Source: a virus (Duplodnaviria; Caudoviricetes). Taken from it: a DNA stretch of 64,000 bases. The notes under the pieces are model-generated. The model saw only the letters and a program-made list of their open reading frames with translations, searched no databases and had not been told where the DNA came from. The stretch is taken from positions 416,001 through 480,000 of IMG/VR virus record IMGVR_UViG_3300009031_000221; one strand, given 5' to 3'. The translations under genes and the position numbers were made by a program. The first letter of the stretch is position 1, and each line of letters starts with the position of its first letter. Positions 1-64,000 of this stretch are shown one piece after another.

Positions 1-19
1 ATGTAAAATAGCAACCACA

Positions 20-763
20 TTACATATGCATCCACTGCAGGATGAGGTGTGCTAGCTTGAAGTAATCCCCTTCCCCATCAAGATCGATGTCGGCATACCC
101 CTTCCTGATAAGGGTGCCACAACGAAGGGGGTAATTCTCCAGGGTGTTGCAGAACACAGCATCCGCCCCGGAACGATCCATCAGGTGTTCCGCAGCGGCT
201 ACCAGTTGCTCCTCAGTAGCATTGGACAGAAACTTGAACCCTAGGAGGGATGCGGTAGGGCAAACCTTCTTGACAACATCGATGACCTTGGGCGTCGGGA
301 ACAACTTGATGGTCAACGAATTGTCAATGTCGGGGCCGACATAATTCGGGTCATCTGGCATATCAGGAAGTCCCGGACAGAATTCATAAGTAGAGTGGAT
401 CTTCCCATCTACCTTGACAGGTGCGAAGTCCGCCACGGCTGCAGCACAAATGACCACATCAGGATGCCTGTTCCGGCACTCCCGTTCCAATGCTTTGGCC
501 ATTTCATTGGCAGACACGACGGGAATCATCGTCACGCTTCCGCTGATCCATTCCTGAGCGCAAGTAGAACGCGGGATTTGCCTGAGATACTTATCTTCCA
601 TGGGAGCATGGATGAACACGACATGGTTGTCCTTGCACAGGGCATTGGCCATTGCGGCAGGCAAGGCCCCCGTGGCATGGTTCGCAATGAACCGCACATT
701 GTCGATGTACTCTCGAGTCCCGCCGGCGGTGATGATGTAGGTCTTGGGTTCGGATTTACTCAT
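20..763 (-). CDS. coaB: Phosphopantothenoylcysteine synthetase (CoaB-like), stand-alone
   Basis: ITAGGTREYIDNVRFIANHATG, AAAVADFAP and LLGFK motifs; start set at ATG 763 (ATGA overlap with upstream stop). Confidence 0.8.
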   Translation of the reverse strand: MSKSEPKTYIITAGGTREYIDNVRFIANHATGALPAAMANALCKDNHVVFIHAPMEDKYLRQIPRSTCAQEWISGSVTMIPVVSANEMAKALERECRNRHPDVVICAAAVADFAPVKVDGKIHSTYEFCPGLPDMPDDPNYVGPDIDNSLTIKLFPTPKVIDVVKKVCPTASLLGFKFLSNATEEQLVAAAEHLMDRSGADAVFCNTLENYPLRCGTLIRKGYADIDLDGEGDYFKLAHLILQWMHM

Positions 764-1464
764 GGCGTGTTGGCCTCCGCAGCGGCAAATGCTGCATCTA
801 CGAGTTCTTGAAGCTTGGTACGTTGTAGGGCTTCCATAGGAGAACGAAGTTCCTCCCGTTTCCCCGTGTCCAAGACAGAATTGAAATAGGATTGTGCGGC
901 TTCTATGGAGGATTGGCGAATCAGCCATGCGGCATCGGAGGAATTTGTAGCCACTTTATATGCCGTATACGCCGCAACATCATGACTTATCACGTAGTAC
1001 GCCGAATAATAGGCACGGGATGAACCGAAATGCGAATCCAGGGTTGAAATATTCCGTGCAACGCGAAATGCTTCCTCCCGGATGGATTCGTCCCCCGTTT
1101 CCAAATATTGCCTGACGATGGTAGGGCATTGCCACAGATCAACAACCTGAAGGGCGCACCATCGAGCGAATTCACTCAACAAGGCATTGGCATCAATGCG
1201 ATTCAAATGCGTCCGTTGGCTTGCAACGTGCTTATCAGGTACGAATCCTTCGGGATGCGCTACGATAAACCCGTCCAGTTCCACAAGATCCAATGAGAAT
1301 CCTCCGCACATGTATTGGAGGGCGTCAAAAGGATGAACCGAAGCGTGGAGCCCATTGATGCATGGACGGATTTCCCCCTCTTGGATGTAGGGTTCGGGAC
1401 GAACATCGTATACGTTCGTTCCCCACTGGGGTTTGCCGTTGCTGCTGAACCAATAGGCTCTCAT
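760..1464 (-). CDS. DUF7666-like phage protein, paralog 1
   Basis: GEIRPCINGLHAS..P.DAL and FARWCAL pattern; clear paralog of 1461..2072. Confidence 0.6.
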   Translation of the reverse strand: MRAYWFSSNGKPQWGTNVYDVRPEPYIQEGEIRPCINGLHASVHPFDALQYMCGGFSLDLVELDGFIVAHPEGFVPDKHVASQRTHLNRIDANALLSEFARWCALQVVDLWQCPTIVRQYLETGDESIREEAFRVARNISTLDSHFGSSRAYYSAYYVISHDVAAYTAYKVATNSSDAAWLIRQSSIEAAQSYFNSVLDTGKREELRSPMEALQRTKLQELVDAAFAAAEANTP

Positions 1465-2072
1465 GGAGTTCCCTGGGCAAATGCTGCATCTACGAGTTCT
1501 TTGAACTTGGCACGTTGCATATTTCTAATCTCATTATTGGTCGATTTGGCAGCAGTGCGTGCCCCATAGTAGGCAGCATTATGAGGGTTGTATGCCGCAA
1601 CCTGATAGGCAGCCCCAGATGCATAATATGCATATGCATGGGAACGGCTATTTAGGAGGCCATTGGCGGCATATGCCGCATCTCTTGCTTCGTCCCGAAG
1701 AGATTCGTCACCTGTTTCCAGGTATTTCCTGACGACATCTGGGCATTCCCAAAAGTGAACTACGCTCAAAGCACACCATCGAGCGTACTCCATCAATAGA
1801 TTGGATGCGTCGATCCGTTTGATGTGTGTACGTTCAGAAGCGGCGTGCTTGTCCCCATTGCTACCGACGATGGTTCCGCCTAGTTCTACTAGGTCTAGTG
1901 TAGTATTATCGTGGATGGAATAGAACAAAGCGTCAGAAGGATGTTCCGAAGCATGCAATCCGTTATCGCAAGGGTGGATTTCCCCTTCAACATTGTAGGT
2001 TTGTCCTACTAGGAAAGGTACGAAATCACCATGCTGTGCAACACCATGGCTACTGAACCAATAGGCCTTCAT
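1461..2072 (-). CDS. DUF7666-like phage protein, paralog 2
   Basis: MKAYWFSS start matches paralog start MRAYWFSS; GEIHPCDNGLHAS; start trimmed from 2309 to 2072. Confidence 0.6.
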   Translation of the reverse strand: MKAYWFSSHGVAQHGDFVPFLVGQTYNVEGEIHPCDNGLHASEHPSDALFYSIHDNTTLDLVELGGTIVGSNGDKHAASERTHIKRIDASNLLMEYARWCALSVVHFWECPDVVRKYLETGDESLRDEARDAAYAANGLLNSRSHAYAYYASGAAYQVAAYNPHNAAYYGARTAAKSTNNEIRNMQRAKFKELVDAAFAQGTP

Positions 2073-2076
2073 CGGA

Positions 2077-2616
2077 CTACCCCTTCTTGATGCCCGCCTT
2101 CTTGGCCTTGTCACGTGCCGTCTTGCCCGGAGCACGGACGAACTGCTTGGCCTTGTTCCCGCCCCCATCACGGCGGCTATCACGCTCGAACTGCTGCTCC
2201 GAACGCTGTGCAAAGTTCCACTGCATGTCCAAGACCGCGAACTCCTGTGCCTGACGGAGGAGTTCAGGAAGGATAGCCAAGTAGTCCACTTCCAACTCGA
2301 ACGTGGCAATGTTCCGCTGCGTACGGAACTGCAGGTTGGTGTTCACGAATCCATCATCCCGCACACGCCCAACCTGGAAGCTGAACAAGGGGTTGATGCC
2401 CACGGACTTGCTGACGATGACTGCAACGCCACTCTTGGGGTCGCTGAACGTCTTTGCCACGTTCCACTGAACCTTCGCCCGCTCCGGGCGATTGTCCCGA
2501 CGGTCATTCCGGGGAGGACGACCATTCATGGTCGAAGTCGCCAACATGCCGTGCGGCAGTTCAGGGAGCGTGGCAACCAAATCATTGAACTGCTTCTGTG
2601 CAACGGGCTTATCCAT
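2077..2616 (-). CDS. hypothetical protein, basic C-terminus
   Basis: ORF with strong codon bias directly downstream of motif at 2651. Confidence 0.75.
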   Translation of the reverse strand: MDKPVAQKQFNDLVATLPELPHGMLATSTMNGRPPRNDRRDNRPERAKVQWNVAKTFSDPKSGVAVIVSKSVGINPLFSFQVGRVRDDGFVNTNLQFRTQRNIATFELEVDYLAILPELLRQAQEFAVLDMQWNFAQRSEQQFERDSRRDGGGNKAKQFVRAPGKTARDKAKKAGIKKG

Positions 2617-2650
2617 GTTCGTATTCCTCTGTGTAGTGTTTCCTAGTAGC

Positions 2651-2677
2651 TTCTACGCATTCTAGTAAGGAAGTAAG
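2651..2677 (-). promoter_or_regulatory. conserved promoter-like element
   Basis: CTTACTT-N12-GCGTAGAA. Confidence 0.75.
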
Positions 2678-2961
2678 CCTAGCTGACGGCATTTCACGAT
2701 TCGCAAGGCTTCCGTGAATTCTAGGGCAGCCCATGGGGCCTTATCCACTCGCACAAAGGCTTCTTCAAGAAGAGACTCGTAGGCATCGGGTTCTACCGTG
2801 CCATCCATCAGAATATCCGCGATCTCCGTCGCTTTCCGGCGAAGATGTTCTTCTACATGGATATGCCATTCTGCATGTACCTTTGCATACACGCCATTGG
2901 GGGAATCCTCCCCGCATATGTCACAGTGCAATGGATACGGAAATAATGTCATCTGTGTCAT
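2662..2961 (-). CDS. hypothetical protein
   Basis: Tiles with neighbours; 3' end overlaps the element at 2651. Confidence 0.6.
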   Translation of the reverse strand: MTQMTLFPYPLHCDICGEDSPNGVYAKVHAEWHIHVEEHLRRKATEIADILMDGTVEPDAYESLLEEAFVRVDKAPWAALEFTEALRIVKCRQLGLLPY

Positions 2962-2963
2962 GG

Positions 2964-3461
2964 CTATCCCTGAGTGCGAGGCTTCTTGGTCGGGTGCCCT
3001 TCACAGGCAACTGCTGGCGTAGGCATGGCGAAATGCACACGCTCCAATTCCCCCGTCTCCGGATTCATACCGTGCATGCGAACACTGGCGCCAAAGGGAT
3101 TGGAAAGTTCTACCAGGATCCCTTCCCCACCGTTCTTCTTCATGTGTGCATGTCCACAAGTGAAGTACGCCCTATTCGGACAGTCCCCGCACAACAGCAT
3201 GAATTGCCCAGGTTCGCCCATTCCCCATGGAACCTGCTGATAGCAGCGGGGATGATCGTCAATCTTCTTTTGGCAAGGCGAATCGTCATTGTCGCCACGG
3301 CAAACGATGAACACATTGCCGGGTTCCGGCTTGTCTTGTTCATCGCATTCCTGCCACATGCGGAAGGTGCAAATGTCATTCGAGGTATGCCCACACAACT
3401 GGCACTTATTCCAGGGATGCGGGGCATACTTGATTTCATCGGTCAGACGGGGGACTGCCAT
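2964..3461 (-). CDS. Cys-rich hypothetical protein
   Basis: Multiple CxxC motifs; tiles with neighbours. Confidence 0.65.
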   Translation of the reverse strand: MAVPRLTDEIKYAPHPWNKCQLCGHTSNDICTFRMWQECDEQDKPEPGNVFIVCRGDNDDSPCQKKIDDHPRCYQQVPWGMGEPGQFMLLCGDCPNRAYFTCGHAHMKKNGGEGILVELSNPFGASVRMHGMNPETGELERVHFAMPTPAVACEGHPTKKPRTQG

Positions 3462-3464
3462 TGG

Positions 3465-3824
3465 TTATTCCTTGCCCTTCTTGGGCTTCTTGGGCTTCTC
3501 GGTCGTGTACGTAACCGTGGTGATAGGGTACACCCGTTCACAAACCACTTCGTCACCCTTGGTGTACTCGAAGGGTTTGCAGTCTTCGCCGACCTGCGAC
3601 ATGTAGTAACTGTTCATCTTGTGAAAGATGGCTTGGTAGAAGTGGCCTTCGAATGCGATGTCCTGAAATACCGCCCGGTACTGATCGTGCAGTTCCGAAT
3701 CCGGCATGCCTCGGGCATATCCAAACTTCTCCGCAAACACGACGCAAGTGGTTTCTTCCCCGTCGAGGAAGTCCTTCAACTGCTCCGTGAGGAATTCCTT
3801 GTCAAATGCTTTGGTATCTGCCAT
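3465..3824 (-). CDS. hypothetical protein
   Basis: Downstream of motif at 3850; GGAGGA RBS. Confidence 0.7.
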   Translation of the reverse strand: MADTKAFDKEFLTEQLKDFLDGEETTCVVFAEKFGYARGMPDSELHDQYRAVFQDIAFEGHFYQAIFHKMNSYYMSQVGEDCKPFEYTKGDEVVCERVYPITTVTYTTEKPKKPKKGKE

Positions 3825-3849
3825 GTCCGTATCCTCCTGCTTGGGATGA

Positions 3850-3876
3850 GTCTACGCACTAGGGGACAGAAGTAAG
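3850..3876 (-). promoter_or_regulatory. conserved promoter-like element
   Basis: CTTACTT-N12-GCGTAGAC. Confidence 0.8.
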
Positions 3877-3886
3877 CCTAACAAGC

Positions 3887-4171
3887 CTAACGGGTCAACG
3901 CTTCGTAGAATCCCGGCAGATCTTCCTTCGGGGTCTCGAACTGCTTCAAGTGTTCCTTGACAGCATCCTCAATCTTGTCCTCTTGGAACCCATCAATGCA
4001 CCTATGGCCACATGACGTGCACTGGCGTACGTCTACCATCGCCGTCAGTATCGCATGACGCGGATGCCCATCAGGTGCATACTCAAACTTATGAGGCTGC
4101 GGCCCGTCCATCCAGGTCATGGATCCATCACAATCAGGGCACCGAAAATCTATTAGCATTTCTTCCTCCAA
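3887..4171 (-). CDS. YgiT/MqsA-type zinc-finger protein
   Basis: CPDC...VRQCTSCG spacing; no HTH. Confidence 0.45.
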   Translation of the reverse strand: MEEEMLIDFRCPDCDGSMTWMDGPQPHKFEYAPDGHPRHAILTAMVDVRQCTSCGHRCIDGFQEDKIEDAVKEHLKQFETPKEDLPGFYEALTR

Positions 4172-4491
4172 TTATCGTACATGACTTGTATTTCCCGTGC
4201 ATTGTCCAGATTCTGTGTCTCAGGATGCTCCCAGTCAATATCGATGGCATCGAACAGATTGAGCGCCTCTATCATATACTTCCGTTTGCCCTTGACCAGA
4301 AACTTCCCCGATACCACATGAACAACCTGCCATGTGTCCGGTTCCAATGGATCCTCTACAACCGCTAGCCATCCCTTCTGCTGTGCCTGCTTGACCGTCA
4401 TAGCAGGGCCGGGAATATTAAATGCATCCTCCGGGAATTGGTAGGTTTGATCATCTACCTCAAACCCTTCAAGAAAGTCTAGGAAGTCCAT
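4153..4491 (-). CDS. hypothetical protein
   Basis: Gene tiling. Confidence 0.65.
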   Translation of the reverse strand: MDFLDFLEGFEVDDQTYQFPEDAFNIPGPAMTVKQAQQKGWLAVVEDPLEPDTWQVVHVVSGKFLVKGKRKYMIEALNLFDAIDIDWEHPETQNLDNAREIQVMYDNWRKKC

Positions 4492-4498
4492 ATGCCCC

Positions 4499-4681
4499 CT
4501 AACCGTTCGTAAATGGAACCCCGAGGGCCTTCGACACTAGATACGCGAACCCGAAAAACAGTAGGGTGCCGATGCATGATGGAAGCAACACACATAATAG
4601 GAATAGCCCTATTTCGCCAATGGCATAGCATGTGGCACACAGGTACATCCATTGTGTGTGAATCTTGTTCCTAAGATTCAT
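4499..4681 (-). CDS. small membrane protein
   Basis: Hydrophobic stretch; tiling. Confidence 0.55.
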   Translation of the reverse strand: MNLRNKIHTQWMYLCATCYAIGEIGLFLLCVLLPSCIGTLLFFGFAYLVSKALGVPFTNG

Positions 4682-4931
4682 CCTTATGTGCCCCCATCCA
4701 GAAGTCCTGATAGCTCTTCATCATGTCCGTAACACCCTGGAACTCATCTGGAGCCTGCTCATGGCTGCATTCAGGGCAAGTAAAGTATGCCGTCTTCCAA
4801 GATCCATGCTTGGAGGTAGCCTTCTTGGTGTAGCAGTCCTCTACGTCAACCAGCAACAGAGCGGTGCAATTGCTACACCGGATTTGGCACGGGATGACTT
4901 TTGTGGATTTCCCTGGTTCAAGCACCTTCAT
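4671..4931 (-). CDS. zinc-ribbon protein
   Basis: CSNC...CPEC. Confidence 0.6.
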   Translation of the reverse strand: MKVLEPGKSTKVIPCQIRCSNCTALLLVDVEDCYTKKATSKHGSWKTAYFTCPECSHEQAPDEFQGVTDMMKSYQDFWMGAHKDES

Positions 4932-5382
4932 TGCTGCTTTCTCCCCGTGCCGCCTTCAAGTCCGCTACCAGTCGACGCAACATGTCAATGGTGGTGTACG
5001 CACATTCAGAATCCCCACCGGGCATGAACCCATCGAATTGCTCCTGTGTGTACTTCTCCAAGTAGCACGTATGGAAAAGGATGTATTCCAAGTCGGTTTC
5101 GGTCAAGGGCCCTGCCTTAGCGGGGTCGTTGAACACCGTGAGGGGGCGGTCATAGCTAGTAACGTCATAGGTCAGGAATACCGTCACCCAATGGCAAGGA
5201 ATCCCATTCTCCCGGATAAATTCACGCATTCCGGTCTTGGACGGGTCGTCGCGGCACAATTCTTCATCCTCAAACAATTCGGCGCCCTCAAGCGGTCCCC
5301 AGGCCTTAGGATCTGTAACACAGTCACACCTATGGTAGTACTGCTTTGCTTCATTCTGGAGCGCATACATCGCGATTTGCAT
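4918..5382 (-). CDS. hypothetical protein
   Basis: Gene tiling. Confidence 0.6.
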   Translation of the reverse strand: MQIAMYALQNEAKQYYHRCDCVTDPKAWGPLEGAELFEDEELCRDDPSKTGMREFIRENGIPCHWVTVFLTYDVTSYDRPLTVFNDPAKAGPLTETDLEYILFHTCYLEKYTQEQFDGFMPGGDSECAYTTIDMLRRLVADLKAARGESSNEGA

Positions 5383-5385
5383 CGG

Positions 5386-5643
5386 TTACTTCTTTAGGGC
5401 CTTGGCCTCATCGTAAAGGAATTCTGTGATGCGGCTATCCGCTTTTGCCATTGCACCGTCCCACCCTTCACCGTAGATGTAGTGGAGGATGCCAGTATTG
5501 TAATCGTAGAGCGTCCACATGGTGGGGATTTGCTGTGGGGATGTTTGAAACAACACGAACCGGGGAGGATCCTCAGGAAGGTATGCCCGAACAGGGACTT
5601 TCTTCCTTCCCTGCTGTGCATCTTGAATTTCGCTCCAGGCCAT
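5386..5643 (-). CDS. hypothetical protein
   Basis: Gene tiling; start trimmed to ATG 5643. Confidence 0.55.
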   Translation of the reverse strand: MAWSEIQDAQQGRKKVPVRAYLPEDPPRFVLFQTSPQQIPTMWTLYDYNTGILHYIYGEGWDGAMAKADSRITEFLYDEAKALKK

Positions 5644-5654
5644 TGCCGAGTCCC

Positions 5655-6458
5655 CTAATTCACCAGCGCCCAAGCGTCATCACGGTCGATGATCAGCGTG
5701 GTGCTGGACTTGTTGTCCCGAACCGCCTTGAGCTTGCCGGAGTTGGCCTTCTTGTCTTCCGCCACAAGGTAGGTCAGCGTCTTGCCCGCCGAATCCTTGA
5801 CCGTGCCGCCCTGCTTCTCAATGGCGTCCTTCAAGGAAGAGTCACGGAAACCCGTGAAACAGAAGGACATTCCCAGGAGTTTGCCGCTAGCCTGCTGGAT
5901 GGTGATGCCGGCTTCGCCAATCAGTTTGCCGATGAGCCCCGCCTTCTCCTGGAAGCCCATGACAAAGGCCTCCGCCGTCGTCTGGCTGAAGCCAGGGATT
6001 GCGGCGATTTCGGAGATACGGGCCTTCATCATCTTCGAGAGGGTGTTGAACCCGGCATCCGCAATCGACTGGGCCATCGAACGGCCAATCATCGGGATGC
6101 CAAGCGAACCCACGAAGGTGCTAAGGGAAAGGATTTTCTTTGCGTTCAGGTTGGTAACCGCCTTGTCACCGGAACCGCCAACGCGACGGCCACCGATTTC
6201 CAGGTCGGCAACCGCAACCGGGTCAAGCAGGTAGAGGTCAGCGATGTCCGTCACGAAACCCGCCTCAATGAGCGCCTCGATCAGGGTATCGCCAACGTGC
6301 AGGACGCCAATCTTCTTGACCCAGCGCTTGATGGAGCCGGAGGCCTGTGCCTCGCAGTCATCGTTGCGGCAAACCAAGTATTCGCCGTCCCGCGTCAAGT
6401 TGCCCTTGCAGGAGGGGCATTGCGTCGGAATCGTGAAGTATGCACGCGTGGTTGTCAT
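5655..6458 (-). CDS. ligA: NAD+-dependent DNA ligase, C-terminal part (Zn finger, HhH, BRCT)
   Basis: CPSC..C...C zinc finger, GSLGIPMIG HhH, LLGMSFCFTG BRCT; own promoter element and RBS. Confidence 0.92.
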   Translation of the reverse strand: MTTTRAYFTIPTQCPSCKGNLTRDGEYLVCRNDDCEAQASGSIKRWVKKIGVLHVGDTLIEALIEAGFVTDIADLYLLDPVAVADLEIGGRRVGGSGDKAVTNLNAKKILSLSTFVGSLGIPMIGRSMAQSIADAGFNTLSKMMKARISEIAAIPGFSQTTAEAFVMGFQEKAGLIGKLIGEAGITIQQASGKLLGMSFCFTGFRDSSLKDAIEKQGGTVKDSAGKTLTYLVAEDKKANSGKLKAVRDNKSSTTLIIDRDDAWALVN

Positions 6459-6498
6459 CGTATGAGTCCTTGAGGAGATCGTCTGTCCCCTGTGATGT

Positions 6499-6525
6499 AT
6501 CTACGCGGAACGGAGGAAAAGTAAG
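6499..6525 (-). promoter_or_regulatory. conserved promoter-like element (drives ligase C-half)
   Basis: CTTACTT-N12-GCGTAGAT; hairpin AGGGGA-CAGACGA-TCTCCT at 6473..6491. Confidence 0.85.
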
Positions 6526-6575
6526 CCCGTCAAGGTTGAACAATTTCGTGCTCAACATAGTACTCGAATGATACG

Positions 6576-6941
6576 CTAGTTGATCTCCGGAGAAATGGTG
6601 AGATTTTGACGCTGGTCAAAGGCTACAATGACGGTTTGGTCATCATTAATGATGTGACCATAGGCGGTCAAATCATCTAATAGCATATCCTGACATTTCG
6701 CGAATCCTTCCAACGTTTTTTCAGTGACGGATCCTGTCCACTTCACCTCGCGGAATGATTGACACACGTAGCATTCAATGTCATCGGGGTCTCCTCCCAT
6801 GGGGGCATCTGTGAAAGTTACTAGCCGACTCCCCTTAGGCAGTGGATCCGGTATTGCCTCCAATTCAGGTACGGGATCAACATCTACACGACCTCGCAAA
6901 GGGGTATACCGATGCTGATAACATATTCTCAAATATGCCAT
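6576..6941 (-). CDS. hypothetical protein (in ligase insertion)
   Basis: Start 2 nt after the TnsA-like stop. Confidence 0.55.
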   Translation of the reverse strand: MAYLRICYQHRYTPLRGRVDVDPVPELEAIPDPLPKGSRLVTFTDAPMGGDPDDIECYVCQSFREVKWTGSVTEKTLEGFAKCQDMLLDDLTAYGHIINDDQTVIVAFDQRQNLTISPEIN

Positions 6942-6943
6942 GG

Positions 6944-7765
6944 TTAATTCTCCAATGCGGATAATGCTAACATTGTCCACGCTTTGTGTTCCATACGCTC
7001 GATCCTATCAAGGGATAGGACACCACTATTCATGTTGTGCGTTGCGGCATACTGATGCAACGCCTCAATCTTCACTTTAGTCTTGGGATCATTTAGGAAT
7101 TCCTTGGGTTTGATTTCCCAAAGCTCCTGAATCCCACCCTCAAGTGTCACCAATAGATCAGGGATGTATTGGTGCTGCTGTCCCTCAAATGTGTACGGGA
7201 TCGCAAAGGGTTCGACTTCTACTTCTTCTACTTCATCGTATTGATCCAGAACCCAAAGCACCCGCCGTTCCCAGGATGATCGAACGTAGACCATCTGATC
7301 GGCTTTCACTGATAAAACCCACCCGGCATGGAACTTTTGATTTCGCACCCAATCTGGATGAGCCCGGATGTAATCCATAGTTCGTTGAGAGCATGCTGCC
7401 CGAAAATCTGGATTGTTCCGATGAACATTGTACTGGGCGATGGTTTCGGGGGTATGCCTCATACCTCGGCGTTTCGTAGCGGCTATTTCTGAAGAATTAG
7501 CGGATCTCAAGCTATCCATGCCAAAGGCCTTCTTGAAGGACTCCGCATCAGGGTAGCCATGCTTCTTGTAATGATGCGCTGAAATGCAATTAAGTTTCAC
7601 CTGACATACCGGGCATGTCAATGCATCCGATGCTAATGTAACACACCGATTCTTACGTCCTCGTATTAGGGGCTGGAGGGCTTGACATGCAGAGCACCAC
7701 TTAGGGTGGCTAAATTTGGTTCGCTTGGTTATATCCGCCCCGCAAGGGCATTTCAATTCATCCAT
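6944..7765 (-). CDS. TnsA-like PD-(D/E)XK endonuclease with N-terminal Zn/NUMOD3-like DNA-binding parts (putative homing endonuclease)
   Basis: YVRSSWERR, EPFAIPY, YIPDLLV, WEIKPK; RHTPETIA NUMOD3-like. Confidence 0.75.
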   Translation of the reverse strand: MDELKCPCGADITKRTKFSHPKWCSACQALQPLIRGRKNRCVTLASDALTCPVCQVKLNCISAHHYKKHGYPDAESFKKAFGMDSLRSANSSEIAATKRRGMRHTPETIAQYNVHRNNPDFRAACSQRTMDYIRAHPDWVRNQKFHAGWVLSVKADQMVYVRSSWERRVLWVLDQYDEVEEVEVEPFAIPYTFEGQQHQYIPDLLVTLEGGIQELWEIKPKEFLNDPKTKVKIEALHQYAATHNMNSGVLSLDRIERMEHKAWTMLALSALEN

Positions 7766-7766
7766 G

Positions 7767-8774
7767 TTAGTAGTCCCGATCGGACTTCCCGAATAACGTT
7801 ACCTCCAAAGGGGTCATTACATCCGAATCCTTGCGGCGACGCCCCGCATTGATTGCCCCCTGAATAGACTTGATGATGCCGATATGCCCAACTTTCAAAG
7901 TATTATTCTGCCCCAAGGCGGCACTGATCGTATCCGAATGCTGGACAAACAAGGGCACGAGCCTATCGGCAGCCAAGCTGGTATTCAGCTTATCTTGGTT
8001 CTCGTTCCAGATCAGAAATATGATGGGCATGATGTTAATACCCCAAAGCGGCAACTTGGTGGCGCCTTTCGTTGAAAGGGTTCTCGTTGCAATAGGATTC
8101 CACCAATTTAGGAAATTTGCCATCTTCTGGAACTTAGAAGGATCATCGATATACATCATGTCCTCCGTAGCATTCCGAGAAACTACCATCTGTGTGATTC
8201 GTTTCTTGGAAATACAATCATCAAGCCGCACTTGCATGTTTATTACGGAAGTCAGACTGGCAGGCCCAGGCTTCTGAAAGGCATTATTGGTATCCAGCAA
8301 CCCCGCTTTCTTGAATACCGGAGTCCATTTGCACTCCCCTGATCGTTGCCCGATCTTTGCACTAGCCCCTGCCGTTAAGATCGAACCGGCATTCTTGCTA
8401 TTGAGCGCATAGAAGTAACGATGCACCGCATTGCGGCTACTGCAAGCCGTAAGGGTAACTGGAAAGTCATTGATGGTATCATGAATCGTAGCGGTCATAA
8501 CTCGATCAGATTCGGTAACATCATTGGATTCCGACAAGCAGTAAATGCGGTGTTGCCCATCAACAATAATGTATTCGTCTTTGTTCTTCGGGTGCTTGAG
8601 GAGTACCAGATCGCCCTTGATGCGAACGATGTCCCACGATGACCCTAATGCTACAGCCCGTTTCTTTGCGATAGGCCGATTGACGAATCCAAACCCATGT
8701 TCAAGCTTGAACAGGTGGAATTTCGTCCCCAGGGATCCCTTCTCGATAGATATATTGCACTTTGTAGTAGCCAT
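7767..8774 (-). CDS. DGQHR (ParB/Srx-fold) domain protein
   Basis: YIIVDGQHRIY motif; visibly lower GC than the ligase halves. Confidence 0.7.
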   Translation of the reverse strand: MATTKCNISIEKGSLGTKFHLFKLEHGFGFVNRPIAKKRAVALGSSWDIVRIKGDLVLLKHPKNKDEYIIVDGQHRIYCLSESNDVTESDRVMTATIHDTINDFPVTLTACSSRNAVHRYFYALNSKNAGSILTAGASAKIGQRSGECKWTPVFKKAGLLDTNNAFQKPGPASLTSVINMQVRLDDCISKKRITQMVVSRNATEDMMYIDDPSKFQKMANFLNWWNPIATRTLSTKGATKLPLWGINIMPIIFLIWNENQDKLNTSLAADRLVPLFVQHSDTISAALGQNNTLKVGHIGIIKSIQGAINAGRRRKDSDVMTPLEVTLFGKSDRDY

Positions 8775-8886
8775 TGATGATATCCTTGATGTGCGGGTGA
8801 AATTACCCGGTAGATGATCTACCCGGCTAAGGGATCAAATTAACCTACCCTTAGCACTAAATCAAGGAATAAATTTCGAAGGCCCT

Positions 8887-10041
8887 TTAGATGTCATTCA
8901 CGATGCCTTCATCAACATTGGCTTCCAAGCGCGGAATAACGTCGTTCCTCTTGGAAACCAGGACGTTGCATCCTGGGAACAACTTGAGATGCTCGACTTG
9001 GCGAACTCCCGCAAGGCTAGCACGGGTAACCTTGGCCCCGCCAAGAATGACCTCATCAAAGATCGCAACGGGGGTGATTCGGCCCGAGTTGCCAACCTGC
9101 CATTGGATATCACGGATGATCGTCCGCTTTGCCTCGAAGGGAAACTTGTAGGCGATCGAACCCTTAGGGCGCCCGCCCAAATCTCCGTGGATTTCCCGGA
9201 TAACCGTATCGTCAATCTCGACAACGAGACCATCAATTTCGTATCCGATCGCCTTCCGCTTGCTCGCACAGTAGATCTGGTATTCCGCCTGAACTTCAGC
9301 CAAGGCTTTCCATACCGACCATTTCGGCGTTTGGAACCCCATGTCTTCCAATGCCAGGAGTTCCGTGGACTTCGATGCCATGGACACGCCTTGCGGCATC
9401 AGGTTGTAGCTCTTGAATGTCAAGTAGGAGCACTTGGCGAAATCGGTCTGCCGCATCAACGTGCCCGTGGCAGAGTTACGTGGGTTGGATTCACCCGGGA
9501 AATGCCGTGCAAAGTCCGTGTGCATGATGATGACTTCGCCCCGAACCCAAACATTGGCGGGAGTCGGATTGCCATCAGGCAGGAATGGGGGAAGCATCTT
9601 CACAACGCCCTGCATCAACATGGCATTGCGAGTAACTTCCTGGCCAATGGAACCATCGCCACGAGTCACTGCCTGAACCAGCACCCTATTGAGGTAATGC
9701 ATGCTCAAAGAGCAACCGTCAAGCTTGTCCATGACGATCAGGGATGATTGAGCGCTGCAACTCGTTACCCAGGCCTGCATGTCCTCGAAGAGCTGTGCCT
9801 TGTTCAGGGAACTCATCGGGATGGTGTGCTTGACCTTGGGCCAACCACCGGCAGTCGGACCTTGCGACACGGGAGCGCCGATGGTCTTCAGGAATGCGTG
9901 GTTAGGATCCAACTTGCGGAGGTCATCCTCAACAGAGTCGTAGACCGGATCGCTGACCAGAGGGGTTCCGGCGTAGTATGCCGCTTTCCACTTGGTCAGA
10001 TTGGCAACCATCTGATCGATTTGTGCTTGGTTCGCGTTCAC
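8887..10041 (-). CDS. ligA: NAD+-dependent DNA ligase, N-terminal part (Ia, adenylation, OB)
   Basis: YY..P.VSD..YD, PMSSL, KLDG, TRGDG, RGEV, NPRN, IDGLV, AYKFP, GRITPVA, NDVIP; ends with TAA after the OB fold. Confidence 0.93.
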   Translation of the reverse strand: MNANQAQIDQMVANLTKWKAAYYAGTPLVSDPVYDSVEDDLRKLDPNHAFLKTIGAPVSQGPTAGGWPKVKHTIPMSSLNKAQLFEDMQAWVTSCSAQSSLIVMDKLDGCSLSMHYLNRVLVQAVTRGDGSIGQEVTRNAMLMQGVVKMLPPFLPDGNPTPANVWVRGEVIIMHTDFARHFPGESNPRNSATGTLMRQTDFAKCSYLTFKSYNLMPQGVSMASKSTELLALEDMGFQTPKWSVWKALAEVQAEYQIYCASKRKAIGYEIDGLVVEIDDTVIREIHGDLGGRPKGSIAYKFPFEAKRTIIRDIQWQVGNSGRITPVAIFDEVILGGAKVTRASLAGVRQVEHLKLFPGCNVLVSKRNDVIPRLEANVDEGIVNDI

Positions 10042-10084
10042 TGGGGGCTCCCTCTATAGGACATCGTCTGTGCCCTTACGTACG

Positions 10085-10111
10085 ATCTACGCTAAAAGAG
10101 GCAGAAGTAAG
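10085..10111 (-). promoter_or_regulatory. conserved promoter-like element (drives ligase N-half)
   Basis: CTTACTT-N12-GCGTAGAT; hairpin GGGCA-CAGACGA-TGTCC at 10059..10075. Confidence 0.85.
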
Positions 10112-10118
10112 TCTAGAC

Positions 10119-10328
10119 CTACCGTGGGAATTCTATCGAATCGGCACCATTATCACACCACTTCCGGCATGAAATATTTCTACGAGGATCCCCGTTTTCG
10201 CAACGCTTGGTGCATCGTTGAACACTGCTGGCTTGGTTGCCCAGGTATACGCCAACGGAAGCCCCCGCAATACAAATCAACACAAAAGCTACAATCAACC
10301 ATCCCTTTGCGGACATTCTATCCTCCAT
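10119..10328 (-). CDS. small membrane protein
   Basis: One TM segment plus Cys-rich tail. Confidence 0.55.
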   Translation of the reverse strand: MEDRMSAKGWLIVAFVLICIAGASVGVYLGNQASSVQRCTKRCENGDPRRNISCRKWCDNGADSIEFPR

Positions 10329-10377
10329 ACGAAGTTGCCTCTACATCACATCTACGATGTACCCTCGAATAGTAAGT

Positions 10378-10560
10378 CTAGCGCTGAACGATGTGCCACC
10401 CTTGGTGAATCACATTGGAGATTTCCTCAGCCAACGCGGGGTCAAGGACTCGTACCAGTTCACGCAATGAATGAAGGTCAAAGGATTGCGTCTCCTTGAC
10501 CGTCCATCCAAGGACTTTCGCGATTCGTTCGTGCATGGCGCTCTCCCCTAGTCGTCCCAA
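10378..10560 (-). CDS. hypothetical protein
   Basis: Gene tiling. Confidence 0.55.
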   Translation of the reverse strand: MGRLGESAMHERIAKVLGWTVKETQSFDLHSLRELVRVLDPALAEEISNVIHQGWHIVQR

Positions 10561-10811
10561 TGAATCAGTTGTTCCACCGTGTAATCCTCGGGAAGGGTTT
10601 CAAAGGGATCCAGTTCTTCCCACTGTGCCTCCGAAATCGTATCCCCCTGGGCATAACTCTGGGTGTGTTCCTTGCCTTCATTCCACCGCACACTACCATC
10701 CTCGAACAGGAAGATGGTGTAGTCCACGTCGTACGTCAACGAATCATCAGAGCTATCGTCTCCGTAATGGAATGCATACAAGAACCCGAATGTTCGTTTG
10801 ATTGTCCTCAT
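10548..10811 (-). CDS. hypothetical protein
   Basis: Gene tiling. Confidence 0.6.
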   Translation of the reverse strand: MRTIKRTFGFLYAFHYGDDSSDDSLTYDVDYTIFLFEDGSVRWNEGKEHTQSYAQGDTISEAQWEELDPFETLPEDYTVEQLIHWDD

Positions 10812-10812
10812 T

Positions 10813-11298
10813 CTACCCCCAGGTGACTTCCCATTTGTGATAATGGGCGTAGGTCACAAGTTCTTCCAGGTCTTCCAACCTACGGATGGTTTGTTCATCC
10901 GTGTTGCCGCAGTCGATAACCTTGCAACCCATTTCAATCTTGCCGACATCGCCCTTCTCCCCCGCAATGGCACGAACCGCTTGGCTCATGGAGGGTTCAC
11001 GGACAAGGTGTTGGCGAGTGGACTCCCGATTCTTGGTCTGCATGAGCAAGTGCTTGATCGTGGGCAAGTGTTCCACGTCCCACGATCCGCACATATCATT
11101 GGTATCCTCACACAGGATACGCAAGATGTCACGGGCATTGCTATTGGCGAAGTTGCATTCCGGCGCCTCGGAAACCCGGGCGATATCAAAGCCATCCTTG
11201 CAGTAGCCGCAACGGGCACCCTCGACGCATCCGGGGAAATCGCAAGCCTGAACCTGATTGTGAACCGGGGCTTGGGGGCAACCGAATGTGATCGACAT
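10813..11298 (-). CDS. hypothetical protein
   Basis: Codon bias, tiling. Confidence 0.7.
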   Translation of the reverse strand: MSITFGCPQAPVHNQVQACDFPGCVEGARCGYCKDGFDIARVSEAPECNFANSNARDILRILCEDTNDMCGSWDVEHLPTIKHLLMQTKNRESTRQHLVREPSMSQAVRAIAGEKGDVGKIEMGCKVIDCGNTDEQTIRRLEDLEELVTYAHYHKWEVTWG

Positions 11299-11307
11299 GA
11301 CGGGCTC

Positions 11308-11589
11308 CTAATTCACAGAGGGTTCGTAGGGTTCAATGACGCATTTCGCGGCCCAACCCTTGTCTTTGGCCTGGAGGAACCGTTGAGCAGCGGCTTCGGT
11401 CTTCCAATGCTGGGCTTGTGTCGGATTGGTCGTGTAGGGCTTACGGTTGGGTTGCCCCTTGGTCACGTATGCCGTGGTATTCCCGTCCCATTTCCAGTTG
11501 ATGACGTAAACCATTGGAGCCCCTACAGCTTGATGGATGGAAGATCCTCGATCCGATCTACCCATTTCCAAGCGTTGAGGGCGTTGCAC
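11308..11589 (-). CDS. hypothetical protein (start probably near 11511)
   Basis: Gene tiling. Confidence 0.55.
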   Translation of the reverse strand: MQRPQRLEMGRSDRGSSIHQAVGAPMVYVINWKWDGNTTAYVTKGQPNRKPYTTNPTQAQHWKTEAAAQRFLQAKDKGWAAKCVIEPYEPSVN

Positions 11590-11819
11590 ATCATCTGGGC
11601 CACGCTGCCCTTGGTGGGGTAATAGACACGAACTTCAGCCGTACCGTAGAAGGTGCGATCCCAGTCAGTGATGTCACCTTCATCCAGCATTCGGTCCAAT
11701 TCCGCAGAGCGTGTACGAGCCGCTTCTTTGACGCCCTTCTTGGTGGTTGCCCACACGGTGTCGATCTCGGTGTCCGACTCGCTGATTCGCTGCCACGTAA
11801 TCTGGTAAATCTTCGTCAT
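11523..11819 (-). CDS. hypothetical protein
   Basis: GGAACCTACGATG start context after element at 11859. Confidence 0.75.
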   Translation of the reverse strand: MTKIYQITWQRISESDTEIDTVWATTKKGVKEAARTRSAELDRMLDEGDITDWDRTFYGTAEVRVYYPTKGSVAQMMCNALNAWKWVDRIEDLPSIKL

Positions 11820-11858
11820 CGTAGGTTCCTAAGGGTATCGTCTGCGCCCCGGTAGTAC

Positions 11859-11885
11859 ATCTACGCTGGCACAAGGGAAAGTAAG
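11859..11885 (-). promoter_or_regulatory. conserved promoter-like element
   Basis: CTTACTT-N12-GCGTAGAT. Confidence 0.85.
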
Positions 11886-11888
11886 TAT

Positions 11889-12170
11889 CTAGGACTTGAT
11901 AATCTTGATGCGGGACCACTTGGCTACGGATCCATCGGATTTGCCCTGCTGGTAGTAGGATGTCCGATAGGTTTGACCCGCCTTGATGCCGGTGTTGGCA
12001 TTGTCTGTCTTGGCGGTATGAATCCGCGTCCGTAGGAGTTGTTTGGGGCTATCCCGTTTCGGGGCCTTGGTGTCCAGAGCTTGATACATGGACTCAGCAC
12101 AATCATAGCCCGTCATTTCGGCCAGATCTTCATCTGAGCAAATCAAATCTTCATCGTGTCCGTAACCCAT
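11889..12170 (-). CDS. hypothetical protein
   Basis: Stop abuts the element at 11885. Confidence 0.65.
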   Translation of the reverse strand: MGYGHDEDLICSDEDLAEMTGYDCAESMYQALDTKAPKRDSPKQLLRTRIHTAKTDNANTGIKAGQTYRTSYYQQGKSDGSVAKWSRIKIIKS

Positions 12171-12182
12171 GGTAAATCCTTG

Positions 12183-12557
12183 TTAGGACAGTTGCGTGCC
12201 GCAGGTGCAAGATGATTGGAAGTTGTGTTCGCCTCGGGCTTCCGGATGGCAGCACCAAAGGCAAAGCAGCACGCCCGTCTTCTTGGAATGCGGAAGCGGG
12301 TTCGGAGCGATCTCATGGTTGGCTTGCGCCCGCTGGGCCTGCCGGGCGTTCCACTGGGCAATGCCATAGTCTTCAACGCACTTCGCCAAGTCCGCATCCG
12401 CACAGTCATCCGAAACGGCACCCATCAACGTGTACGCCCCAGGGGCGTTCAAGTTTTCGCATGCCCCTACCCGCCAAAGCCCGCCGCCGTAGATGATGTA
12501 CAAGCATTCACCAATCTGCAATGCCTGGCCAAGGCGATTGATTTTCGAGTTCGTCAT
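12183..12557 (-). CDS. hypothetical protein
   Basis: Downstream of element at 12616; start trimmed to ATG 12557. Confidence 0.65.
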   Translation of the reverse strand: MTNSKINRLGQALQIGECLYIIYGGGLWRVGACENLNAPGAYTLMGAVSDDCADADLAKCVEDYGIAQWNARQAQRAQANHEIAPNPLPHSKKTGVLLCLWCCHPEARGEHNFQSSCTCGTQLS

Positions 12558-12615
12558 GGAGTACCCCTGAAACAGCAACGAGTTTCTTGAGGACATCGTC
12601 TGTGCCCTACACATC

Positions 12616-12642
12616 ATCTACGCTACAATCGGCGGAAGTAAG
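12616..12642 (-). promoter_or_regulatory. conserved promoter-like element
   Basis: CTTACTT-N12-GCGTAGAT; hairpin GGGCA-CAGACGA-TGTCC at 12591..12607. Confidence 0.85.
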
Positions 12643-12911
12643 TCCCAGTAGGTGATGAATTCGTCTTGAGTCCATGCACCGCTTTCCCTAGCCGGCCAGT
12701 TCTTCGCGTCCCATGGAATGGTTTTGTAGGGCATCATCTGCTTCATGTCCAGAAGGTCAATGGCGTCCCCTTCCTCGAACTTCTGTTCCCCTTCCTTGCC
12801 GTAGTTCCAGAATACGTAGATGGAGTTGATGATGAACACCGTGTAGTGAACATCTAGACCATCCGCATCCTTCTCAGGGTACAGAAACTGGACTGTCTTT
12901 GTGATTAGCAT
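12618..12911 (-). CDS. hypothetical protein
   Basis: Stop is the TAG of the GCGTAGAT box. Confidence 0.55.
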   Translation of the reverse strand: MLITKTVQFLYPEKDADGLDVHYTVFIINSIYVFWNYGKEGEQKFEEGDAIDLLDMKQMMPYKTIPWDAKNWPARESGAWTQDEFITYWDLLPPIVA

Positions 12912-13143
12912 GCGATTTCCTTGAGATCTGAAGGGTGCAGTTGATTGAATACATTTTCCACGATTCTCGCCCGAATACGATAGCCCCACCCGTAGTCCAC
13001 AGAATCATCCAACCCTTGGCAAGGATGCTGGGGTTATCCACGCATCCCAAGTAAATGGCACCGATCCCGAATGCCACGCTCAGGAGCGCAACAACAAGAA
13101 TGAGGCGAGGATGAAACATCATGTCAGGGTTTCGGTTTAGCAT
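12874..13143 (-). CDS. membrane protein
   Basis: Two hydrophobic segments. Confidence 0.55.
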   Translation of the reverse strand: MLNRNPDMMFHPRLILVVALLSVAFGIGAIYLGCVDNPSILAKGWMILWTTGGAIVFGRESWKMYSINCTLQISRKSHANHKDSPVSVP

Positions 13144-13397
13144 TAGTCCGTGTGTTTGGCCCGAAATTCCGCCATCTGGCCTTCCTTAGTGTAATGAGCG
13201 CTATAGGAGTAGATCTCGTCATAGCGATTGCCGCCCCGAATCAACTCGGCACAACGATCCTCAACCTTGTCCGCCGGCATGATGTATACCGGAAAGTTCT
13301 CATGGTCGAAGTCATCGTAGCCGATGATCATGTGGGTAGCGCCCATGCGAACGCCCTCATCGTACCAGCTACTTAGATCATCGCGACTAGCACTCAT
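13143..13397 (-). CDS. conserved phage hypothetical protein
   Basis: GATHMII..D.FD.E.FPVY pattern typical of a small phage family (recalled). Confidence 0.65.
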   Translation of the reverse strand: MSASRDDLSSWYDEGVRMGATHMIIGYDDFDHENFPVYIMPADKVEDRCAELIRGGNRYDEIYSYSAHYTKEGQMAEFRAKHTD

Positions 13398-13722
13398 CGA
13401 TCCATCCTCTGGCGAAGTAATTCGCCAAATCTATAGGGGTTGTCAAGGTAAACAGGGCTTTGGCATCGGGGTTCCAACCCTGATCAATGCTTCCCGTAAT
13501 GATCGTCTCGATATCCTTTGGCGTAATCGATGGTTGACGATAACGATCGTAGGCATCAAATTCCCAAGGTTCAGGTTCCGATAAATGTTCCTTGACGCCG
13601 ATGCCTACACGTAGCGTCCCCTGTGTAGTACGCTGAACGGGACGAACTTCGATACCCCTGAGGATGAAATGCCACCGGAAGGGGCGTCCGTTGACTACGA
13701 TATTTCGTCCGCCTTTCATCAT
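13387..13722 (-). CDS. hypothetical protein
   Basis: Gene tiling. Confidence 0.6.
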   Translation of the reverse strand: MMKGGRNIVVNGRPFRWHFILRGIEVRPVQRTTQGTLRVGIGVKEHLSEPEPWEFDAYDRYRQPSITPKDIETIITGSIDQGWNPDAKALFTLTTPIDLANYFARGWIDEC

Positions 13723-13725
13723 GGT

Positions 13726-14382
13726 CTAGACCTCATCGTAGCTAGATGCCTGTGCCCGGATGATCTCTTCCGCTTCCCGGCATTTGGCTCGAGCCGTGGC
13801 CTGATAGCGCTCCAGGTATTCGACCGCCTTTGCGGTTTCAGCGGGGTCGTTGTACTGCAGCAACATGACCGCATACTCCATGGCACCCAAGCAAGCGCAA
13901 GCGGCTTCCGAATACAGGACGATGGGCTTGACCCGTGGAGCGGGCTTAGGCTCCGTCTTGATGGGGTTGTCGATATGGAATGTCACGGCTTCGATGATGG
14001 TGTTCAGTTCTTCGCTGATGGTTTCTTGTTTCGCCTGACGGCGCTGTGCCAAGGGGATGAGGACTTCCGTCAATAGTCCCCCAAAGAGCACCCCGAGGAT
14101 GGTTCCAACGGTTACGCCAGTGGCGCATACCGTAAACAGGAATCCAAGGGATGCCCCTAGCCATGTACTGCCTATCCAAATTGCAATCTTCTGATAGGGA
14201 TAGTCCATGTTCTTACCCCACTCTGTCTTTGGATCTTTCAATCCATACAGGCCGATCAATATCCCCAAGACTAATCCGACACCAAGACCGACAACAGCCC
14301 CAAACGCATCCTTCGTAATAGAAACCCCGACCAGCATCCCTATCATCCCCATGGGAATGCTGATTGCCGCGAAGTAATTCAT
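13726..14382 (-). CDS. multi-pass membrane protein
   Basis: About four Gly-rich TM segments. Confidence 0.65.
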   Translation of the reverse strand: MNYFAAISIPMGMIGMLVGVSITKDAFGAVVGLGVGLVLGILIGLYGLKDPKTEWGKNMDYPYQKIAIWIGSTWLGASLGFLFTVCATGVTVGTILGVLFGGLLTEVLIPLAQRRQAKQETISEELNTIIEAVTFHIDNPIKTEPKPAPRVKPIVLYSEAACACLGAMEYAVMLLQYNDPAETAKAVEYLERYQATARAKCREAEEIIRAQASSYDEV

Positions 14383-14386
14383 GTTT

Positions 14387-14971
14387 CTACCCCACTCCGT
14401 TCAGGACGCGATCCACGCCAAAGCGCAGCTTGATCCAGGATTCCAATCGTTCGTAGGGCATATCATCGGCCCGCCAGTAGAACTTGTGCAAGCACTGACC
14501 GCATCCCGTTCCCATGACGTAGAATCCGATGTGCTTGGTGTATTTGGGGTTCCCACATTCGGTTTTCTCTCCCACGTCCCTCCCGTTGTAGTCAATGCAC
14601 ATGTTCCAACGGTTCGGGTCGAATTCCCCACGGATGTAATCATCTACCAGGTTTTGCAGCGTGTAGGGCTGGGCGGCAACCGGAACCTGCGGCACCATGT
14701 CCGCCGGCTCTTCGGGAAAAGAGGGTCGGGCGTTTGGCAGTTCGATGGCCTGCATGAATTCGTGCATGACGTTGTAGGGAACATTGAATCCCCCCGTCCC
14801 GTCATCGCATTGGAATACAATTCCTTGACCCCGCCATTCCATGCATCCTTCATTGTTGGACAAGCAAGAAGCCGTCACAACGTCCGGGGCATTCGCGAAC
14901 TTGGTGATGGTGATACGCCACCCTTCCAGTTCGCAGTGCTCATGCCCGTACTTGTCCGTCGTCCAGCCCAT
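14387..14971 (-). CDS. hypothetical protein
   Basis: Gene tiling. Confidence 0.65.
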   Translation of the reverse strand: MGWTTDKYGHEHCELEGWRITITKFANAPDVVTASCLSNNEGCMEWRGQGIVFQCDDGTGGFNVPYNVMHEFMQAIELPNARPSFPEEPADMVPQVPVAAQPYTLQNLVDDYIRGEFDPNRWNMCIDYNGRDVGEKTECGNPKYTKHIGFYVMGTGCGQCLHKFYWRADDMPYERLESWIKLRFGVDRVLNGVG

Positions 14972-15435
14972 TACATCCCCCGTGACATGGTGGGGTCAAC
15001 CACCTCATCATCGTCAACCATTTCCACGGTGATTTCCTTGATGTAGACCGTCAAGTCCTGCTCCATGCGGATGTCCGCCAGGATGGGAGCGTTGCCCATT
15101 TCCGTGACGCGGGCCGACTTGCTGAAGAACACTTCCTGACCCAGCCAGTGGCCTTCCAGGACAACGGTGAAGATCAGGTTGCCGTTCTCAGTCTCGGTTT
15201 CCCGAACCAATTCAACCAAGTGCGTCGTGTGCTTCCGGGCACCCTCGGGGCAAACCGCGTGGAAGTCCGCGATGCGGGCTTGGCAAGGCACCTCATCCGC
15301 AACCGCTTTCTGCATGAACAAACGAGCCGCCGCCTTCGCACCCTTGCGGCTTGCGAACTTCTCGTTCTCGCCAACCTTGATCGGCGTGTTCAAGCCACTG
15401 GAGTACGTTGCGGTGAAGTAGGTAAACTTGGTCAT
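14971..15435 (-). CDS. hypothetical protein
   Basis: GGAACCTACGATG start context. Confidence 0.75.
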   Translation of the reverse strand: MTKFTYFTATYSSGLNTPIKVGENEKFASRKGAKAAARLFMQKAVADEVPCQARIADFHAVCPEGARKHTTHLVELVRETETENGNLIFTVVLEGHWLGQEVFFSKSARVTEMGNAPILADIRMEQDLTVYIKEITVEMVDDDEVVDPTMSRGM

Positions 15436-15483
15436 CGTAGGTTCCTCAGGGCTAGTCGTGCCGTAGCAGCCGCCCTATGTATG

Positions 15484-15510
15484 ATCTACGCCAGAGTTTG
15501 AGAAAGTAAG
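15484..15510 (-). promoter_or_regulatory. conserved promoter-like element
   Basis: CTTACTT-N12-GCGTAGAT. Confidence 0.85.
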
Positions 15511-15513
15511 TCC

Positions 15514-15855
15514 TCAGTCCTTCTTCGCCTTCCAGTTCTCCTCAAGCCACACGATGCCGATTTCCCCGCCCCATTCTCGGGGTTTACGCCAAATGTTCTC
15601 GGGCGTAACGCGGATCTGGGCGCACAATTCATCCAAGCTTTTGTGCGCTTCTTCCAAGTTGATGAAGCCCCCCGTGTGGTGCATCTTGGACTTCAAGCGG
15701 ACGATCTTGACATCTTGGACATCCGCGACCGACCCCGGCATCGGGGCTTCCTCGAAGAAGGCCGGATGGTACTTGCCCGTCGTCACGTCATGCAATACGC
15801 AAAGCACGTCCAAAGGGCCCCCGGTAAAGGTTCCATCACCGTTCTGAATCATCAT
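15514..15855 (-). CDS. hypothetical protein
   Basis: GGAGGA RBS; stop abuts element. Confidence 0.7.
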   Translation of the reverse strand: MMIQNGDGTFTGGPLDVLCVLHDVTTGKYHPAFFEEAPMPGSVADVQDVKIVRLKSKMHHTGGFINLEEAHKSLDELCAQIRVTPENIWRKPREWGGEIGIVWLEENWKAKKD

Positions 15856-15864
15856 GGCGTCCTC

Positions 15865-16353
15865 CTAAGCAGGAATGCGTTCCAACACCTTGAGGGTTTC
15901 GCCGTCCATGACCTTGGAGGCGTAATCCATCTTCATGTCCGAGGTCATGCGGGTATCCATTTCGACGAGGGAAATTTCGGATTCCCGGATGCGACGGCGA
16001 GTGGCGGGATCGAGTTCGCTGAACAACTTGCCGTTCAGGGCGGGGAAATACTTTGATCCCTGTGCCTTCCATCCATCCTTCAGGAAGGAATCGAGCATGC
16101 TGATTCGTGCAGCACCATCGACCAACCGATCATGCGAAACGTACTTCCCATCTTCCAGGACAGGATTGCCCATGACAACCAGGAGGTTACCGATTCCCGC
16201 ACGCAGGATGAGGCACTCGACAAGACCCGTGGCCCAGATCACGCCGCTGCTGCGAACTTGAGGCATGAGGAGGCTGCCCTTGTCCAGGGCCTCAACGACA
16301 CCCTCGAGGCTGCAAGTATTGCGGTAGATGCGGAAGGTACTGGGATCGAACAT
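15865..16353 (-). CDS. degenerate DUF262 (GmrSD N-terminal-like) protein
   Basis: LVDGAARISMLDSF and LNGKLFSELDPATRRRI follow the DUF262 pattern, but QR residues are replaced. Confidence 0.55.
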   Translation of the reverse strand: MFDPSTFRIYRNTCSLEGVVEALDKGSLLMPQVRSSGVIWATGLVECLILRAGIGNLLVVMGNPVLEDGKYVSHDRLVDGAARISMLDSFLKDGWKAQGSKYFPALNGKLFSELDPATRRRIRESEISLVEMDTRMTSDMKMDYASKVMDGETLKVLERIPA

Positions 16354-16388
16354 CGTAGATTCCTGATGCGGGCATCCGTGCCCTGCTA

Positions 16389-16652
16389 TCAATCTACGCT
16401 GCCGCGACGAAAAGTAAGTCCATCATTCGATGCCCTGCATCCGTCCGATAGTACTTCGCTAGGTTGCGAGCTAGCTATACAGGCTCCCGTCAACATCCGA
16501 CCCTTTGCCTTACGGCAAGCCTTCAAGTGATCACGATACTCGGATTGCATTCCCGCATCATCCGTTTCCTGAATCACAGAAACCCAGACGTACGCCGCAA
16601 GTGACCAACGCTTGTTCTTCTCCGCATCCAATGCTTCTTCAAGTAGCGTCAT
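16389..16652 (-). CDS. hypothetical protein
   Basis: ATGA coupling to MBL stop; reads through the element at 16392. Confidence 0.45.
   Translation of the reverse strand: MTLLEEALDAEKNKRWSLAAYVWVSVIQETDDAGMQSEYRDHLKACRKAKGRMLTGACIASSQPSEVLSDGCRASNDGLTFRRGSVD
16392..16418 (-). promoter_or_regulatory. conserved promoter-like element
   Basis: CTTACTT-N12-GCGTAGAT; hairpin GGGCA-CGGA-TGCCC at 16370..16383. Confidence 0.85.
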
Positions 16653-17530
16653 AGCACTATCACCAATTTGCCACGCATAGCCCAACGGAATCCCGCATCG
16701 TATGCTTCCTGAGGCGGCTCTTGACTCGTGTGTGCCAAGTAGGTCTTGTTGCGAAGTTCCTCAGGCAAAGCCGCCAGGGCGCTATAGGGACAATGGACAT
16801 GCTTGCCGTCCTTCCCATCCGAATAGAACTGGCAATCGTGGAACATGATATCCGCGTCTTTCCACCAGCCCGAATGCGTAACTGCCGTGTCCCCACTGAA
16901 CACAACCACGCTCTTGCCAACACGGACAATGTATCCGTACGAAGGGAACTTGGTCCCATTCAAGTCCATGACGATGTTGTGGTCTACCACATTCGCAAGA
17001 ACCTCGAAGTCCTCATCCTTTGTCCCGTGGTAGTAGGCACAATCAAAGTAGTCTTGCAATCTAAATGTGCCATGGTTTGCCGCAGTGGATGCCGGGTTGT
17101 GATACCGCAACTCATCCAGTTGTTCAGCAAGCATGTTCCACACATCAGGAGGGGCTACCAAGACAGGCTTGAACTGTTCGATGAACTTGACCCGCCATGC
17201 CAGGGAAGCCAATCCCCCGCAATGATCCGCATGGGCATGCGTGATGCAGATGCCCTTCAGGTTGTGGACAACGGACTCGTATCCAGGCATGCACCCACAG
17301 ATTTGCAGCATCGTTTCCGGGCCGCAGTCAATGAGCCAGAACTTGTGGCTTTCCAACAGCGTGTAGTTATTTGCAGGGAATACCGTGAAGGTACGATCCT
17401 CTGAAGGATACGATGTAACCTTCGGGATGCTATCAACATCCAAGTTCGGGATGATTGCGAAGTTGGTATTGCCGAAGTGTCCCATAGGGACGCCACCACC
17501 ATGACCGAATACGTAAATTCCTGTTGCCAT
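16649..17530 (-). CDS. metallo-beta-lactamase-fold hydrolase, Apyc1-like cyclic-nucleotide phosphodiesterase candidate
   Basis: LIDCG, THAHADHCGG, FSGDT, FHDC, HVHCPYSALAALP, YLAH. Confidence 0.8.
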   Translation of the reverse strand: MATGIYVFGHGGGVPMGHFGNTNFAIIPNLDVDSIPKVTSYPSEDRTFTVFPANNYTLLESHKFWLIDCGPETMLQICGCMPGYESVVHNLKGICITHAHADHCGGLASLAWRVKFIEQFKPVLVAPPDVWNMLAEQLDELRYHNPASTAANHGTFRLQDYFDCAYYHGTKDEDFEVLANVVDHNIVMDLNGTKFPSYGYIVRVGKSVVVFSGDTAVTHSGWWKDADIMFHDCQFYSDGKDGKHVHCPYSALAALPEELRNKTYLAHTSQEPPQEAYDAGFRWAMRGKLVIVL

Positions 17531-17531
17531 G

Positions 17532-17987
17532 TTAATCAATCTCCAAGTCGCGAAACCGTTTACCATCCGGGGTCAAATCCCCCTTGACGGGCTTCTTTCC
17601 CTGAACGGAACCTTGAATGTCGTTCGCCAGTTGCCAATCCCGACCTTCCAACCGGGGCTTCGTGGATGCTACCGCGGGGACATCCTCCGGAATCAATGCT
17701 AGATAATCCCCAAGTTGGAAAAATGCAAGCTCTGCTTGACGCAAGGCCTGCGTAGCCAGATTGGGCAATGCCCTTATTTCTCTCCGTTCATGCGCCAAAG
17801 CCTCTCGTTCTTGCCGCGTGCCTTCCCGAAGTTTCGCCATAGCATTACGGAGATCCGTGTTTTGCTTCCGTAGATCCTTGTTGGATGCCATGAGGTCGGC
17901 GTTTTCTTCAGTCGGGCTGCGGGTTAGAAGTTTGTTCTTTTCCTTCAGGCCATTGATGACCCTTTGCGAATGCGCCACATCATCCAT
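17532..17987 (-). CDS. coiled-coil hypothetical protein
   Basis: Heptad-rich N-half. Confidence 0.6.
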   Translation of the reverse strand: MDDVAHSQRVINGLKEKNKLLTRSPTEENADLMASNKDLRKQNTDLRNAMAKLREGTRQEREALAHERREIRALPNLATQALRQAELAFFQLGDYLALIPEDVPAVASTKPRLEGRDWQLANDIQGSVQGKKPVKGDLTPDGKRFRDLEID

Positions 17988-18349
17988 ATGTCACTTTCGA
18001 GTTTTGCAATCCGTTTCAGGAGGAACTCTTTGCTATTTACGTCAATCGGAGGAGGCATGACCCGCTTGGCTGACGTGTAGGATGCATTGTTAGGAGTACG
18101 AGGGAGAATGGAATTCGCTTCGGGAAACACCTCACCTTGCACCTCCCATCCAGATGTATACGACCGAGTGACATACTTACGGGCATTTATGACTTCAGCC
18201 ACTTCGCCATTATCCGCATCTACAACAGTTATGGCTACCTGTTCAAGGTCTTCATCCCCTGGATCGTCCATCTCGGCTTCCCAGAACGCATCTATCGAGG
18301 CATCCTCCCGGTAGACGGAACGGGCTTTGTTTGTACGCTTCGGAGGCAT
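17945..18349 (-). CDS. hypothetical protein
   Basis: Gene tiling. Confidence 0.55.
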   Translation of the reverse strand: MPPKRTNKARSVYREDASIDAFWEAEMDDPGDEDLEQVAITVVDADNGEVAEVINARKYVTRSYTSGWEVQGEVFPEANSILPRTPNNASYTSAKRVMPPPIDVNSKEFLLKRIAKLESDIWMMWRIRKGSSMA

Positions 18350-18357
18350 GACGGGCT

Positions 18358-19467
18358 CTACTTCTCCTTGGCGAGGTACTGCGGAGAACGCTGCTTGAGG
18401 ATGAGCCGGCGGTTGCTACCGTTGGGCCACAGAACGGTCTGTTCGACCATCGGCTTGATGACAATGCCTTCCCGCAGACGGTTGGGATCCAGGACGGACT
18501 TGCCGTTGCTGGCTTCCGCAATCGTACGCCCCGCCAGCCAATCCCGTAGGGTCACACCCTGAGCGAGAACGGGGACACGACGGGCTTCCGGGATGTACCG
18601 TAGCCAATCATCCACACTCAGGTAATCCGTGCCGACCTTGATGTCGAAGCACCGGAGTTCCGCCGTCTTCAGCCCGTAGATGTTCTTTTGGACGCCAGGG
18701 CCGATGAGTTCGGAACGGATGGCAACGGCAGCAGCCGGGAACGTCGGAGCCGGAATGTCCTTGACAACATCCAGGAACCCGGACTTGCGGGCGCAATCCC
18801 AGTAGGTGTTCGGTTCCCCCGGGATTTCCTCGATTTCGCAGGTACGGGTCAGGACGGCAAGCCGACCATCATCCGTACGGACGCAAGCCGTGTTCGTGCC
18901 CTCGAGCTTCTCCGTGACGCACACGGGGATATCCATCAGGAGGTCAACAATCTCCAGGTAATTGTCCGCCCCCTCCAGGTCGTACACGCCAACGCATTCG
19001 ATCATAGGGTGCATGACGGCACCGGGGAACATGGATTCCGGGGCATCGTACTTGCGAACGCCTAGCAGGAGGGTTACGTCCGTCCCGATCAAGGTATCCG
19101 CATCGATGATGGGGAGTTCCTTCGCCGGAGCGATCATGCCCTGGGAAATCTCCCCACGCATGACGCATGTTCTCAGACGGTTTTGTTCCACACCGACCAG
19201 CATGGTCTTGGTGACACGACCCATATCGTCACGGGTGACAACACCCGCTTCATCCTTGCCCCACAGGCCAAGGGCGTCGATGATCCACTGGGGCAGGAGG
19301 CTGTCAACGGGGAAGTAGACAACACGTTCGCCCTCAGTGTAGACGCCCTTTTGGATGCAGAACTGGTAGGCCAGCCCCTTCACGGACGCCAGTTCAAGGC
19401 GGTCAGCGGAAGGGTGCGGCCAAATACGGTCGATGGTACGAAGGGTGACTTGGAACGTGCTTGCCAT
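18358..19467 (-). CDS. RNA ligase, DRB0094 family
   Basis: HPSADRLE N-domain, TEKLEGT motif I, SELIG, FDI, EGIVIKP, LKQRS. Confidence 0.85.
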   Translation of the reverse strand: MASTFQVTLRTIDRIWPHPSADRLELASVKGLAYQFCIQKGVYTEGERVVYFPVDSLLPQWIIDALGLWGKDEAGVVTRDDMGRVTKTMLVGVEQNRLRTCVMRGEISQGMIAPAKELPIIDADTLIGTDVTLLLGVRKYDAPESMFPGAVMHPMIECVGVYDLEGADNYLEIVDLLMDIPVCVTEKLEGTNTACVRTDDGRLAVLTRTCEIEEIPGEPNTYWDCARKSGFLDVVKDIPAPTFPAAAVAIRSELIGPGVQKNIYGLKTAELRCFDIKVGTDYLSVDDWLRYIPEARRVPVLAQGVTLRDWLAGRTIAEASNGKSVLDPNRLREGIVIKPMVEQTVLWPNGSNRRLILKQRSPQYLAKEK

Positions 19468-19476
19468 ATTTACCTC

Positions 19477-19734
19477 TCAGATGTCGTCTTGACATTCTTG
19501 CCGACATGCTTTGCAGCACCGGCACAGGGTTTTCTTGTTGTTGACATCCATGGAGTACGGGCACGTGTGCTCATCCTCCGTGCCTTCCTTTCCGCACTTG
19601 CAACGAGGCGTGCTAAAATGATCAGGGATCCCCCGTGTCTGCCGGGACGGAATTCCTCGAGTCTTGTTGGAAGGGATCCCCCGTGTCTTGTTGTCTGGGA
19701 TGCCTCGAGTCTGATTGTTCGGACGGTCATTCAT
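19477..19734 (-). CDS. small protein: 4x TRGIP repeats plus Cys-rich Zn-binding tail
   Basis: Repeat visible in translation; CKC..HTCP..CRCC..C..EC. Confidence 0.65.
   Translation of the reverse strand: MNDRPNNQTRGIPDNKTRGIPSNKTRGIPSRQTRGIPDHFSTPRCKCGKEGTEDEHTCPYSMDVNNKKTLCRCCKACRQECQDDI
19624..19719 (-). repeat. 24-nt coding tandem repeat x4
   Basis: Units encode xxxTRGIP with alternating synonymous codons. Confidence 0.8.
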
Positions 19735-19771
19735 AAGGGTGCCTATCACCCATCGTCTGTGGGCGTGACCT

Positions 19772-19798
19772 ATCTACGCTCCTAATGGCGAAAGTAAG
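19772..19798 (-). promoter_or_regulatory. conserved promoter-like element
   Basis: CTTACTT-N12-GCGTAGAT; inverted-stem hairpin CCCA-CAGACGA-TGGG at 19749..19763. Confidence 0.85.
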
Positions 19799-19800
19799 TC

Positions 19801-20124
19801 CTAGCGATGTGCTTCCAATGTGCCCAGATCCGTAGAATGGTAGCAATTGCAATTGGCATTATGGAATATCGAATCCATCGGCTTCCACACCATCAATGAG
19901 GTCCACAGAATCTTCCCCAAGGGTACGTCATTAATCAATCGGGGATTCACCAAGTTCGTATCCGGGTGTGCCTTCTGACATGCTACCTGGCATGCAGGTA
20001 TGAACTCTCGACTGAGATTCTGAAGATCCGTGGTACGAATCGATACCACCTGGATCAGAATCACGATAATGGCAATCAAGGTCAAAGACCCGTAATCCTT
20101 GAGCCACTTCTTTACCCTTTCCAT
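19801..20124 (-). CDS. membrane-anchored protein
   Basis: N-terminal TM; stop abuts element. Confidence 0.6.
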   Translation of the reverse strand: MERVKKWLKDYGSLTLIAIIVILIQVVSIRTTDLQNLSREFIPACQVACQKAHPDTNLVNPRLINDVPLGKILWTSLMVWKPMDSIFHNANCNCYHSTDLGTLEAHR

Positions 20125-20126
20125 AT

Positions 20127-20429
20127 CTATTCCTCCAAGTCTGGGCCAATCAGGGATGCGACACGGCTTTCCCCAATATGAAATGCTTGATCCCTCAGAT
20201 TCTGTGCAGCACGGCGAACGATATCGATGTTCCCCTTACCCCGAATAACGTACTTCCCACTTAGGACATGCTGTGGCACAGGAGTACTTCCCGTTCCATG
20301 CTTAGTGGATACCACAGCTTCCCAGGACTTTCGCCAACATGCCTTGTGCAATTCAAAGGCTTGCTCAACGAACTCTAGGGGGATACCCCATTCGTCAGCA
20401 TAGTGTTGCGTAGGGTGCGGCTTCTCCAT
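20127..20429 (-). CDS. hypothetical protein
   Basis: Gene tiling. Confidence 0.6.
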   Translation of the reverse strand: MEKPHPTQHYADEWGIPLEFVEQAFELHKACWRKSWEAVVSTKHGTGSTPVPQHVLSGKYVIRGKGNIDIVRRAAQNLRDQAFHIGESRVASLIGPDLEE

Positions 20430-20444
20430 GGAAGCCTTTACCCG

Positions 20445-20789
20445 CTAGACAGGAAAAGACTGGCTAGCGATCCAGGCAGACACTTTGCGCTGAACGGAAG
20501 GGATGGCTTGGAATGAGTACAGATCATGGAATGATGTTGGACCCAAAGCAGCCATACGCGGACCCCAAACGGCCTGAAGATATGCGGGATTGATATTGAC
20601 GATGTGATCCGGCACGTAGATTGTCACGCCATCGGTATCCATTTCCATCTCATCGAAGCGGATGCCATCTGCTTGAAGCATAGCCTGCAGCATGTCCCCG
20701 TCTTCCCTTCCCATCAAAGCCGTTTCGTCACCTGTGAGGTAATCCGCCAGATCAACCGTTGCCACGTCATTCTCCTGTATTGAGTGCAT
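20445..20789 (-). CDS. hypothetical protein
   Basis: Gene tiling. Confidence 0.6.
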   Translation of the reverse strand: MHSIQENDVATVDLADYLTGDETALMGREDGDMLQAMLQADGIRFDEMEMDTDGVTIYVPDHIVNINPAYLQAVWGPRMAALGPTSFHDLYSFQAIPSVQRKVSAWIASQSFPV

Positions 20790-20817
20790 TCAAGAAACCC
20801 TCTAAACAATACCCAAG

Positions 20818-21063
20818 TTATTCGCCGAATGGGCACGCTTCCTTGAGGTGGTAAGTCATATCGCCTTCTTCAGGACGAAAACTCTCAGGGTCAGCATCGT
20901 AACGAGCTTCTACCCGGGTCATGTCCCCAACGATAGGAAGCATGAGCAGTACCTTCGTAGGACATCGCTCTGCCCCCATGGCATGACCATCCCCAAGGGC
21001 GATAGCAGCCGTACAAATCCGGTATCCCGTGTGAACGTGAACGGTAGATCCCTTGGTAATCAT
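20818..21063 (-). CDS. hypothetical protein
   Basis: ATGA coupling. Confidence 0.6.
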   Translation of the reverse strand: MITKGSTVHVHTGYRICTAAIALGDGHAMGAERCPTKVLLMLPIVGDMTRVEARYDADPESFRPEEGDMTYHLKEACPFGE

Positions 21064-21422
21064 GCCGCTGCCGCCACTTCGCGAAGGTCAAGGTGCTCAT
21101 CGCTGTAGGGACGGTCGATGGATGCCATGCCGGAGTTCGTACGGCAGTGGATGTCAACCGTGGGGCTTTGCATGAGGTACGCCAGGGGCAACTCATAGGT
21201 TTCCACCATGAGTGCAGCACCAGGGCTGGTCGTACCGATGCAGGTTGCCATGATGTGTGGGCGTGCCATCTTGGCATACACGGCACCCTTGGAATCGGGA
21301 GCGGTGAATCCAAGGATGATCGCATCACTGTACGCATCCAATGCAACACGAATGGTCTGCCCCGCCTGGAAAACCCGGCCGTCAGGAGCAATCACGGATG
21401 TCTTGCTGTAGGACTCGCTCAT
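21060..21422 (-). CDS. hypothetical protein
   Basis: GGAGA RBS; start trimmed. Confidence 0.65.
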   Translation of the reverse strand: MSESYSKTSVIAPDGRVFQAGQTIRVALDAYSDAIILGFTAPDSKGAVYAKMARPHIMATCIGTTSPGAALMVETYELPLAYLMQSPTVDIHCRTNSGMASIDRPYSDEHLDLREVAAAA

Positions 21423-21435
21423 GATGTCCAATCTC

Positions 21436-21591
21436 CTACTTGGTGGGGGTGCAAACCTTTTGTGCCGCAATCAGTTCCCGAATTTCCACCCGGGTGACGT
21501 AACCTTGAAGGGCTAGGGTTGCAACAATACCGATTGCACACATGCACATTGCAAACTTGATGTCTTTCAGTTCTTTCAGAATGGCATCCAT
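21436..21591 (-). CDS. small membrane protein
   Basis: GGAACGACGATG start context after element at 21625. Confidence 0.65.
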   Translation of the reverse strand: MDAILKELKDIKFAMCMCAIGIVATLALQGYVTRVEIRELIAAQKVCTPTK

Positions 21592-21624
21592 CGTCGTTCC
21601 CCTGGGAATCCGTTCCCGCACCCT

Positions 21625-21651
21625 ATCTACGCTGCTTGTTTGGGAAGTAAG
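21625..21651 (-). promoter_or_regulatory. conserved promoter-like element
   Basis: CTTACTT-N12-GCGTAGAT; hairpin GGGAA-CGGA-TTCCC at 21604..21617. Confidence 0.85.
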
Positions 21652-22169
21652 CCCCGCTGATACAAACAAGCATGTACCCTGGATTGAATAGACGTTTGCA
21701 CCAAGTCCCACCCATACCGAGTCAAATCAGGCCGTTTGTGAGGAGACATAATCAGGATTGCGGGAGACACACACCCTAGTTGATGAAGCAACATCGGCAT
21801 CCAGGATGGATCAAGCAAATGCATCGCATAGCTGCAGCACGCCAAGGAATAGCTACCCGTAATCCCGTTCGATGCGATGGATTGGAAGGACAACGGAATG
21901 GCATCCTGTCCCGTTCGTTCCTTGTAGGCTTGCCCTGTGTAGGGATCTATCCCGGTGGCATGTCCCCCGAGGGATTTCACTTCTAGCGTGATTTCCCCCG
22001 AACCGCAAGCCAAATCCAGCACGTTGGTCAAATCGAGATTCCAATCTTGGACGCATTGCCGAAAGCATGCACGGACAATAGCCTCATGCGGGTTCCTATA
22101 GGTTCCACCATCCTTTTGGTAGAACCCAGCGACACCCTGTTGCACGTACTGGCTCCGAATGCTATTCAT
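21627..22169 (-). CDS. class I SAM-dependent methyltransferase
   Basis: VLDLACGSGE motif I, GIDP, YAMHL. Confidence 0.75.
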   Translation of the reverse strand: MNSIRSQYVQQGVAGFYQKDGGTYRNPHEAIVRACFRQCVQDWNLDLTNVLDLACGSGEITLEVKSLGGHATGIDPYTGQAYKERTGQDAIPLSFQSIASNGITGSYSLACCSYAMHLLDPSWMPMLLHQLGCVSPAILIMSPHKRPDLTRYGWDLVQTSIQSRVHACLYQRGLLPKQAA

Positions 22170-22938
22170 TGCTGGGGAACCCTTGATTCATATGTTGCGC
22201 CGTTCGAGTTATCCAACTTTTGAATTGATCTACGGACATTGTTCCTTTGCCCCTATTGCATGTAATGCAGCATGAAACAACATTTCCTAGTTCATATCCT
22301 TTATCGTTGTCTACACGATCAATCCCTGTGTAAACAATGCCGCCGTTCCGACCGTGTTTTGATGGTATTACATTTGCTGGAGGAGCCCCACAGTAGTAGC
22401 ATAATCCGCTAACAAGCTCCTTAAACTCCAGAACCCCCAATGTGAATGCTAAATGTCGTTTTCTAGCACTTGCTCTATAAGTGCCAAGCAATGCGTTCCA
22501 CGCGGCTACTCCTTTAGGCAATGACCGGGATGAATTTTGGGCTTGGATTCGGGCTCGTTGAAAACATCCGCAGCTTAGAGTCGCCCCAGAGGCTAAATGC
22601 GTAGTTCGAATTCCTACCTCAGATCCACAATCACATTTACACCACCATACTATCCGGGGCTTTGGCACTTTGTCGGACATCTTTTGAACTTCCCGGCGCA
22701 ATACAACAAGTTTGCCAAACCGGTGACCTGTTAAGTCAGTATAAGGCTTCACTCCAATATCCGCCCGAAGACACCCACAACTCTTAGTTCGTCCGATCCG
22801 CAGGGAATTCATGAATACAACGACATGATTGCCGCAGTCGCACGCACATTCCCAGTAGGCCACCCCTTTACGGGGGATTCGTTCTATCGCAACTAATCGC
22901 CCAAATCGTTGCCCCGTTAAGTCCTTAACTTTCCGCAT
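22162..22938 (-). mobile_element. HNH homing endonuclease with DLTGQRFGRL repeats
   Basis: Two DLTG.RFG.L...C.CDCG modules; GIDRVDNDKGYELGNVVSCCITCN; lower GC. Confidence 0.8.
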
Positions 22939-22996
22939 TATGAACTCCGCACATACCTTTATTAGGTTGTCCGCTAATGGACGTGCGATAACTCCA

Positions 22997-23341
22997 CTAT
23001 TGGAAAGATTCAGGCACCAAACGCCGCATTCTAGCGTAAGTGGCTTGAATTGCAAACATTTGTCTTTTCACATGATCGTCCGTCATCGAGGTACTCCAGG
23101 CTGGCCACGTCAATTTCTTGCGTAGCCCTTCGTAGGCGGCAGCCGCAATCGCTTCCTGTGCATTCAGGTGCCGAACGTAGCCCAAGGCCGTGGCATTCCA
23201 CTTGGCCATCTCGATCCAGCGGGTATGTGCGTTGGTCACACGCTTGATGATTTCCTTGGCACGAGGGCTCAAGGTGGGATCATCTACCGCTTTGGGCACG
23301 CGATTGTCTTCGATGAAGTAGTGGAATGCGTTTCCTGTCAT
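22997..23341 (-). CDS. hypothetical protein
   Basis: Gene tiling; start trimmed. Confidence 0.6.
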   Translation of the reverse strand: MTGNAFHYFIEDNRVPKAVDDPTLSPRAKEIIKRVTNAHTRWIEMAKWNATALGYVRHLNAQEAIAAAAYEGLRKKLTWPAWSTSMTDDHVKRQMFAIQATYARMRRLVPESFQ

Positions 23342-23348
23342 GGGCTCC

Positions 23349-23567
23349 TCACAAATCAAGGGTGCAGAACTCCACCTGAACCTTGGAATCATCCTCGGCA
23401 AAGGTGTAGGCGTTCTTACCGGGCAAGTAGGGATGCGGGACGATGCCCGTCACGGTGCCGACCTGGAGGTTGGACTTGAAGGGCTTGCCGGAGATCTTGC
23501 GAACCCGCTGTCCAACCTCAACCAAATTCTTTTCACGTCTCGGCATGGTTTCCATCTCCCTGTTCAA
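23349..23567 (-). CDS. hypothetical protein (SH3-like)
   Basis: Downstream of element at 23567. Confidence 0.6.
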   Translation of the reverse strand: MNREMETMPRREKNLVEVGQRVRKISGKPFKSNLQVGTVTGIVPHPYLPGKNAYTFAEDDSKVQVEFCTLDL

Positions 23568-23593
23568 TCTACGCGGGTTGCGTACGAAGTAAG
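23567..23593 (-). promoter_or_regulatory. conserved promoter-like element
   Basis: CTTACTT-N12-GCGTAGAT. Confidence 0.85.
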
Positions 23594-23594
23594 T

Positions 23595-23861
23595 CTAGAC
23601 CAAGTAGGCGATGACAGCGATGGACGGCACCACGTTGAAGCGCTTGTAGGATGCGTGATGGCACACCTCCGTCACGCGGAGGAACACGCAGTTCCCGTCT
23701 TGAAACTTCAGCAAGGACTCCGGCAAGAGCGGGTTTCCCACGCCGAAGAAGAGGAGTTCCCCCTTCGCGGGCTTCTCGGCGAGTTCCAACTCGATATCGC
23801 CGAATTCGATGATCCCACGAAAGAATGACATTTTACGCACATTGACGCTGACCTTGACCAT
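23595..23861 (-). CDS. hypothetical protein
   Basis: TAG stop abuts element. Confidence 0.65.
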   Translation of the reverse strand: MVKVSVNVRKMSFFRGIIEFGDIELELAEKPAKGELLFFGVGNPLLPESLLKFQDGNCVFLRVTEVCHHASYKRFNVVPSIAVIAYLV

Positions 23862-23873
23862 GATGTTGAACTC

Positions 23874-24236
23874 CTACTTGGCCTTGGGGGCCTTGGTGGA
23901 TTTGCCCATGGCAGCCTTGACGGCAGCCACGACGAAGGTCTTCTTGTGGGTCTTCAGGCCGATGCCGAAGGCCAAGCAGAGGACAGCCTGCAAAAGGGTG
24001 TGATACGTTTCCGCATTGTCCCCTTCCAGTTCACCCGGATCCCCGATCCCGTCCATCTTCGTCGCCATGCTCAGCAAGAGCTTGCGAACTTCGGGGTCTT
24101 CATAGCCCTCGGCCTCGATCATCGGGACGATGCGTTGGCTGTCCATCGCCAAGTCAAGAAAGTTTTTCAACACAGGCTGCTTCATGTTCATGCTCCTCGA
24201 GGGGTTAGACCGCCTCGTCAATTCGCAGATCCGCAC
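23874..24236 (-). CDS. hypothetical protein
   Basis: Codon bias; start probably near 24191. Confidence 0.65.
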   Translation of the reverse strand: MRICELTRRSNPSRSMNMKQPVLKNFLDLAMDSQRIVPMIEAEGYEDPEVRKLLLSMATKMDGIGDPGELEGDNAETYHTLLQAVLCLAFGIGLKTHKKTFVVAAVKAAMGKSTKAPKAK

Positions 24237-24612
24237 CGGAGTAGCCGTCCGTGGACACCCGGCAATTCAGGCCTTCCAGGCAAACCAGTTCGCCCATGGC
24301 CACTTCCTGGACGGTCTTGCCACGCTGGGCGTACCGTTCCGACATCGTGAGGCGGTCATCCGCGATGATGACGCATTCCTCGGACAGGCCGAAATCCTTG
24401 CCGCCAACCTCGCGATTGTGCGCCTTGAAGGTATCCAGGCTCAAATCCCACGGGGCGGGCTTGGAGAAGTTCGCATCCGGCCACCGGGCCTGCGAGGCCT
24501 TCAGGGATTCCTGCGAATCCTTGTAGAAGCCGCCGATGGTGTAGGCGCGATACCAACCGCGTCCCTGGATGTGGAGGATGTCACCGTGATTGAGGGTCTT
24601 GAGGTCACTCAT
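24205..24612 (-). CDS. hypothetical protein
   Basis: Downstream of element at 24657. Confidence 0.7.
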   Translation of the reverse strand: MSDLKTLNHGDILHIQGRGWYRAYTIGGFYKDSQESLKASQARWPDANFSKPAPWDLSLDTFKAHNREVGGKDFGLSEECVIIADDRLTMSERYAQRGKTVQEVAMGELVCLEGLNCRVSTDGYSGADLRIDEAV

Positions 24613-24656
24613 GTTCGTCTCCAGGCGGGCTAGTCGTTTGCAGCCCCCTATGTATC

Positions 24657-24683
24657 ATCTACGCTGATGGAGGCGAAAGTAAG
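24657..24683 (-). promoter_or_regulatory. conserved promoter-like element
   Basis: CTTACTT-N12-GCGTAGAT. Confidence 0.85.
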
Positions 24684-25220
24684 TCACGCCTCAACCGATT
24701 TGAAGCATTCTTTGTGATACAAACGGCTTACGCTCAGCTTAAGCCGCGTATCGGCATCCTTGCCCCGAATCCACACGGCAGGGGCATCCACGTCAATGTA
24801 CTTGCCGCATGCACCACAGGCAGTCATGGAATTGCACGTAATGTCGATGGCGACATGGTTCAGGATCTTGGGCTGCGGCTTGGGCGCCTGACGCATTTCC
24901 ATCATCCGTTCAATGGATTGCAAACCCCGCCTCATCTTGTCGCCCTCGGTGGTATTCGAGGTGTGGATGCGAATCACCGGCGGCATGTAGGTAGAGCATG
25001 TGGCAACCTGCTCCTCAATCCACAGGAACACGGCATAGCCCTCACGGGGGCGCCCGTCCGCATCGGGAGGCAAACCCAGGTCGTTGTCCAAGCTGATCTC
25101 GTCAACCAGGCCAGGAACCTTCAGCAATTCGATGGTTGCCTCAGGCGTGTAGGTACGCACCCAATCCAGGGTGACACCCGCTGCCTCCGGGGTACGCTCA
25201 TCATCAAGGAACAACTTCAT
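24684..25220 (-). CDS. cyclic-phosphate-processing receiver-domain protein
   Basis: MKLFLDDERTP, ISLDNDLG, IRIHTSN. Confidence 0.75.
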   Translation of the reverse strand: MKLFLDDERTPEAAGVTLDWVRTYTPEATIELLKVPGLVDEISLDNDLGLPPDADGRPREGYAVFLWIEEQVATCSTYMPPVIRIHTSNTTEGDKMRRGLQSIERMMEMRQAPKPQPKILNHVAIDITCNSMTACGACGKYIDVDAPAVWIRGKDADTRLKLSVSRLYHKECFKSVEA

Positions 25221-25423
25221 TTCGAATCCTCCGTTCGTTCCACGATTTCCAGGTTCGCACATAGGCATTCGCAATCACCCATCTTGTCCAGATAGGCGTA
25301 TGCCTTACCTTCCACCTTCTCGATCCGGTTCGTCTTGATGACGAACGTATGATCCCTGACCTTCAAGGCGGCAAGGTAGGCCTTATCGATATCCCCACGT
25401 GCCGTGAATGTTGCACGTTCCAT
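25217..25423 (-). CDS. hypothetical protein
   Basis: Downstream of element at 25468. Confidence 0.6.
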   Translation of the reverse strand: MERATFTARGDIDKAYLAALKVRDHTFVIKTNRIEKVEGKAYAYLDKMGDCECLCANLEIVERTEDSK

Positions 25424-25467
25424 TCTCTCTTCATGTCCATTCCTCGAGGGCATCGTGCCTACGTTCT

Positions 25468-25494
25468 ATCTACGCTGTTCCCACAAGAAGTAAG
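25468..25494 (-). promoter_or_regulatory. conserved promoter-like element (divergent pair, left)
   Basis: CTTACTT-N12-GCGTAGAT. Confidence 0.85.
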
Positions 25495-25508
25495 TGTCCT
25501 ATGCGTGA

Positions 25509-25535
25509 CTTACTTTCCTACCCATCAGCGTAGAT
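25509..25535 (+). promoter_or_regulatory. conserved promoter-like element (divergent pair, right)
   Basis: CTTACTT-N12-GCGTAGAT; hairpin GGGCG-ATGA-CGCCC at 25543..25556. Confidence 0.85.
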
Positions 25536-25572
25536 GATACATGGGCGATGACGCCCTCCTAAAGGAACGACG

Positions 25573-25920
25573 ATGAACACGGGAAGCTTGGTCAATCTCC
25601 TCACGGCGAATACTCCCAACACCGTCAAGCCGGAACCCGGTGTCGGCGCAACCCTCCTGTCCTGGACGGATCGCCACGCTGGAACCATCGAGAGGGTCGA
25701 GGGAAAGCGTCTTTGGTGGAAGCGGGACACTGCGACCCGCACGGACAGCAACGGCATGTCGGAATCGCAGGCATACACCTTCGAGCGCAACCCCGATGCC
25801 TCCGAGCAACTGTTCACCCTGCGTCCGAATGGTCGTTGGGTTCAGAAGGGTTCGCCCATGAAGTCCGGGTGTTGCCTGTCCATCGGACACCGTTCCCAGT
25901 ACTTCGATTACAGCTTCTAA
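25573..25920 (+). CDS. conserved phage hypothetical protein
   Basis: GGAACGACGATG start context. Confidence 0.75.
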   Translation: MNTGSLVNLLTANTPNTVKPEPGVGATLLSWTDRHAGTIERVEGKRLWWKRDTATRTDSNGMSESQAYTFERNPDASEQLFTLRPNGRWVQKGSPMKSGCCLSIGHRSQYFDYSF

Positions 25921-25940
25921 AGAATTCTTTCCGAAGGGCA

Positions 25941-25967
25941 CTTACTTTTCCCATCGACAGCGTAGAT
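25941..25967 (+). promoter_or_regulatory. conserved promoter-like element
   Basis: CTTACTT-N12-GCGTAGAT, identical to the copy at 28325. Confidence 0.85.
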
Positions 25968-26016
25968 GGTATGTGGGCACCGAACGCCCCTCAACACACA
26001 CAAGGAACCTGACACC

Positions 26017-26169
26017 ATGAAGAACCTCAAGAACGTCACCCCCCGCGGCAGCAACGACAACGACCAGGGTCGCAAGAACAGCGGCAAGAAGTCATTCGAC
26101 GGGGGCATCCATCGCGGTTGCACCAAGCCCACGAAGTTCAAGGATCGTCGCGTTGTCGAGTGGCGCTAA
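26017..26169 (+). CDS. small basic protein (50 aa)
   Basis: AAGGAACC RBS; strong codon bias. Confidence 0.6.
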   Translation: MKNLKNVTPRGSNDNDQGRKNSGKKSFDGGIHRGCTKPTKFKDRRVVEWR

Positions 26170-26205
26170 GCCGCAAGGCCTTACACGGAACCTGGGAGAC
26201 GACCG

Positions 26206-26460
26206 ATGAATGATGAATTGTGGACGAAGCGGGACGGGACGACCATCAAGGTGTCCGAAATGACGGAAGACCACTTGCGGCGTACCGTGAAGATGGTTTC
26301 CAACAACCGGCGCTTCGACCTGGTGGTCGATGAAATGTCCGTGGAAATGTGTCGCGGATGGCTGTGCGATTACCTCAAGACCAAGCGGGAATTGGTGGAA
26401 TCGATCGATGCCTTGATGTTCGCCTTGTTGGAGGTAACGGGAGAGGTTGCTTACGCATAG
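26206..26460 (+). CDS. hypothetical protein
   Basis: GGAG RBS. Confidence 0.65.
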   Translation: MNDELWTKRDGTTIKVSEMTEDHLRRTVKMVSNNRRFDLVVDEMSVEMCRGWLCDYLKTKRELVESIDALMFALLEVTGEVAYA

Positions 26461-26469
26461 AGGAACGTC

Positions 26470-26586
26470 ATGAAGGCACACGCCAAGAATCGCCGTGATA
26501 CCAAGACCAACAACAGCCCCGTTCGTGGGGCTCGTGGCGGGGATCGTGCCGCTGCCAAGCGTGCCATCCTGGCGGATGTACGGTAG
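26470..26586 (+). CDS. small basic peptide (38 aa, not in ORF track)
   Basis: Manual translation MKAHAKNRRDTKTNNSPVRGARGGDRAAAKRAILADVR; GAGGAA RBS; stop abuts element. Confidence 0.55.
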   Translation: MKAHAKNRRDTKTNNSPVRGARGGDRAAAKRAILADVR

Positions 26587-26588
26587 CA

Positions 26589-26615
26589 CTTACTTTCCCT
26601 TCTAGCAGCGTAGAT
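26589..26615 (+). promoter_or_regulatory. conserved promoter-like element
   Basis: CTTACTT-N12-GCGTAGAT. Confidence 0.85.
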
Positions 26616-26653
26616 GTAATACGGGACGCGAAAGACGCCCCAAGGAACCTACG

Positions 26654-27061
26654 ATGCAACTTTCCCGATACAAAATCCTCACGGGGCCGCTGGCGGGTCA
26701 AATCGTGACGGCTCATCAACTTGAGCGTCGGGCTACCCCCACGTCGGAACTGGACAACGCACTAGGGAGCGGTATCTGGATCCCTTCATTGGGCGTGCGG
26801 GTTGCTGCGGATCAGGACGCCTACAGCGTTCCCTCGGCATATGTGGATCTGGTTGTCCCCTTTGACCGATTCAATCAGGAAATCTTCATCGGGGATACCC
26901 TTCATGCGGCATCGAAAGCAGCCGTCATTCGGGTCAAGGTTACGGGAATTGGCAAGTCCCATTGGGATAGCGGGCACAAGCGGAAACTCCGTGTCCAAGA
27001 CATCGACTCCGGGGCCACGTTGACCATCAACAACCCCGCCCACTGCATCAAGATTGTCTAG
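26654..27061 (+). CDS. hypothetical protein
   Basis: GGAACCTACGATG start context. Confidence 0.75.
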   Translation: MQLSRYKILTGPLAGQIVTAHQLERRATPTSELDNALGSGIWIPSLGVRVAADQDAYSVPSAYVDLVVPFDRFNQEIFIGDTLHAASKAAVIRVKVTGIGKSHWDSGHKRKLRVQDIDSGATLTINNPAHCIKIV

Positions 27062-28076
27062 GGGAATGATCATGGATCAAGCAGTCACAACTGAATCACA
27101 CGGCAAGTTGGCTTGCCTCAACTGGCAGACCCTGTCGGATGAGCGTGCCGCAACCGTCAAAGCCAATGGGAAGCTCCGTAGGGCTGCCCTCATCATGACG
27201 GGCAAATGCAACTTCGCATGTCCCTACTGCAAGACCCTGGGCGGGGACAGAGCCCCCACACGAACGAAATTCGATACCATGGCCAAGGTCATGAACATGA
27301 TCAACCACGGTCTCAAGGAACTCCGCCTGTCCGGTGGTGAACCTACGATGATTTCATGGTTGCCCGAGTTGGTTGCCATGGCTCATAGCAATGGCGTTCG
27401 CGTTGCCGTATCCTCCAATGGCTATGCTCCCGTCCGTATCTACGCAGCCCTGGTCAACGCCGGGGTTGCGGAGTTCTCGATTTCATTGGACTCCACGGAT
27501 CCCGAGGAAGCGGATCGCCTTGCCGGCGGACGAAAGAACGTTCTGGCCCGGGTCGAACGTACCATCAAGGCAGTGACGGACATGGGTGCCAAGGTCTACA
27601 TCGGCATGACGTGCTGTGCATCTCGTCGGAATCCCGAGGAAATGAAAGCCATCATTGACCGGGTTGCAGCCTTGGGCGCTACGGATGTCAAAATCATGTC
27701 CCTGGCTCAGGAAGGAACCATCGTTGATATGTCATGGCTGGATGATGCCACGGCAAAGCGGTTCCCCTTCCTTGCATGGCGGGCACACAACTTCAATGAC
27801 GGTCGGGATGTTCGGGGACTCCGTGAGGGTGATTCGCCCCGTTGTTCCCTTGTCCTGGATGACGTGACGATTGCGGGAGATAAGCACTTCCCCTGCAACG
27901 TGTACTTCCGTGAGGGAGGGGAAGCCATCGGGGACGTGAAGGATTCCGCTACCATGTTGGCGGATCGTGCGGTGTGGGCTGAAAACCACAACAGCCTTTG
28001 TGACCCGATCTGCAAGTCCATGTGCATGGATCTGCTCCGTACGTACAACAACCGCGTTGAGGAATTGAACACATGA
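27054..28076 (+). CDS. radical SAM protein
   Basis: CNFACPYC, LSGGEP, SSNG, SISLD; C-terminal Cys cluster. Confidence 0.85.
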   Translation: MSRGMIMDQAVTTESHGKLACLNWQTLSDERAATVKANGKLRRAALIMTGKCNFACPYCKTLGGDRAPTRTKFDTMAKVMNMINHGLKELRLSGGEPTMISWLPELVAMAHSNGVRVAVSSNGYAPVRIYAALVNAGVAEFSISLDSTDPEEADRLAGGRKNVLARVERTIKAVTDMGAKVYIGMTCCASRRNPEEMKAIIDRVAALGATDVKIMSLAQEGTIVDMSWLDDATAKRFPFLAWRAHNFNDGRDVRGLREGDSPRCSLVLDDVTIAGDKHFPCNVYFREGGEAIGDVKDSATMLADRAVWAENHNSLCDPICKSMCMDLLRTYNNRVEELNT

Positions 28077-28324
28077 AACTGCAATGGTTGCCCAGACCTT
28101 CGACGGATCCCTATGGTTGTGGGTGGGAACTCGCAACCAATGACCGTCAATACCTCACCTATGATGGATTCGATCGCTTCGGGGACATCCGGGCCACTGT
28201 CATGGAAGAATCCACGGACAAATGGGTCGCGTACATTACATGGAAGGTCGATGAGAATCCTCCGAATGCCGAATGCAAGAAGGATGCGATGCTTTTGGCG
28301 GAAAGCAAAATCGAAGACGAGTGA
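28073..28324 (+). CDS. hypothetical protein
   Basis: ATGA coupling; stop abuts element. Confidence 0.6.
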   Translation: MKLQWLPRPSTDPYGCGWELATNDRQYLTYDGFDRFGDIRATVMEESTDKWVAYITWKVDENPPNAECKKDAMLLAESKIEDE

Positions 28325-28351
28325 CTTACTTTTCCCATCGACAGCGTAGAT
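28325..28351 (+). promoter_or_regulatory. conserved promoter-like element
   Basis: CTTACTT-N12-GCGTAGAT; hairpin GGGCA-CGGACGA-TGCCC at 28359..28375. Confidence 0.85.
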
Positions 28352-28388
28352 GATACATGGGCACGGACGATGCCCTAGGACGCAGACG

Positions 28389-28649
28389 ATGAACCCACAC
28401 ATGCCGCGATGCCAATGTGGCCACAGTTTCCTCAACCACTGGGCACCCCCTGACCGTTTCCGCCCTGCCAACACACCTTGTAAGGATTGTGATTGCGCCA
28501 GCTACCGCGGGGTGGTAGACGCAGAGCACCTGGCCCTCCTGCAACCAGAACTGCAACGACGCGGCGTGACGCCAAAATGTGATTGCAACGTACAAATCCA
28601 AGCGTTGGAAAAGAGAATTCAGGCCCTTGAAGCCCGACTGGCTCGATAA
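28389..28649 (+). CDS. small Cys/His protein
   Basis: ACGATG start; C-C-H..C-C-C pattern. Confidence 0.6.
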   Translation: MNPHMPRCQCGHSFLNHWAPPDRFRPANTPCKDCDCASYRGVVDAEHLALLQPELQRRGVTPKCDCNVQIQALEKRIQALEARLAR

Positions 28650-28659
28650 GGAAACTACG

Positions 28660-29238
28660 ATGTACAAGACTGGCTCCGGCCCCCTCAAGCGCGGCGAACT
28701 TCACGAGGTTCCCCCGGCAGCGGAAAACATGGGCATCCGTGCCCTGCGGGAAATCCCTTACCTCAGCTGCACCTCCGTTGACATCAACGAGGTTGACCAC
28801 ATCGGCCACGATGAGGGCGGTGTGGACATGGATCCCGCCTACCAGCGTGGGCACGTGTGGGAACCCGCTCAGGAGTCCGCGTTCGTTGGCTACCTGCTCA
28901 AGGGCGGCAAGGCTGGCCCGATTTGGGTCAACCGCTACGAGGATGCGACCACGGGCGGCGCCAACTGGTTCGACCTCCCCGTCACCATCATCGATGGCAA
29001 GCAGCGCCTGACCGCCCTCATCCACTGGACGCAGGGGGAAATCCCCGCGACCCTGAACGGAAAGGACATCTGGTACAAGGACTTGTCCATCATCGACCGT
29101 CGCATGCTCCCGCACCTGGATGTGTGCTACGTCAACATGACCGAGAACGACCAGATGCGGCTCTACCTGAACCTCAACAGCGGCATCGCCCACACCACGG
29201 ACGAACTCGACCGGGTTCGCGGCTTGCTGGCGGAATAG
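28660..29238 (+). CDS. stand-alone DUF262 (GmrSD N-terminal/ParB-Srx fold) protein
   Basis: PAYQRGHVW, IIDGKQRLTAL, LNLNSG. Confidence 0.8.
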   Translation: MYKTGSGPLKRGELHEVPPAAENMGIRALREIPYLSCTSVDINEVDHIGHDEGGVDMDPAYQRGHVWEPAQESAFVGYLLKGGKAGPIWVNRYEDATTGGANWFDLPVTIIDGKQRLTALIHWTQGEIPATLNGKDIWYKDLSIIDRRMLPHLDVCYVNMTENDQMRLYLNLNSGIAHTTDELDRVRGLLAE

Positions 29239-29241
29239 GCA

Positions 29242-29268
29242 CTTACTTTCGCCCCTAGCAGCGTAGAT
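29242..29268 (+). promoter_or_regulatory. conserved promoter-like element
   Basis: CTTACTT-N12-GCGTAGAT; hairpin GGGCA-CGGATGA-TGCCC at 29276..29292. Confidence 0.85.
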
Positions 29269-29306
29269 GTAATGCGGGCACGGATGATGCCCCGAAGGAA
29301 CCGGAC

Positions 29307-29537
29307 ATGGCATACCTTGATGAAGAGCGGTACGAGCGGGAAGTGGATCGCTGGGCGGGTTACGAACAGTTCGCCAATCCGGGTGGCAATTCCGCCCTCC
29401 GCAAGGCTACCCGTTCCAACCCCCGTATCCACCCTTGCCCGACCTGCAAGCAGCCGAATCGTCTGACGGCCAAGGACAAGGCACATGGCTATTGCTGTGA
29501 CCCGTGTGCGGATCGCACCGAACGAGGCGGCTACTAA
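29307..29537 (+). CDS. small Zn-finger protein
   Basis: CPTC...CCDPC. Confidence 0.7.
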   Translation: MAYLDEERYEREVDRWAGYEQFANPGGNSALRKATRSNPRIHPCPTCKQPNRLTAKDKAHGYCCDPCADRTERGGY

Positions 29538-29540
29538 TCT

Positions 29541-29942
29541 ATGTATGGTAAAGGATCCAAGATTATAGCGAAAACCTACATGAAAGCCCTGCGGGATCGT
29601 ACGGTTTGCGCTATATGTGGTCGGCAGCCTGTAGACTTTCACCATAAAGATCCCGACGCCAGTAAAGATAGATGGATAGCACACCTTACGGTCTTAGGGT
29701 TTCCAATCCCACGAATTGAAGCCGAACTAGCGGTATGTGAACCCCTTTGCCGCTCATGTCATATGAAACAGGATGGTAGATTAGCATTTCTGAACGCCAA
29801 CAAACCGTTTCCTAAAGGGGTGCAGTTACCTCCGAAGCCCTGTACGTCATGTGGTATCCCCGCCAAGCCCCTGCGTAAAGGGCTGTGTAATAAGTGCAAT
29901 CACCAAAAGCGTAGGGATAGCAAACGTAATGCTATCCTATAG
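29541..29942 (+). mobile_element. HNH endonuclease-like protein
   Basis: CAICG...DFHH...ELAVCEPLCRSCH; lower GC. Confidence 0.65.
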
Positions 29943-29969
29943 CTTACTTTCGGCTCTATCAGCGTAGAT
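29943..29969 (+). promoter_or_regulatory. conserved promoter-like element
   Basis: CTTACTT-N12-GCGTAGAT. Confidence 0.85.
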
Positions 29970-30002
29970 GATACATGGGCACGATTCCCAAAGGAACCTA
30001 CG

Positions 30003-30221
30003 ATGAACACCTCCCTTATCACGTTGCCCCGAATCATCACCGTACCGGGTCGCTACGTCACGCGAATCGGTGAGACCGTCACCATTGGCATCATGGGGAA
30101 GCGTCGTTTCTACGGGGCGTGTGGGCACTATCCCAATGGCGTCCCGGAGAAGTGGGACGTGTCGGGACGCCTCCTGCCCTTTTCGTTGTCGGACAACGAT
30201 ATCGTTCGGGCGGCGAACTAG
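30003..30221 (+). CDS. hypothetical protein
   Basis: GGAACCTACGATG start context. Confidence 0.75.
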   Translation: MNTSLITLPRIITVPGRYVTRIGETVTIGIMGKRRFYGACGHYPNGVPEKWDVSGRLLPFSLSDNDIVRAAN

Positions 30222-30227
30222 GCATGA

Positions 30228-30254
30228 CTTACTTTTCGTTCTAGCCGCGTAGAT
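30228..30254 (+). promoter_or_regulatory. conserved promoter-like element (drives WGR-PARP)
   Basis: CTTACTT-N12-GCGTAGAT; hairpin AGGGCA-ACG-TGCCCT at 30262..30276. Confidence 0.85.
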
Positions 30255-30298
30255 ACCACATAGGGCAACGTGCCCTCCAAACGAGAGGAACAAAGAAC

Positions 30299-31855
30299 AT
30301 GGCACCGAATATCACCGAATCCGTTACCCTGAACTTCACGGATCTGACCGGCGACAAGACCGGTTGCACGACCCTGGGTTCGAACAAGTTCTGGAAGGGC
30401 TGGGTCGAAGACCTTGGCGGCGGACTGGCGAATTTTGAGTGCCGTTGGGGGCCGACTGGTACGCCCGGTTCGGACAAGGGTTCCGTGCGTGGCACGAGCC
30501 TGTCCTCCGCCTCCGAGCAACTCCGCAAGAAGGTTCGGGAGAAGGAGAACAAGGGCTACACCAAGCTCGAGACCCGCACGGACAACGAGGAAATGACGAA
30601 GGCGGCGGCAAAGGGCGTTGTCATCGCTGCCCTGCCCGCCACGACCACGAAGGTGGCGGCGGTCGCTCCCACCACGTTCCATCCCGAGGTTGGCCGTTTG
30701 CTGAGCACCATCTACGGATCAACGGCACAGACCGTCCGTGCGGGCTTGTCGGCACAGGCGGGTGCGACGGCGGACAACCCGATCGGCAACCTGTCGGATC
30801 GCCAACTGGATCTCGGCGGCGCCATCCTGGATGAGATTGCGGAGGAATTGCAGCGTACCTTCGGGCACGAAAGCGCCGCGAATCGCAGCACGTTGCTGCC
30901 GCTCTCCGGCGGCGTTCCCCGCAACGAAATCATCCAACTGACCAACCGCTTCATGTCCAACATCCCCCGCGAGATCGGGCGGGACATGCGGGGCCGTGAG
31001 AACCTTCACCGCCTCGTCCTGTCCAGCTATGAGCGCTTGGATGAGCAGCGGACGTTCCTTCAGTTGCTCCGTGACGCCCACTTGACCCAGGACGTGTTCA
31101 AGGCGGCGGGCGCTCAGGTCACGACCGGCGGCAAGGAACACGTTTGGTACGATGGCCTGAACTGCGACATCGACCTGTGTGATGTGGGAAGTGTCGATTT
31201 CAAGCGGGTTGCCGACATCTTCAACACGGCACAGTCCAAGAACAACGCCAATTGGTGGCGGAATGGCAAGCCCAGTGTCCGGGTGGCCCGTGTGTTCAAG
31301 TTCACCCGCAAGGGCACGAGCAGCCGGTTCGATACCTACGCTTCCAAGGTACTGTCCAAGCCCAATGCCGTGGGCAAGATCATGGCATTCCACGGCACAA
31401 GAACGGAAAATTTGCTGGGCATCGGCAAGTCCGGCCTCTTGATGCCGGAGAACTTGCCCCGTGGCGTGACGATTAGTGGCAAGGCCTTCGGGAAGGGGAT
31501 TTACCATGCTCCTGCCTGGAATGCGACGGGACACAAGATGATTGGGCGGCATAAGGTTGATGGTTTCAACGGGGCTTTCAAGTCGCTCAACTATACTTCG
31601 GCTCGCGGCGCCTACTACGGAGCGGGCAACACGTCCCCTTCCGCCTACATGTTCCTTCAGGAAGTCGCCCTTGGCTTGGCGGATGTCCACACGACGGCTT
31701 GCTGGGACAAGCATCGCCCCGATGGTTGGCCGATGAATGACTTCATCTTTGCCGCTGGCTCGGCCAACCAGGGCGGGTTCGTTCACGACGAACTGGTTAC
31801 GTTTGACCAGGATGCCCAGGTGTTCCGCTACTTGATGGAAATCGAGTGCATCTGA
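30299..31855 (+). CDS. poly(ADP-ribose) polymerase-like: WGR + helical regulatory + catalytic domains
   Basis: NKFW..CRWGP..KENKGY (WGR); PIGNLSDRQL..ILDEI..LTNRF..IP (helical); FHGTR, FGKGIY, LNYT, EVALG, HDELV (H-Y-E). Confidence 0.88.
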   Translation: MAPNITESVTLNFTDLTGDKTGCTTLGSNKFWKGWVEDLGGGLANFECRWGPTGTPGSDKGSVRGTSLSSASEQLRKKVREKENKGYTKLETRTDNEEMTKAAAKGVVIAALPATTTKVAAVAPTTFHPEVGRLLSTIYGSTAQTVRAGLSAQAGATADNPIGNLSDRQLDLGGAILDEIAEELQRTFGHESAANRSTLLPLSGGVPRNEIIQLTNRFMSNIPREIGRDMRGRENLHRLVLSSYERLDEQRTFLQLLRDAHLTQDVFKAAGAQVTTGGKEHVWYDGLNCDIDLCDVGSVDFKRVADIFNTAQSKNNANWWRNGKPSVRVARVFKFTRKGTSSRFDTYASKVLSKPNAVGKIMAFHGTRTENLLGIGKSGLLMPENLPRGVTISGKAFGKGIYHAPAWNATGHKMIGRHKVDGFNGAFKSLNYTSARGAYYGAGNTSPSAYMFLQEVALGLADVHTTACWDKHRPDGWPMNDFIFAAGSANQGGFVHDELVTFDQDAQVFRYLMEIECI

Positions 31856-32964
31856 TAGGCGGCAATCTTGCGAACGTGATCTAGGAATTCTACTTCGGTA
31901 TGGTCACTCTTGGCATTGTTGCATGTCCAACAAGCAGGGTGACAATTCCCAGGAACGTATCCTTCGGAGCTACGAATCCGGTCAATTCCCGTATACCTGA
32001 AACGGGTAGCCTCTTTGTTCCCCTTGTAGTAGGAAACAGACTGTAGGTTGGCTGGTGCATCCCCGCAATAGGCACATGAACTTTGGAACATGGATTGTGC
32101 CTCGAGGATAGTCAAATTGTAATCTAGACCCTTACGTTTAGCCCGTGCTTTGTATCCTTGGACTAACCCTCGGGCCTGGATCTCTGTAACGGCGTGTATG
32201 TTGGTTGGAACTACCCCTTCCGTTATCCGTGCCGCCCAAGCATAGAACTCCGCTACCGATAACGATGCTTTCATGTAATTGCATACCCCACAGCAAGGCA
32301 CGCAATTAGATTCTGTGTAGCCTAGGGCACTGTCTATACGGTCAACCCCGTTATGGTACAAATCTTTCCCGTAACTGGTATTGGAACGTTGGACACTTTG
32401 AGGGGATGCCCCGCAGTAATTGCATTCCTGCAGAATCAAGGCCTTTAGCTGATCCTTGGTCAAATCAAATGACAAACCTCGTTTCAAAGCCCCTAGTCTG
32501 TAGGTATGCCAAACGTTGTTACTTTGAGTATCGGGACGAGAACGCCGGACAAATCCGCATTCTTTGCAACTTTGGCTTCGACCCTCACGTAATGTTTTGC
32601 CTTCAATAAGCGCTTCCGTGCCACATGTACAACGACAGCGGAATCCGAATCGGTTTGCGGCAATGTCCTTCTCATATGAAAGTACCGTCCACAACCCTAT
32701 TTGGGTGCCCTGAGGTATCATTTCAGCCTGATTGGCACATCCGCAACTTCTGGATATCGGCACCAACCTTCGGATGCATATCACCTTTTCAGTTCCACAA
32801 TCACAACGGCATAGCATCTCCGAACGTCCCTTATGAGGAACGAGAGCGATTGCCGTTAGCATCCCAAACTTCTGCCCAACGTAACGGCTTACACTTCGGT
32901 TGCTAACTTGACTGCCTTCTTCTCCATGTCCGCCAACACCAACTCCCGAATGATCTGCACCCAT
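31828..32964 (-). mobile_element. double-HNH homing endonuclease (start uncertain)
   Basis: GQKFGMLT..CRCDCG modules; two G(V/I)DRI.S..GY...NC..CC..CN motifs; lower GC. Confidence 0.8.
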
Positions 32965-33053
32965 GGTATCCGCCTCCGTAGGGATTCTGCCCGTAGGTAA
33001 TCCATCATGTCCTGGTCGAGGTAAATTCTAGCCGCATGTTTCGTTGTTGTCAT
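32889..33053 (-). CDS. ribbon-helix-helix (CopG-like) microprotein, 54 aa (not in ORF track)
   Basis: Manual translation MTTTKHAARIYLDQDMMDYLRAESLRRRIPWVQIIRELVLADMEKKAVKLATEV; ACGATG start, AGGA RBS. Confidence 0.6.
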   Translation of the reverse strand: MTTTKHAARIYLDQDMMDYLRAESLRRRIPWVQIIRELVLADMEKKAVKLATEV

Positions 33054-33056
33054 CGT

Positions 33057-33078
33057 TTGATCCTACCTTGATCCTACC
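33057..33078. repeat. perfect 11-bp tandem direct repeat TTGATCCTACC x2 (putative operator)
   Basis: Directly upstream of the RHH ORF, covering its RBS. Confidence 0.6.
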
Positions 33079-33169
33079 GGAGTGGGGGCATAAGCATTCT
33101 ACCGAGAGTAGGCTCATTGAGACGGTGTTTGGGGTATTACATGACATCTCACATCCAAGTGGGTAAAAG

Positions 33170-33403
33170 GTGAAAACCATGTTGAACAAGTTCTATACTG
33201 AAGATGGCGTTTATGTTGATCAAACGGATACCGAAGTTTCGCCTCGCGTGGGTGTCAATGCTATTGTTGAACTTAGGGGCATTCCTTACTACATCATGTG
33301 CATCAATTACGACAATGCGAACAACGTGGGGGATGCCGTCCAGGAACGTTGGTTTTATGTCAAAAAGGTGGAAAAGATTCAGTCTATCAAAACGACCCGG
33401 TAA
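33170..33403 (+). CDS. hypothetical protein
   Basis: Stop abuts element at 33406. Confidence 0.55.
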   Translation: MKTMLNKFYTEDGVYVDQTDTEVSPRVGVNAIVELRGIPYYIMCINYDNANNVGDAVQERWFYVKKVEKIQSIKTTR

Positions 33404-33405
33404 GG

Positions 33406-33432
33406 CTTACTTTCCTCTTCCTCGGCGTAGAT
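33406..33432 (+). promoter_or_regulatory. conserved promoter-like element
   Basis: CTTACTT-N12-GCGTAGAT; hairpin GGGCGA-CGGATGA-TCGCTT at 33440..33458. Confidence 0.85.
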
Positions 33433-33470
33433 AGATCGTGGGCGACGGATGATCGCTTTGAAGGCATGTC

Positions 33471-34250
33471 GTGGACGACATCGTAGGCATGTTCATTGTT
33501 TTGTGTGCAAATCTCGGGTGGATCATTCTTGTTTTGGTGTGGATCAATTACAAGGCGTCCAGGGCTTTCAAAAGGATGGGTTGGGGCTGGCCAAAGTGGA
33601 TCGACCCTGATGAATGGGAACGCATCAGGGAGACCAAACAGGAAACAGCGGATGCCATCAAGGCGGAGGCCCGTAAGAACTACGAAGCTGCATTTGAAGC
33701 ATGCAAGGCATGGTGGATCCTAGATGAAAGGAGTGCGTATCCATTAGGTTGGGATTCCATCAAAGATTTCTTACCCGTCGAACAGCGGATGGAAGTCGAA
33801 ACCAAGGTGAATGAATCAGAGACCTCTGAGAGGGAAGCTAGGGATCGAGGGTGGTTAGCATACACCAGTGGTTCCGCTGTAGAGGTCTCGAAAGAACAGT
33901 GGGATGCCGATTGGGAAACTTCTAAGGACGAATTGTACGCCTTAATAGGTCGTGCCCGATACTGCATGGTGCAGGACATTCTCGGGCCTCCCCCATATGA
34001 GCGGGCTACCATTAGTGGCACTGATGCGACCCTTGTTGAGTCTTTGGAGGGTCTTCGGGACAGGTTCTTTCAAGATCCCTGGGATGACAAAGCCAAATAC
34101 CTCGACCAATCCGTGTCGGATGACGACGCCATGTTGTGGTCACCCGATAGTAACCTGACTGGTTCGGGTTACGCGGAATTGCAAAATAAACGCAATGTCA
34201 TCCGACATCGTGTCAAATATGTGCCATCCCAGATGGTGTCAAATCTTTGA
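33471..34250 (+). CDS. membrane-anchored hypothetical protein
   Basis: N-terminal TM. Confidence 0.7.
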   Translation: MDDIVGMFIVLCANLGWIILVLVWINYKASRAFKRMGWGWPKWIDPDEWERIRETKQETADAIKAEARKNYEAAFEACKAWWILDERSAYPLGWDSIKDFLPVEQRMEVETKVNESETSEREARDRGWLAYTSGSAVEVSKEQWDADWETSKDELYALIGRARYCMVQDILGPPPYERATISGTDATLVESLEGLRDRFFQDPWDDKAKYLDQSVSDDDAMLWSPDSNLTGSGYAELQNKRNVIRHRVKYVPSQMVSNL

Positions 34251-34260
34251 CGGGTAAAGG

Positions 34261-34287
34261 ATTACCCTTGGACGTGACTGCGTAGTT
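34261..34287 (+). promoter_or_regulatory. degenerate copy of promoter-like element
   Basis: ATTACCC-N12-GCGTAGTT. Confidence 0.4.
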
Positions 34288-34305
34288 TCTAGTAGGAGGT
34301 TCCCT

Positions 34306-34986
34306 GTGTGCCGAATTCCGATCGTTGCTCTATGCATGTTCGCTACCATGACTCCGCTCAACGCTTTCGCTGGGTGTGAGAAAGACACTGACTGCAAAGG
34401 GGAACGGGTCTGTGTTAGTGGACTTTGCATCTATCCCGATCGGGTGCCCCTAACCCCAGCAACCCTGGACGTAGCGAAGCCAACGGGGTTCCGTCACGGC
34501 CCTATCATTTTGGCGGGGTTCCACACGTATGGTTGGACGGGGGGTATGACCGGAACCTATGGTTTGATGTACGCCTTCGAGTACCGTCCTGTCTATTTCA
34601 CCCTTGAGGCACTTACAAATCCAAATCGACCCCCAGAGGGTTTGTTTGGCGGATTGGGCATTGGCATGGGATGGCTGTTCCCCGTGCGGGGTTCAATCGT
34701 ATTGGGGCTCACTGGAGCCTTTGGGATTTGGGGTTCTCAAAGAAGCGACTGGACCTACGGCGGTTTGACTTATGATGGTCAATGCTGTGTCAAAGTTACG
34801 ACTTTTGACAAGGTTAAGATTTACGGAATGCTGTCCAGCTTCATCAGGTTCGGGTCATCCTGGACGTTTTCCCTGGGGCCAAGACTGGGGGTTGGGGAAC
34901 GTTACCGTTCTGATGTTGACACAAATACATCATCAGGCACATTGGGGGTGCTCATTCAGACAGGATACCTGTTTGGGGGTAAGTGA
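34306..34986 (+). CDS. secreted/outer-membrane beta-rich protein with Cys-rich N-module
   Basis: Signal peptide, CEKDTDCKGERVCVSGLC, Gly/aromatic beta strands, GYLF end. Confidence 0.6.
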   Translation: MCRIPIVALCMFATMTPLNAFAGCEKDTDCKGERVCVSGLCIYPDRVPLTPATLDVAKPTGFRHGPIILAGFHTYGWTGGMTGTYGLMYAFEYRPVYFTLEALTNPNRPPEGLFGGLGIGMGWLFPVRGSIVLGLTGAFGIWGSQRSDWTYGGLTYDGQCCVKVTTFDKVKIYGMLSSFIRFGSSWTFSLGPRLGVGERYRSDVDTNTSSGTLGVLIQTGYLFGGK

Positions 34987-35005
34987 CCCTGAAGGGACAG
35001 ATACT

Positions 35006-35239
35006 GTGAAAGTGTACCAACCAATAGTCACGGGTCGGGATGACGCTTTCAATGGGAAAGAGTTTACCTATCGGTCAAAGGTACTATTCCGAACGATGGA
35101 AAGGGCTGAAAAGGCTTTGCCTGGATGGGTCGCGAGGTTGGAACAGGAAGATCAAAGACCTGGGACGATGGTGAAAATCGATTATCGCAAGGCGAAAACC
35201 CGCATCATGGAACTTGAACTCGAGGACGAAACGGAGTAG
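35006..35239 (+). CDS. hypothetical protein
   Basis: GTG start inferred from tiling. Confidence 0.5.
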   Translation: MKVYQPIVTGRDDAFNGKEFTYRSKVLFRTMERAEKALPGWVARLEQEDQRPGTMVKIDYRKAKTRIMELELEDETE

Positions 35240-35247
35240 GAGGCGCC

Positions 35248-35595
35248 ATGGCAATTAGCGGATTCGCATTGGAACGGCTTGGCCCTCATCAATACACTTC
35301 CAAGGAAAAGGAAGGGAAGGAAACCAAGTTCATTTGCTCCGGCGTGGTTGTCTATGCGGAGACGGAAGAAATGGCACGCCAGATAGCGGCTACTCCCCGT
35401 GCCCTGCAACCGGGACAAAAGATCCTTCCGAACAACACCATTGATCCACCCCCGCCCTACTCATGGTGTGTAGATGAAGACCCGGCGGCATGGTTGGATC
35501 CTACCAAGACTTCTTGCAAGTCATTCCCGGTAGGCCCTGAAATCGAAACCCAAGAAGGACGTGGCTACGCTCAATTCCTGGAGGTGGTACGATGA
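35248..35595 (+). CDS. hypothetical protein
   Basis: GGAGG RBS. Confidence 0.65.
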   Translation: MAISGFALERLGPHQYTSKEKEGKETKFICSGVVVYAETEEMARQIAATPRALQPGQKILPNNTIDPPPPYSWCVDEDPAAWLDPTKTSCKSFPVGPEIETQEGRGYAQFLEVVR

Positions 35596-35789
35596 CGGAT
35601 AGCAACGAACGCATTGTGTGGAAGTTCCTCCTGTGGCCTCGCTATGGGCGGAATGGCTGGAAGTGGTTGTGTGGGGCGAATGTCCGGGAAGTGGTGGCAG
35701 TTAGGTACGGCTACATTGGAGGGCCTTGCGAACATGGCCCCGTATCATCTACCTGGATCGAAACAGGACTTGCGGAGGACTACGAATGA
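35592..35789 (+). CDS. small protein, KFLLWPR paralog 1
   Basis: ATGA coupling. Confidence 0.6.
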   Translation: MTDSNERIVWKFLLWPRYGRNGWKWLCGANVREVVAVRYGYIGGPCEHGPVSSTWIETGLAEDYE

Positions 35790-36007
35790 TCTACAAGACT
35801 AAAGCCTATTTGAAAGACCGTGAGGGCGAAGAGCGTGTCGTCCGCAAATTCCTCCTGTGGCCCCGCCGGTTTGGCAATGAGAAGCTTGGCCGATGGATGG
35901 AATATGCCTGGATCCGTGAGAAGGTTCAGCTATTCCATGATGACTACGAAGGGGATGCATGGAAATGGCATGAAGTCGGCTTCTATGACATCTCGGCAGG
36001 GGTCTAG
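35786..36007 (+). CDS. small protein, KFLLWPR paralog 2
   Basis: ATGA coupling. Confidence 0.6.
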   Translation: MIYKTKAYLKDREGEERVVRKFLLWPRRFGNEKLGRWMEYAWIREKVQLFHDDYEGDAWKWHEVGFYDISAGV

Positions 36008-36295
36008 ATGTCCATCCCTACTCTTGAAGGCGAAATGTGCTATCAAGCATCCCGCCTTTCGGATGATGGTTTCCGTACTGCATGCGATGCTATGCTGGAT
36101 CTCCTAGCTCCCAGCGCAAATAAAACCCCTTATGTATTTCCATCATTCGATGATTTTAATCGGTGGTGTGTTTGTACTCAGCAACATGTACACGGTTGGC
36201 GTAATAACTTTGACGGGACTTTGACGCCTATGGTCCGTGAAGGTCCAGAACTAACGCCCCTGGATATTCGAGTTCGCTATCCCGTTTCTAGGTAG
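36008..36295 (+). CDS. hypothetical protein
   Basis: Stop abuts element. Confidence 0.55.
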   Translation: MSIPTLEGEMCYQASRLSDDGFRTACDAMLDLLAPSANKTPYVFPSFDDFNRWCVCTQQHVHGWRNNFDGTLTPMVREGPELTPLDIRVRYPVSR

Positions 36296-36296
36296 A

Positions 36297-36323
36297 CTTA
36301 CTTTCATGCTGAGATGCGTAGAA
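36297..36323 (+). promoter_or_regulatory. conserved promoter-like element
   Basis: CTTACTT-N12-GCGTAGAA. Confidence 0.8.
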
Positions 36324-36357
36324 TGCCCTGACGCAGTAACCCCACCTGGAGCTTCCC

Positions 36358-37491
36358 ATGCTATTCGAGAAGAATCTGAATACCTACACCCCTACTCATG
36401 AGGGGGCAATCCCGGACATCCACAAGGCACTTCCGGTCGGCAACTTCATCATCAAAGCCACGATGACGGGATCCTTGTACTTCGAGCAAGTGGATCCCTT
36501 CACCATGCCCCCGAAGATGTACGGGGATACCAAGCAGCGGGCGGAACGTATCCTGAAGACCTTCCATAGCCGTCCTCTGGCTACGGGCGTCCTCCTGAGC
36601 GGGGAGAAGGGTTCCGGTAAGACCCTGTTGGCCAAGTACTTGGCACAAAGCAGCGGTTTGCCCTGCATCCTGGTCAATGCCCCCTTGGCGGGTGACAAGT
36701 TCAACAAGTTGCTTCAGGACGTGGAACAACCCGCAATCGTCCTGTTCGATGAATTCGAGAAGGTCTACGACAACGAGAACGGTGGACAGGACGCAATCCT
36801 CACCCTACTTGATGGCGTGTTCTCTTCCAAGAAGTTGTTCCTGCTGACGTGCAATGATGTGTACGCCATCAATCGGCATATGAAGAATCGTCCCGGACGT
36901 ATCTTCTACGCCATCAACTTCAAGGGCTTGTCGATCGACTTCATCGCCGAGTACTGCCAGGATCGCCTGAACAACAAGGCACACATCGACTTGGTGTGCA
37001 ATCTTGCCATGATGTTCGAGGCTTTCAACTTCGACATGCTGGCAGCACTGGTTGAGGAAATGAACCGGTACGATGAAGGCCCCACGGACGCATTGAAGAT
37101 GCTGAATGTCCTGCCGGATACCTTCTCGGAATACGGCACCTTCCAGGTTCAGTTGCTTGTTGATGGCAACCCTGTGGAGATTACCAACCCGAAGAAGGGG
37201 TTGTTCAACACCAATCCGGCATTCCTGGATCAGTTCTCGATCATCTACAAGAAGCCCAAGTCCCGCAAGAAGGACGAACCTCGGGATGATGACGATGATG
37301 ATTACCCCCGGAACAATGAGATCCGGTTGGTGTTCTTCAAGCGTCACATCAAGCATGTGAACCGGGAAACCGGGGCGTACACGTTCATCAATGATGAGGG
37401 CATCACCGCCATTGTCACCAAGTCGGCATCGGCTGGGGGCATGGGATTCCACAATGCGTTCATGGGCCCGCAGGAAGAGGATGCAGTATGA
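36358..37491 (+). CDS. AAA+ ATPase
   Basis: Walker A GEKGSGKT, Walker B VLFDEFEK, NRPGRIFY arginine finger. Confidence 0.85.
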   Translation: MLFEKNLNTYTPTHEGAIPDIHKALPVGNFIIKATMTGSLYFEQVDPFTMPPKMYGDTKQRAERILKTFHSRPLATGVLLSGEKGSGKTLLAKYLAQSSGLPCILVNAPLAGDKFNKLLQDVEQPAIVLFDEFEKVYDNENGGQDAILTLLDGVFSSKKLFLLTCNDVYAINRHMKNRPGRIFYAINFKGLSIDFIAEYCQDRLNNKAHIDLVCNLAMMFEAFNFDMLAALVEEMNRYDEGPTDALKMLNVLPDTFSEYGTFQVQLLVDGNPVEITNPKKGLFNTNPAFLDQFSIIYKKPKSRKKDEPRDDDDDDYPRNNEIRLVFFKRHIKHVNRETGAYTFINDEGITAIVTKSASAGGMGFHNAFMGPQEEDAV

Positions 37492-37859
37492 AGATTGCCG
37501 TTGACTTCGATGGGACCGTTGTAGAACATCGGTATCCCCTTGTTGGGAAAGATATTCCGCATTGCCAGGATGTCTTGAAGGCACTGGTAGCCAAGGGCCA
37601 TCAACTCATTCTGTTTACCATGCGGAGCGGGGACACCCTTGCAGATGCCGTGAAGTGGTATGCAGATCGGGACATTCCTTTGTACGGGGTAAATACCAGC
37701 CCTGGGCAGGGTGCTTGGACGCAATCGCCCAAGGCATATGCACACATCTACATTGATGATGCTGCCTTGGGTTGCCCTCTCACCCGTCCCTGGAATGATC
37801 GCCCCTTCGTGGATTGGGAACAGGTTGAGTTGCTACTGCAAGCCCAAGGCGTTCTGTAG
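37488..37859 (+). CDS. HAD-superfamily phosphatase (BT0820-like)
   Basis: IAVDFDGT, LILFTMR, YIDD. Confidence 0.8.
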   Translation: MKIAVDFDGTVVEHRYPLVGKDIPHCQDVLKALVAKGHQLILFTMRSGDTLADAVKWYADRDIPLYGVNTSPGQGAWTQSPKAYAHIYIDDAALGCPLTRPWNDRPFVDWEQVELLLQAQGVL

Positions 37860-37861
37860 AG

Positions 37862-37888
37862 CTTACTTCTTGACCTAGCAGCGTAGAT
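37862..37888 (+). promoter_or_regulatory. conserved promoter-like element (drives second ART)
   Basis: CTTACTT-N12-GCGTAGAT. Confidence 0.85.
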
Positions 37889-37925
37889 CGGGTATCCCTC
37901 TAGGCAAAGAGGGCACGACGACGTT

Positions 37926-38831
37926 ATGGGACAAAAGTCACGCATCACCCCGGTAGAACCCCCTACGAAAAATGCAGGGCTTGTACGGAAGAACACCGTG
38001 CGGGCCGATGTGAAGATCAAGCGGGAATTCGATCAACCGTTGAATGTGAAACGGCTCCCGCATCCTACGGGGCCGAAGCTCCAAGGCTACATTTGCGCTG
38101 CGTCCTGGGAAGTCATCACGGATGATGACCAAACCCTTCGGTTCCTCATGTTGGAAGACCAACTGAAGAATACGCAACGGTTGTTCCACGGCACCCCGGC
38201 TGTAAACATCGGGGACATCGTACAAATGGGACTACGCCCTGGTAAATGGGGCATGTTCGGTGCCGGTATCTACACGGGCGGCATCGGCAAGGCTATCAAT
38301 TACGCCCACGGATTTGGGGCACACTACGTTCTTGAGGTCGATGTCATCCTGGGGAAGGTCAAGGAATGCCTTGGTGCGGAGAAATGGGCGTACAAAAGGC
38401 TGCTAGACGCGGGATTCAACTCCGTTGGCGGCTTTGCCAACCTCACATCTTCCTGGGGCGGCAAACTTCGCCACAATGAATACGTTGTCTACGACCGGGA
38501 ACAAGTTCTGATCCAGAAGGTTCACGAGTACCAACGGGATTACTCCATTGCTGCGACCTACCCTACGCAAGGTGCTTGCAATCTGATTGTGGAGAAAGAT
38601 ATCGTCCCCACGAAGGGGCTCCGTACTTTCAAGGATGTCCTGGCCAAGCAGCCCTGTGGCAAGATCGCCTATCGGCGATGCACTACCAAGGTAACTAATA
38701 CTGGCCCGTTCGATTCCATTTGGATTTGCAATAATTGCCTCGAGAAATACAAGATTCGCATTGGTTCCAAGGTTGAGGCACGTTTTGGGACTTATCAATT
38801 GCGGAATCAGATCATCACTATCACGGGCTAG
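37926..38831 (+). CDS. PARP-like (H-Y-E) ADP-ribosyltransferase catalytic-domain protein
   Basis: LFHGT, GMFGAGIY, AINYA, VILGK, HNEYVVYDREQV. Confidence 0.8.
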   Translation: MGQKSRITPVEPPTKNAGLVRKNTVRADVKIKREFDQPLNVKRLPHPTGPKLQGYICAASWEVITDDDQTLRFLMLEDQLKNTQRLFHGTPAVNIGDIVQMGLRPGKWGMFGAGIYTGGIGKAINYAHGFGAHYVLEVDVILGKVKECLGAEKWAYKRLLDAGFNSVGGFANLTSSWGGKLRHNEYVVYDREQVLIQKVHEYQRDYSIAATYPTQGACNLIVEKDIVPTKGLRTFKDVLAKQPCGKIAYRRCTTKVTNTGPFDSIWICNNCLEKYKIRIGSKVEARFGTYQLRNQIITITG

Positions 38832-38832
38832 A

Positions 38833-38859
38833 CTTACTATGTGTTGAGAATGCGTAGAT
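38833..38859 (+). promoter_or_regulatory. conserved promoter-like element
   Basis: CTTACTA-N12-GCGTAGAT. Confidence 0.8.
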
Positions 38860-38893
38860 AGGGCATGACGTAGACCGTCCTAAGGAATCAAAC

Positions 38894-39274
38894 ATGCCCC
38901 GTTTTTCGCACTTGTCTCATCTGTCCTTCGTTGTCCGTCCCGAGATGTATGAGGAAGCCATTCGTGCCGTCAAGGCAGCGCTACCGGGCCTCCGGAATGT
39001 TCGGCACATCGTAGCCTCTGGCCATGTCCGTTGCACCAACGAGCACGTGGATAAGCTGAAGGAAACCCTCCTCCCGTTCGTTATGGCCAACACCATCATG
39101 ATTCAACCCGATACCCGGTTTGAGCCGGATCCCGTGGTAAATCCTGAGGTGGCTGCCGGGGAGAAGCGTCTCGAGGCTGCCTTTGAGAATCTGTTTGGCA
39201 GGATTGAACAGAAGGCAAGTGCCAATATGGCACGCTTCCTTCATGCTGCGGCAGACTTCGTCGAGAAGCTCTAG
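38894..39274 (+). CDS. hypothetical protein
   Basis: AAGGAA RBS after element. Confidence 0.7.
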   Translation: MPRFSHLSHLSFVVRPEMYEEAIRAVKAALPGLRNVRHIVASGHVRCTNEHVDKLKETLLPFVMANTIMIQPDTRFEPDPVVNPEVAAGEKRLEAAFENLFGRIEQKASANMARFLHAAADFVEKL

Positions 39275-40275
39275 TCCTGATGCCCGTCCTGGTACGCATC
39301 CAAGGCATTCACGATGCGGCTAACTAGCGGGTGACGTACAACGTCTTCAGGCCCGAAGCTGAACACCTCGATACCTTCGACCTTGCCAAGGGCGTTGACG
39401 ATGTTGGACAATCCGCTCTGACCCCTCAAGAGGTCAGTTTGCGATGCATCCCCCGTAATAACGCACTTGGAATGTTCACCCATACGGGTCATCAACATGA
39501 CCAGTTGAGTCCAGGTGCAGTTCTGCGCCTCATCAAGCAGAATGAACGCATCATTCAGGGTACGACCCCGCATGAAGGCTAGCGGGGCGATTTCAATCCG
39601 TCCATCCCTACGCATCGCTTCGATGTAGGGCTTGCCTGCTAGAATGTTCAAAGCATCATAGATAGGCTGCAGGTACGGGTCAACCTTGTCCGCGAATGAC
39701 CCGGGCAGAAACCCGAGCTTTTCCCCAGCCTCTACCGCGGGACGGGTGATGATGATCCGTTTTACGTCGTCATGTTCCAAGGCCTTGAGTGCCTGGGCTA
39801 CAGCAATGAAGGTCTTGCCCGTACCAGCAGGGCCAAGTCCAAATACCATGTCATTACTGCGAATCGCATCCATATAATCACGCTGCCGCTGATTCTTCGG
39901 TTGAATCATAACGTGGACTTTCGCCATTGGCGGCGTGACCACGAAGTCCGGCTTCTTCCCCTTGTAAGTGTTGCTGCTTTCACGACGTGCCCTAGCAGGC
40001 TTTGACATAGTGCTCCTTGGTTGATCCCCCTCCGCCTGTTGCTTCATCTTGGTAATCATAGCACGAGCCTCGTTGAACTCCTGGCCGGGATTGCCATGGA
40101 GTAGAACGCGGTAGGCTCGCACCTGAACCTGGATGCCGTACTGACGAAGGGTTTGAATGTTAGACCGTTGTGGCCCGAGAAAACGACGAAAGGACTCAGG
40201 ATCGCGGAACTGAAACACCTGGCAACTTGTACCGCGTGTCATCCCATGTCCCCCATCGATGAGCAAGTAGCTCAT
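39271..40275 (-). CDS. phoH: PhoH-family ATPase
   Basis: GPAGTGKT, TRPAVEAGEKLGFLPG, APLAFMRGRT, DEAQN, GDASQTDL, VVRHPLV. Confidence 0.93.
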   Translation of the reverse strand: MSYLLIDGGHGMTRGTSCQVFQFRDPESFRRFLGPQRSNIQTLRQYGIQVQVRAYRVLLHGNPGQEFNEARAMITKMKQQAEGDQPRSTMSKPARARRESSNTYKGKKPDFVVTPPMAKVHVMIQPKNQRQRDYMDAIRSNDMVFGLGPAGTGKTFIAVAQALKALEHDDVKRIIITRPAVEAGEKLGFLPGSFADKVDPYLQPIYDALNILAGKPYIEAMRRDGRIEIAPLAFMRGRTLNDAFILLDEAQNCTWTQLVMLMTRMGEHSKCVITGDASQTDLLRGQSGLSNIVNALGKVEGIEVFSFGPEDVVRHPLVSRIVNALDAYQDGHQD

Positions 40276-40340
40276 ACACTATGCAACTCTCATAACGCTC
40301 CTATTGGGACTTTTATAGCCCTATCTTGAACATTCGGACA

Positions 40341-40367
40341 CTTACTTTCGGATAGTTCAGCGTAGAT
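40341..40367 (+). promoter_or_regulatory. conserved promoter-like element
   Basis: CTTACTT-N12-GCGTAGAT. Confidence 0.85.
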
Positions 40368-40402
40368 AGATGGTAGGGCGAATGACCCTTAGGAAATCGA
40401 CC

Positions 40403-40753
40403 ATGAGCACCGTTCGTATCACCTTCACCCCGCCCACGGACCTGACCCCCAGGGTCACGATCATCAAGGCTCTCCGGGAGTTCTATGGCCCCACCAAACT
40501 GAACCTCAAGGACGCCAATGACATCATCAAGGCGGGAGTCCACGATTGCGATTCCGGGAACGCCTATGTTGTGTGCAACATCCTCCGGGACAGCACCACC
40601 AACGTCGCTGTCCTGGGCAATCCTCATGATGACCGTACGATGGCCCTGAGCCGCCTCTACACCTCCTACAAGGTGATTGAGGATCGCATGGTCACGAAGT
40701 TCGCCCACAAGATGGCGGATCTTCTCGATTGGATGAATCAACCTTCCAAGTAA
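40403..40753 (+). CDS. protein with ribosomal bL12 C-terminal-domain-like N-half
   Basis: RVTIIKALRE...LNLKDANDII resembles K.AVIK.VR..TGLGLKEAKDLV. Confidence 0.45.
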   Translation: MSTVRITFTPPTDLTPRVTIIKALREFYGPTKLNLKDANDIIKAGVHDCDSGNAYVVCNILRDSTTNVAVLGNPHDDRTMALSRLYTSYKVIEDRMVTKFAHKMADLLDWMNQPSK

Positions 40754-40765
40754 GGAATCAACACC

Positions 40766-41116
40766 ATGGCACCCAAGGCAAAATCATCCAACTCGCCCAA
40801 GATTGCAGGGGAAGTCCATGCCCGCATCTGGAATGCGAGCCAGTCCTGGTTCGATGAGCGCATGTACAAGGTCGTCCTCCTTGGGGTGACCTACACGATC
40901 CGTACGAGGATCCGTCGCAACGCCTACGATGACCAGAGTCATGCCATTGTGGAGGTATTGGACGGGCTGAAGTGGAGCACCCTGTCAAGCCTCGATACGA
41001 GCCTGTGGCCCCTGATGGCACGGACAGTGAAATATGTTGACCGTGATGTCAAGGGCGTTAGCTTTGACTCCCTGGTCGGCATCCTGGTAAATGACGCCTA
41101 CATGATCCTCGGCTAG
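40766..41116 (+). CDS. hypothetical protein
   Basis: AAGGAA RBS. Confidence 0.7.
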   Translation: MAPKAKSSNSPKIAGEVHARIWNASQSWFDERMYKVVLLGVTYTIRTRIRRNAYDDQSHAIVEVLDGLKWSTLSSLDTSLWPLMARTVKYVDRDVKGVSFDSLVGILVNDAYMILG

Positions 41117-41361
41117 GCGACCTTCGTATCCCGCTTCTTATTCTTCTCATCCTGAATAGCATCCTGGAGTCCTGTGACAATGGGTCCAGGTGTGGGGTTA
41201 TCTACTAGACGCAAATCCCCCTGCGGAATGTTATTCTTGCTAAGCACGGTCTTTTCAAGCAGCATCAATAGCCCAACAAAGGCAAGGCTGGCTAGCAGCA
41301 CCAAGCCCGGGGCGAACAATACAATGCTCAGAATCAAGTGCGATGTAAACGACGTATCCAT
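41113..41361 (-). CDS. small membrane protein
   Basis: Long hydrophobic segment; GGAG RBS. Confidence 0.6.
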   Translation of the reverse strand: MDTSFTSHLILSIVLFAPGLVLLASLAFVGLLMLLEKTVLSKNNIPQGDLRLVDNPTPGPIVTGLQDAIQDEKNKKRDTKVA

Positions 41362-41504
41362 GGGGACTCCTTGTGTTAGATGGTAGGATCCTCCCCACCG
41401 TCATGATCACAATGTATCCTCATGCTGTCCCCGCCACCATTGGCGGAAGCTACCATTTCGCATGCAGTCAACCATGCAATTCGGCATGGTATAAATGCAC
41501 CATA

Positions 41505-41550
41505 AACGAAAACGCCCTCCCAGGATGGTCCTTGGGAGGGCGTTTTCGTT
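41505..41550 (-). terminator. intrinsic terminator (possibly bidirectional)
   Basis: Perfect 18-bp inverted repeat AACGAAAACGCCCTCCCA / TGGGAGGGCGTTTTCGTT after the lipoprotein gene. Confidence 0.8.
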
Positions 41551-41568
41551 CATTACGGACAGGTCGGG

Positions 41569-41766
41569 CTACTTCGCGTCAACCGTCACATCCGCAGGCA
41601 CGTCTACTGCCGACACGTCAGCCGCAACGTCAACGGACACGTCCGCATCCGAAGCATCGGCATCCGTGAGAACGTCCGCTGTCGCAGACTTCTCATCCGT
41701 CTTCGAGCAGCCGAGGGTCAAGCCAAGGCACAGTGCCAGGCATAGGGTCGAAAGAATCAACTTCAT
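41569..41766 (-). CDS. small acidic lipoprotein
   Basis: MK signal peptide, LTLGC lipobox, Asp/Ala/Val-rich repeats. Confidence 0.75.
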   Translation of the reverse strand: MKLILSTLCLALCLGLTLGCSKTDEKSATADVLTDADASDADVSVDVAADVSAVDVPADVTVDAK

Positions 41767-41865
41767 GGTTTCCTTTTCTTATTGACCCCTTGGGTATTCG
41801 GGTCGGGTTTTGAAGTCGGCACTATACACCATCGTTGGCGAAAGTACCAGTCCACCGGAGGATCT

Positions 41866-41892
41866 ATCTACGCATACCAGTAGGAAAGTAAG
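41866..41892 (-). promoter_or_regulatory. conserved promoter-like element
   Basis: CTTACTT-N12-GCGTAGAT; a weaker GGTACTT-N12-GTGTATAG lies at about 41822..41848. Confidence 0.75.
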
Positions 41893-41953
41893 TCCCCCAA
41901 GGAAATCTTATCCACAGGGGGCTCAATAGCGACTCCTTTGGGTATTACTCTAT

Positions 41954-42784
41954 GTGCTATTGGAATCGAATGTAGGAGGATGTGTGGCTAGGAAAACTTC
42001 ATCAGCAGCCGTTGCCAGCGTACCGGCAACCCAATATCGTCCCGAGAAGTACCCGAGACTTCGCAACGATTACAAGAAGATTCAGGTAGAACTGAATGGT
42101 TGCTGGACTTGGTTGGGGGGCGATATAGAAATGGGGGTTGCCTATTATATCTATGGCTTGCTGAATGATTCTATTCCAAAGGGTAGCAAGATTCTGTTGG
42201 ATTGTGGCAATGCCAATTGCGTGTGCCCCTTTCATATGCAGGTACAAGTACCTCGTTTTAGTTACGATTTTAGAAAGACTTGGGCATATGTTCCTCCGAT
42301 GGATCCCACAAGGGTTGTCCCCCAAGAACTTCAGAAGCCCAAGCGTGCCCCGGCAACACCTCAGCTAAAAAAGGTTGTCCAACCCCCGCCTCCAAAGCAT
42401 GTTCCGGCACCTATCATCGTGCCCCCGAAGCCCGTTGTCGTGGCCCCGGTCATTCCGCAGCCTATCACCCCTGCGTTGCCTACGTGTCATCGTGGTCATC
42501 CTATGACCCCAGAGAATACGTTGAGCAAGTCCAATCGGGGATGTCGTATTTGCAAGCAGGCACGGGATCGGGAGTTCGCGGCTAATAAGCGTTTCCAGAA
42601 GAACAATCCGGGTCAGCCTTATGTCCCACCTCCCCCGCCGCCTGTTGTAAAGAGTTGTCAACGGGGACATCCTCAGACCACAGCTAACCAGTACGTCTAC
42701 CCTGACGGCCTCAAGAAGGAATGCCTGATCTGCAAGGGTATTCGGGACAAGGCTCGCAAAGAGAAGCTAAAGGCGGCGAGGTAG
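41954..42784 (+). CDS. degenerate HNH-like protein with Pro-rich linker and two C.RGHP Zn modules
   Basis: GCWTW...CGNANCVCPFHM; CHRGHPMTPEN..CRIC; CQRGHPQT..CLIC. Confidence 0.55.
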   Translation: MLLESNVGGCVARKTSSAAVASVPATQYRPEKYPRLRNDYKKIQVELNGCWTWLGGDIEMGVAYYIYGLLNDSIPKGSKILLDCGNANCVCPFHMQVQVPRFSYDFRKTWAYVPPMDPTRVVPQELQKPKRAPATPQLKKVVQPPPPKHVPAPIIVPPKPVVVAPVIPQPITPALPTCHRGHPMTPENTLSKSNRGCRICKQARDREFAANKRFQKNNPGQPYVPPPPPPVVKSCQRGHPQTTANQYVYPDGLKKECLICKGIRDKARKEKLKAAR

Positions 42785-42785
42785 A

Positions 42786-42812
42786 CTTACTTTCGGGCAG
42801 AAGTGCGTAGAT
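42786..42812 (+). promoter_or_regulatory. conserved promoter-like element
   Basis: CTTACTT-N12-GCGTAGAT. Confidence 0.85.
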
Positions 42813-42892
42813 AGGGTGTGGGGTCGGCGAATGATTGACCCCAGTCCCTAGATGCTAGACACGAGGCAGATGACCTCGTACAGGAGTCCTCC

Positions 42893-43714
42893 ATGTCACT
42901 CATTGCCAACGCTTTTGTGTCCGATCCCGCCCTCGCGGCCCCCATCGCCCAGTCCGCGGACTGGCGTTCGGCCACCCTCGACCTGATCACGTTCCTGATT
43001 GGCCGTGGCGATTGCTTCAGCTCTGGCGAGATCGCCACCGCCCTCCGCGTCCACCGCACCGACTTGCGCTTTTCCGTGCCCAACCTGGGCGAGTACGTCC
43101 GTGACCTGTTCTACGGTGGTTCGATGCCGCAGTACAAGGAAGACGACGGTACCGGCCAGTTGGACTCGGTTTCGGTCTCCATGAGCCCCCGCACCACGCA
43201 GGGCCTCTACCCGGATCGCACCCCCGAGGGTGTCCAGGTGTTCGTCTACGGCCCGTCGCAGGGTGCGTGTGATTCGCACGAGTTCGAGGTCTTCATCCCG
43301 AACCCCTCCGCGGGTGAGACGATGGCTTCGGCTCCGGTTCCGGCCACGCCGACCAGCGTCAAGGTTCCCAAGGGTGGCGGCGTGTTCATCGGCGGCGCCC
43401 AGACGCCCCTGACGAACATCCAGGGCAAGGTGTGGCCCGATGGGCGCCTCAGCATCCCCCGCAGCGCCTTCGAGGCCTGCGTTCACATGAACGGCACCTC
43501 CATGCGTGGCGGTGACCCGGTCTACGTGAAGTGCTCCGCCACGGAAGCGGTTGTCACCCTGACGGATGACGGTACGGGCAACGCGAAGTCCTACGACCTC
43601 ACCCGCGACAATGGCCGCATCGCCTTCAAGGCGCCGGCGGGTCTCGCCGCCTTCGTGCCCGGCGATACCTACGACCTGGTGGTCACGGCCGGCAAGATCA
43701 CCGTCGCCCTCTAG
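42893..43714 (+). CDS. putative DNA-binding protein (wHTH-like N-term, AbrB/MraZ-like C-term repeats)
   Basis: FSSGEIATALR; DGRLSIPRS and DNGRIAF; extreme codon bias. Confidence 0.45.
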   Translation: MSLIANAFVSDPALAAPIAQSADWRSATLDLITFLIGRGDCFSSGEIATALRVHRTDLRFSVPNLGEYVRDLFYGGSMPQYKEDDGTGQLDSVSVSMSPRTTQGLYPDRTPEGVQVFVYGPSQGACDSHEFEVFIPNPSAGETMASAPVPATPTSVKVPKGGGVFIGGAQTPLTNIQGKVWPDGRLSIPRSAFEACVHMNGTSMRGGDPVYVKCSATEAVVTLTDDGTGNAKSYDLTRDNGRIAFKAPAGLAAFVPGDTYDLVVTAGKITVAL

Positions 43715-43750
43715 GGACGGTAGACCAAGTTGGGTGGGAAGTGCCCCGAA

Positions 43751-43787
43751 CGCCCGCCTCCTCGGTAATATACTGAGGAGGCGGGCG
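43751..43787 (+). terminator. strong GC-rich hairpin after 42893..43714
   Basis: CGCCCGCCTCCTCGG / CTGAGGAGGCGGGCG 15-bp stem; weak U-tract. Confidence 0.6.
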
Positions 43788-43815
43788 TCATCGTTTCTAG
43801 CCTCAGGAATATCCC

Positions 43816-44211
43816 ATGGATTTTGTCTCCGGAACCAAGGAAGTGATTACCCCTGAATCCATCAGGGCTGCCATCCGAGAAGTGTTCCCTGGGGCTAATG
43901 TCGAACTCATAGGATTCACTGGCGGCACGGTTATCCATACCCGAATATGGCAATTCACCATGGATATTACCCTGACCACCAACCCCATCGTCTACAGCGA
44001 GAAGGCGGGTGAAGTGCGTATGGTCCTTCAGTGGAAATCCCCCGATGGGAAACCTGTCACCATCAACAGCTTCGCAGGACGAGTCCTCGAGCAACATGGT
44101 GCCATCCGTGCATTCGTCATATCTACCAGGGCGTATCTTGATGGCATCATCGCGGCTATCACCATGGCGGAAGAAGACCCACCTCCGGAACCCGAAGCGA
44201 ACCTTGTATGA
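43816..44211 (+). CDS. hypothetical protein
   Basis: AGGAA RBS. Confidence 0.65.
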   Translation: MDFVSGTKEVITPESIRAAIREVFPGANVELIGFTGGTVIHTRIWQFTMDITLTTNPIVYSEKAGEVRMVLQWKSPDGKPVTINSFAGRVLEQHGAIRAFVISTRAYLDGIIAAITMAEEDPPPEPEANLV

Positions 44212-44858
44212 ATATCCTTTTTCTTGATTTCGATGGCGTGCTAAATAGGGATCGAACATGGCGTGCCATGAACAAGGATCCCGACCTACAGCATGACCCC
44301 ATTAATCACCTGGATGCCGAACTTTGCTCCCGTGTCCAAGAAGCCTGCGATGGTGCTGGGATTGATGCTATCGTCCTGTCCACTTCATGGCGGAAACGGT
44401 TTGCTCTCGATGAAATCAAGGCATGGCTTGCAGCTAAAGGCCTGACGATTCCAATCATCGGCAGGACACCATTCATCCATGCTCGTCCAGAATTCTGCCA
44501 GAAGATGTCCGATTATGACCCCATGTGGTCACAGATTGGTAGGGGCATGGAGATTCAATGGTGGCTCAGGCGCTATCGTCCAGATGATGCCTGGAGGGAA
44601 GATCACATCGTCATCCTTGACGATGAACGCACAATGGGTAGCCTGAACCCCTGGCTCATTCGTTGCCATCCCAAGTATGGATTCCTGCCATCTCAATATG
44701 CACAGTTCGCAAAGACCCTGGAAAAGCCTCTGACCAAACTCGAATGGGTTCATGATGCCCTGCGGTGCCATGCACTCGAGCACAGGCCTCCGCTTGGCCC
44801 TATTACAATCGAGATCAACCCTGTGATGAATGCTACCGGCAGGACTTCTTCGGATTAG
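44208..44858 (+). CDS. HAD phosphatase, Swiss-Army-Knife RNA-repair type
   Basis: ILFLDFDGVLN, IVLSTSWR, GRTP, RG.EI..WL, VILDD. Confidence 0.8.
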   Translation: MNILFLDFDGVLNRDRTWRAMNKDPDLQHDPINHLDAELCSRVQEACDGAGIDAIVLSTSWRKRFALDEIKAWLAAKGLTIPIIGRTPFIHARPEFCQKMSDYDPMWSQIGRGMEIQWWLRRYRPDDAWREDHIVILDDERTMGSLNPWLIRCHPKYGFLPSQYAQFAKTLEKPLTKLEWVHDALRCHALEHRPPLGPITIEINPVMNATGRTSSD

Positions 44859-45547
44859 CGTCTATTCCGATACAGCATTGTGCGATGCACGGAAGGGTTG
44901 AATCCTAACGCACCCTTCATGGGCGGATCCACAACCCGATTGATGTCATCCCGTAGGAATCCCACGGCGGCAACTTCCTTGCGTTCATTCAGAATCTTGA
45001 CAACTCCTTCCATGGCAAGTTCCATCAAGAACTCGTTATCCTCTGCGTAGGCAAAGTATCCACCCTCATATCGGATCTCCCGAATCATTGCCCAAGGGCC
45101 TTGGGCACGGCGAATAGTCCGTTGCTTCCACTGAGGGTCGTTGAATATCGTCCCCACCATGAGGCCACTACCGGTGAAGGACTTGAAGCCTTGCTCATTA
45201 GACCATCGCAAGGTCTTGCCCCATGCTGTGGTTGCAAACCCTTCCTTCTCCTGGATTCCAAATGGGCGAATTCGATCAATAAAACTGATGACCATTACCG
45301 CAAGTCGATTGGCATCACTCATGGTTTTCCCAATGAGCAACGCATCCGACCCGTTGATAAGGGATGCAGTCGCATGGGCACACATCCACGTCGAGGCACC
45401 AATTCCGCAGTAGGCACCATTTTCATCCATCATGTCAAGCTCGCCAAAGCTTGCATAGGAGCGAACGTTGGCGGCGTGCTTCTTGGTTATGAAGGTGTCC
45501 AATTCTTCAAATCCCATGCGCTCATAGACATCTTCAATGGTTACCAT
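44855..45547 (-). CDS. hypothetical protein
   Basis: Tiling; start trimmed to ATG 45547. Confidence 0.6.
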   Translation of the reverse strand: MVTIEDVYERMGFEELDTFITKKHAANVRSYASFGELDMMDENGAYCGIGASTWMCAHATASLINGSDALLIGKTMSDANRLAVMVISFIDRIRPFGIQEKEGFATTAWGKTLRWSNEQGFKSFTGSGLMVGTIFNDPQWKQRTIRRAQGPWAMIREIRYEGGYFAYAEDNEFLMELAMEGVVKILNERKEVAAVGFLRDDINRVVDPPMKGALGFNPSVHRTMLYRNRR

Positions 45548-46133
45548 ATTGCCCCATGATTTCTTCCCATGAACGGATTCGGGGTTCCTGGAAGATAGGA
45601 AATCCGTGTGCAAAGTCATCTAGGAATGAGAATGAAACCCCATACCGTGCCCATCTAGCCATCACAGAATCTGTGTCGAACGTGACCCCGTGATAGGCCC
45701 AACCATCAGGGATGTCCCCAAACACCCTATCCCGAAGCCGACCTTTACGCAGGGGTGTATGCCACCTCCACGTCAAGTCCACAACCTTGCCATTGATCGC
45801 GACCCAGCCATGCAATACAGGCCAGTGAGACAGGCCCATGGCCAACCCTTCGCAATACCTAAGAGTGCCCGTAGAATCCGCCAACGCAACCTTCTGTGCG
45901 TTGTGAAAGCACTCCTGAATCTTGAACCGACTGCCTGAGGCTTCTACCGCAGAAAATACAATGTCCCGTTCTTCATGGGTCAATGGGTGTGATGCTAACG
46001 GATTGCCATGGTCAAGGACGTAATCCTCTGGGCCATAGTAATAGAAGCCCTTGGGCAGATGCAGCCCCAGCTTACGCTTGAATTGCGTCGTTTCAATGAG
46101 GTAACGGAAAAGCTGGGTATCTGATGCATTCAT
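45534..46133 (-). CDS. hypothetical protein with possible Cys-His catalytic motif
   Basis: ECFHNA..YCEG..HGW. Confidence 0.55.
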   Translation of the reverse strand: MNASDTQLFRYLIETTQFKRKLGLHLPKGFYYYGPEDYVLDHGNPLASHPLTHEERDIVFSAVEASGSRFKIQECFHNAQKVALADSTGTLRYCEGLAMGLSHWPVLHGWVAINGKVVDLTWRWHTPLRKGRLRDRVFGDIPDGWAYHGVTFDTDSVMARWARYGVSFSFLDDFAHGFPIFQEPRIRSWEEIMGQYGNH

Positions 46134-46172
46134 TGCATTCTCAATACCCTAGACAGGCGTAAGCCGATCTAC

Positions 46173-46478
46173 CTAATCGAGGTCGAAGCCGTCGATCTCA
46201 TCGTTGAGGTCATCCCCTTCAAGATCATCCTCGAGATCGTCAAGATCATCGGGATCCTTATCAAGATCATCCTCATCGTCTTCCTCTTCATCGTCGTCAA
46301 CATTACCGTGCCGCTTGGAACGAATCCTTACCGGACCATCGTCATCAAATGACAACTCCCGTTCGGACTCATCCTCGTCCTCTTCTTCGTCCTCGTCATC
46401 ATCGAACCCCTCATCAAGGTCATCATCCTCATTGAGATCGTCGTCTTCTTCATCTTCCCATTCGTCATCGTAAGACAT
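46173..46478 (-). CDS. extremely acidic protein
   Basis: 61 of 101 residues D/E by hand count; GGAG RBS. Confidence 0.75.
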   Translation of the reverse strand: MSYDDEWEDEEDDDLNEDDDLDEGFDDDEDEEEDEDESERELSFDDDGPVRIRSKRHGNVDDDEEEDDEDDLDKDPDDLDDLEDDLEGDDLNDEIDGFDLD

Positions 46479-46489
46479 GTCGCACTCCG

Positions 46490-46687
46490 TTAGTTGCGGG
46501 CTAATTCGTTGCAGCGTTGCAGAAACTCATCCGGTTCCATGGTATCAAATTCCTTGCACATCGGGATTCCGTGTGCAAGGAAACTTTTATCATTTGCATG
46601 TACCCCTGCGGACACAATTTGGTTACAGAAGGGACAGCTAAAATCGACCATTTCAACAATTTCATCTTCTGGCATCGCATACCTCAC
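46490..46687 (-). CDS. small Zn-binding protein
   Basis: CPFC..H..C. Confidence 0.55.
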   Translation of the reverse strand: MRYAMPEDEIVEMVDFSCPFCNQIVSAGVHANDKSFLAHGIPMCKEFDTMEPDEFLQRCNELARN

Positions 46688-46719
46688 AACCTTAAAGGCG
46701 TATAGGAAAGCGATTGCGA

Positions 46720-47316
46720 TTAGACCTTGTATTTGGGATCGAGCAATTGGTCCGCCAATTCCCGCATCTGAATTTCTTCGGGCGAGGGATCGAAAGCGTG
46801 GCGATCTTCATCATCGAAGCAGTCACAATCAAATGCCGCCAGCTTGGCACGTTCATCCGCATACCATTTGAGAACTTCCAACGCCTTTTCCGCGTCCAGG
46901 TAATCCGCATCGGGGACGGTTTGCCGCAAGATGTCTACGCAGCTATGGAAGTAAGGCTGGGCATCTTCATCCGTGGCATTGCAAGGAGTAAATCCATCCC
47001 CGAAACCATAACGCATGTAGCCGATGCCCGGTTCGCCATCATCCTGGATCTGGTAGCCGATGAAATGTGCGATGTTCTCCAGGAATGCAATTCCCCGGGC
47101 ATAGGAGATCTGGGGGAAGCTGTGCAAATTCCGCCCATCCCCACCGAACACGCTATAGATGGCATGCCGATCCGCAGTCATAAAGGCATACGCCAAGGCA
47201 CGAATGGTGGCATCACTGGAATTGAGCACCGATCGAATCGCCTTGAAGGCATCATCGCAACGCGCCGATTCCGTAGCCATGTGCGAGGCCTTGAGATCCT
47301 TTACATTATCCGGCAT
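46720..47316 (-). CDS. hypothetical protein
   Basis: Start 1 nt after the RtcB stop. Confidence 0.65.
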   Translation of the reverse strand: MPDNVKDLKASHMATESARCDDAFKAIRSVLNSSDATIRALAYAFMTADRHAIYSVFGGDGRNLHSFPQISYARGIAFLENIAHFIGYQIQDDGEPGIGYMRYGFGDGFTPCNATDEDAQPYFHSCVDILRQTVPDADYLDAEKALEVLKWYADERAKLAAFDCDCFDDEDRHAFDPSPEEIQMRELADQLLDPKYKV

Positions 47317-47317
47317 G

Positions 47318-48508
47318 TCACTCTCCGCCTGCCTTGAAGTTGTAGATCGGCTTCAACTTGTCCACAACTTCCACCGTGTCACCGATGTAGGACGCCACAT
47401 CTACCGAGTCCTTGTATGCCATCGGCGACTCATCCAGCGTTCCCTGCCCGATGCAAGACGACCATACCCCCGAATCCGCCATGACTTGCTTGAACTCCGT
47501 CACACCAAGCTCTCGCTTTGCCTGCGACCGGGACATCTTGCGTCCCGCACCGTGAGGTGCCGAGTTGTTCCAATCCGGGTTACCCTTGCCCTTCCCGATG
47601 ACCACGCCATCCCGCATGTTCCACGGAATGATGACCGTTTCGCCCAGCTTTGCAGAGATCGCACCCTTGCGGATGATATCGTCATCACCGATGAAGTTGT
47701 GAACCGAGGTCACGATCTCCGCATCGCGGATCTTCACGTCGAAGAAATCCGCCAGGACATCCATCATGACCAACCGGCTCAGCATTGCGAACTTCTGGGC
47801 AATCCGCATGTCCCGCAGATAGCTCTGAGCATCATCGCCCTCGAGCCACTCCAGGCCATTCTTCCTCCCCATGGACGCAACCGCCTTCTTCTGGTGGAAC
47901 TCCGCGATCTTCAGGCCGAAGTTACGGCTACCCGAGTGAACGATGAGCCACAGCGCCTCGTCCAACCCGCGTCCGATCTCAATGAAGTGGTTGCCCCCAC
48001 CCAGGGAACCCGGCTGGCACCACACCTTGGAGATGTCCGAACCGACACGCTGAGCCAAGTTGCCAACGTCCTTCTCGAAGCCCTCCCAGTCCGATCCCCG
48101 GGAGAACCACAGCTTATACAGCCACTCCCGGCGCTTGGACGGGCGCTCCAATGAGGAGAAACCGGAAGGAACGTTCTTCCGTAGGTAGCGGTCGAACTCC
48201 GGCAAAATGGATTCAATCTTGCCAATCTTGTGGCTCTTGGATTCCGTTCCGCCCAGGCGCATCGCCTGAACACCGCAACCAATATCGACGCCAACAACGT
48301 TCGGGATGACCTTATCCGACAGCGGAGACGTGAACCCGACAACCGCACCCTTGCCCGCGTGAACGTCAGGCATGATACGGATTTGGCAACCCGCGAATGC
48401 AGGGCTGTTCAAGAAATCGTAGATCTGAGCAACAGCGTGCTGCTCGATGTCATTCGTGAACACCTTGCAACCGGTGTACTGTCCTTGATATTCCAACGGG
48501 TTTTCCAT
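47318..48508 (-). CDS. rtcB: RtcB RNA 3'-phosphate ligase
   Basis: MPDVHAG, VGVDIGCG, GSLGGGNHFIE, HSGSR, HN, RKGA, HGAGR, DESP.AYK. Confidence 0.95.
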   Translation of the reverse strand: MENPLEYQGQYTGCKVFTNDIEQHAVAQIYDFLNSPAFAGCQIRIMPDVHAGKGAVVGFTSPLSDKVIPNVVGVDIGCGVQAMRLGGTESKSHKIGKIESILPEFDRYLRKNVPSGFSSLERPSKRREWLYKLWFSRGSDWEGFEKDVGNLAQRVGSDISKVWCQPGSLGGGNHFIEIGRGLDEALWLIVHSGSRNFGLKIAEFHQKKAVASMGRKNGLEWLEGDDAQSYLRDMRIAQKFAMLSRLVMMDVLADFFDVKIRDAEIVTSVHNFIGDDDIIRKGAISAKLGETVIIPWNMRDGVVIGKGKGNPDWNNSAPHGAGRKMSRSQAKRELGVTEFKQVMADSGVWSSCIGQGTLDESPMAYKDSVDVASYIGDTVEVVDKLKPIYNFKAGGE

Positions 48509-48514
48509 GATATC

Positions 48515-48859
48515 CTACTTCAGGCTATTAGCCTTCTCCGTCATCCCACGAGTGACGTATTCTCCGGTACAAACTCTCAAGGCATGCTTTGCCTTATTCG
48601 ACAGGAAGTTGATCATCCCACCGCCAACATGATTCGTCACGGCGTTCAGAGGGTTTTTTGCCGTACCCCCATTCTCAGGGCGATCCAGATTGTAGCACTC
48701 CCACATACCTGTTGACGGAATGAATTGAAGCACCCCGATAAACTCATTTTCTCCGAACCAGATCTCGGCGGCATGCCCCTCCAGCACCTTGACAATCCAC
48801 GGCGAAGTAGATCCTTCACGGATACCAAACAGGGACTTGATTTCTTCAATCGGGGTCAT
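48515..48859 (-). CDS. hypothetical protein
   Basis: Gene tiling. Confidence 0.6.
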   Translation of the reverse strand: MTPIEEIKSLFGIREGSTSPWIVKVLEGHAAEIWFGENEFIGVLQFIPSTGMWECYNLDRPENGGTAKNPLNAVTNHVGGGMINFLSNKAKHALRVCTGEYVTRGMTEKANSLK

Positions 48860-48870
48860 TCAGGGGTTCC

Positions 48871-49110
48871 TTACAATTTGTTGTAGACTTCAACGGCCTT
48901 GTTGGCATCCACTCGCAGGCAGCGGACGTTATCGCGGGTCAACCCGGATCCGCAAGGGTACCGGTAGACGACCGTATACACGCCGGCACGGGGGTAGAAG
49001 TACATCCGCCTGGGGAAACGGACATTCACACCGGGACCTTCCGCCACGATGACTGCCGTATCCGATCGCGACCGAACCGACTTCGCAAGTACTTCGTTGA
49101 TATTCAGCAT
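48871..49110 (-). CDS. hypothetical protein
   Basis: AAGGAA RBS after element at 49149. Confidence 0.65.
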   Translation of the reverse strand: MLNINEVLAKSVRSRSDTAVIVAEGPGVNVRFPRRMYFYPRAGVYTVVYRYPCGSGLTRDNVRCLRVDANKAVEVYNKL

Positions 49111-49148
49111 TGACGTTCCTTTGCCTCGCATTATGCGGGCTACGTATC

Positions 49149-49175
49149 ATCTACGCTGGACTCTCAGGAAGTAAG
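49149..49175 (-). promoter_or_regulatory. conserved promoter-like element
   Basis: CTTACTT-N12-GCGTAGAT. Confidence 0.85.
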
Positions 49176-49478
49176 CTACGGCTCGAGCGTGTCCCTCTTG
49201 AATAGTTTGCTGAGCCTTGCTTCGACCTTCTCACGCGCCTTTGGAAGTGCCTTGATGGTACGAAGCATTTCACGATGCGAAATGACCTTATCCGCAGCCA
49301 GGATCTTGACCTTGTTCTCCGCCTCATCTCGATAGGCGAAAACAAATACCTCTGCTCTGGCACGGGCGCTAATATGCAGCAACGCCCACACAAGATCAAG
49401 GGTCGCACCAAGTAGAACGATGACCGCCATAACGATCATCACACCCTTGTAGTCCACATGCGCTAGAATCCAACCCAT
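49176..49478 (-). CDS. membrane protein
   Basis: TM segment; TAG stop abuts element. Confidence 0.6.
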   Translation of the reverse strand: MGWILAHVDYKGVMIVMAVIVLLGATLDLVWALLHISARARAEVFVFAYRDEAENKVKILAADKVISHREMLRTIKALPKAREKVEARLSKLFKRDTLEP

Positions 49479-49516
49479 CGTAGAGACCTCATAGCCCAAC
49501 GCACGGGCTATGGGTC

Positions 49517-49543
49517 ATCTACGCTGGATTTTTTGGAAGTAAG
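49517..49543 (-). promoter_or_regulatory. conserved promoter-like element
   Basis: CTTACTT-N12-GCGTAGAT; hairpin CATAGCCC-N7-GGGCTATG follows. Confidence 0.85.
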
Positions 49544-49552
49544 CCTACAGGC

Positions 49553-49864
49553 CTAGCAGTCGTCGCCTTCGTAACGGGGGTATGCCCAACCGTTACGATC
49601 GATGTGCCAAGGCGTATTGGTTCCGTCATGCACTTCATCCTGCAGCATGTTGTAAAGCATGCTCGAGCAGGGCTGTACGATAACTTCAACCTTGGTAGAC
49701 AAACCGGGCTCGTATTCGTCGAGCCACTTCACGGCATCCTTCGCAGCTGCCCGTGCTGAAGTGCTGGCACCCCAGATAACGCCGCCCACGCCGCCATAGT
49801 AGGTCTTCCCCTCAAACTGGAAGTCATTGTTGACGTACGCGATATGATACAAGTTACTAGTCAT
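49553..49864 (-). CDS. hypothetical protein
   Basis: GAGGAA RBS. Confidence 0.65.
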   Translation of the reverse strand: MTSNLYHIAYVNNDFQFEGKTYYGGVGGVIWGASTSARAAAKDAVKWLDEYEPGLSTKVEVIVQPCSSMLYNMLQDEVHDGTNTPWHIDRNGWAYPRYEGDDC

Positions 49865-49941
49865 TCTTTCCTCGTAGTGGTGTAGGTATGATGATAGGTG
49901 AGGCTGGCATCCTTTGCCATGCCCTCACCGTGTTCATCACA

Positions 49942-49968
49942 TTCTACGCACTATGAACGGAAACTGAG
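49942..49968 (-). promoter_or_regulatory. degenerate copy of promoter-like element
   Basis: CTCAGTT-N12-GCGTAGAA. Confidence 0.45.
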
Positions 49969-49982
49969 TCTAGCAAGGATGA

Positions 49983-50825
49983 TTACTTTTCATTCGCTTC
50001 GGCATCGGCAACCATCTTGGCGAACTCAGCCTTCCATCCACCGGGGCGCTTACCCAAAGTTCCGATGTACAGAACATCGCCCTTGACAGGGTTAATGGAA
50101 GTCGGGTACTGGTCACGCTGGGCAGAGAACACGGTGAAGTAATAGCCGTTCTTTCCCATCGCCTGCTTCAGGGGGTTGCCAGAATAGTAGACGCGGATAC
50201 GGGATTCGCCCTGTACGTTACCCTTGTCAACATATTCCTCAATCAGCTTGATACGATCAGCAGACGGTGGCTTCGCCGTCTTGTCGCTAATGTAAACCAC
50301 TTCGATCATAGCACGTTGGTTGGCGCCGCCCGCATCCGAAGGGGTGTAACGATACAACCCGGTCTTGCTGCCGGATTCCTTGCCCTCAAAGCGTCCCTGA
50401 CCAAAGTCGCGAACCCCATCAGTGAATGCAATGATAACGGCATCGCCATCTACATCAACGACATTGCCTACCTTGCCGTCAAATTGTTCGCAGATGTCCG
50501 TGTTCTTTGGGTTCGTGTTCTTGGCAGCCTTGCACTCAACCATTTCACCCTTCTCAAGGGGGCCACGGGTTTGCTTGACGCCTTCTTCTTGCATTGGAAC
50601 ATGCAGACGATCCAACACCCTCTGGCATTCGTTCTTATCGAACTTCTCGCCCTTCATGATGCACCATGCGACAAACATTTCACTCTCCTCAGAGAATGAA
50701 AGCTTCGTGGAAGCCAATCGGGCATCCGTGTCCATGGTGTGCTCACGAATCACCGGCATCAGGTGCTCTTGCAACTGAGGGTATTCATGGGCCAAACGAA
50801 TCAGTTGCTTGATACGGTCATTCAT
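49983..50825 (-). CDS. hypothetical protein, possible virion/internal protein
   Basis: N-terminal LIRLAHE.P.L..HL.P motif recalled from jumbo-phage proteins; no conserved element upstream. Confidence 0.6.
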   Translation of the reverse strand: MNDRIKQLIRLAHEYPQLQEHLMPVIREHTMDTDARLASTKLSFSEESEMFVAWCIMKGEKFDKNECQRVLDRLHVPMQEEGVKQTRGPLEKGEMVECKAAKNTNPKNTDICEQFDGKVGNVVDVDGDAVIIAFTDGVRDFGQGRFEGKESGSKTGLYRYTPSDAGGANQRAMIEVVYISDKTAKPPSADRIKLIEEYVDKGNVQGESRIRVYYSGNPLKQAMGKNGYYFTVFSAQRDQYPTSINPVKGDVLYIGTLGKRPGGWKAEFAKMVADAEANEK

Positions 50826-50860
50826 TGTATGCGTCCTTCCTATAGGTCAATGGGGGAGAT

Positions 50861-50910
50861 GCGTTCGGTAGCTCTCCTACAAGCGAACTTATAGAAGAGC
50901 TACCGAATGC
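50861..50910. other. long intergenic hairpin
   Basis: GCGTTCGGTAGCTCT / AGAGCTACCGAATGC outer stem, inner CTACAAG-CGAA-CTTATAG. Confidence 0.6.
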
Positions 50911-50922
50911 GATGATGTATGA

Positions 50923-50949
50923 CTTACTTTACCGATCCACAGCGTAGAT
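50923..50949 (+). promoter_or_regulatory. conserved promoter-like element
   Basis: CTTACTT-N12-GCGTAGAT. Confidence 0.85.
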
Positions 50950-50988
50950 AGGCTACGGGGCGCATACGATGGCCCGAAGGAACCGACG

Positions 50989-51450
50989 ATGATCAAGCTT
51001 ACCGCCAAGAAGTATCGCCACTTCAACATCGGCCATGAGGGCGGGGCCATGTCCTGCGAACTCTACGTTGATGGCGTTCTGGCGGCACACGTTGAGAACG
51101 ACGGCACCGGTAGCTCGAACAAGTACACCTGGGTCGGCCCCTATGAGAAGTGCCACTCCATCAACGTCCCCGCGGACATCGCGGCACACGTCGAAGCGCA
51201 GCCCGAAGTCGATTACCACGGCTACAAGATGAAGCCCAACTTGGACATGCTGGTTGATGATGCCTGCTACGACTTCCAGATGAACCGCAAATTGACCATT
51301 CGCTGCAAGAAGGTGACGGTGTTCCGCTTCCCGACTGACCCGAAGGATCACTATCGCGAGTACGCCAAGCCCTTCACGCCCGCCATTGCGGCGGCGATTC
51401 GTGCCAAGCACCCGAATGTCATCATCATCAACGAGACCCTGGGGGCGTAG
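50989..51450 (+). CDS. conserved phage hypothetical protein
   Basis: GGAACCGACGATG start context. Confidence 0.75.
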   Translation: MIKLTAKKYRHFNIGHEGGAMSCELYVDGVLAAHVENDGTGSSNKYTWVGPYEKCHSINVPADIAAHVEAQPEVDYHGYKMKPNLDMLVDDACYDFQMNRKLTIRCKKVTVFRFPTDPKDHYREYAKPFTPAIAAAIRAKHPNVIIINETLGA

Positions 51451-51452
51451 GA

Positions 51453-51479
51453 CTTACTTCTAGCCCAATCCGCGTAGAT
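51453..51479 (+). promoter_or_regulatory. conserved promoter-like element
   Basis: CTTACTT-N12-GCGTAGAT. Confidence 0.85.
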
Positions 51480-51585
51480 AGAGTGTGGTGATAGTTTAGT
51501 TGTGAAAACAGCAGGACAACCCAAGCGGCAAACCTGTCATTCGCGGAATCGAAGCCCGCTCACCACCCCAAACGAGGTCTATCCA

Positions 51586-52035
51586 ATGAAGTTGAAAACT
51601 TTCCACCGCTACTCCGGGAGTATTACAGTCGCGGAAGTGCCCTGGTACACGTGGCTTTGGGCTCAGTTGTTCCGCCCATTAGGTTTCACCCTTTTCATCG
51701 TCGCATGTGGCTTCGGGATCGCCCAGATCCCGAAGCCCGATTACAGCTATCATCACCACTACGACGGCGTCGAATCCGTGCTGCTCCAAACGCAGCGTTC
51801 GGCTTCATTCATCGTTGTGATGCCCGATGGCACGCGGAAAGTGCAAGGCAATGAGTTCGGCGCCATCACCCTGATCTACGATGTGCCGGAAGGAAAACTT
51901 GGATGGGCGGACGCTACGCGGGATCGCGATTCGAATAATGAACAGGTCGTCATCCACACGCACGCAAAAGATCTGCAAGGCGGGGGCTGGGATCACGGAA
52001 AAGGGGGTAAAGGAACCACGGTACTGATTCCATGA
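51586..52035 (+). CDS. membrane-anchored protein
   Basis: TM segment; GAGG RBS. Confidence 0.65.
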   Translation: MKLKTFHRYSGSITVAEVPWYTWLWAQLFRPLGFTLFIVACGFGIAQIPKPDYSYHHHYDGVESVLLQTQRSASFIVVMPDGTRKVQGNEFGAITLIYDVPEGKLGWADATRDRDSNNEQVVIHTHAKDLQGGGWDHGKGGKGTTVLIP

Positions 52036-52838
52036 ACGAACGACCTCCATGCCGAGATTGTGGGAACTCGCAATACCATGCGGTGTCCTGTGAACATGCT
52101 TTCAGCCCCACGACACCGATCCTATCCCGGCATCGTGCCTATGGCCCATTGCCTTCCATGCTTGAAATATTGATGACGAAAGGAAAACTCATGCCCCCAT
52201 TGCCATCCCTTCGAGACATTTTGCCGGCAGGAACAATCATCACGCCTGTGCGTATGCCTGGGGGACTTCCCCCCCGTCATGACATTCTCATCAATGACTT
52301 CGTTCGTCGGCAGACGGCGGATTCCAAGCATTCCCATTGGATCCTCTCCGATGATGACTTGTTGGAACGCATCGAGGAAGCCTGGAGCCAGCAACGCCCA
52401 GGCTACCGTGATGGTGTCGTACTTGTGCCCGTGAACCCCCAGGGATTCTACACGTCCATCGTGACCCTCCAGGAAGGGGACAAGCTCATTGGGCAATTCA
52501 AGCGCCGCAAGGATGGAGAGGATCCCCGCAAGTCCACGATCAAGGATCGTGGGGACACTCCTTTGGAAGAGCTGAAGCAGCCCGCTGTCCTGGTTGACAT
52601 CATCCTCTACCGGGATGACGTGCTTGCGGAAGACAATGAACAAACAGGCCACGAGTGGAACATCATATCGATCAACGCCTACCCGACGAACGAGATCGCA
52701 CCGATCCACCCGGACGTGTTGATCGCCAACCACTTCCACCTGTCCGGTGGAACTGCCACGGGCATGACCCCAGAGCAGTTCGAGACCCAGATGCGTGAAT
52801 CCGTCCTGTACTGGAAGGACAAGGCAATGGTCGGCTAA
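52032..52838 (+). CDS. DUF3228-like protein (start uncertain)
   Basis: FVRRQ, GYRDGVVLVPV, LYR.DVLAE, P.HP..L.ANHF..SGGT, YWKDKA. Confidence 0.65.
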   Translation: MNERPPCRDCGNSQYHAVSCEHAFSPTTPILSRHRAYGPLPSMLEILMTKGKLMPPLPSLRDILPAGTIITPVRMPGGLPPRHDILINDFVRRQTADSKHSHWILSDDDLLERIEEAWSQQRPGYRDGVVLVPVNPQGFYTSIVTLQEGDKLIGQFKRRKDGEDPRKSTIKDRGDTPLEELKQPAVLVDIILYRDDVLAEDNEQTGHEWNIISINAYPTNEIAPIHPDVLIANHFHLSGGTATGMTPEQFETQMRESVLYWKDKAMVG

Positions 52839-53077
52839 TGGAACCCCTTACCCCAGATAAATGCACCAAGTGTAGCGGGGATACCGAAGAATGGTACTGC
52901 TACTGCACATGGGGATGTGAGGGCTGTGGTCTGAACCGTAAATGCCGAAAATGCGGATACGTATTCAAAGTCTACACACCGGAACAATTGGAAGAGAAAA
53001 AGAAGCAACGGCTAATCAGCCAAGCGGCAAGCAAAGCCGGGCATGAGGCTAGACTACGTAGGCAAGGAAAACGATGA
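52838..53077 (+). CDS. Zn-ribbon protein
   Basis: Four CxxC motifs. Confidence 0.6.
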   Translation: MEPLTPDKCTKCSGDTEEWYCYCTWGCEGCGLNRKCRKCGYVFKVYTPEQLEEKKKQRLISQAASKAGHEARLRRQGKR

Positions 53078-53247
53078 AGGTAGCCCCCCGTAAATTTCGT
53101 TGTGCCGTTTGTGGAAAAGAAGTGGCCGGCAGGCTTCCCCGTGGTGGTGACGGCACCTTCTTCTATCCCCGAAAGCACAATGTAAACGGAACCATTTGCA
53201 CCGGGGTCTATTCAGAAGCAGAATGGATGACTGACAAGCCAAAGTGA
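53074..53247 (+). CDS. small Zn-finger protein, 57 aa (not in ORF track)
   Basis: Manual translation MKVAPRKFRCAVCGKEV...KHNVNGTICTG...; ATGA coupling. Confidence 0.55.
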   Translation: MKVAPRKFRCAVCGKEVAGRLPRGGDGTFFYPRKHNVNGTICTGVYSEAEWMTDKPK

Positions 53248-53271
53248 CATCGCCTCGGGTACAGTTCCCGC

Positions 53272-53553
53272 ATGGGCAAACGTATCCGATCGACAGTTCG
53301 ATGTCCGTTCTGTGATATGGCGTATGAGTCATTTCGCTCCCCTGCCGTGCCATCTTTCCAAGAGGCGTATTCCATCAAGATTGAGGCTAGCCGCGATTCC
53401 CACGCTAACGGGGACTACAGCGACAATGCCTATCGAGGAACCGTCCTAGGGCTAATGCGGCTCGCTAAAATGGCAGCGTGGAAGGACGAACACCTTTATT
53501 GGTGCCAAGTCGAATATGAATCCCATTCAGTAGAGGAACAAATCCCCTTCTAG
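53272..53553 (+). CDS. hypothetical protein
   Basis: Gene tiling. Confidence 0.55.
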   Translation: MGKRIRSTVRCPFCDMAYESFRSPAVPSFQEAYSIKIEASRDSHANGDYSDNAYRGTVLGLMRLAKMAAWKDEHLYWCQVEYESHSVEEQIPF

Positions 53554-53570
53554 GGGTATAGGGAAATACC

Positions 53571-53780
53571 ATGTCATTCTATCGACAGAATCAAGCTCAA
53601 ATCGATCGCCAAAACCAATGGGAACAATCCCACGGCATGCGTCGGCGCCCTATAGACCTTGAATACCAACCTGAGCCCGATCCAAATGCCCCCAGGGAAC
53701 GAATCATCCCTTCCGTCATTGGCGATTGGAAACCTGATGACCGTCCAACCCATGGGGATGGATCCGTAGGAATCATCTAA
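53571..53780 (+). CDS. hypothetical protein
   Basis: Gene tiling. Confidence 0.55.
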   Translation: MSFYRQNQAQIDRQNQWEQSHGMRRRPIDLEYQPEPDPNAPRERIIPSVIGDWKPDDRPTHGDGSVGII

Positions 53781-54445
53781 TGATCAACGCATACCGAAAA
53801 CGCTTCCCTCAACGCCATACCGTTCTACCGGTCGTCCATGTCACGTCTTTGGAACAAGCCATCCGCAACGTCGAAATCGCTATCAATGCTGGTGCCGATG
53901 GTTGCTTCCTGATCAATCACACGATGACGTGGCAAAAGCTAATAGAAATCCACCAAACCGTATCGGAACAGTTCCCGGGTTTCTGGATCGGGGTCAATCT
54001 TTTGGATCTATTTCCGAACCAAGCGCTGAACAAAGTCCCGCACTACATGCCGGGTTTGTGGATGGACAGCTATGACGCCAACCGAGTAGATCACTATTTG
54101 GGGTTGTTGTTCGGTGGGGTAGCCTTCAAGTACCAAGCACCGGTAGCGGACGTAGCTGCCGCCGCACGTCAGGCATGCCAATACATGGACGTGGTTGTCA
54201 CGTCAGGTGTTGGGACAGGCAAAGCCCCGCCCGTAGCCAAGATCAAATCCATGAAGGAAGCCATCGGGGATTTCCCCCTTGCCATCGCTTCAGGTATCAC
54301 AACCCGAAACATCATCGACTTCCTGCCCTACGCGGATTCCTTCATGGTGGCAACGGGCATCTCCGCATCAGAAGATGAGTTGGATCCGGGCCTGACTGAC
54401 GTGTTGGTACGTATGGTCAGGGCATACGATGAACCCATTTCATAG
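53780..54445 (+). CDS. BtpA/SgcQ-family TIM-barrel protein
   Basis: LPVVH, GADG.FLIN, IGVNLL, FGGVAFKYQ, VVVTSG.GTG, IASGIT. Confidence 0.75.
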   Translation: MINAYRKRFPQRHTVLPVVHVTSLEQAIRNVEIAINAGADGCFLINHTMTWQKLIEIHQTVSEQFPGFWIGVNLLDLFPNQALNKVPHYMPGLWMDSYDANRVDHYLGLLFGGVAFKYQAPVADVAAAARQACQYMDVVVTSGVGTGKAPPVAKIKSMKEAIGDFPLAIASGITTRNIIDFLPYADSFMVATGISASEDELDPGLTDVLVRMVRAYDEPIS

Positions 54446-54453
54446 GTGATTGA

Positions 54454-55113
54454 ATGTACTACATCTTCGAGGGTATTGATGGATCAGGGAAGGACTGTCA
54501 GGCGGATTTGCTTGTCCATTACCTGACTAGGGACAAATCCTTTATTCCTACAAATCGAGTAGGGATCATGTCCAAGCCGTTAGCCCCTTACACACATCGT
54601 ATCAATGAACCGGACGCATCTAGCCCTACGGGGCGACTCCTCCGTGAATGTCTAAAGTCTGGGGCATATCCTACGGCTCATGCCGCCATGTTCCTCGCCG
54701 ATCGCATGGCATTACATGCCAAGATTCTGCCTTTCGTAGAAGCAAACCATGAAGTGGTTTCTAGTAGGTCATTCCTAAGTACCCTAGTATATCAGCAAGA
54801 GCAATGGCCCGGGCCTGAAGGATTGCAATGGCTTTTCGATCTACACCGGATGTTGCCTTGCAAGGCGGATTTCATATTCGTATTGGATGTTGATCCTGAT
54901 GTTGGGTTGGAACGGGTAGGAAAGCGGTCGAAGGATCTCGAGCTATACGAACGCTTGGATATCCAGTCCCGCAATAGGCGGAGATACCTTGCCCTGGCGA
55001 AGGATGAAAGGTTGAGTCAGTTTCTGACACCTAAAGGAAAAGTGATAGTAATTGACGCCATGGGCGAACCGGTGGCTGTACACAAAAAGGTCTTGGAGGC
55101 CATGGGGAGGTAA
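54454..55113 (+). CDS. tmk: thymidylate kinase
   Basis: IFEGIDGSGK, EP, FLADR, SSRSFLSTLVYQ, LDVDP, LYE. Confidence 0.85.
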   Translation: MYYIFEGIDGSGKDCQADLLVHYLTRDKSFIPTNRVGIMSKPLAPYTHRINEPDASSPTGRLLRECLKSGAYPTAHAAMFLADRMALHAKILPFVEANHEVVSSRSFLSTLVYQQEQWPGPEGLQWLFDLHRMLPCKADFIFVLDVDPDVGLERVGKRSKDLELYERLDIQSRNRRRYLALAKDERLSQFLTPKGKVIVIDAMGEPVAVHKKVLEAMGR

Positions 55114-55116
55114 GTC

Positions 55117-55650
55117 GTGGGAGGAAAGAATAAGGAACTCGCCAACATGAAGCGTAGGCAGAAGGCGGCTGAGAAGGCAAAGGTTCGGCGAGCTACCAAG
55201 AAGTATACCCCTGCATCGCCCGTCCAAGGGATGGGAAACCAAAGTGGCATCATGAACGTTAGTCTTGAAGATTTCCCAGAAGAAGCACACTTGTTCTGGC
55301 TGGCGCATGGTGTCAACTGCATCGTGTCGGATTATGACAAGGGAACCTGGAGCCCTCTGTTTGAGGGAATCTACGAGGGGAATTCCCCTGACCCAGAATC
55401 TATTGCCCAAGCCATCATGGACAAGTACAACGTCAATGACAAGGAATGGCCTGTAGAGGCCAAGTCCGCCCTTGCGTGGACTGTCACGGAACGCCATGTC
55501 GTCTACGTCTACTACCGGGAAGCGATCCGTCGTCTCACCGCCGCCCATGGTGGAGATGCCGATATCGAATCCATGAGCCGTCAACCGCACAACCCCATCG
55601 TATGGGCAATGTTCGCCTATCTGAAAGAGAAGACCCTCAAGAGGAAGTAA
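55117..55650 (+). CDS. hypothetical protein, basic N-terminus
   Basis: GGAGG RBS. Confidence 0.65.
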   Translation: MGGKNKELANMKRRQKAAEKAKVRRATKKYTPASPVQGMGNQSGIMNVSLEDFPEEAHLFWLAHGVNCIVSDYDKGTWSPLFEGIYEGNSPDPESIAQAIMDKYNVNDKEWPVEAKSALAWTVTERHVVYVYYREAIRRLTAAHGGDADIESMSRQPHNPIVWAMFAYLKEKTLKRK

Positions 55651-55653
55651 CAC

Positions 55654-56043
55654 ATGCAAGTATCCATTGTTCACCAAAACCTGGATCCAGTCATCTATCT
55701 GGATGCGGAAAATGGCATCACGTTGTTGTTCTACAACCCCAACCCAGGCACCACGCTTGGTGAAATGGATGAATATTCCTTCGACCGCATGTCCCCCTAC
55801 TATGTGCCCGCAAGTCAAGCTCAAGACTTGAGGCGGATGCTGGTTGACCTTCGGTCACCGGAATCCATCATCAATGAATTGGGCTTGACAACACGTAGCT
55901 ATGCCTGGGTCGAATCTTACATCAATCCACCGGAACCTATACGGGCACGGTTAGACTCGTCCGGTAGACTGATGGGTCGCCGACCCCGCCTTGTTCATGG
56001 TGGGATTGCAGGCTTGCGGACAATAGACGGCAATGAATGGTAA
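55654..56043 (+). CDS. hypothetical protein
   Basis: Gene tiling. Confidence 0.6.
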   Translation: MQVSIVHQNLDPVIYLDAENGITLLFYNPNPGTTLGEMDEYSFDRMSPYYVPASQAQDLRRMLVDLRSPESIINELGLTTRSYAWVESYINPPEPIRARLDSSGRLMGRRPRLVHGGIAGLRTIDGNEW

Positions 56044-56058
56044 CCATAAGGAATTAAC

Positions 56059-56298
56059 ATGAAACCAGTAGCATGTACAGGCGTAAACATCTACAACGGC
56101 GGAGTCACCTTTCAAGTCCTCGATGAGGGTGAGTTTGGCCCGTCTTTGGAAATCACTTCTAGTTCCTTCGGGAACATGAACCACACATTCCAAATCTACT
56201 TGACACCGGACTCCCTTCATGACTTGGCAGAGGTATTCAAGAAGGCTGCGGAACACAAGTTTACGGGACAGTATGTCCATGCCGCCAAATGCGATTGA
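56059..56298 (+). CDS. hypothetical protein
   Basis: AAGGAA RBS. Confidence 0.65.
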   Translation: MKPVACTGVNIYNGGVTFQVLDEGEFGPSLEITSSSFGNMNHTFQIYLTPDSLHDLAEVFKKAAEHKFTGQYVHAAKCD

Positions 56299-56304
56299 AA
56301 GGAA

Positions 56305-56931
56305 ATGATGCGAAAGCCAAATAACAAGGAACTGAAAGATATCAAACGCTACGCTTATGGCAGGCTTTGTTGGTGGAGCGAGGATATCGCCAAGGCCAAA
56401 GCTATCGTTGTAGCGCGGATCAAGGAAGACCGTGCCAATCCCGACAAACGGGATCCTGAGGTATTGAAGAAAGACCTTCGCAAGGCAGGACGCATTATAG
56501 CAAAACGCTATCGGGAAGATGCCCAAACTATTCGTGCTATCTGGAGAAATCCAAGCAATTACCGGAATATCCTAAAGCAGTGCATTATTGGCAGGTATAT
56601 CAGTACTCCTGAGGGAAGGACAAAGCTTGCCGAATCTATGACACAGCCTCTTCGTTGTGGCGGCAAGGACTACATCAACGGTGTAGGCTATACCAAGTAC
56701 GGCGGAAAGATGTTGACGGATGCGGAGTGCGAGATTCTACGGAAACGCAACAATGGGTCGGTAGTAGATTTGGGACATAGCTACCACTGCCCTGAATGCT
56801 ATGACCCCAGGACGCATCAAATTATTCCTGGATGTGTTCATTGTGCGGGCACGGGCGATTCCGAATGGTATCGTAACCTCCTACGTACGCATGTCCCTAA
56901 CAAGGGTACATGGAAACCCTCGGAGGCATAG
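56305..56931 (+). CDS. hypothetical protein with capsid-N-terminus-like segment
   Basis: KQCIIGRYISTPEGRTKLAESMTQPLR..DY; C-terminal CPEC..CVHC. Confidence 0.6.
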   Translation: MMRKPNNKELKDIKRYAYGRLCWWSEDIAKAKAIVVARIKEDRANPDKRDPEVLKKDLRKAGRIIAKRYREDAQTIRAIWRNPSNYRNILKQCIIGRYISTPEGRTKLAESMTQPLRCGGKDYINGVGYTKYGGKMLTDAECEILRKRNNGSVVDLGHSYHCPECYDPRTHQIIPGCVHCAGTGDSEWYRNLLRTHVPNKGTWKPSEA

Positions 56932-56934
56932 CAC

Positions 56935-57327
56935 ATGAACCTCGATGACGCGATTCTACATGCCCGGCATCAATCCTGCCAAGGTGGGGAATGCGGAGCG
57001 GAACATGACCAGTTAGCTATGTGGCTCGAGGAACTCCGTAACCTACGGGCAGAGCAAGCACGTCGTCATGGGGAATCGAAGGAAGCAGTCCTTGAGGTTC
57101 TGGAGAACGCGGAAGCTTGGACAGCGGATGGATTCGAGGATGCCTTGGTAGGGTATGCGGACGTGGCGCAACGAACCATTGCGGTCTATGACTACGAATC
57201 GTGTGTCGAGATTCTGATGTCCCGGGATGGAATGACCCGCGAAGGGGCTGAGGAATTCATTGAATTCAACGTTATTGGGGCGGATGTCGGGAAAGGAACT
57301 CCAGCATTTGCAACCCTCATCAAATAA
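56935..57327 (+). CDS. fusion of two small conserved phage domains
   Basis: LDDAI.HA...EH.QLA.WL.EL plus ADGFEDALVG..VYDY..EFN..GA.VG..TP. Confidence 0.6.
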   Translation: MNLDDAILHARHQSCQGGECGAEHDQLAMWLEELRNLRAEQARRHGESKEAVLEVLENAEAWTADGFEDALVGYADVAQRTIAVYDYESCVEILMSRDGMTREGAEEFIEFNVIGADVGKGTPAFATLIK

Positions 57328-57337
57328 GGAAACGAAC

Positions 57338-57679
57338 ATGGCTATTCTAGGTGTAGCGGGAAACAACCCCAATGGAAACGTGGTGATTCTGTCTGCGGAT
57401 GACGCGGATGATGCGACCACGGCACAAATGTTGGAACAGGCAAAGTTGGCCTTCATTGATACTGCCAAGTATATCATCGTCGCGAATGTGGATATCTATA
57501 CGAATACCCTGGATCTCAAGTACCTTGAAGGAAAGGTGCTATTCCTCCATGGGGAGGATATGAGCATGGACCAAGTCGATACCCTTCAAGGTCTTGTATC
57601 AGATGCTGTTGGGGATACCGATGTTGGCGTAATCATCACGAACTTTGAGATCAATACGCGGGTGGTTGAATGTCGGTAA
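57338..57679 (+). CDS. hypothetical protein
   Basis: AAGGAA RBS. Confidence 0.65.
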   Translation: MAILGVAGNNPNGNVVILSADDADDATTAQMLEQAKLAFIDTAKYIIVANVDIYTNTLDLKYLEGKVLFLHGEDMSMDQVDTLQGLVSDAVGDTDVGVIITNFEINTRVVECR

Positions 57680-57993
57680 ACAAGTACACCATGCTCGTGG
57701 AGAAGCTCGCTACGGATGGCAAAGGCCAGATGACGTGCTTCGGCCAATCCATGATGCCTATCCTCAAGTCCGGTGGAACCGTCACCTTTGAGAAGCGGGA
57801 CTCCTATGCGGTAGGGGACATGGTATTCGCGAAGGTCAGGGGACGCTACATAGATTGTCATTTGATTACAAAGGTTGGTTCGGATGGCAGGTTCATGATT
57901 GCCAATAACCATGGATGGGAAAACGGTTGGACGGACACCATTTACGGCAAGGCAGTTTCTGTGACCTACAAAGGCGAAACCAAGGAGTTGTAA
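57670..57993 (+). CDS. S24/S26-family peptidase-like protein
   Basis: GQSMMP catalytic Ser motif, VGDMV, HLI. Confidence 0.65.
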   Translation: MSVNKYTMLVEKLATDGKGQMTCFGQSMMPILKSGGTVTFEKRDSYAVGDMVFAKVRGRYIDCHLITKVGSDGRFMIANNHGWENGWTDTIYGKAVSVTYKGETKEL

Positions 57994-57995
57994 CC

Positions 57996-58778
57996 ATGTG
58001 TGGAGCTACGTCAGACCTAATCATTTACGAAGGGCGGGCATATTCAGGTATGATCCGTGACATGGTTCCACGTCATTCTACGGTGCCGGATTACGAAAAC
58101 ATGAACTGTTTCGGGTCTAGCCACATCTTGATATTTCAGGCAGGGTTAGGCGAACCAATTGTAGCCCCATGGTTACTCATTCGTACCCCCACGAAAGAAA
58201 ATGGCCCTGTCATAGATGAAATGCAGCCTGAGCCAATCCCCAAGTCTATTGACGGGGTTGTATTGTCGGGCGTGTTTCGCCACATTGATTCATTCGGGTG
58301 CGGTTATCGCCTTGACACAACGTACCAGTATTTGTTTCAAGACGTCATACTGTTCCTCTATGACAACATAGAGTGCACTGAGCATGAACTAGTGATACGG
58401 AATTCCAAAGTCGTAGAACTCCGTAGCCTGGGTCCTGTCGCATATGAACGAGATCCGCCTGAAAAGTTGAAAAAAAGGTACAACATCATCGCCCGTATGA
58501 TGCGTGAACCAAATTGGCGCAACCGCATTTGGCGCACATTCACTGGATCCGACGCACTTCGCCTAAGGATGAATTACAGAGGACTGTGGGAAGGCGAATA
58601 CGAGTTCTTGTCTGAGGATGAGTTTTGGCAAGTCATTGAAAGGCATGCCAGCAGTTCCGGGCGCCTTAGTCTAGCTAGTGCTGTAATCGATGTGTCCGAC
58701 ACCCCCGTAAGAGGCCTCCATCAATTCCCGCATCCGTTTGTACGTCGAACCAAAGACATAGTTCAGTTCATACATTGA
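57996..58778 (+). CDS. hypothetical protein
   Basis: Tiling; start trimmed. Confidence 0.55.
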   Translation: MCGATSDLIIYEGRAYSGMIRDMVPRHSTVPDYENMNCFGSSHILIFQAGLGEPIVAPWLLIRTPTKENGPVIDEMQPEPIPKSIDGVVLSGVFRHIDSFGCGYRLDTTYQYLFQDVILFLYDNIECTEHELVIRNSKVVELRSLGPVAYERDPPEKLKKRYNIIARMMREPNWRNRIWRTFTGSDALRLRMNYRGLWEGEYEFLSEDEFWQVIERHASSSGRLSLASAVIDVSDTPVRGLHQFPHPFVRRTKDIVQFIH

Positions 58779-58788
58779 GAGAAACGAA

Positions 58789-59697
58789 ATGAAAACCAAA
58801 GTCCTGTTTGACATGGAAACGGGTGACCCGGATGACGTACTCACCCTGGCCTTGTTGGCTACGCATCCGAAGGCGGATCTACTTGGCGTGACCATCACTC
58901 CGGGTACTCCTGACCAAGTAGGCATCGTTCGTCATGTTCTAGATGCCGTGGGTCGTGGGGATCTTCCTGTGGGTGCATTCAACCTGGATCATGGGAAATC
59001 TTGCGTATCCGAATGGCACTACAAGACGTTCGGCAAAGTCCCACCAAGTAGGAACGCCCTCAAGGGCTGGGAAACCCTTTGTGACTTGTGGGACGAAGAC
59101 GTGACTTTGATCACGGGCGGACCCTTGAAGAACGTTGGGGCATTACTTCACCAATTTCAGGCTGCCTGGAACAACGGTATCAAGAATCACCTTTGGCGTT
59201 TCGATGTAGGGAACATTGTCGTCCAAGGCGGGTTTGCCGGGGATGGGGTTGTGCCTTTTGAAATGCAATTGCCCAAGTTCCACGGACGAACCACGTGCCC
59301 AACGTACAACTTGAATGGCGATCCCACGTCTGCCAAATCCGTTCTGGCATTTGAGGAACTACGGGGCAAGCGGCACTTCGTGTCCAAGAACGTTTGTCAT
59401 GGTGTTGTCTACGACCGGGAGATGCACGATATCGTATGTGCCGTCCCATGTCCCCATCCAGGCCTCGCCCTCATCAAACGGTCCATGGATGCCTACGTTG
59501 CCGGGGACGGCGCTAAGGCCTTGCATGACCCCTTGGCTGCCATGTGTGCCCTATACCCTGAGATTGGGGTATGGGCAGAAGTAGAGATCTATCGGGAACG
59601 TGGAGAGTGGGGATCCAAGCTATCCCCCGGATCAGGAACATGGATCCTGATTGGATATGACAGGAAGCGCTTCTTGGAAGCCTTCTGCGAGGTCTAA
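58789..59697 (+). CDS. inosine/uridine-preferring nucleoside hydrolase family protein
   Basis: DMETGDPDD, TGGPLKN, QGGF, TYNL, LHDP. Confidence 0.8.
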   Translation: MKTKVLFDMETGDPDDVLTLALLATHPKADLLGVTITPGTPDQVGIVRHVLDAVGRGDLPVGAFNLDHGKSCVSEWHYKTFGKVPPSRNALKGWETLCDLWDEDVTLITGGPLKNVGALLHQFQAAWNNGIKNHLWRFDVGNIVVQGGFAGDGVVPFEMQLPKFHGRTTCPTYNLNGDPTSAKSVLAFEELRGKRHFVSKNVCHGVVYDREMHDIVCAVPCPHPGLALIKRSMDAYVAGDGAKALHDPLAAMCALYPEIGVWAEVEIYRERGEWGSKLSPGSGTWILIGYDRKRFLEAFCEV

Positions 59698-59700
59698 TCC

Positions 59701-59889
59701 CTACATGTCAATGATGAACACGCCGCGTTCGGAATCGACGTCATCGTCGGATTGAGCGCTGGTAGGCCTATCGGTAAATCCTGGGGGCATTGATTCAGGC
59801 ATCGGCAACCGAAGCATGGGTTGCACAGGTTTTACGGGTTGACGGATCTGCTCTTGACGCAACTGTTCAAGTTCTTCAAGCCATCCCAT
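59701..59889 (-). CDS. hypothetical protein
   Basis: Tiling; GAGG RBS. Confidence 0.55.
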   Translation of the reverse strand: MGWLEELEQLRQEQIRQPVKPVQPMLRLPMPESMPPGFTDRPTSAQSDDDVDSERGVFIIDM

Positions 59890-59891
59890 GG

Positions 59892-60221
59892 TTACACCTC
59901 TTCCAAATCCTTGTAGAACTTTGCCAGTTTGTCGGCCTCGAATCCCAAGCTCAGGTAGATGTCCCGTTCCATTCGCCGCACGTTGCGGTTCTCCTCCTCC
60001 GTTTCACTATAACCCCCGCGACGAAAGATGTCGAGGAGGGCGGAGTAGAACTCGAGTTCCAGGTCGGACTCGGGCTTGAACCCCTCCAGGGCACCCTTCA
60101 AGCAACGCATCATCAGGTAGCTCATGTGCGGAGTCGGGTTGAGCACAACTCCATCCAGGGATGGGGGAGCCAAAAAACACGAAGCGTTCAACAGAGATTC
60201 CAAGTCCTTGCGGATATCCAT
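59892..60221 (-). CDS. hypothetical protein
   Basis: TAATG-type coupling; start trimmed. Confidence 0.6.
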   Translation of the reverse strand: MDIRKDLESLLNASCFLAPPSLDGVVLNPTPHMSYLMMRCLKGALEGFKPESDLELEFYSALLDIFRRGGYSETEEENRNVRRMERDIYLSLGFEADKLAKFYKDLEEV

Positions 60222-60628
60222 TAGCCAGCCCTCCCCGCGATGCCCGTGATCTGATCGCCGCCACCGCCACCATGGGTCGGGCTGCTTCCTGGGCCATACC
60301 AACGATCATGGGGATTGCTGCTGAACGTGCGGACATCGCGCTGTGGCGTGACACCCTTCAGGTTCAACCCGTAGCCTTCCAGCATGATGCGAAGGGTCGT
60401 GTTGTAGATGCCCGTGTACAGGTGCAACTTGACCAGTTCCGAGGTCGTGAACGTGTCCCGGTCGCTATCCATCATGAACTGGACGAAGTCTTCCACGGAT
60501 GCGAATTCCGGTTCCTCCTCCAGTTCCGGGGGAAGCTCCGGGTTCTCCATGTGGCGGAAGTCCGCATCACCCTTGCCGAAGCGGGGTTCGGGCTTCTCTT
60601 TCTCAGGGACGTAGGAAGTGCGTGCCAT
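60221..60628 (-). CDS. conserved phage hypothetical protein
   Basis: AAGGAACC RBS after element at 60667. Confidence 0.75.
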   Translation of the reverse strand: MARTSYVPEKEKPEPRFGKGDADFRHMENPELPPELEEEPEFASVEDFVQFMMDSDRDTFTTSELVKLHLYTGIYNTTLRIMLEGYGLNLKGVTPQRDVRTFSSNPHDRWYGPGSSPTHGGGGGDQITGIAGRAG

Positions 60629-60666
60629 GTTCGGTTCCTTCAGGCGTCGTTCGCGCCCTATGTAGG

Positions 60667-60693
60667 ATCTACGCTGGCAGGAGCGAAAGTAAG
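60667..60693 (-). promoter_or_regulatory. conserved promoter-like element
   Basis: CTTACTT-N12-GCGTAGAT; hairpin GGGCG-CGAACGA-CGCCT at 60642..60658. Confidence 0.85.
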
Positions 60694-60694
60694 C

Positions 60695-60895
60695 CTAAAG
60701 CATGCCCATCATTATCAACGTGCCCCCGAAACATCCGGCGCTGCCGACCAACAGGATGGCTTTGTAGAACCACGGGACACCTGACCAATTGTCCCCATCA
60801 TTGACGCTGATGACGTAGAGAAGGGTTCCCGCGGATGGCAGTCCGAAGACAAGGATAAGCATAAGTCCTTGGATGATGTTCGTAGGGATGTTCAT
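60695..60895 (-). CDS. small membrane protein
   Basis: Two TM segments; stop abuts element. Confidence 0.6.
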   Translation of the reverse strand: MNIPTNIIQGLMLILVFGLPSAGTLLYVISVNDGDNWSGVPWFYKAILLVGSAGCFGGTLIMMGML

Positions 60896-61344
60896 GCCTT
60901 GTCACCTTGGGCATCCCACCCATAATTGTCCTGCTTCTTCGCAGCCTTGCGGGACAATTCCTGGGGCAGGGGCTTGGTGCAAACGAACTGCAACACCGGC
61001 CAATGGTTGAGTTCCTCGAACACCGTCCAACCCTGCTCCTCGGCGAAGATCTTGGCAACACGTGTTGCCTCCGCACCGAAGTAGGCATACGAATGGGATC
61101 CGAAGCCTTGCAGTGGCAGGGTCATGTTGTAGGCGTCTTCCACTGCCTGGTAATCGACGGTGACCACGAAGGTGTAATCGTAGGTATTTTCCTGAACCTT
61201 GAGCTTGCCGCCCCTGACCGTCATTTCCATGGGACGGCTACTGTAGCCACAGGTGCTACTGCCATGGATGGTGATGGGGTACGTCTTTTCAGCAATGGTG
61301 CCGTTGGCCTGTTCAATGCCGTTACGATACATTCCGAGGTTCAT
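60892..61344 (-). CDS. hypothetical protein
   Basis: GGAG RBS; start trimmed. Confidence 0.65.
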   Translation of the reverse strand: MNLGMYRNGIEQANGTIAEKTYPITIHGSSTCGYSSRPMEMTVRGGKLKVQENTYDYTFVVTVDYQAVEDAYNMTLPLQGFGSHSYAYFGAEATRVAKIFAEEQGWTVFEELNHWPVLQFVCTKPLPQELSRKAAKKQDNYGWDAQGDKA

Positions 61345-61367
61345 TGTGCATTCTCCAAGTTCAGATG

Positions 61368-61775
61368 TTAGGGTTCCCAACCCTCGAGGGTGCAACCGCC
61401 ATCCATCGGGTTCGATTCCGGGTTGATGACCCGATCCCCGACGATGAAACGGCCGCGGGAAATCGGCTCCGCATCCAAGATGGTCGTGCGGTACTTGCCG
61501 TTCTTGGCGTACTGCGAAGACAAACGCTTGTTCGCATGGAACTCACGCTCCGCACCGTAGGCCAAATCAAGCGTCGAGTACGGGCCAACGATGTGGTTCT
61601 CGTCCTGGCAACACGTGCATCCCGTACGGCATTCCACGAAGAAGAGTTCCTGCGTGACAGGCGCCTCTTCATATTCTCGCCCAGTGCAGGGCGGGGCATC
61701 GTCAGTAGTCCCGCCTGCCATGTCCGTACAATAGCCACAACGAGTGCAAGTTCCAAATGTCCAATCGTGCTGCAT
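61368..61775 (-). CDS. hypothetical protein
   Basis: ACGATG start after element at 61816. Confidence 0.7.
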   Translation of the reverse strand: MQHDWTFGTCTRCGYCTDMAGGTTDDAPPCTGREYEEAPVTQELFFVECRTGCTCCQDENHIVGPYSTLDLAYGAEREFHANKRLSSQYAKNGKYRTTILDAEPISRGRFIVGDRVINPESNPMDGGCTLEGWEP

Positions 61776-61815
61776 CGTTCGTTCGTTCCTTGAAGGACTT
61801 CATGCCCTACCATCT

Positions 61816-61842
61816 ATCTACGCTACTAGAAGGGAAAGTAAG
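61816..61842 (-). promoter_or_regulatory. conserved promoter-like element (divergent pair, left)
   Basis: CTTACTT-N12-GCGTAGAT. Confidence 0.85.
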
Positions 61843-61857
61843 TCATGACCCGTTGGA

Positions 61858-61884
61858 CTTACTTTCTTGGGGAGGAGCGTAGAC
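61858..61884 (+). promoter_or_regulatory. conserved promoter-like element (divergent pair, right)
   Basis: CTTACTT-N12-GCGTAGAC; hairpin GGGCG-TCAA-TGCCC follows. Confidence 0.85.
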
Positions 61885-61922
61885 AGGCTACCCGGGCGTC
61901 AATGCCCTGCTAGGAGGCACAC

Positions 61923-62360
61923 ATGGATCTCAATCAAGCGTCGGAACAGGAACTTCAAGAGGAACTCCGGAAACGGATGACCCAGCGTGTGGCAACGGCT
62001 CTTCAAGACGTAGAAGCCCAGATGCAGGCCACCATCCTGAAGGAGCGCCTCCGCCTTGGCGATGACGAAGAAGTCCTTGTGTCGCTGCATTCCCTGCCCG
62101 TGGGCAGCCTCTTCGTGACCCGGGAACGCTACACCCCGGAGACGACCTATCAGCGGACCTACAAGGTTCAGAACTGTCCGACTCGCAATTCCGTGGGTAT
62201 CCTGGATGTGACCAATGGCGACATTGGCATGGTTTGGACTCGTTCCGGAGGCGGCAAGTACATCAATTACCTGGTGGTCAATGGGCATCAACTCGTTCTG
62301 GCGGCAGGGGATGTCCCCCGGTGGCACGACAAGGTCATCCCTCTCCTGTACAAGGGCTAG
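61923..62360 (+). CDS. hypothetical protein
   Basis: GGAGG RBS. Confidence 0.7.
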   Translation: MDLNQASEQELQEELRKRMTQRVATALQDVEAQMQATILKERLRLGDDEEVLVSLHSLPVGSLFVTRERYTPETTYQRTYKVQNCPTRNSVGILDVTNGDIGMVWTRSGGGKYINYLVVNGHQLVLAAGDVPRWHDKVIPLLYKG

Positions 62361-62411
62361 GGGTACTGAAAGTTCTCCCAATAGGGTAGAACCAGTCCCG
62401 GAGGTTCATTA

Positions 62412-63266
62412 ATGGCAACTGCAGGCAGTATTCCCGAGAAACTCGTCGTTGTTCTGAAGAATTCTTGCAAACACAAATGGCAAGGAGGAGAATTCGTAGC
62501 TCCTGATGCCTATGTCACCGATGCAAAGTCCAAGACTGCATTGGAGACAGCAAGGAATTGGGCAGTCCGTACCTACGGATACCAAACAGCTCCGGATGCT
62601 AATACCACTTCCCCCGCCATCGTCGAAATCGACAATGAACCCTTCAACACCCTTCGCATTGTCGGAATGGAAGAGCGTGGGGAAGGCGGGCGTGCATGGA
62701 AGGTCATCACACCTCAAGGTTGGATCGTTGACCTTCGTGAAGACGTATTCATGGAGGCACTGTTTGGGCATCGCATCACCAATACTGCGGGGCTTGAAAT
62801 CAAAGGGCCGTTCCGTTGGGTTGTCAATGGATCACAGATGCGACTTGCCCTGGTAGACTCCTCCTTGTACCGGGACATTGCCAAGCTCGACGCCATCAAG
62901 AAGTTGCCTCAGGCAGGCAAAATCCCGGCTGCATCCTTGGTAGTAGGTGGCCTCTATACTTCCCTTGGATGGAAGGATCGGCGTTACAACAGATCCCGAT
63001 ACAGCGTTTTCCTGGGCCATGTTCGGCACAAGGGCAAGAAGGCCTTCGCATGGTATGAATGCTATGCGTCACATCCCATCACAAACGCCGATATTATTTC
63101 AGTACAACAGGAAATCAATCGGTGGGCAACGGGGCATATTACCATCACAGGTGCCTTGTCATGTACCGAATTCGCAGGGACGATCATCGTCCCGCCTCAG
63201 AAGCCCGCGAAAATCTACAATGGTTACGGGGACACTGTAGACGTGGGGGACTTGGACTGGCTGTAA
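62412..63266 (+). CDS. conserved phage hypothetical protein
   Basis: GGAGG RBS; long ORF. Confidence 0.7.
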   Translation: MATAGSIPEKLVVVLKNSCKHKWQGGEFVAPDAYVTDAKSKTALETARNWAVRTYGYQTAPDANTTSPAIVEIDNEPFNTLRIVGMEERGEGGRAWKVITPQGWIVDLREDVFMEALFGHRITNTAGLEIKGPFRWVVNGSQMRLALVDSSLYRDIAKLDAIKKLPQAGKIPAASLVVGGLYTSLGWKDRRYNRSRYSVFLGHVRHKGKKAFAWYECYASHPITNADIISVQQEINRWATGHITITGALSCTEFAGTIIVPPQKPAKIYNGYGDTVDVGDLDWL

Positions 63267-63919
63267 CCAGCCTTGTATTCGTGGTTGTCCCACCAAGTCC
63301 GTAGGCGTGCCACATTCCGTTCCGCTTCCTTGACCACTTCCTCAGTCACCTGATCCCTGCATCCTACTCCTCCCCCACAGCCCCCGTCACACCAAACAAC
63401 ATGCAGTGCCGCCAGTTGCTTGTTCCGATATTCTGCAACCTCTTGTGCAGTACGGATTTGCTTTTGCAAGGAACGGATGTGCTTGGTCATCGTCGCAAGG
63501 ATATCCTTTTCCCGTGGAGCCCAGGGATCGTACTGACGCATCCTGCGGATAGAATCATCCACTTCCTTCCGCCGTTCCTCGGGAGTCTCGGCACGGTACA
63601 AGCGTAGCTGTGCCTCAAGCTCCTTGATCTTCTTGCGGGATGATAGAAGCGCTTCCGCCATGAACTCAATGACAATCTTGACACGTTGAATGTCATCCCG
63701 CTCCTCCCCCCAGAAGATTTCCTTCCAATAGAACTCCTTGGCGAGGTTGAATCGGGTCAATACCTCCAATGCCCCGTTCTGGTATTTATCCAGTGCGGTT
63801 TTGGCATCTTCCCACTGCCCCCGAAACTTCCGGTAATTCCAGTTCTCCGTTTCCACCGCCCGTTGAAGGCGTTCAATTTCCTTGTCCATTGGTTTTTCCT
63901 TTGTAGCGAACCAACTCAT
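63224..63919 (-). CDS. coiled-coil hypothetical protein
   Basis: Heptad-rich; GAGG RBS. Confidence 0.65.
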   Translation of the reverse strand: MSWFATKEKPMDKEIERLQRAVETENWNYRKFRGQWEDAKTALDKYQNGALEVLTRFNLAKEFYWKEIFWGEERDDIQRVKIVIEFMAEALLSSRKKIKELEAQLRLYRAETPEERRKEVDDSIRRMRQYDPWAPREKDILATMTKHIRSLQKQIRTAQEVAEYRNKQLAALHVVWCDGGCGGGVGCRDQVTEEVVKEAERNVARLRTWWDNHEYKAGYSQSKSPTSTVSP

Positions 63920-64000
63920 AGCTTGACCTCATCGGGATACAGAGTCATCAGGTCGCGGAGCCGTTGCCGGTCATTCGCTTCATTCCGAATACGGGCCTCC

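Follow-up and report, generated by a model that had tools for sequence, protein, structure and literature searches.

Distribution and placement of the repeated motif

The window, a stretch of 64,000 nucleotides from the genome of a 536-kb groundwater phage, harbours thirty-five copies of a bipartite motif, all of them with an open reading frame (ORF) downstream (Table 1). The motif is composed of a -35 box, rGrCTTACTT, and a -10 box, GCGTAGAT, separated by 12 nt; it is asymmetric, and the bases of the spacer are unconstrained. It can also be read as TTAC-N15-CGTA, a layout of the ECF-sigma type. Downstream of the -10 box, a conserved pyrimidine-purine step is followed by a G-rich start.

The search for CTTACTT-N12-GCGTAGAT revealed 29 exact copies in the window, 33 with at most one mismatch and 35 with at most two, versus 0.00-0.05 expected from shuffled sequences. 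In the whole genome, the respective numbers are 94, 122 and 128, and other spacers of 8-17 nt gave only 0-2 matches. This is in agreement with the earlier note on this DNA, in which 34 copies with an invariant 12-nt spacing were counted by hand; the count was close, as the first and last sites (2651 and 61884) are exactly its limits. As also described there, the copies at 25941 and 28325 are identical in the 27-nt core plus flanking bases, and a 21-nt string is common to the copies at 25509, 28325 and 29943. The repeat at 25941..25967 corresponds to a break point of public assemblies.

One hundred twelve out of the 128 copies lie outside ORF calls, in the non-coding 18.5% of the genome (defined as the genome outside our own ORF calls), and 118 have the same orientation as the gene, tRNA or tRNA cluster that follows, in line with the placement and orientation described in the earlier note. 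Start codons are most often found 33-44 nt past GCGTAGAT, and the intervening space is taken up by a hairpin and a Shine-Dalgarno sequence, which leaves no room for a separate promoter. Clusters of tRNA genes are preceded by the motif too, which points to an action on transcription and not on translation. Back-to-back divergent pairs were found at strand switches (25468/25509 and 61816/61858).

Table 1. Putative promoter cores (class 1) in the window, with their leaders and downstream genes
Position	Strand	Core	Leader and downstream gene
2651..2677	-	1 mismatch (GCGTAGAA)	ATG 34 nt downstream at 2616; ORF 2077-2616
3850..3876	-	1 mismatch (GCGTAGAC)	ATG 3824; ORF 3465-3824
6499..6525	-	exact	CAGACGA-loop hairpin 6473-6491; ATG 6458; ORF 5655-6458
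10085..10111	-	exact	CAGACGA-loop hairpin 10058-10076; start 10041, NAD-dependent DNA ligase gene 8887-10041
10350..10376	-	2 mismatches	ATG 10328; ORF 10119-10328
11859..11885	-	exact	CAGACGA-loop hairpin 11832-11850; ATG 11819; ORF 11523-11819
12616..12642	-	exact	CAGACGA-loop hairpin 12590-12608; ORF frame 12183-12617, true start uncertain
15484..15510	-	exact	leader with long hairpin; ATG 15435; ORF 14971-15435
16392..16418	-	exact	CGGA-loop hairpin; ATG 16353 within ORF 15865-16392
19772..19798	-	exact	hairpin 19747-19765, stem swapped (CCCA/TGGG), CAGACGA loop unchanged; ATG 19734
21625..21651	-	exact	CGGA-loop hairpin; ATG 21591
23567..23593	-	exact	short leader without hairpin; ATGs 11 and 20 nt downstream, ORF 23349-23567
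24657..24683	-	exact	CAAACGA-loop hairpin 24628-24646; ATG 24612; ORF 24205-24612
25468..25494	-	exact	left half of divergent pair, 14 nt from core 25509; ORF 25217-25453
25509..25535	+	exact	right half of divergent pair; ATG 25573; ORF 25573-25920
25941..25967	+	exact	27-nt core identical in 5 genome copies; ATG 26017
26589..26615	+	exact	ATG 26654; ORF 26654-27061, then radical SAM gene 27054-28076
28325..28351	+	exact, identical to 25941	CGGACGA-loop hairpin 28358-28376; ATG 28389
29242..29268	+	exact	CGGATGA-loop hairpin 29275-29293; ATG 29307; ORF 29307-29537
29943..29969	+	exact	ATG 30003; ORF 30003-30221
30228..30254	+	exact	ATG 30299, PARP-like gene 30299-31855
33406..33432	+	exact	CGGATGA-loop hairpin 33440-33458; ORF 33471-34250
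36297..36323	+	1 mismatch	ATG 36358, AAA ATPase gene 36358-37491
37862..37888	+	exact	ATG 37926, second PARP-like gene 37926-38831
38833..38859	+	1 mismatch (CTTACTA)	ATG 38894; ORF 38894-39274
40341..40367	+	exact	CGAATGA-loop hairpin 40373-40391; AGGAA, then ATG 40403 within ORF 40370-40753
41866..41892	-	exact	target unclear; next ORF 41569-41766, ~100 nt downstream
42786..42812	+	exact	80-nt leader, two CRRAYGA-loop hairpins (42822-42840, ~42860-42885); ATG 42893; ORF 42893-43714
49149..49175	-	exact	ATG 49110 within ORF 48871-49131
49517..49543	-	exact	strong 9-bp hairpin; ATG 49478 within ORF 49176-49499
50923..50949	+	exact	CATACGA-loop hairpin; ATG 50989; ORF 50989-51450
51453..51479	+	exact	ORF 51502-52035, start uncertain; spacer identical to genome copy 338580
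60667..60693	-	exact	CGAACGA-loop hairpin 60641-60659; ATG 60628; ORF 60221-60628
61816..61842	-	exact	left half of second divergent pair; ATG 61775; ORF 61368-61775
61858..61884	+	1 mismatch	right half of second divergent pair; ATG 61923; ORF 61923-62360

Leader hairpin and ribosome binding site

A stem beginning 4-11 nt past the motif is present in 82 out of the 128 copies, versus 39 in shuffled and 45 in random genomic sequences. The hairpin proposed in the earlier note is therefore real and enriched at a fixed offset, and the layout of promoter, stem-loop and ribosome site stands, but the hairpin is not universal: about 40% of the copies lack a clear one, which indicates that it is dispensable for promoter function. 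The stem-loop comes after the promoter, has no U-tract and is not a terminator. In around thirty copies (about a quarter), a 5-bp stem is capped by the 7-nt loop CRRAYGA. Among 23 aligned copies of this type, 89% of stem cells pair, versus 68% in shuffles and 35-59% in slid-register controls, with compensatory changes in all five pairs. CRRAYGA hairpins exceed permuted-loop controls solely owing to the copies behind promoters, and the loop type recurs in relatives with a different -35 box. The start GGAA(C)nnACGATG given previously is the commonest form, but not a general one, the ribosome site being mostly AGGA(AC).

The hairpin probably guards the 5′ end of the mRNA. The conservation of the CRRAYGA loop across phage lineages suggests sequence-specific recognition, beyond end protection alone, and the loop may be the binding site of a phage protein with an effect on the entire regulon.

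Conservation in related phages and candidate sigma factor

At orthologous sites of a relative with ~70-78% nucleotide identity, the core is unchanged at all 15 bases, in contrast to the 12-nt spacer, which has diverged completely. Related huge phages retain the layout and the (C/A)GTA(G/A) core of the -10 box and differ in the -35 box, which reads GGATCATC, GGGCTCAA, GGTAAC, GGGGTTCC or TGCCCGTT. In the relatives, the corresponding position before orthologues of the PARP-like gene at 30299-31855 is occupied by a promoter of the form GGGATCAT...GAGTAG.

Genes for RNA polymerase were not found in the phage genome, and sigma70-like sites in the window were not above chance. The best sigma candidate is a 308-aa protein encoded outside the window (genome positions 305,990-306,916), which bears signatures of sigma regions 2 and 4 and a conserved N-terminal extension of ~130 aa. 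Its profile matches the sigma-H structure 3mzy over both domains at a modest E value of about 3e-3. The best 50 structural matches of its model, which has a modest mean pLDDT of 66, are all sigma factors, ECF sigmas leading; the phiEco32 gp36 open complex (9m7y) is also among the structural matches. In its homologues from related huge phages, region 2 does not vary, in contrast to the highly variable region-4 helix. This link between region 4 and the -35 box assigns the sigma to the motif by correlation, drawn from five lineages. At least three other sigma-like genes are present in the genome (194,060-195,196, 365,569-366,348 and 161,786-162,391).

Co-orientation with genes, the profile and structural matches and the variable region 4 agree with the earlier proposal of a non-sigma70 promoter, read most likely by a phage-encoded ECF-type sigma. 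The promoter had also been called early; this timing is doubtful: if a phage sigma must first be made, the class would be delayed-early or middle.

Alternative explanations

Operator and recombinase sites, too, typically consist of strict repeats of ~27 nt, and some copies of the motif are identical; it could instead be the target of a different DNA-binding protein of the phage (a repressor, an activator or a nucleoid or packaging factor) or form the end of a small mobile element. This is scarcely credible given the strong co-orientation with genes and tRNAs, the fixed distance to start codons, into which no other promoter fits, the asymmetric motif with its free spacer and the divergent pairs at strand switches. 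Neither terminal repeats nor target duplications were found to flank the copies. If the motif is a promoter, an alternative (ECF-type) sigma of the host could read it instead of a phage protein. Both the ECF-like layout and the CGTA of the -10 box would suit such a factor, sampling has been poor for the hosts of huge groundwater phages, and the sigma-like genes of the phage could serve other promoter classes. Nonetheless, we regard a host reader as quite improbable: among 185,579 prokaryotic species representatives, a collection from which the host may be absent, none has more than one copy, and the single copies lie in coding sequence by chance. Moreover, closely related phages combine the same layout with different -35 boxes, and the phage-encoded sigma varies precisely in the helix that reads this box.

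The earlier note further took the element for an analogue of the PeSL cassettes of T4-type phages that doubles as a recombination substrate. Small accessory genes flanked by copies would then be cut out, inserted and reshuffled by homologous exchange. Accessory regions are indeed promoter-dense, with nearly one promoter per gene; relatives have scattered genes in common without a shared local order, and insertions specific to this genome bring their own promoter copies. The 27-nt core is identical in five copies, and thirty non-orthologous pairs share at least 10 out of 12 spacer bases, versus 2.2 expected from column shuffles, whereas the spacers of orthologous copies are unrelated. This pattern points to copying or conversion of cores within the genome, and on these sequence comparisons promoter cores may be copied in this way. 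A role in gene shuffling, however, appears unlikely. In the comparison with one syntenic relative (~70% identity) over the tRNA-rich 205-248 kb region, which lies outside the window, 2 out of 28 indel breakpoints were within 60 nt of an element; for ordinary gene boundaries of this region, the proportion is 16%. None of 14 indels was bordered by a pair of copies in one genome and matched by a lone copy in the other. Identity between copies ends at 27-38 nt and never extends into the flanks, in contrast to ~100 bp in PeSL (PMC2839356), and the stem-loop is not a terminator.

We consider it likely that the motif represents the main promoter class of this phage, with ~128 copies, an ECF-type sigma of its own, a 5′ hairpin and a ribosome site. 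The class would drive non-structural and accessory genes and tRNA clusters, with the 308-aa candidate as the factor that most likely directs the host RNA polymerase core to the motif. The predicted transcription start is the conserved pyrimidine-purine step 5-6 nt past GCGTAGAT, and in ~60% of the copies the RNA is predicted to fold almost immediately into a GC-rich 5′-terminal hairpin. The AGGA(AC) Shine-Dalgarno sequence and then the start codon, ~35-44 nt past the -10 box, would follow.

Comparison with known systems

Phage sigma factors with their own promoter class include SPO1 gp28 and gp33/34 and T4 gp55. In coliphage phiEco32, the phage sigma gp36 serves middle/late promoters with the consensus AATGTA at -11.5 (PMC12276001). 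Similar to these systems, a sigma-family phage protein, here a candidate, would redirect the host core to a consensus repeated genome-wide. Unlike them, this phage has a strict -35 box and a strict -10 box at a fixed distance, in ~128 copies per 536 kb; the motif would serve non-structural genes and tRNAs instead of late genes and comes with a conserved 5′ hairpin, and the -35 box is swapped in relatives.

Promoters of ECF (group 4) sigmas, such as TGAAAC-N16-CGTA of B. subtilis SigW and GGAACTT-N16-TCTGA of E. coli sigmaE, are likewise bipartite and rigidly spaced with a CGT(A) core in the -10 box, and the candidate phage factor also has only sigma domains 2 and 4. However, two differences weigh against our explanation: the -35 box CTTACTT contains TTAC and not the AAC typical of ECF promoters, and 15 nt separate the core triplets, 1 nt below the usual 16-17. 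The candidate also differs from bacterial ECF sigmas in its conserved N-terminal extension, and no anti-sigma partner was identified for it.

PeSL of T4-type phages consist of a terminator stem-loop, an AT-rich stretch and a sigma70 early promoter, with ~100 bp conserved; they bound indels between close relatives, and mini-circles have been demonstrated (PMC2839356, PMC4122927). Both PeSL and the present elements are short regulatory cassettes that recur in plastic genome regions, among small genes of low conservation, and each one ends with the Shine-Dalgarno sequence and start codon of the gene behind it. In the phage studied here, by contrast, the promoter is ECF-like, the stem-loop lies after it, within the transcript and without a U-tract, copies have only 27-38 nt in common and breakpoints are not enriched at the element.

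Stabilising 5′-terminal stem-loops occur in the leaders of E. coli ompA, T7 gene 10 and B. subtilis ermC and aprE. Similar to these, a stable hairpin is located a few nt from the putative 5′ end, before the ribosome binding site. Here, in contrast, the hairpin, with its presumed protective function, is attached to a whole promoter regulon, and a subset carries a 7-nt CRRAYGA loop that is kept across phage lineages.

Occurrence and structure of the class-1 motif

The phage record comes from groundwater metagenomes, is 536,053 bp long with 52% G+C, and harbours 68 tRNA genes and one tmRNA. When 20 kb of the window was compared with GenBank phages by megablast, no match was obtained. Window genes with known families are related to accessory and repair functions, and include two PARP-like proteins, an NAD-dependent ligase, RtcB, an RNA ligase, PhoH, a radical SAM enzyme, an AAA ATPase and a metallo-beta-lactamase-fold protein. 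ARAGORN detected a 90-nt tRNA with anticodon UUA 3.5 kb past the window end (Table), a potential ochre (TAA) suppressor.

The class-1 core, CTTACTT-N12-GCGTAGAT, with CTTACTT as the -35 box and GCGTAGAT as the -10 box, is present in the window in 29 exact copies, 33 with at most one mismatch and 35 with at most two, whereas shuffles expect 0-0.05. In the whole genome, 94 exact copies and 128 copies with at most two mismatches were found, and the two halves of the motif are the most abundant 9-mers. The spacer measures 12 nt in all copies, and alternative spacings gave 0-2 matches. This confirms the repeated motif described for the window in the earlier note; the outermost copies lie where it had placed them, and the sequence identities it quoted between particular copies are correct. 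With flanking bases, the consensus becomes rGrCTTACTTyy-N8-c(a/t)GCGTAGATr-nnn-YR-n-rGGG. Part of the rGr 5′ of the -35 box is contributed by the preceding gene, whose stop codon (TAG or TGA) often directly adjoins the motif, and a Y-R step is conserved 5-6 nt downstream of the -10 box.

A scan of IMG/VR with the exact motif revealed only 34 matches, all single and at chance level. Among 185,579 prokaryotic species representatives, no genome possesses more than one copy. Single matches in Campylobacterota, including Sulfurimonas, were rejected as promoters, being coincidences within coding sequences: of the four matches to genomes, three hit a single conserved gene and one a different gene. 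Among low-GC Campylobacterota contigs, four (L119, L120, L122 and L086) match within one conserved coding sequence, and two (L117 and L095) within another.

Class-1 copies as promoters

Class-1 copies are found mainly in non-coding DNA (112 of 128), which constitutes 18.5% of the genome according to a self-trained ORF caller, and 118 of the 128 are oriented with the next gene or tRNA. Several of the copies that are not co-oriented probably reflect ORFs called on the wrong strand. The start codon most often lies 33-44 nt downstream of GCGTAGAT, and the stretch between is occupied by a hairpin together with a Shine-Dalgarno sequence, AGGA(AC), so that no room is left for another promoter. Since copies also precede tRNA genes and tRNA clusters, class 1 functions at the level of transcription. 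Back-to-back pairs are present at strand switches (Table).

Orthologous sites were compared with those of a relative represented by contigs of one metagenome (L081-L084 and L093) plus L083. At 67-78% nucleotide identity, all 15 core bases are kept and the 12 spacer bases are unrelated, a pattern that reads as a clean phylogenetic footprint. The promoter role proposed in the earlier note is thus strongly supported by location, orientation, start-codon distance and conservation at orthologous sites.

Several regions of the genome contain no class-1 motif (Table). They harbour the DNA polymerase, helicases and very large, mostly unannotated genes, which one baseplate-like match suggests to be virion genes. 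As the motif is missing from these regions, class 1 serves the non-structural genes and the tRNAs. The motif provides a transcription map of about 128 units of an uncultured 536-kb phage, including its 68 tRNAs, which can be used for correcting gene starts and finding small RNAs.

One class-1 promoter has no ORF downstream, and its transcribed region is about 78% identical to positions 261-603 of L083, a relative's contig from another metagenome. Downstream of three further promoters, no ORF was called over 1-2.6 kb, and these stretches probably contain RNA genes or very small genes (Table).

With class 1 masked, a de novo dyad search recovered tRNA features only, and sigma70-like sites in the 22-42 kb part of the window were at or below chance compared to shuffles. 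The class-1 consensus itself bears no relation to TTGACA/TATAAT. The element cGGTAG-N3-yCCyTATAc was observed at eight sites before genes of the structural and replication part (Table); its count in the genome is no higher than chance, and the extended similarity between its sites would be compatible with a possible second promoter class.

Table. Positions of features in the phage genome (whole record), the window and related contigs
Feature	Record	Position (strand)	Remark
Class-1 copies before tRNA genes or clusters	Genome	207,987 (+); 224,670 (-); 234,741 (-); 256,938 (-)	Examples
Back-to-back class-1 pair	Window	25,468 (-)/25,509 (+)	Strand switch
Back-to-back class-1 pair	Window	61,816 (-)/61,858 (+)	Strand switch
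Copies with identical 27-nt core	Genome	38,075; 441,941; 444,325; 492,457; 494,668	
Regions with zero class-1 motifs	Genome	0-20, 40-100, 140-160, 180-200 kb	
Class-1 promoter without ORF downstream	Genome	109,317 (-)	Transcribed region 109,134-109,343
Class-1 promoters before stretches without called ORFs	Genome	241,706; 242,486; 250,981	
ORF-free stretches	Genome	239,870-242,353; 249,957-251,000	
Genome-specific insertions with own promoters	Genome	230,658; 232,145; 241,706; 243,960	
Hairpin with swapped stem	Window	19,747-19,765	CCCA/TGGG around unchanged loop
Identical copies at contig breaks	Window	25,945-25,969; 28,323-28,358	Logan contigs
Candidate sigma gene, 308 aa	Genome	305,990-306,916 (-)	
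Hybrid element	Genome	~307,070-307,100	L010 ~2225-2255 (-); ~150 nt upstream of candidate sigma gene
Other sigma-like gene	Genome	194,060-195,196	TTGACT-N16-TAAAGT sigma70-like promoter upstream
Other sigma-like gene	Genome	365,569-366,348	
Other sigma-like gene	Genome	161,786-162,391	Region 4 only
cGGTAG-N3-yCCyTATAc, structural/replication part	Genome	107,524; 115,343; 122,692; 133,116	
cGGTAG-N3-yCCyTATAc, structural/replication part (continued)	Genome	143,918; 508,358; 511,890; 529,347	
tRNA, anticodon UUA	Genome	483,473-483,562 (-)	
Promoter of related phages	L078-L080, L103, L112		GGATCATC-N13/14-GAGTAG
Promoter of related phage	L113		GGGCTCAA-N15-sCGTAGT; 517-kb groundwater phage
Promoter of related phages	L097/L099		GGTAAC-N16-rAGTAG; 402 kb
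Promoter of related phage	L104		GGGGTTCC-N15/16-CGTAwAG
Promoter of related phage	L100		TGCCCGTTAAAA-N14-CCGTAAG
Cas5d and Cas7 genes	L113	13,707-16,840	Near radical SAM homologue

Sigma factor predicted to read class 1

Pfam searches with Rpb2_6 and Rpb1_2 detected no genes for multisubunit RNA polymerase in the phage, and the Pfam search for a T7-type RNA polymerase gave no match and is uninformative, its control likewise being without any match. Promoters of ECF sigma factors have an AAC-type -35 box separated by a fixed distance from a -10 box of CGT type, as in SigW (TGAAAC-N16-CGTA). The class-1 layout can also be read as TTAC-N15-CGTA. Similar to ECF promoters, it has two boxes at a rigid distance and CGTA in the -10 box; however, it differs from the canonical ECF consensus in having TTAC instead of AAC in the -35 box, and 15 nt between the cores of the boxes instead of 16-17. 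Judged by its sequence, the class-1 motif is a variant of this consensus.

A candidate reader is encoded outside the window. This 308-aa protein possesses sequence signatures of sigma regions 2 and 4 and weak sigma matches in Pfam and PHROG. A profile of nine homologues matches the sigma-H structure 3mzy over both domains (E = 0.003). The best 50 PDB matches of its AlphaFold model (mean pLDDT 66) are all sigma factors, the first-ranked being the ECF sigmas SigH of M. tuberculosis and sigmaE of E. coli. The assignment is not unique, because the same genome encodes at least three other sigma-like genes (Table), of which the one preceded by a sigma70-like promoter matches no family in Pfam up to E = 0.1. 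Upstream of the candidate gene lies a hybrid element, TTGACTTACTT-N12-TACTACTT, in which the class-1 -35 box overlaps a TTGACT sigma70-like hexamer and the -10 box is different. This element may be the route by which the sigma gene is first expressed. Should class 1 depend on prior synthesis of the sigma, it would be delayed-early or middle, not immediate-early.

The promoters of related huge phages have the layout and density of class 1, and their -35 box is lineage-specific (Table). Promoters beside the sigma homologues were found with a search anchored on the -10 core, as an unguided top-dyad search was swamped by tandem repeats. The -10 core (C/A)GTA(G/A) is common to the lineages. Aligned sigma homologues are nearly invariant in region 2, with identical columns around SSFGHYVHMV, and the region-4 helix-turn-helix is different in every lineage. 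In the relatives with GGATCATC-type (GGATCAT-type) promoters, L078-L080, whose records are only 6-24% complete, no match to the sigma was found. The joint variation of the -35 box and sigma region 4 over five lineages is a correlation and not proof. Cas5d and Cas7 genes were also observed in the phage with the GGGCTCAA-type promoter.

A sigma factor of the host could in principle read the motif instead. A phage-encoded reader is favoured over it, because the -35 box and region 4 vary among the relatives and none of the 185,579 prokaryotic species representatives contains a second copy. In agreement with the earlier note, which had proposed a phage-encoded or alternative sigma factor, a sigma of the phage is probable, given the ECF-type candidate that it carries. 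These results suggest that most non-structural genes of a huge phage can be driven by a single strict promoter, recognised by an ECF-type sigma that the phage itself encodes. The lineage-specific promoters appear to belong to a naturally occurring range of orthogonal sigma/promoter pairs, with the sigma varying only in the helix that reads the -35 box, which is of interest to synthetic biology.

Hairpin at the predicted 5′ end of class-1 transcripts

A hairpin following the motif, which had been noted before as a usual part of the element, is enriched downstream of the class-1 core but is not present in every copy. The stem starts 4-11 nt past GCGTAGAT in 82 of 128 copies, compared to 39 in shuffled (maximum 49) and 45 in random genomic controls (maximum 60), and at 6-8 nt in 58 copies. 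With transcription predicted to start at the Y-R step, the hairpin would be a 5′-terminal stem-loop beginning at about +2.

About thirty copies have in common a 7-nt CRRAYGA loop on a 5-bp stem. In an alignment of 23 copies, selected on loop and position alone, 89% of the cells are paired, versus 68% after shuffling, and none of 500 shuffles reached 89%. Compensatory changes on both sides occur at all five stem pairs, including one copy with a swapped stem (Table), and slid-register controls are 35-59% paired. Forty-three CRRAYGA hairpins were found genome-wide (permuted-loop controls, 10-29), 22 of them directly behind class-1 cores, and the excess is therefore linked to the promoter. Loops of this type (CAAAUGA, CGGAUGA) are also present behind the GGATCATC-type promoters of relatives; the loop type is thus older than the -35 switch.

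The cassette hairpins lack a U-tract and none coincides with terminator-like sites, the number of which is below that of shuffles. The leaders of ompA and T7 gene 10 protect the 5′ end of their mRNA, and by analogy with them the best reading of the hairpin is 5′-end protection, in which it would shield the 5′ end of class-1 mRNAs. The CRRAYGA loop may in addition be a protein-binding site. Two known motifs were considered and dropped: a lambda/P22 boxB-like (GNRA-type) hairpin, as A is just as frequent as G at the third loop position, and a K-turn or box C/D element, as a K-loop would need more than 7 nt. Rfam gave no match at gathering threshold in the window, and the covarying hairpin with its conserved loop represents a candidate regulon-wide RNA element without an Rfam family.

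Possible promoter copying within the genome

Non-orthologous copies share spacers more often than expected, with 30 pairs identical in at least 10 of 12 positions versus 2.2 in column shuffles. Five copies have an identical 27-nt core (Table). Between orthologous copies in the relative, spacers are unrelated. Shared spacers could reflect either intragenomic copying or conversion of promoter cores, or selection on some spacers.

A joint reading, which we consider rather unlikely, combines promoter copying with a loop acting as an RNA operator and with changes of promoter specificity in the clade. The CRRAYGA hairpin could then place the stability, translation or antitermination of more than 100 transcripts under a single phage protein. 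Cores copied between loci would wire new genes into the regulon by promoter capture, and the sigma together with the -35 box would have switched specificity repeatedly across the huge-phage clade.

Gene exchange and comparison with PeSL cassettes

The class-1 element had also been proposed to act as a recombination substrate for the shuffling of accessory genes. Breakpoints were analysed in collinear alignments of one same-motif relative (about 70% identity) with genome positions 205-248 kb, outside the window, which contained 14 indels of at least 300 bp. Two of the 28 indel boundaries lie within 60 nt of a class-1 core, versus 16% of all gene boundaries in the region, and the paired-copy signature, that is, two flanking copies versus a single copy in the other genome, was found in none of the 14 indels. 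With this one relative, a role in shuffling is not supported, and no link between gene exchange and the promoter sequence is apparent. Insertions present only in this genome carry their own promoters (Table), and around the PARP-like and radical SAM genes of the window the relatives have genes in common but not their order; therefore, genes move as units together with their promoters.

Logan contigs of four groundwater runs, covering window positions 22,001-42,000, break at identical class-1 copies (Table), where a 36-nt repeat unitig has about twofold depth. The contig joints were rejected as structural variants and attributed to cross-mapping of other copies, and the breaks to an assembly artefact of the repeat.

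As PeSL-like shuffling is not supported, the earlier note loses its most exciting element; the excess of identical cores within the genome still hints at promoter copying.

In T4-type phages, PeSL (promoter-early stem-loop) cassettes have a terminator stem-loop ahead of an early promoter of sigma70 type, with about 100 bp conserved; they lie at the ends of indels that distinguish close relatives, and give rise to mini-circles (PMC2839356, PMC4122927). Class 1, which had been regarded as their analogue, departs from them in promoter type, in the side and function of the stem-loop, in conserved length and in indel signature. It has no sigma70-like promoter, its stem-loop is located downstream of the promoter instead of upstream and is not a terminator, and identity between copies extends over 27-38 nt with unrelated flanks. 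Class 1 is probably a phage sigma regulon, a known kind of system, with an interesting RNA element attached.

Follow-up and report, generated by a model that had tools for sequence, protein, structure and literature searches.

The window, i.e., the whole 64,000-nucleotide stretch of DNA analyzed here, belongs to a groundwater phage with a 536-kb genome, whose NAD-dependent DNA ligase is encoded in two pieces by different genes. Both genes are located on the minus strand. The first gene, ligN (8887..10041), begins with a GTG start codon downstream of a GAGGGAG Shine-Dalgarno sequence (10054-10048) and encodes a 384-aa protein with the Ia, adenylation (K106-L-D-G) and OB domains. Its C-terminus reads VDEGIVNDI followed by a TAA stop codon, and its conserved C-terminal tail is ..EANVDEGIVNDI. 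The second gene, ligC (5655..6458), is preceded by the Shine-Dalgarno sequence AAGGA (6471-6467) and encodes a 267-aa protein that starts with MTTTRAYFTIPTQCPSC, where the short leader MTTTRAYF leads into a C4 zinc finger (C14, C17, C30, C35) followed by the HhH and BRCT domains. LigN matches the Pfam families PF01653 (134 bits) and PF03120 (65 bits), and LigC has matches over the cut-off to HHH_5, HHH_2 and BRCT. On phrog_3869, the profile of full-length phage LigA, LigN covers positions 2-383 and LigC positions 388-635, so the halves are complementary without overlap; LigN aligns to residues 7-387 of E. coli LigA and LigC to residues 402-634 of T. filiformis LigA. The break falls into the linker between the OB domain and the zinc finger, with a gap of 2,428 bp between the genes. 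LigN and LigC are two ORFs, each with its own stop codon, ribosome-binding site (RBS) and start codon, and do not form the single polypeptide that defines LigA. The coordinates, lengths and termini of both ORFs, as well as the description of two complementary, non-overlapping halves 2.4 kb apart, coincide exactly with an earlier sequence-only reading of this DNA.

The genome encodes only one LigA adenylation domain. Homologs of LigN retain K106, D108, G109, E169, D270, G271 and K299, and Y22, D31 and D35 are invariant among them; the four cysteines of the zinc finger are invariant across 51 stand-alone C-halves. By these residues both LigN and LigC look functional. The assembly across the split locus is sound, since four run assemblies of one groundwater study, which may include the source sample, each hold the region 5400-10200 on a single contig with zero differences.

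Both halves are preceded by similar promoter-like cassettes on the minus strand. The cassette upstream of ligN (10058..10113) consists of GACTTACTT (10113-10105), GCGTAGAT (10092-10085) and a 6-bp hairpin with the loop CAGACGA (10076-10058), and the cassette upstream of ligC (6473..6527) consists of GGCTTACTT (6527-6519), GCGTAGAT (6506-6499) and a hairpin with the same loop (6491-6473). Each half therefore has its own element and its own RBS, as the sequence-only reading had noticed. The bipartite motif CTTACT-N12-16-GTAGAT has 101 copies in the 536-kb genome versus 0-1 in shuffled sequences. Scans with sigma-70 and terminator consensus models found nothing above chance, including no terminator downstream of ligN. 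The hairpins fold no better than shuffled sequences (z -0.34 for ligN and -0.74 for ligC), their one line of support being compensatory stem changes between copies.

The gap contains three ORFs, all on the minus strand. The middle gene (6944..7765) encodes a 273-aa TnsA-like PD-(D/E)xK nuclease, a putative homing endonuclease, which matches PF08722 with 44.2 bits versus a cut-off of 26.5 and retains the E..PD..ExK motif. Its N-terminal Cys/His zinc-finger-like region has weak C2H2-type matches, and sub-threshold NUMOD3 matches were found in its relatives; a MucR/Ros identity of this region was considered and dropped for want of Pfam support. The first cargo gene (7767..8774; GC content 0.478) encodes a 335-aa ParB/Srx-like protein with a DGQHR motif, for which there are sub-threshold matches to TIGR03187/TIGR04172 and atlas leads to ParB_N/GmrSD_N-like phage clusters. 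The second cargo gene (6576..6980) is an ORFan of 134 aa that overlaps the end of the nuclease gene by 37 nt; it has no family match and no similarity to a 123-aa ORF in the corresponding gap of locus L167. Neither cargo gene matched a transposase family, PADLOC identified no defense system among the insert genes, and no further copies of these genes were found elsewhere in the genome. The insert has a GC content of 0.475 versus 0.548 and 0.590 in the ligase halves. The sequence-only description of a two-gene ligase is borne out, the split at the OB/zinc-finger linker being due to this lower-GC insert with its endonuclease gene. Among phages in GenBank, the nuclease has only partial matches to its core, one of them in LR756511, an uncultured phage of 595 kb, where it is not adjacent to a ligase gene.

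A self-splicing intron, a split intein or translational bypass might join the two halves into a single chain. Nothing was found in favor of this possibility, and its probability is negligible. The region 5000-10800 has no Rfam match at E-values up to 1, and we found neither a group I or II intron nor an intein, in agreement with the sequence-only reading, which had considered a spliced intron as the alternative. Together the halves amount to one complete LigA, without additional residues at the break and without a surplus the size of an intein. Each is equipped with a stop codon, RBS and start codon of its own, and three ORFs lie in the gap; an intein or bypass is ruled out on this anatomy. 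Moreover, in another clade of huge phages ligC lies upstream of ligN on the opposite strand, and the halves there must therefore act in trans.

The same junction was identified in uncultivated phages, most of them huge, which contributed at least 64 N-halves and roughly 100 C-halves, paired partly via equally long contigs. Stand-alone N-halves of 362-404 aa account for 64 of the 120 top LigN homologs, and the stand-alone C-halves show 33-71% identity. A megablast search of the region against GenBank phages and a single-protein scan of IMG/VR gave no match, an IMG/VR scan based on alignment gave for the most part fused ligases, in addition to a second split clade, and a metagenome scan yielded, among the matches listed, mostly bacterial LigA and one useful locus (L085). 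In eight out of ten loci inspected (window included), the gap is occupied by a homologous TnsA-like nuclease. It was found between the halves in the window, L004, L165, L166 and L167, and homologs that align end to end occupy the same gap in L004, L165-L169 and the P0232 contig; three out of three loci picked on nuclease similarity alone also have it in the ligase gap. The two other loci, L003 and the P0002 contig, have no insert, and their 72-78-bp spacer is essentially the promoter element alone. L003 and L004 differ in the presence of the nuclease, yet their N-bodies are 81% identical, i.e., the nuclease gene has a fixed site with presence or absence among relatives, as homing endonuclease genes do.

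These relatives bear on the possibility of a one-off insertion of 2.4 kb into the intact ligA of this lineage, with the downstream half rescued by a copy of the resident promoter. The lower GC content of the insert is in line with such an event, as is the three-gene content of the gap, which, like the first cargo gene itself, is unique to this phage among the loci inspected. However, the junction, the tail and the second promoter are also found in relatives with identities as low as about 38%, whether or not an insert is present, and a one-off insertion is very unlikely. In all six loci with available DNA both halves are preceded by a promoter-like element, and in L003, L004 and L165-L167 the equivalent element upstream of ligC is written in each phage's own motif dialect. 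Because the relatives share the junction, including the two insert-free loci with a spacer that is little more than the promoter element, the promoter upstream of the C-half is a regular component of the junction in these six loci. Thus, of the earlier claim that a promoter cassette had rescued the downstream half after an insertion, the presence of a cassette before each half stands, whereas its recent recruitment does not, as relatives at 38-67% identity share the junction; likewise, the split is not a recent accident of this phage. As a separate observation, the dialect of the promoter before ligC is that of the resident phage, which would call for further explanation if the cassette is horizontally mobile.

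A two-piece ligase is also known from phage T5, where ligA and ligB (T5.116/T5.117) are two adjacent same-strand genes with the break at the same boundary (VIPCIVERVYD followed by a stop, then MKIEIPTQCPSC) and with annotated promoters in a 202-bp spacer. The structure of a T5-like complex between a 'DNA ligase (NAD(+))' and a 'DNA ligase subunit B' is available (PDB 9HU3/9I5I), and the earlier treatment of LigA as a single chain does not hold for T5-like phages. Our search of a literature library found nothing on these structures or on a heterodimeric phage ligase. The T5 half-families phrog_3359 and phrog_3498 both match the halves from the window, although more weakly than phrog_3869 does (3.5e-47 vs 1.8e-89, and 3.9e-30 vs 7.3e-40). 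In the tree, T5 forms an outgroup on a very long branch, and its reference genome, unlike the window, lacks both the NLDEGIxNDL tail and a nuclease gene between the halves. The split in the lineage of the window likely arose independently of that in T5.

As in T5, LigN and LigC may assemble into one ligase. Complex prediction gave the LigN-LigC pair a median score of 0.55 versus 0.00 for the best control, which may reflect memory of the solved LigA/9HU3 structures; the predicted contacts agreed between runs by at least 90%, with a partner pLDDT of at least 81. In calibration, the pass mark was reached by 58 out of 80 solved complexes and by 2 out of 110 mismatched pairs, and the passes at 0.60 or below comprised seven of the 80 solved complexes and both mismatched pairs. 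The prediction tentatively points to a heterodimer, and the same score of 0.55 leaves some room for halves that no longer cooperate, with LigN serving as a minimal ligase or adenylyltransferase and LigC in some other DNA-binding role, or with one half decaying. Against such a loss of cooperation, which is exceedingly unlikely, both halves are present in every locus read, either adjacent, separated by gap genes or divergently paired, and the invariant functional residues are kept in more than 50 homologs of each half. Mutagenesis of E. coli LigA has also established that the HhH domain is required for nick sealing.

The fused homologs that the sequence-only reading had proposed to look for were found, with split forms nested among them. 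Over residues 1-340, these nested split forms show an identity of 0.6-0.9 to their fused sisters, and over the last 44 residues 0.41-0.55 to the sisters and 0.57-0.82 to LigN of this phage. For residues 1-335, a single clade of split forms is rejected by the AU test (delta lnL 1042, p 2.7e-37) on trees that represent quick searches on metagenomic proteins; for residues 336-373, one change parts all split from all fused forms. The split forms share a deletion and diagnostic substitutions at the end of the OB domain, and this OB-end allele together with the tail is common to all 64 split homologs. All of them carry a common version of the final ~40 OB residues and an acidic tail ..EANLDEGIxNDL, in which N is conserved in 64, G in 50 and I in 46 of the 64 proteins, whereas the linker at this place in fused forms is variable. 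Such conservation of ..NLDEGIxNDL indicates that the tails at the break site are under selection. On the C side, the difference from the fused sisters is confined to the first ~20 residues. Since the OB end and tail are uniform in the split forms and the rest of the gene is not grouped by split state, the alignments indicate that the junction has a single origin and was moved by recombination. In principle, parallel adaptation to the split state could also have produced the shared OB-end allele, but the deletion common to 64 out of 64 split forms speaks against this.

Nuclease-driven homing is, judging from these mosaics, the most likely agent of this recombination. Intronless homing by the seg/mob genes of phage T4 co-converts flanking sequence (PMC2988022), and the mosaic pattern fits such co-conversion, though not exclusively, as vertical descent combined with ordinary recombination could produce a mosaic of this kind. 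Like seg/mob genes, the TnsA-like nuclease gene lies between conserved genes, abuts or overlaps the upstream stop codon, is patchily distributed among relatives and is accompanied by apparent co-conversion of flanking coding sequence. Unlike them, it is positioned inside a gene that is single elsewhere, so its homing would also turn fused genes to split ones, and homing is here deduced from sequence mosaics alone. The nuclease core resembles TnsA of Tn7 (PF08722) in its match over the Pfam cut-off and its motif, but the N-terminal zinc-finger-like region is a difference from TnsA, and the gap contains neither a TnsB-type transposase nor other Tn7 genes, i.e., not the content of a Tn7-like transposon. 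The behavior of the nuclease fits a site-specific free-standing endonuclease of the homing type rather than a transposon subunit.

Alternatively, the ligase was split in the distant past by one unknown event, the nuclease (in this phage along with the DGQHR gene and the ORFan) settled later in the gap, a safe harbor flanked by two conserved genes, and the mosaic arose via ordinary homologous recombination when phages co-infected a cell. This scenario, which we consider unlikely, could account for the empty gaps at two loci, for a GIY-YIG gene located directly after ligC in L003 instead, and for T5 and the divergently oriented clade being split without a TnsA-like nuclease. Two fused forms nest within the main split clade, implying conversion in both directions, and no recent transfer of the nuclease was caught, the nucleases being as diverged as the ligases (36-67% identity) and their divergence roughly tracking that of the ligases. 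However, all nuclease homologs with a readable context reside in exactly this gap, including the three loci picked without regard to the ligase, and in L004, L165, L167 and L168 the nuclease gene directly adjoins or overlaps the stop codon of ligN. The putative conversion tract is also asymmetric, with about 40 aa on the N side versus at most 20 aa on the C side, as predicted if cleavage takes place at some distance from the insertion site (PMC2988022).

We therefore favor, as the probable explanation, a two-polypeptide LigA whose single-origin junction allele has been spread by a homing-type TnsA-like nuclease. This allele comprises, in order, a distinctive form of the final ~40 OB residues that includes a 5-9-residue deletion, the acidic C-terminal tail, the stop codon, the spacer with a promoter-like element and RBS, and a new start with a short leader before the zinc finger. 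The sole LigA of the phage would be made as LigN and LigC, which come together on nicked DNA in the manner of the T5-type LigA/LigB. During co-infection, the nuclease would cut nuclease-free ligase alleles, and repair templated by the occupied allele would introduce the nuclease gene along with the split junction, so that the two-piece form spreads over otherwise unrelated ligase backgrounds. The gap of this phage would have additionally acquired the ParB/DGQHR-like gene and the ORFan; the insert genes are probably read through from the ligN promoter, with ligC having a promoter of its own as well.

A further precedent is the 'genes in pieces' arrangement nrdA-a/mobE/nrdA-b of Aeromonas phage Aeh1, reportedly described by Friedrich et al. 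in 2007. The analogy drawn in the sequence-only reading fits: in both cases a free-standing endonuclease gene is located inside an essential DNA-metabolism gene without an intron or intein, leaving two polypeptides with new tails. The cases differ in the host gene, here a ligase split between domains versus an NrdA split in the active-site region; in the nuclease, TnsA-like PD-(D/E)xK versus HNH; and in the evidence, as function was tested for Aeh1 and the split ligase of the window is known from sequence. Furthermore, Aeh1 is a single phage, whereas the junction described here occurs in dozens of diverged phages and has a mosaic ancestry. The terminal tails of Aeh1 NrdA are essential for activity (Crona et al. 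2011, PMC3045599). A tentative extension of the favored explanation, somewhat doubtful at present, would regard the junction as a self-contained gene-splitting mobile cassette, which combines the nuclease with a stop, promoter/RBS, start and docking tail and converts the intact ligases of co-infecting huge phages to two-subunit genes that still work; the tail ..NLDEGIxNDL would then be an assembly domain contributed by the element, comparable to the tails of Aeh1 NrdA, and the gap a landing pad for additional cargo like the ParB/DGQHR-like gene of this phage.

Split NAD-dependent ligases on the one hand and genes divided by endonucleases on the other are known already; here they appear joined at scale, with a common split junction and a single nuclease family lodged in it across dozens of diverged phages, most of them huge. 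The novelty is limited by the T5 two-piece ligase; what seems new is the apparent mode of spread between phages. If true, a selfish element alters the architecture of a gene and carries what keeps this gene working, which shows a route by which essential genes turn multi-subunit. Practical use may be twofold: the nuclease is a candidate for a new family of homing endonucleases of the free-standing PD-(D/E)xK type whose target is defined, and the junction may offer a naturally optimized split point and tail for split-ligase engineering. In genome annotation, ligase 'fragments' of huge phages should not be labeled pseudogenes.

The single NAD-dependent DNA ligase (LigA) adenylation domain of this virus, whose record of 536,053 bp (the window being bases 416001-480000) is estimated to be complete, belongs to a ligase that is encoded in two pieces on the minus strand. 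The N-terminal half, LigN (8887..10041), begins with a GTG codon and its 384 amino acids comprise the adenylation and OB domains of NAD-dependent ligases (PF01653, 134 bits; PF03120, 65 bits), while the C-terminal half, LigC (5655..6458; 267 aa), contains the HhH and BRCT domains. In phrog_3869, a full-length phage LigA profile of 656 positions, LigN matches positions 2-383 and LigC positions 388-635; similarly, LigN aligns with residues 7-387 of E. coli LigA and LigC with residues 402-634 of Thermus filiformis LigA. By this coverage, the break falls within the linker that joins OB fold and zinc finger, and no residues are lost or added. Thus, the coordinates, domains and complementarity of the halves proposed in the sequence-only reading were confirmed by the ORFs, Pfam matches and profile coverage. 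The entire stretch was also recovered in single contigs with zero differences from four run assemblies of one groundwater study.

An intron, which that reading had named as a potential refutation, was looked for together with an intein and gene decay, and all three were rejected: the Rfam search of the ligase region returned no family match, the two halves sum to an ordinary LigA, a separate stop, ribosome-binding site and start mark each of them, and catalytic and structural residues are kept. Specifically, LigN homologs retain K106, D108 and G109 of motif I, as well as E169, D270, G271 and K299, and none of the four zinc-finger cysteines varies among 51 stand-alone C-halves. Positions 9217-9243 encode LigN residues 269-277 (IDGLVVEID), the counterpart of motif IV of E. 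coli LigA (DGVVIK, with lysine K290). In the register given by the sequence alignment, the position of K290 is occupied by E or D in 53 of the 64 split forms and in 52 of the 56 fused ones, and by R in phage T5; judged from these alignments, the acidic residue is a trait of the clade and not a consequence of the split. Downstream, a 95-aa ORF without any family match (5386-5673) shares 19 nt with the end of LigC, an arrangement suggestive of translational coupling.

A split ligase is not new in itself, given the ligA (323 aa) and ligB (259 aa) genes of T5, divided at the same domain boundary and separated by a 202-bp spacer with two annotated promoters, and the PDB entries 9HU3/9I5I, in which 'DNA ligase (NAD(+))' is complexed with 'DNA ligase subunit B' and the chains are T5-like (E-values of 8e-104 against T5 LigA and 3.8e-80 against T5 LigB). 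Genome papers on T5-like phages list ligase subunits A and B; our literature search found no paper on 9HU3/9I5I. The window lineage is matched more strongly by full-length LigA profiles than by the T5 half-families. We did not find an earlier description of this lineage, of its TnsA-like nuclease (see below), which is absent in full-length form from the GenBank phages searched, or of evidence for a mobile junction cassette of single origin.

Fused homologs, another check proposed from the sequence, were found. Among the best 120 LigN homologs (45-67% identity), many of them from contigs of 0.2-0.5 Mb, there are 64 stand-alone N-halves (362-404 aa) and 56 fused ligases (633-671 aa); stand-alone C-halves number about 100. 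Every split N-half ends in a common tail, ..RRNDVIPRVEANLDEGIxNDL, whereas the linker at this place varies among fused forms. The N-half tree built without this tail requires 13-15 split/fused transitions, and the tree of residues 1-335 requires 32; for the latter residues, a single split clade is rejected by the AU test (delta lnL 1042, p 2.7e-37). For residues 336-373, a single change is enough to set all 64 split forms apart from the 56 fused ones, and the split forms share a deletion of 5-9 residues and several diagnostic substitutions. For eleven split forms nested among fused sisters, identity to these sisters is 0.6-0.9 over residues 1-340 and 0.41-0.55 over the last 44 residues, where identity to window LigN climbs to 0.57-0.82. 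On the C side, only the leader of about 20 residues diverges from fused sisters, the remainder being 0.6-0.95 identical (mostly at least 0.8). The simplest reading of these alignments is that the junction segment, from the end of the OB domain through tail, stop and spacer to the new start, had a single origin and was set into many ligase backgrounds by recombination.

The tract extends farther upstream of the junction than downstream. Such asymmetry is produced by free-standing homing endonucleases that cleave at some distance from the gene encoding them, which is copied together with its flanks, and gene splits associated with them are known in Aeh1 nrdA, T4 gene 39/60 and phage 25 gene 43 (PMC2988022). 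Among ten split loci whose gene context was read, window included, a TnsA-like PD-(D/E)xK nuclease, a putative homing endonuclease, lies between the halves in the window and in L004, L165, L166 and L167, as it does in three out of three loci chosen by nuclease similarity alone; these nucleases can be aligned over their full length and have retained the E..PD..ExK motif. Alternatively, ordinary recombination may have made the mosaic, with the nuclease as a later squatter, a scenario that we consider less likely. The nucleases have diverged as much as the ligases (36-67% identity), so no recent nuclease transfer was caught. Just 72-78 bp separate the halves in L003 and the P0002 contig; L003 thus differs from L004 in nuclease presence, despite 81% identity of their N-bodies. 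In L003, the final base of the LigC stop is also the first base of a GIY-YIG gene (12058-12879) that NUMOD3 matches faintly, and in L169 a second TnsA-like gene (6087-6719) follows LigC at a distance of 460 bp.

The window gap spans 2,428 bp and has a lower GC content (0.475) than LigN (0.548) and LigC (0.590). It is occupied by three minus-strand ORFs: the nuclease (6944..7765; 273 aa; PF08722, 44 bits against a cut-off of 26.5), a 134-aa ORFan and a 335-aa protein (7767-8774) with a DGQHR motif and ParB/Srx-like leads, for which the atlas points to phage ParB_N/GmrSD_N-like clusters. The latter gene comes directly between the stop of LigN and the start of the nuclease and looks like a secondary insertion, since the nuclease abuts LigN at that place in relatives.

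As the sequence-only reading had observed, each half has its own conserved element, CAGACGA loop and ribosome-binding site: (G)CTTACTT-N11-12-GCGTAGAT is followed by a 6-bp hairpin and a Shine-Dalgarno sequence. The bipartite motif has 101 copies in the genome and 0-1 in shuffles, nearly always shortly before an ORF start, and by this distribution behaves like the phage's own promoter. CAGACGA-loop hairpins follow only five of the approximately 100 elements (window 10058-10076 and 6473-6491; genome 502835, plus strand, 435779 and 428623, minus strand). Those preceding LigN and LigC are weak on energy alone; the stems vary by compensatory changes (AGGGCA/TGTCCT, AGGGGA/TCTCCT, GGCA/TGCC, CCCA/TGGG), and CGAACGA-type loops occupy the equivalent place in relatives (L003). 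Promoter-like elements precede both halves in all six loci with DNA, each in the motif dialect of the resident phage, including L003, whose spacer is little else. The promoter-like element ahead of LigC is thus a fixed component of the junction and not a rescue specific to this phage. The earlier interpretation is supported in part.

LigN and LigC are probably produced as separate chains that come together on DNA to form a two-subunit ligase. In Aeh1, the NrdA tails came with the mobE insertion and activity depends on them (PMC3045599); by this analogy, the halves may dock through the conserved acidic tail of LigN and, less clearly, through the short R-x-Y-F leader of LigC. One predicted LigN-LigC complex scored 0.55 against 0.00 for the best control, lending weak support to the proposed heterodimer; the pass could stem from solved ligase structures memorised by the predictor. 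A second split clade (L050, L060, L061, L062, L069, L072 and L076; IMG/VR contigs of 35-436 kb), 34-38% identical to LigN, provides independent support for halves working in trans. Its halves occupy opposite strands and are divergently transcribed, the C-half being a few hundred bp to about 1.2 kb upstream of the N-half (in L050, LigN 6998-8101, plus strand, and LigC 6331-5537, minus strand). Most of its N-halves end in a related ..IE.NLD.. tail, by which the two junctions may share ancestry. In another locus, L063 (7001-8861), the C-half frame (..MFEMPRQCPVC) opens within a few bases of the N-half stop after ..LTKPQMEVQ, and this split ligase may represent a frameshifted, overlapping or freshly split form. 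Recurrent neighbours of the split ligase in several relatives are an RNA ligase (PF09414) with NUDIX upstream; radical SAM, EF-Ts, short release factor, ClpP and PARP-like genes also occur nearby.

Follow-up and report, generated by a model that had tools for sequence, protein, structure and literature searches.

The window, meaning the whole stretch of DNA that was analysed, is 64 kb long and comprises bases 416,001-480,000 of a 536-kb groundwater huge phage. The genome carries about 125 copies of a phage-specific promoter, ACTTACTT-N12-GCGTAGAT. Exact matches to the promoter box number 65, rising to 126 at up to two mismatches, while the reversed genome used as a control gives 0 and 1, respectively. 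The box opens an expression cassette consisting of 7 nt, a hairpin, 1-5 nt, an AAGGAAC Shine–Dalgarno (SD) sequence, about 6 nt, and ATG. The 7-nt stretch that separates the box from the hairpin keeps an R/Y pattern only, and the conserved flanks are the promoter box upstream and the SD sequence downstream. The fifth nucleotide 3′ of the box is Y in 56 of 67 cases and the sixth is R in 64 of 67. This is the usual -1/+1 signature and therefore a likely transcription start; a second Y-R falls at the seventh and eighth nucleotides. Judged from this pattern, the most likely +1 position is the conserved purine 6 nt past the box, with the position 8 nt past it as a possible alternative. Some boxes stand back to back, as at 25468-25495 (-) and 25508-25535 (+), and at 61816-61843 (-) and 61857-61884 (+).

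The hairpins of the window are collected in Table 1. All 11 of those cited in the original prediction were found where it had placed them; those at 6473, 10059, 12591, 16370, 19749, 21604, and 60642 lie on the minus strand and had been written there in the sense orientation. As had been claimed, they stand just past the promoter box, the cited copies 6-8 nt after it and 1-5 nt ahead of an AAGGAAC-type SD sequence. Further copies lie at 11832, 24627, 40375, and 42819, with a tandem copy at 42861, and further loop variants at 26623 (CGAAAGA) and 50957 (CATACGA). The observation is confirmed, and it extends well beyond the window.

Table 1. Leader hairpins of the window with their promoter boxes (window positions; arm-loop-arm; CM, covariance model)
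Hairpin	Strand	Sequence	Type	Promoter box	Remark
6473-6491	-	AGGGGA-CAGACGA-TCTCCT	heptaloop	6499-6526	before ligase C-terminal-half gene (5655-6458)
10058-10076	-	AGGGCA-CAGACGA-TGTCCT	heptaloop	10085-10112	before NAD-ligase gene (8887-10041)
11832-11850	-	GGGGCG-CAGACGA-TACCC	imperfect heptaloop	11859-11886	CM 20.7 bits
12590-12608	-	AGGGCA-CAGACGA-TGTCCT	heptaloop	12616-12643	
16370-16383	-	GGGCA-CGGA-TGCCC	short-loop variant	16392-16419	
19747-19765	-	CGCCCA-CAGACGA-TGGGTG	inverted-stem heptaloop	19772-19799	
21604-21617	-	GGGAA-CGGA-TTCCC	short-loop variant	21625-21652	
24627-24646	-	GGGCTG-CAAACGA(C)-TAGCCC	heptaloop with one extra base	24657-24684	
25449-25459	-	GGCA-CGA-TGCC	triloop variant	25468-25495	
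25543-25556	+	GGGCG-ATGA-CGCCC	short-loop variant	25508-25535	
25975-25989	+	GGGC-ACCGAAC-GCCC	other-loop hairpin	25940-25967	
26623-26641	+	GGG(A)CG-CGAAAGA-CGCCC	loop variant; bulge	26588-26615	CM 18.4 bits
28359-28375	+	GGGCA-CGGACGA-TGCCC	heptaloop	28324-28351	
29276-29292	+	GGGCA-CGGATGA-TGCCC	heptaloop	29241-29268	
29976-29990	+	TGGG-CACGATT-CCCA	hairpin	29942-29969	
30262-30276	+	AGGGCA-ACG-TGCCCT	hairpin	30227-30254	before 518-aa PARP-like gene
33440-33458	+	GGGCGA-CGGATGA-TCGCTT	heptaloop	33405-33432	two G·U pairs
37896-37913	+	CCCTCT-AGGCAA-AGAGGG	other-loop hairpin	37861-37888	
40375-40389	+	AGGG-CGAATGA-CCCT	heptaloop	40340-40367	
42819-42843	+	TGGGGTCGG-CGAATGA-TTGACCCCA	heptaloop	42785-42812	9-bp stem
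42861-42879	+	ACGAGG-CAGATGA-CCTCGT	heptaloop		second of the 42819 leader; abuts SD of gene at 42893
50957-50975	+	GGGGCG-CATACGA-TGGCCC	loop variant; one mismatch	50922-50949	CM 11.0 bits, E-value 6.9 (weak)
60642-60658	-	GGGCG-CGAACGA-CGCCT	heptaloop	60667-60694	
61794-61808	-	AGGGC-ATGAA-GTCCT	hairpin	61816-61843	
61894-61907	+	GGGCG-TCAA-TGCCC	hairpin	61857-61884	

Position, covariation and conservation of the hairpin

A compact hairpin, counted here as one with a loop of at most 8 nt and a foot 6-11 nt 3′ of the box, follows 60 of 125 promoters (48%). The corresponding values are 8.3% for random genomic 50-mers and 6.6% for dinucleotide shuffles. Because 58 of 125 promoters are without a compact hairpin, the element is not obligatory. 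The foot lies 6-8 nt past the end of the box, at the 7th to 9th nucleotide (sd 1.08 nt, n = 65), and 0-3 nt 3′ of the conserved Y-R dinucleotide. The distance from hairpin to SD is looser overall (sd 6.9 nt), but in the heptaloop class it is tight as well. The leader hairpins have no T-run 3′ of them and none is flagged as terminator-like; consequently, they are not terminators. Terminator-like sites are not enriched (14, compared with 19.2±4.6 in shuffles).

The heptaloop C-R-R-A-Y-G-A occurs at a single fixed offset after 28 promoters of the genome itself, or 33 when copies from two sister phages are included, and accounts for about a quarter of promoters. Genome-wide, 39 hairpins combine this loop with 4 or more stem pairs, and 20 of these lie 6-8 nt past a box; six controls with a permuted loop yield totals of 7-23 hits. 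The set of 33 promoters (own genome and sister phage L010) was picked solely by the loop motif at the expected offset. In this set, at least four of the five flanking pairs are formed in 29 of 33 leaders, with a mean of 4.33 pairs, while permutation of the partner arm gives a mean of 3.41±0.13 and a maximum of 3.94 over 2000 trials. In the alignment of the 33 sequences, both-sided changes are found in all six pairs, and the covariation score is 0.570, compared with 0.266±0.034 after shuffling (0 of 500 shuffles as high) and at most 0.267 in slid-partner controls. Loop positions C1, A4, G6, and A7 are invariant, and positions 2, 3, and 5 vary. The anticipated covariation, with stems that change in pairs around a kept loop, is thus present, and a covariance model recovers copies in sister phages.

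The wobbles in the stems, read on the sense strand, comprise 16 G·T, 1 T·G, 2 A·C, and 3 C·A. Most of the A·C pairings come from misregistered alignment rows. Since the wobbles are nearly all G·U on the sense strand, the fold is read on RNA or on the non-template strand. The original prediction had proposed selection on an RNA or extruded DNA structure; the excess of G·T supports a sense-strand structure and speaks against a palindromic DNA operator. The consensus of the loop core is R-R-A, and AGA, GAA, AAA, and GGA are all present. Folding with ViennaRNA predicts a C1-G6 pair and a bulged A7, which leaves a tetraloop closed by C-G.

Sister phages carry different versions of the promoter: the GCGTAGAT type in L010, the GGAGTAG type in L015 and L033, and the CGGGTAGT type in L036. 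Across these three versions the same loop is found on differing stems. In two orthologous leaders the loop is kept and the stems are changed. The ligase-half leader at 6473 has the L010 ortholog GGGCA-CGAACGA-TGTCC, and the orthologs of the NAD-ligase leader are TGGGG-CGAACGA-CCCC (L010), GGGG-CAAATGA-CCCC (L015), GGGG-CGAACGA-CCCC (L033), and GGAGA-CGGACGA-TCCCC (L036). A search with the covariance model finds copies outside the training set at E<0.01 both in L033, which has two, and in L036. The loop outlasts promoter turnover among the sister phages.

Taken singly, the leaders have ordinary folding energies (z between -1.3 and +0.7, not significant alone), and a search of the whole window against Rfam at the gathering score returned no family match. 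The case for the hairpin rests on position, covariation, and conservation, not on folding energy.

Possible roles of the leader hairpin

The hairpin is read here as a 5′-terminal leader stem-loop, that is, an RNase shield or insulator within a promoter-hairpin-ribosome-binding-site cassette, with a probability of about 0.5. With the start site predicted from promoter geometry, 0-3 nt of transcript would precede the stem. A paired 5′ end would block 5′-end-dependent decay, including removal of pyrophosphate by RppH, the 5′ sensor of RNase E, and entry of RNase J, and the hairpin would also insulate the ribosome-binding site from upstream sequence. If this is true, dozens of unrelated accessory genes gain a uniform and durable message. 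According to the account in PMC3997798, E. coli mRNAs are stabilised by 5′-terminal stem-loops (Emory et al. 1992; Bouvet and Belasco 1992), and RppH of B. subtilis requires at least two unpaired 5′ nucleotides. Three functions had originally been offered for the hairpin, namely a lambda boxB-like antitermination site, a translational operator, and an RNase shield. The shield is the best anatomical fit, with its promoter-tied foot, and boxB as stated fails. The earlier interpretation is partly supported.

A plain shield has no need for a conserved loop, and consequently part of the signal is left unexplained. The conservation of C-R-R-A-Y-G-A exceeds what a shield needs and suggests that the loop either adopts a special fold or is recognised by a conserved trans-factor. 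The tight SD distance in the heptaloop class and the 42861 copy beside an SD sequence mean that a role in translation would also fit. For the generic hairpin, a purely translational role is opposed by the hairpin GGAGAACG-TGTTAT-CGTTCTCC, which separates the promoter at G000:224670 from a tRNA-like sequence (likeness judged by eye).

The loop may also bind a protein. On this reading, which has a distinctly smaller likelihood than the shield, a sequence-specific RNA-binding protein encoded by phage or host would use the C-R-R-A-Y-G-A hairpin as its operator and adjust how about 30 early or accessory transcripts are translated or degraded, comparable to T4 RegA or the MS2-type coat-protein operator. 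Such recognition would agree with four loop positions that are invariant despite variable stems, with the retention of the loop in sisters whose promoters differ, and with a hairpin that ends 1-5 nt before the SD sequence and, in one leader, has a second copy abutting it. Operator hairpins with a bulged A are known, and the predicted fold of the heptaloop, a C-G-closed tetraloop with a bulged A, recalls them. However, no match to CsrA, S1, S21, or IF3 came up when the genome was searched with Pfam, and three loop positions (2, 3, and 5) are variable. In many leaders an unrelated hairpin occupies the same place after the box, which suggests that structure alone is enough.

Recruitment of an elongation or antitermination factor soon after initiation, in the style of lambda nut boxB-N or LoaP and perhaps by a phage NusG paralogue, is unlikely. 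The hairpin is indeed promoter-proximal and read on the sense strand, as RNA or non-template DNA; LoaP for its part binds a small RNA hairpin in a leader (PMC12691694). The phage also encodes a protein with a NusG NGN domain (G000:162669-162974; PF02357, 23.2 bits, above the cut-off), which is conserved across the huge-phage clade, including a 419-kb sister contig. The paralogue is, however, also found on the 261-kb contig of a phage whose sampled 21 kb (L035) lack the heptaloop, so its distribution is uninformative. The phage loop is unlike both the GNRA-like pentaloop and UNCG, no boxA-like element lies beside the hairpin, and terminator-like sites, as noted above, are not enriched. The transcription units are mostly short, tightly packed genes with the next promoter directly after each, and there are about 30 sites per genome against one or two nut or ops sites in known systems. 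A lambda-type nut is rejected, given the 7-nt C-R-R-A-Y-G-A or short CGGA/ATGA loops, the absence of boxA, and the 28 copies in the genome.

It is improbable that the element acts as DNA, either as an extruded promoter hairpin of the N4 virion RNA polymerase type or as a recombination patch of the PeSL type, with the RNA fold incidental. The N4-type hairpin promoter is extruded template-strand DNA that is read by a virion T7-like RNA polymerase. Sense-strand G·T wobbles become A·C mismatches on the template strand, so the asymmetry of the wobbles favours the sense strand and counts against an N4-type hairpin. PF00940 (T7-like RNA polymerase) was not found, which is weak evidence, as its control matched nowhere either. 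The whole promoter-hairpin-SD cassette is repeated, and in five copies (G000 38101, 441967, 444351, 492457, and 494668) the 28-nt box is identical, spacer included. These five boxes bear five different hairpins; hence, the hairpins are not simply co-inherited. ACG precedes ATG in 22% of promoter-proximal genes compared with 2% of other genes, as expected of cassettes spreading as units, and in T4-type phages shuffling of this kind is mediated by PeSL cassettes (PMC2839356). The identical boxes and the ACG-ATG enrichment are only a hint of recombination between cassettes, and the loop is conserved although promoters differ between phages.

A CsrA/RsmA site, which would link phage mRNAs to the carbon-storage regulator of the host or titrate it, is highly improbable. 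The A-U-closed CGGA, CGGATGA, and CGGACGA loops do read CACGGAYG, fitting CANGGANG, and a second GGA in the SD sequence (AAGGAAC) lies roughly 10-20 nt downstream as read from the leaders, a spacing that suits the CsrA dimer. Nevertheless, the match to CsrA/RsmA in the original prediction is rejected: only 8 of the phage's own 28 heptaloops contain the GGA that is invariant in CsrA sites, the family consensus there is R-R-A, the L015 and L033 loops are CAAAYGA or CGAACGA, and the phage genome has no match to PF02599 (CsrA).

Comparison with known systems

The CsrA/RsmE site places GGA in a hairpin loop (A/U-CA-N-GGA-N-G-U/A), which only a subset of the loops described here fits. The lambda nut site resembles the phage element in being a small promoter-proximal RNA hairpin in which the loop is conserved and the 5-bp stem varies. 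Its boxB loop is, however, a 5-nt GNRA-like loop of the GAAAA or GAAGA type that needs an adjacent boxA, and lambda has one nut site per long terminator-containing operon, whereas the phage has about 30 copies before short units. With LoaP, the phage shares a small leader RNA hairpin and a specialised NusG paralogue encoded in the genome (PMC12691694). The LoaP hairpin has a UNCG tetraloop, is followed by a NusA-dependent terminator, and serves one or two very long operons (PMC12691694). The phage shows none of these traits: its loop is C-R-R-A-Y-G-A, with the SD sequence and start codon at most 20 nt downstream.

PeSL cassettes (Arbiol et al. 2010, PMC2839356) are likewise short intergenic repeats in which a phage promoter is combined with a G/C-rich stem-loop and the SD sequence of the next gene, and they occur in many copies per genome ahead of small accessory genes; of the roughly 125 cassettes of the huge phage, 60 have a compact hairpin. 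PeSL promoters are sigma-70-like with AT-rich sequence upstream, and their stem-loops, which function as terminators, take five different positions with respect to the promoter (PMC2839356). The huge phage instead has a private bipartite promoter box, with the hairpin fixed 6-8 nt after it; this hairpin has no T-run and often bears a conserved asymmetric loop.

A 5′-terminal stabiliser stem-loop starts about 0-4 nt from the end of the message and prolongs mRNA half-life through its stem, independently of its loop; the T7 gene 10 leader is an example. The stabilisers of E. coli ompA and papA (Emory et al. 1992, as cited in PMC3997798) have the same anatomy as proposed for the phage leaders, namely a short hairpin near the 5′ end (here predicted at 0-3 nt) and a free SD sequence downstream. 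Known stabilisers each serve one gene and do not depend on a specific loop sequence, whereas some 60 leaders of the phage have a hairpin, about 30 of them with the invariant, clade-conserved C..A.GA loop.

Promoter boxes and leader hairpins

Genome-wide, a compact hairpin with its foot 6–11 nt past the bipartite phage promoter box is found at 60 of 125 promoters (48%), compared with 8.3% of random genomic 50-mers and 6.6% of dinucleotide shuffles of the same leaders. All eleven hairpins cited in the original prediction are present, each beginning 6–8 nt past a box. The box itself, ACTTACTT-N12-GCGTAGAT, occurs in 65 exact copies and in 126 copies at no more than two mismatches, with 0 and 1 in the reversed genome; one match with aberrant spacing was dropped to give the 125 copies, 37 of which lie in the window. 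Every copy faces a Shine–Dalgarno (SD) sequence and a start codon, the latter at a median distance of 30–38 nt downstream, depending on the leader class. ACG stands directly 5' of ATG in 22% of promoter-proximal genes genome-wide versus 2% of the others. ACGATG is also seen within many hairpins, where it runs from the 3' half of the loop into the first two bases of the stem.

The virus record is 536,053 bp long (G+C 52–53%), and the window (G000:C1:416,001-480,000 in the phage's own genome record, G000) encodes RtcB, an NAD-dependent DNA ligase, an RNA ligase, PhoH, a PARP-like protein, and many small ORFs without assignment. The four sequencing runs containing the stretch are DNA runs from one groundwater study, and none of the phage collection records matches the window at the DNA level. 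A genome-wide Pfam search for Sigma70_r2 revealed no clear sigma factor; the match of a 259-aa sigma candidate to this domain is weak (E=0.03).

Several boxes stand out (see the table for coordinates). In five of them, all 28 nt are identical, even in the spacer (ACTTACTTTTCCCATCGACAGCGTAGAT), which normally varies; each of the five has a different hairpin behind it, which may reflect cassette exchange or preference for one spacer. Divergent boxes stand back to back at two sites, with 12–13 nt between them and a hairpin leader for each. At a further site, the -10 box GCGTAGAT serves as the 5' arm of a 12-bp hairpin (GCGTAGATCACT-CGGATGA-GGTGATCTGTGT).

Loops of 7 nt are present in 24 compact hairpins, reading exactly C-R-R-A-Y-G-A (the heptaloop) in 21 of them and differing at one position (CGAGCGA) in one. 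Among the short loop variants, which share a terminal GA, CGGA is found three times, ATGA twice, and CGA, GGA, and TGA once each. When C-R-R-A-Y-G-A loops with at least four flanking pairs are counted across the genome independently of promoters, 39 are obtained, of which 20 stand 6–8 nt past a box. The other 19 fall within the range of six permuted-loop controls (7–23 matches); therefore, the heptaloop hairpin is linked to the promoter rather than being a general repeat. One leader contains two heptaloop hairpins in tandem. A promoterless GGGCA-CGGA-TGCCC inside coding DNA of the opposite strand is probably a chance copy.

Coordinates of individual features (bare coordinates refer to the window, G000 to the phage's own genome record, and L numbers to sampled stretches of huge-phage contigs)
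Feature	Position	Strand	Remark
Identical 28-nt box	25940-25967		
Identical 28-nt box	28324-28351		
Identical 28-nt box	G000 38074-38101		
Identical 28-nt box	G000 492457-492484		
Identical 28-nt box	G000 494668-494695		
Divergent box pair	25468-25535		
Divergent box pair	61816-61884		
-10 box within a hairpin	G000:C1 ~228470-228503	minus	CGGATGA loop
Leader with tandem hairpins	42785-42895		
Tandem hairpin 1	42819-42843		9-bp stem; usual promoter distance
Tandem hairpin 2	42861-42879		directly before SD of 273-aa gene at 42893
Promoterless hairpin copy	28731-28744	minus	
Ligase, C-terminal (HHH/BRCT) half	5655-6458	minus	
Ligase, N-terminal (adenylation/OB) half	8887-10041	minus	
Orphan hairpin	L014:4164-4188	minus	GGGGG-TGGATGA-CCCCC
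Cas3 and CRISPR_assoc-domain genes	L015:1-4503		132-kb contig
NusG-like gene	G000:C1:162669-162974 (L065:1282-1842)	minus	186 aa
Promoter before tRNA-like sequence	G000:224670		

Stem pairing, covariation, and strand

Pairing was assessed in every promoter with C-R-R-A-Y-G-A starting 10–18 nt past the box in the own genome and in L010 and L011, stretches of sister huge-phage contigs (n = 33). Leaders were chosen by loop and offset to avoid selecting for pairing. At least four of the five flanking pairs are present in 29 of the 33 leaders and all five in 22, and the mean number is 4.33, compared with 3.41±0.13 and a maximum of 3.94 over 2000 trials in which sequences exchanged their 3' arms at random. 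The two leaders with zero pairs are both shifted in register, with a CGGA tetraloop in one and an 8-nt loop in the other. The set contains 25 distinct stems: the closing pair is A-U in 19 leaders, G-C in 9, and G·U in 3; the second is C-G in 20 and G-C in 7; the third is G-C in 18, C-G in 4, and G·U in 5.

The original prediction took paired stem changes around a constant loop as a sign of selection on an RNA structure, to be checked by covariation. In A1, a 33-row alignment of heptaloop leader hairpins, all six pairs are changed on both sides. The covariation score of 0.570 exceeds both the shuffled value (0.266±0.034; 0 of 500 shuffles as high) and the slid-partner controls (at most 0.267), with the qualification that the shuffle statistics overstate independence because the copies are paralogues, a point addressed by the sister-phage comparison. 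Loop positions C1, A4, G6, and A7 are invariant in A1. Together with the retention of the loop in sister phages, the covariation bears out selection on RNA structure with a conserved loop.

The original prediction also left open an extruded DNA structure. Wobbles are one-sided, with G·T found 16 times and T·G once versus A·C twice and C·A three times, the last two mostly in misregistered rows. The fold is therefore kept on the sense strand, as RNA or non-template DNA; it is neither a cruciform nor a hairpin of the template strand. Arms that differ between copies around a constant, asymmetric loop also exclude a palindromic protein operator. In the fold predicted by ViennaRNA, C1 pairs with G6 and A7 is bulged, which leaves an R-R-A-Y tetraloop. 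The folding energy of single leaders is not significant.

Conservation in sister phages

Sister contigs were reached via homologues of the short-form NAD ligase. In L010, from a 418-kb contig with a ligase 62% identical to the own one, and in L011, the box is GGCTTACTT-N12-GCGTAGAT, nearly the own box, and hairpins lie at the same offset. Five of the L010 hairpins combine a CGGACGA or CGAACGA loop with stems such as GGCCA/TGGCC and TGGGG/CCCC. L015 and L033 have a different promoter (GGATCATC-N12-GGAGTAG), with GGGG-CAAATGA-CCCC, GGGG-CAAACGA-CCCC, and GGGG-CGAACGA-CCCC between promoter and SD, and the promoter of L036 is of a third type (GGCTTAGA..CGGGTAGT). In L013, L014, L034, and L035, each sampled over 21 kb, such hairpins were few or absent. 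A1 served to build a covariance model, which gives 19 matches at E<0.01 in 266 kb; all 19 are among the promoter-proximal leader hairpins already identified, and three (two in L033, one in L036) lie outside the training set.

Orthologous leaders can be compared directly. The leader of the ligase N-terminal half contains AGGGCA-CAGACGA-TGTCCT in the own genome, TGGGG-CGAACGA-CCCC in L010, GGGG-CAAATGA or CGAACGA-CCCC in L015 and L033, and GGAGA-CGGACGA-TCCCC in L036. For the C-terminal half, the own AGGGGA-CAGACGA-TCTCCT corresponds to GGGCA-CGAACGA-TGTCC in L010. Stems and promoters have changed, and the loop thus outlives the turnover of both, which argues for purifying selection on the loop and not mere co-inheritance of duplicated cassettes.

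The ligase of the window is split into two halves with three ORFs between them, each half with its own heptaloop leader; in most sampled sister contigs, a TnsA-like endonuclease gene lies between the halves. The orphan hairpin of L014, in which the first loop base is U instead of C, is located in 800 nt devoid of genes, and no promoter of L014's type is recognisable upstream. Beside the sampled region of L015, Cas3 is accompanied by a CRISPR_assoc-domain protein (PF08798).

In IMG/VR, the four single matches to the promoter pattern are consistent with chance, and the 28 single matches to the hairpin pattern GGGCACRRAYGATGCCC all lie in coding-looking DNA with no SD or start codon downstream. 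IMG/VR scans seeded with the sigma candidate, ligase, and RNA ligase proteins yielded unrelated low-GC phages only, and the one metagenome scan gave one 1.4-kb contig.

Predicted transcript position, proposed role, and known systems

Of 67 hairpin-bearing leaders, 56 have a pyrimidine as the fifth nucleotide past the box and 64 a purine as the sixth; another Y-R follows at the seventh and eighth. Bacterial promoter geometry places the start 6–8 nt after a -10-like box, and we infer that transcription starts at a Y-R at this distance. Given this predicted start, the stem would begin 0–3 nt from the 5' end of the transcript. The offset of the hairpin foot from the box has a standard deviation of 1.08 nt, and the gap between hairpin and SD one of 6.9 nt. 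No T-run follows the hairpins, and none of the leader hairpins is flagged as terminator-like. At one promoter, the hairpin precedes a tRNA-like sequence (recognised by eye); the generic hairpin is therefore not bound to translation. The best-supported reading is a predicted 5'-terminal leader stem-loop. The element is real, statistically solid, and clade-conserved, and the functions considered for it are putative.

The RNase shield suggested in the original prediction fits this reading. When its 5' end is base-paired, a bacterial mRNA is protected from 5'-end-dependent decay (Emory et al. 1992, Bouvet and Belasco 1992; as cited in PMC3997798), and B. subtilis RppH requires at least two unpaired 5' nucleotides (as cited in PMC3997798). 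Hairpin, uniform SD, and spacer would form a standard cassette, providing a uniform leader for unrelated accessory genes. Shielding does not account for the invariant loop. Either the R-R-A-Y tetraloop fold itself may be favoured, or a conserved factor may read the loop.

In the second case, the heptaloop would be a clade-wide RNA tag on a defined set of early or accessory transcripts, addressed to a conserved phage factor, whether the NusG paralogue in a LoaP-like manner or an unrecognised regulator of translation or decay. Such a new phage RNA regulon, with a cis-element outliving its promoters, is a tentative proposal, less likely than not. The phage encodes a NusG-like NGN-domain protein with homologues at 43–79% identity on many huge-phage contigs of 240–520 kb. 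The gene is therefore a core gene of the clade, and its distribution cannot discriminate between the readings. A small RNA hairpin in the leader recruits LoaP, itself a NusG paralogue (PMC12691694), and the phage paralogue is conserved across the clade; however, the loop type, copy number, short units, and absence of terminators do not fit a LoaP-like reader.

The lambda boxB-like and CsrA/RsmA sites of the original prediction fail on their defining features, and genome-wide Pfam searches found no T7 RNA polymerase, CsrA, S21, S1, or IF3. A -10-like pause element was rejected: the loop partly resembles GCGTAGAT, yet it is unchanged in phages with a different -10 box. A mini-ORF starting in the hairpin was rejected as well, since many copies lack the AUG, which arises only where A-U and C-G are the closing pairs. 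A trans-acting antisense RNA was likewise rejected: hairpin loops complementary to the heptaloop (TCRTYYG) are all antisense copies of the heptaloop hairpins themselves (11 versus 1–11 in controls).

Huge phages carry hundreds of accessory genes, and their mode of expression is largely obscure. Here, a private promoter and a standard leader hairpin are joined in about 60 units, about 30 of which have the invariant loop in common, and this loop is retained in sister phages, including those with an altered promoter sequence. Should a factor read the loop, it would define a post-initiation regulon open to direct testing; should the loop only form part of a shield, the hairpin would offer a natural, portable module for 5' stabilisation and insulation. 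The hairpin is also useful as a marker when transcription units of this phage clade are annotated. No Rfam family matches the motif, which could enter as a new cis-regulatory family, and a limited full-text literature search found no such leader motif described in huge phages.

Among known systems, the closest architecture is that of the promoter-early stem-loop (PeSL) cassettes found in T4-type phages, which have another type of promoter and a stem-loop that varies in position and acts as a terminator (PMC2839356). The 5' stabilisers of the ompA type are closest in proposed mechanism, but the conserved loop is a feature of the phage leaders and is absent from the ompA type.
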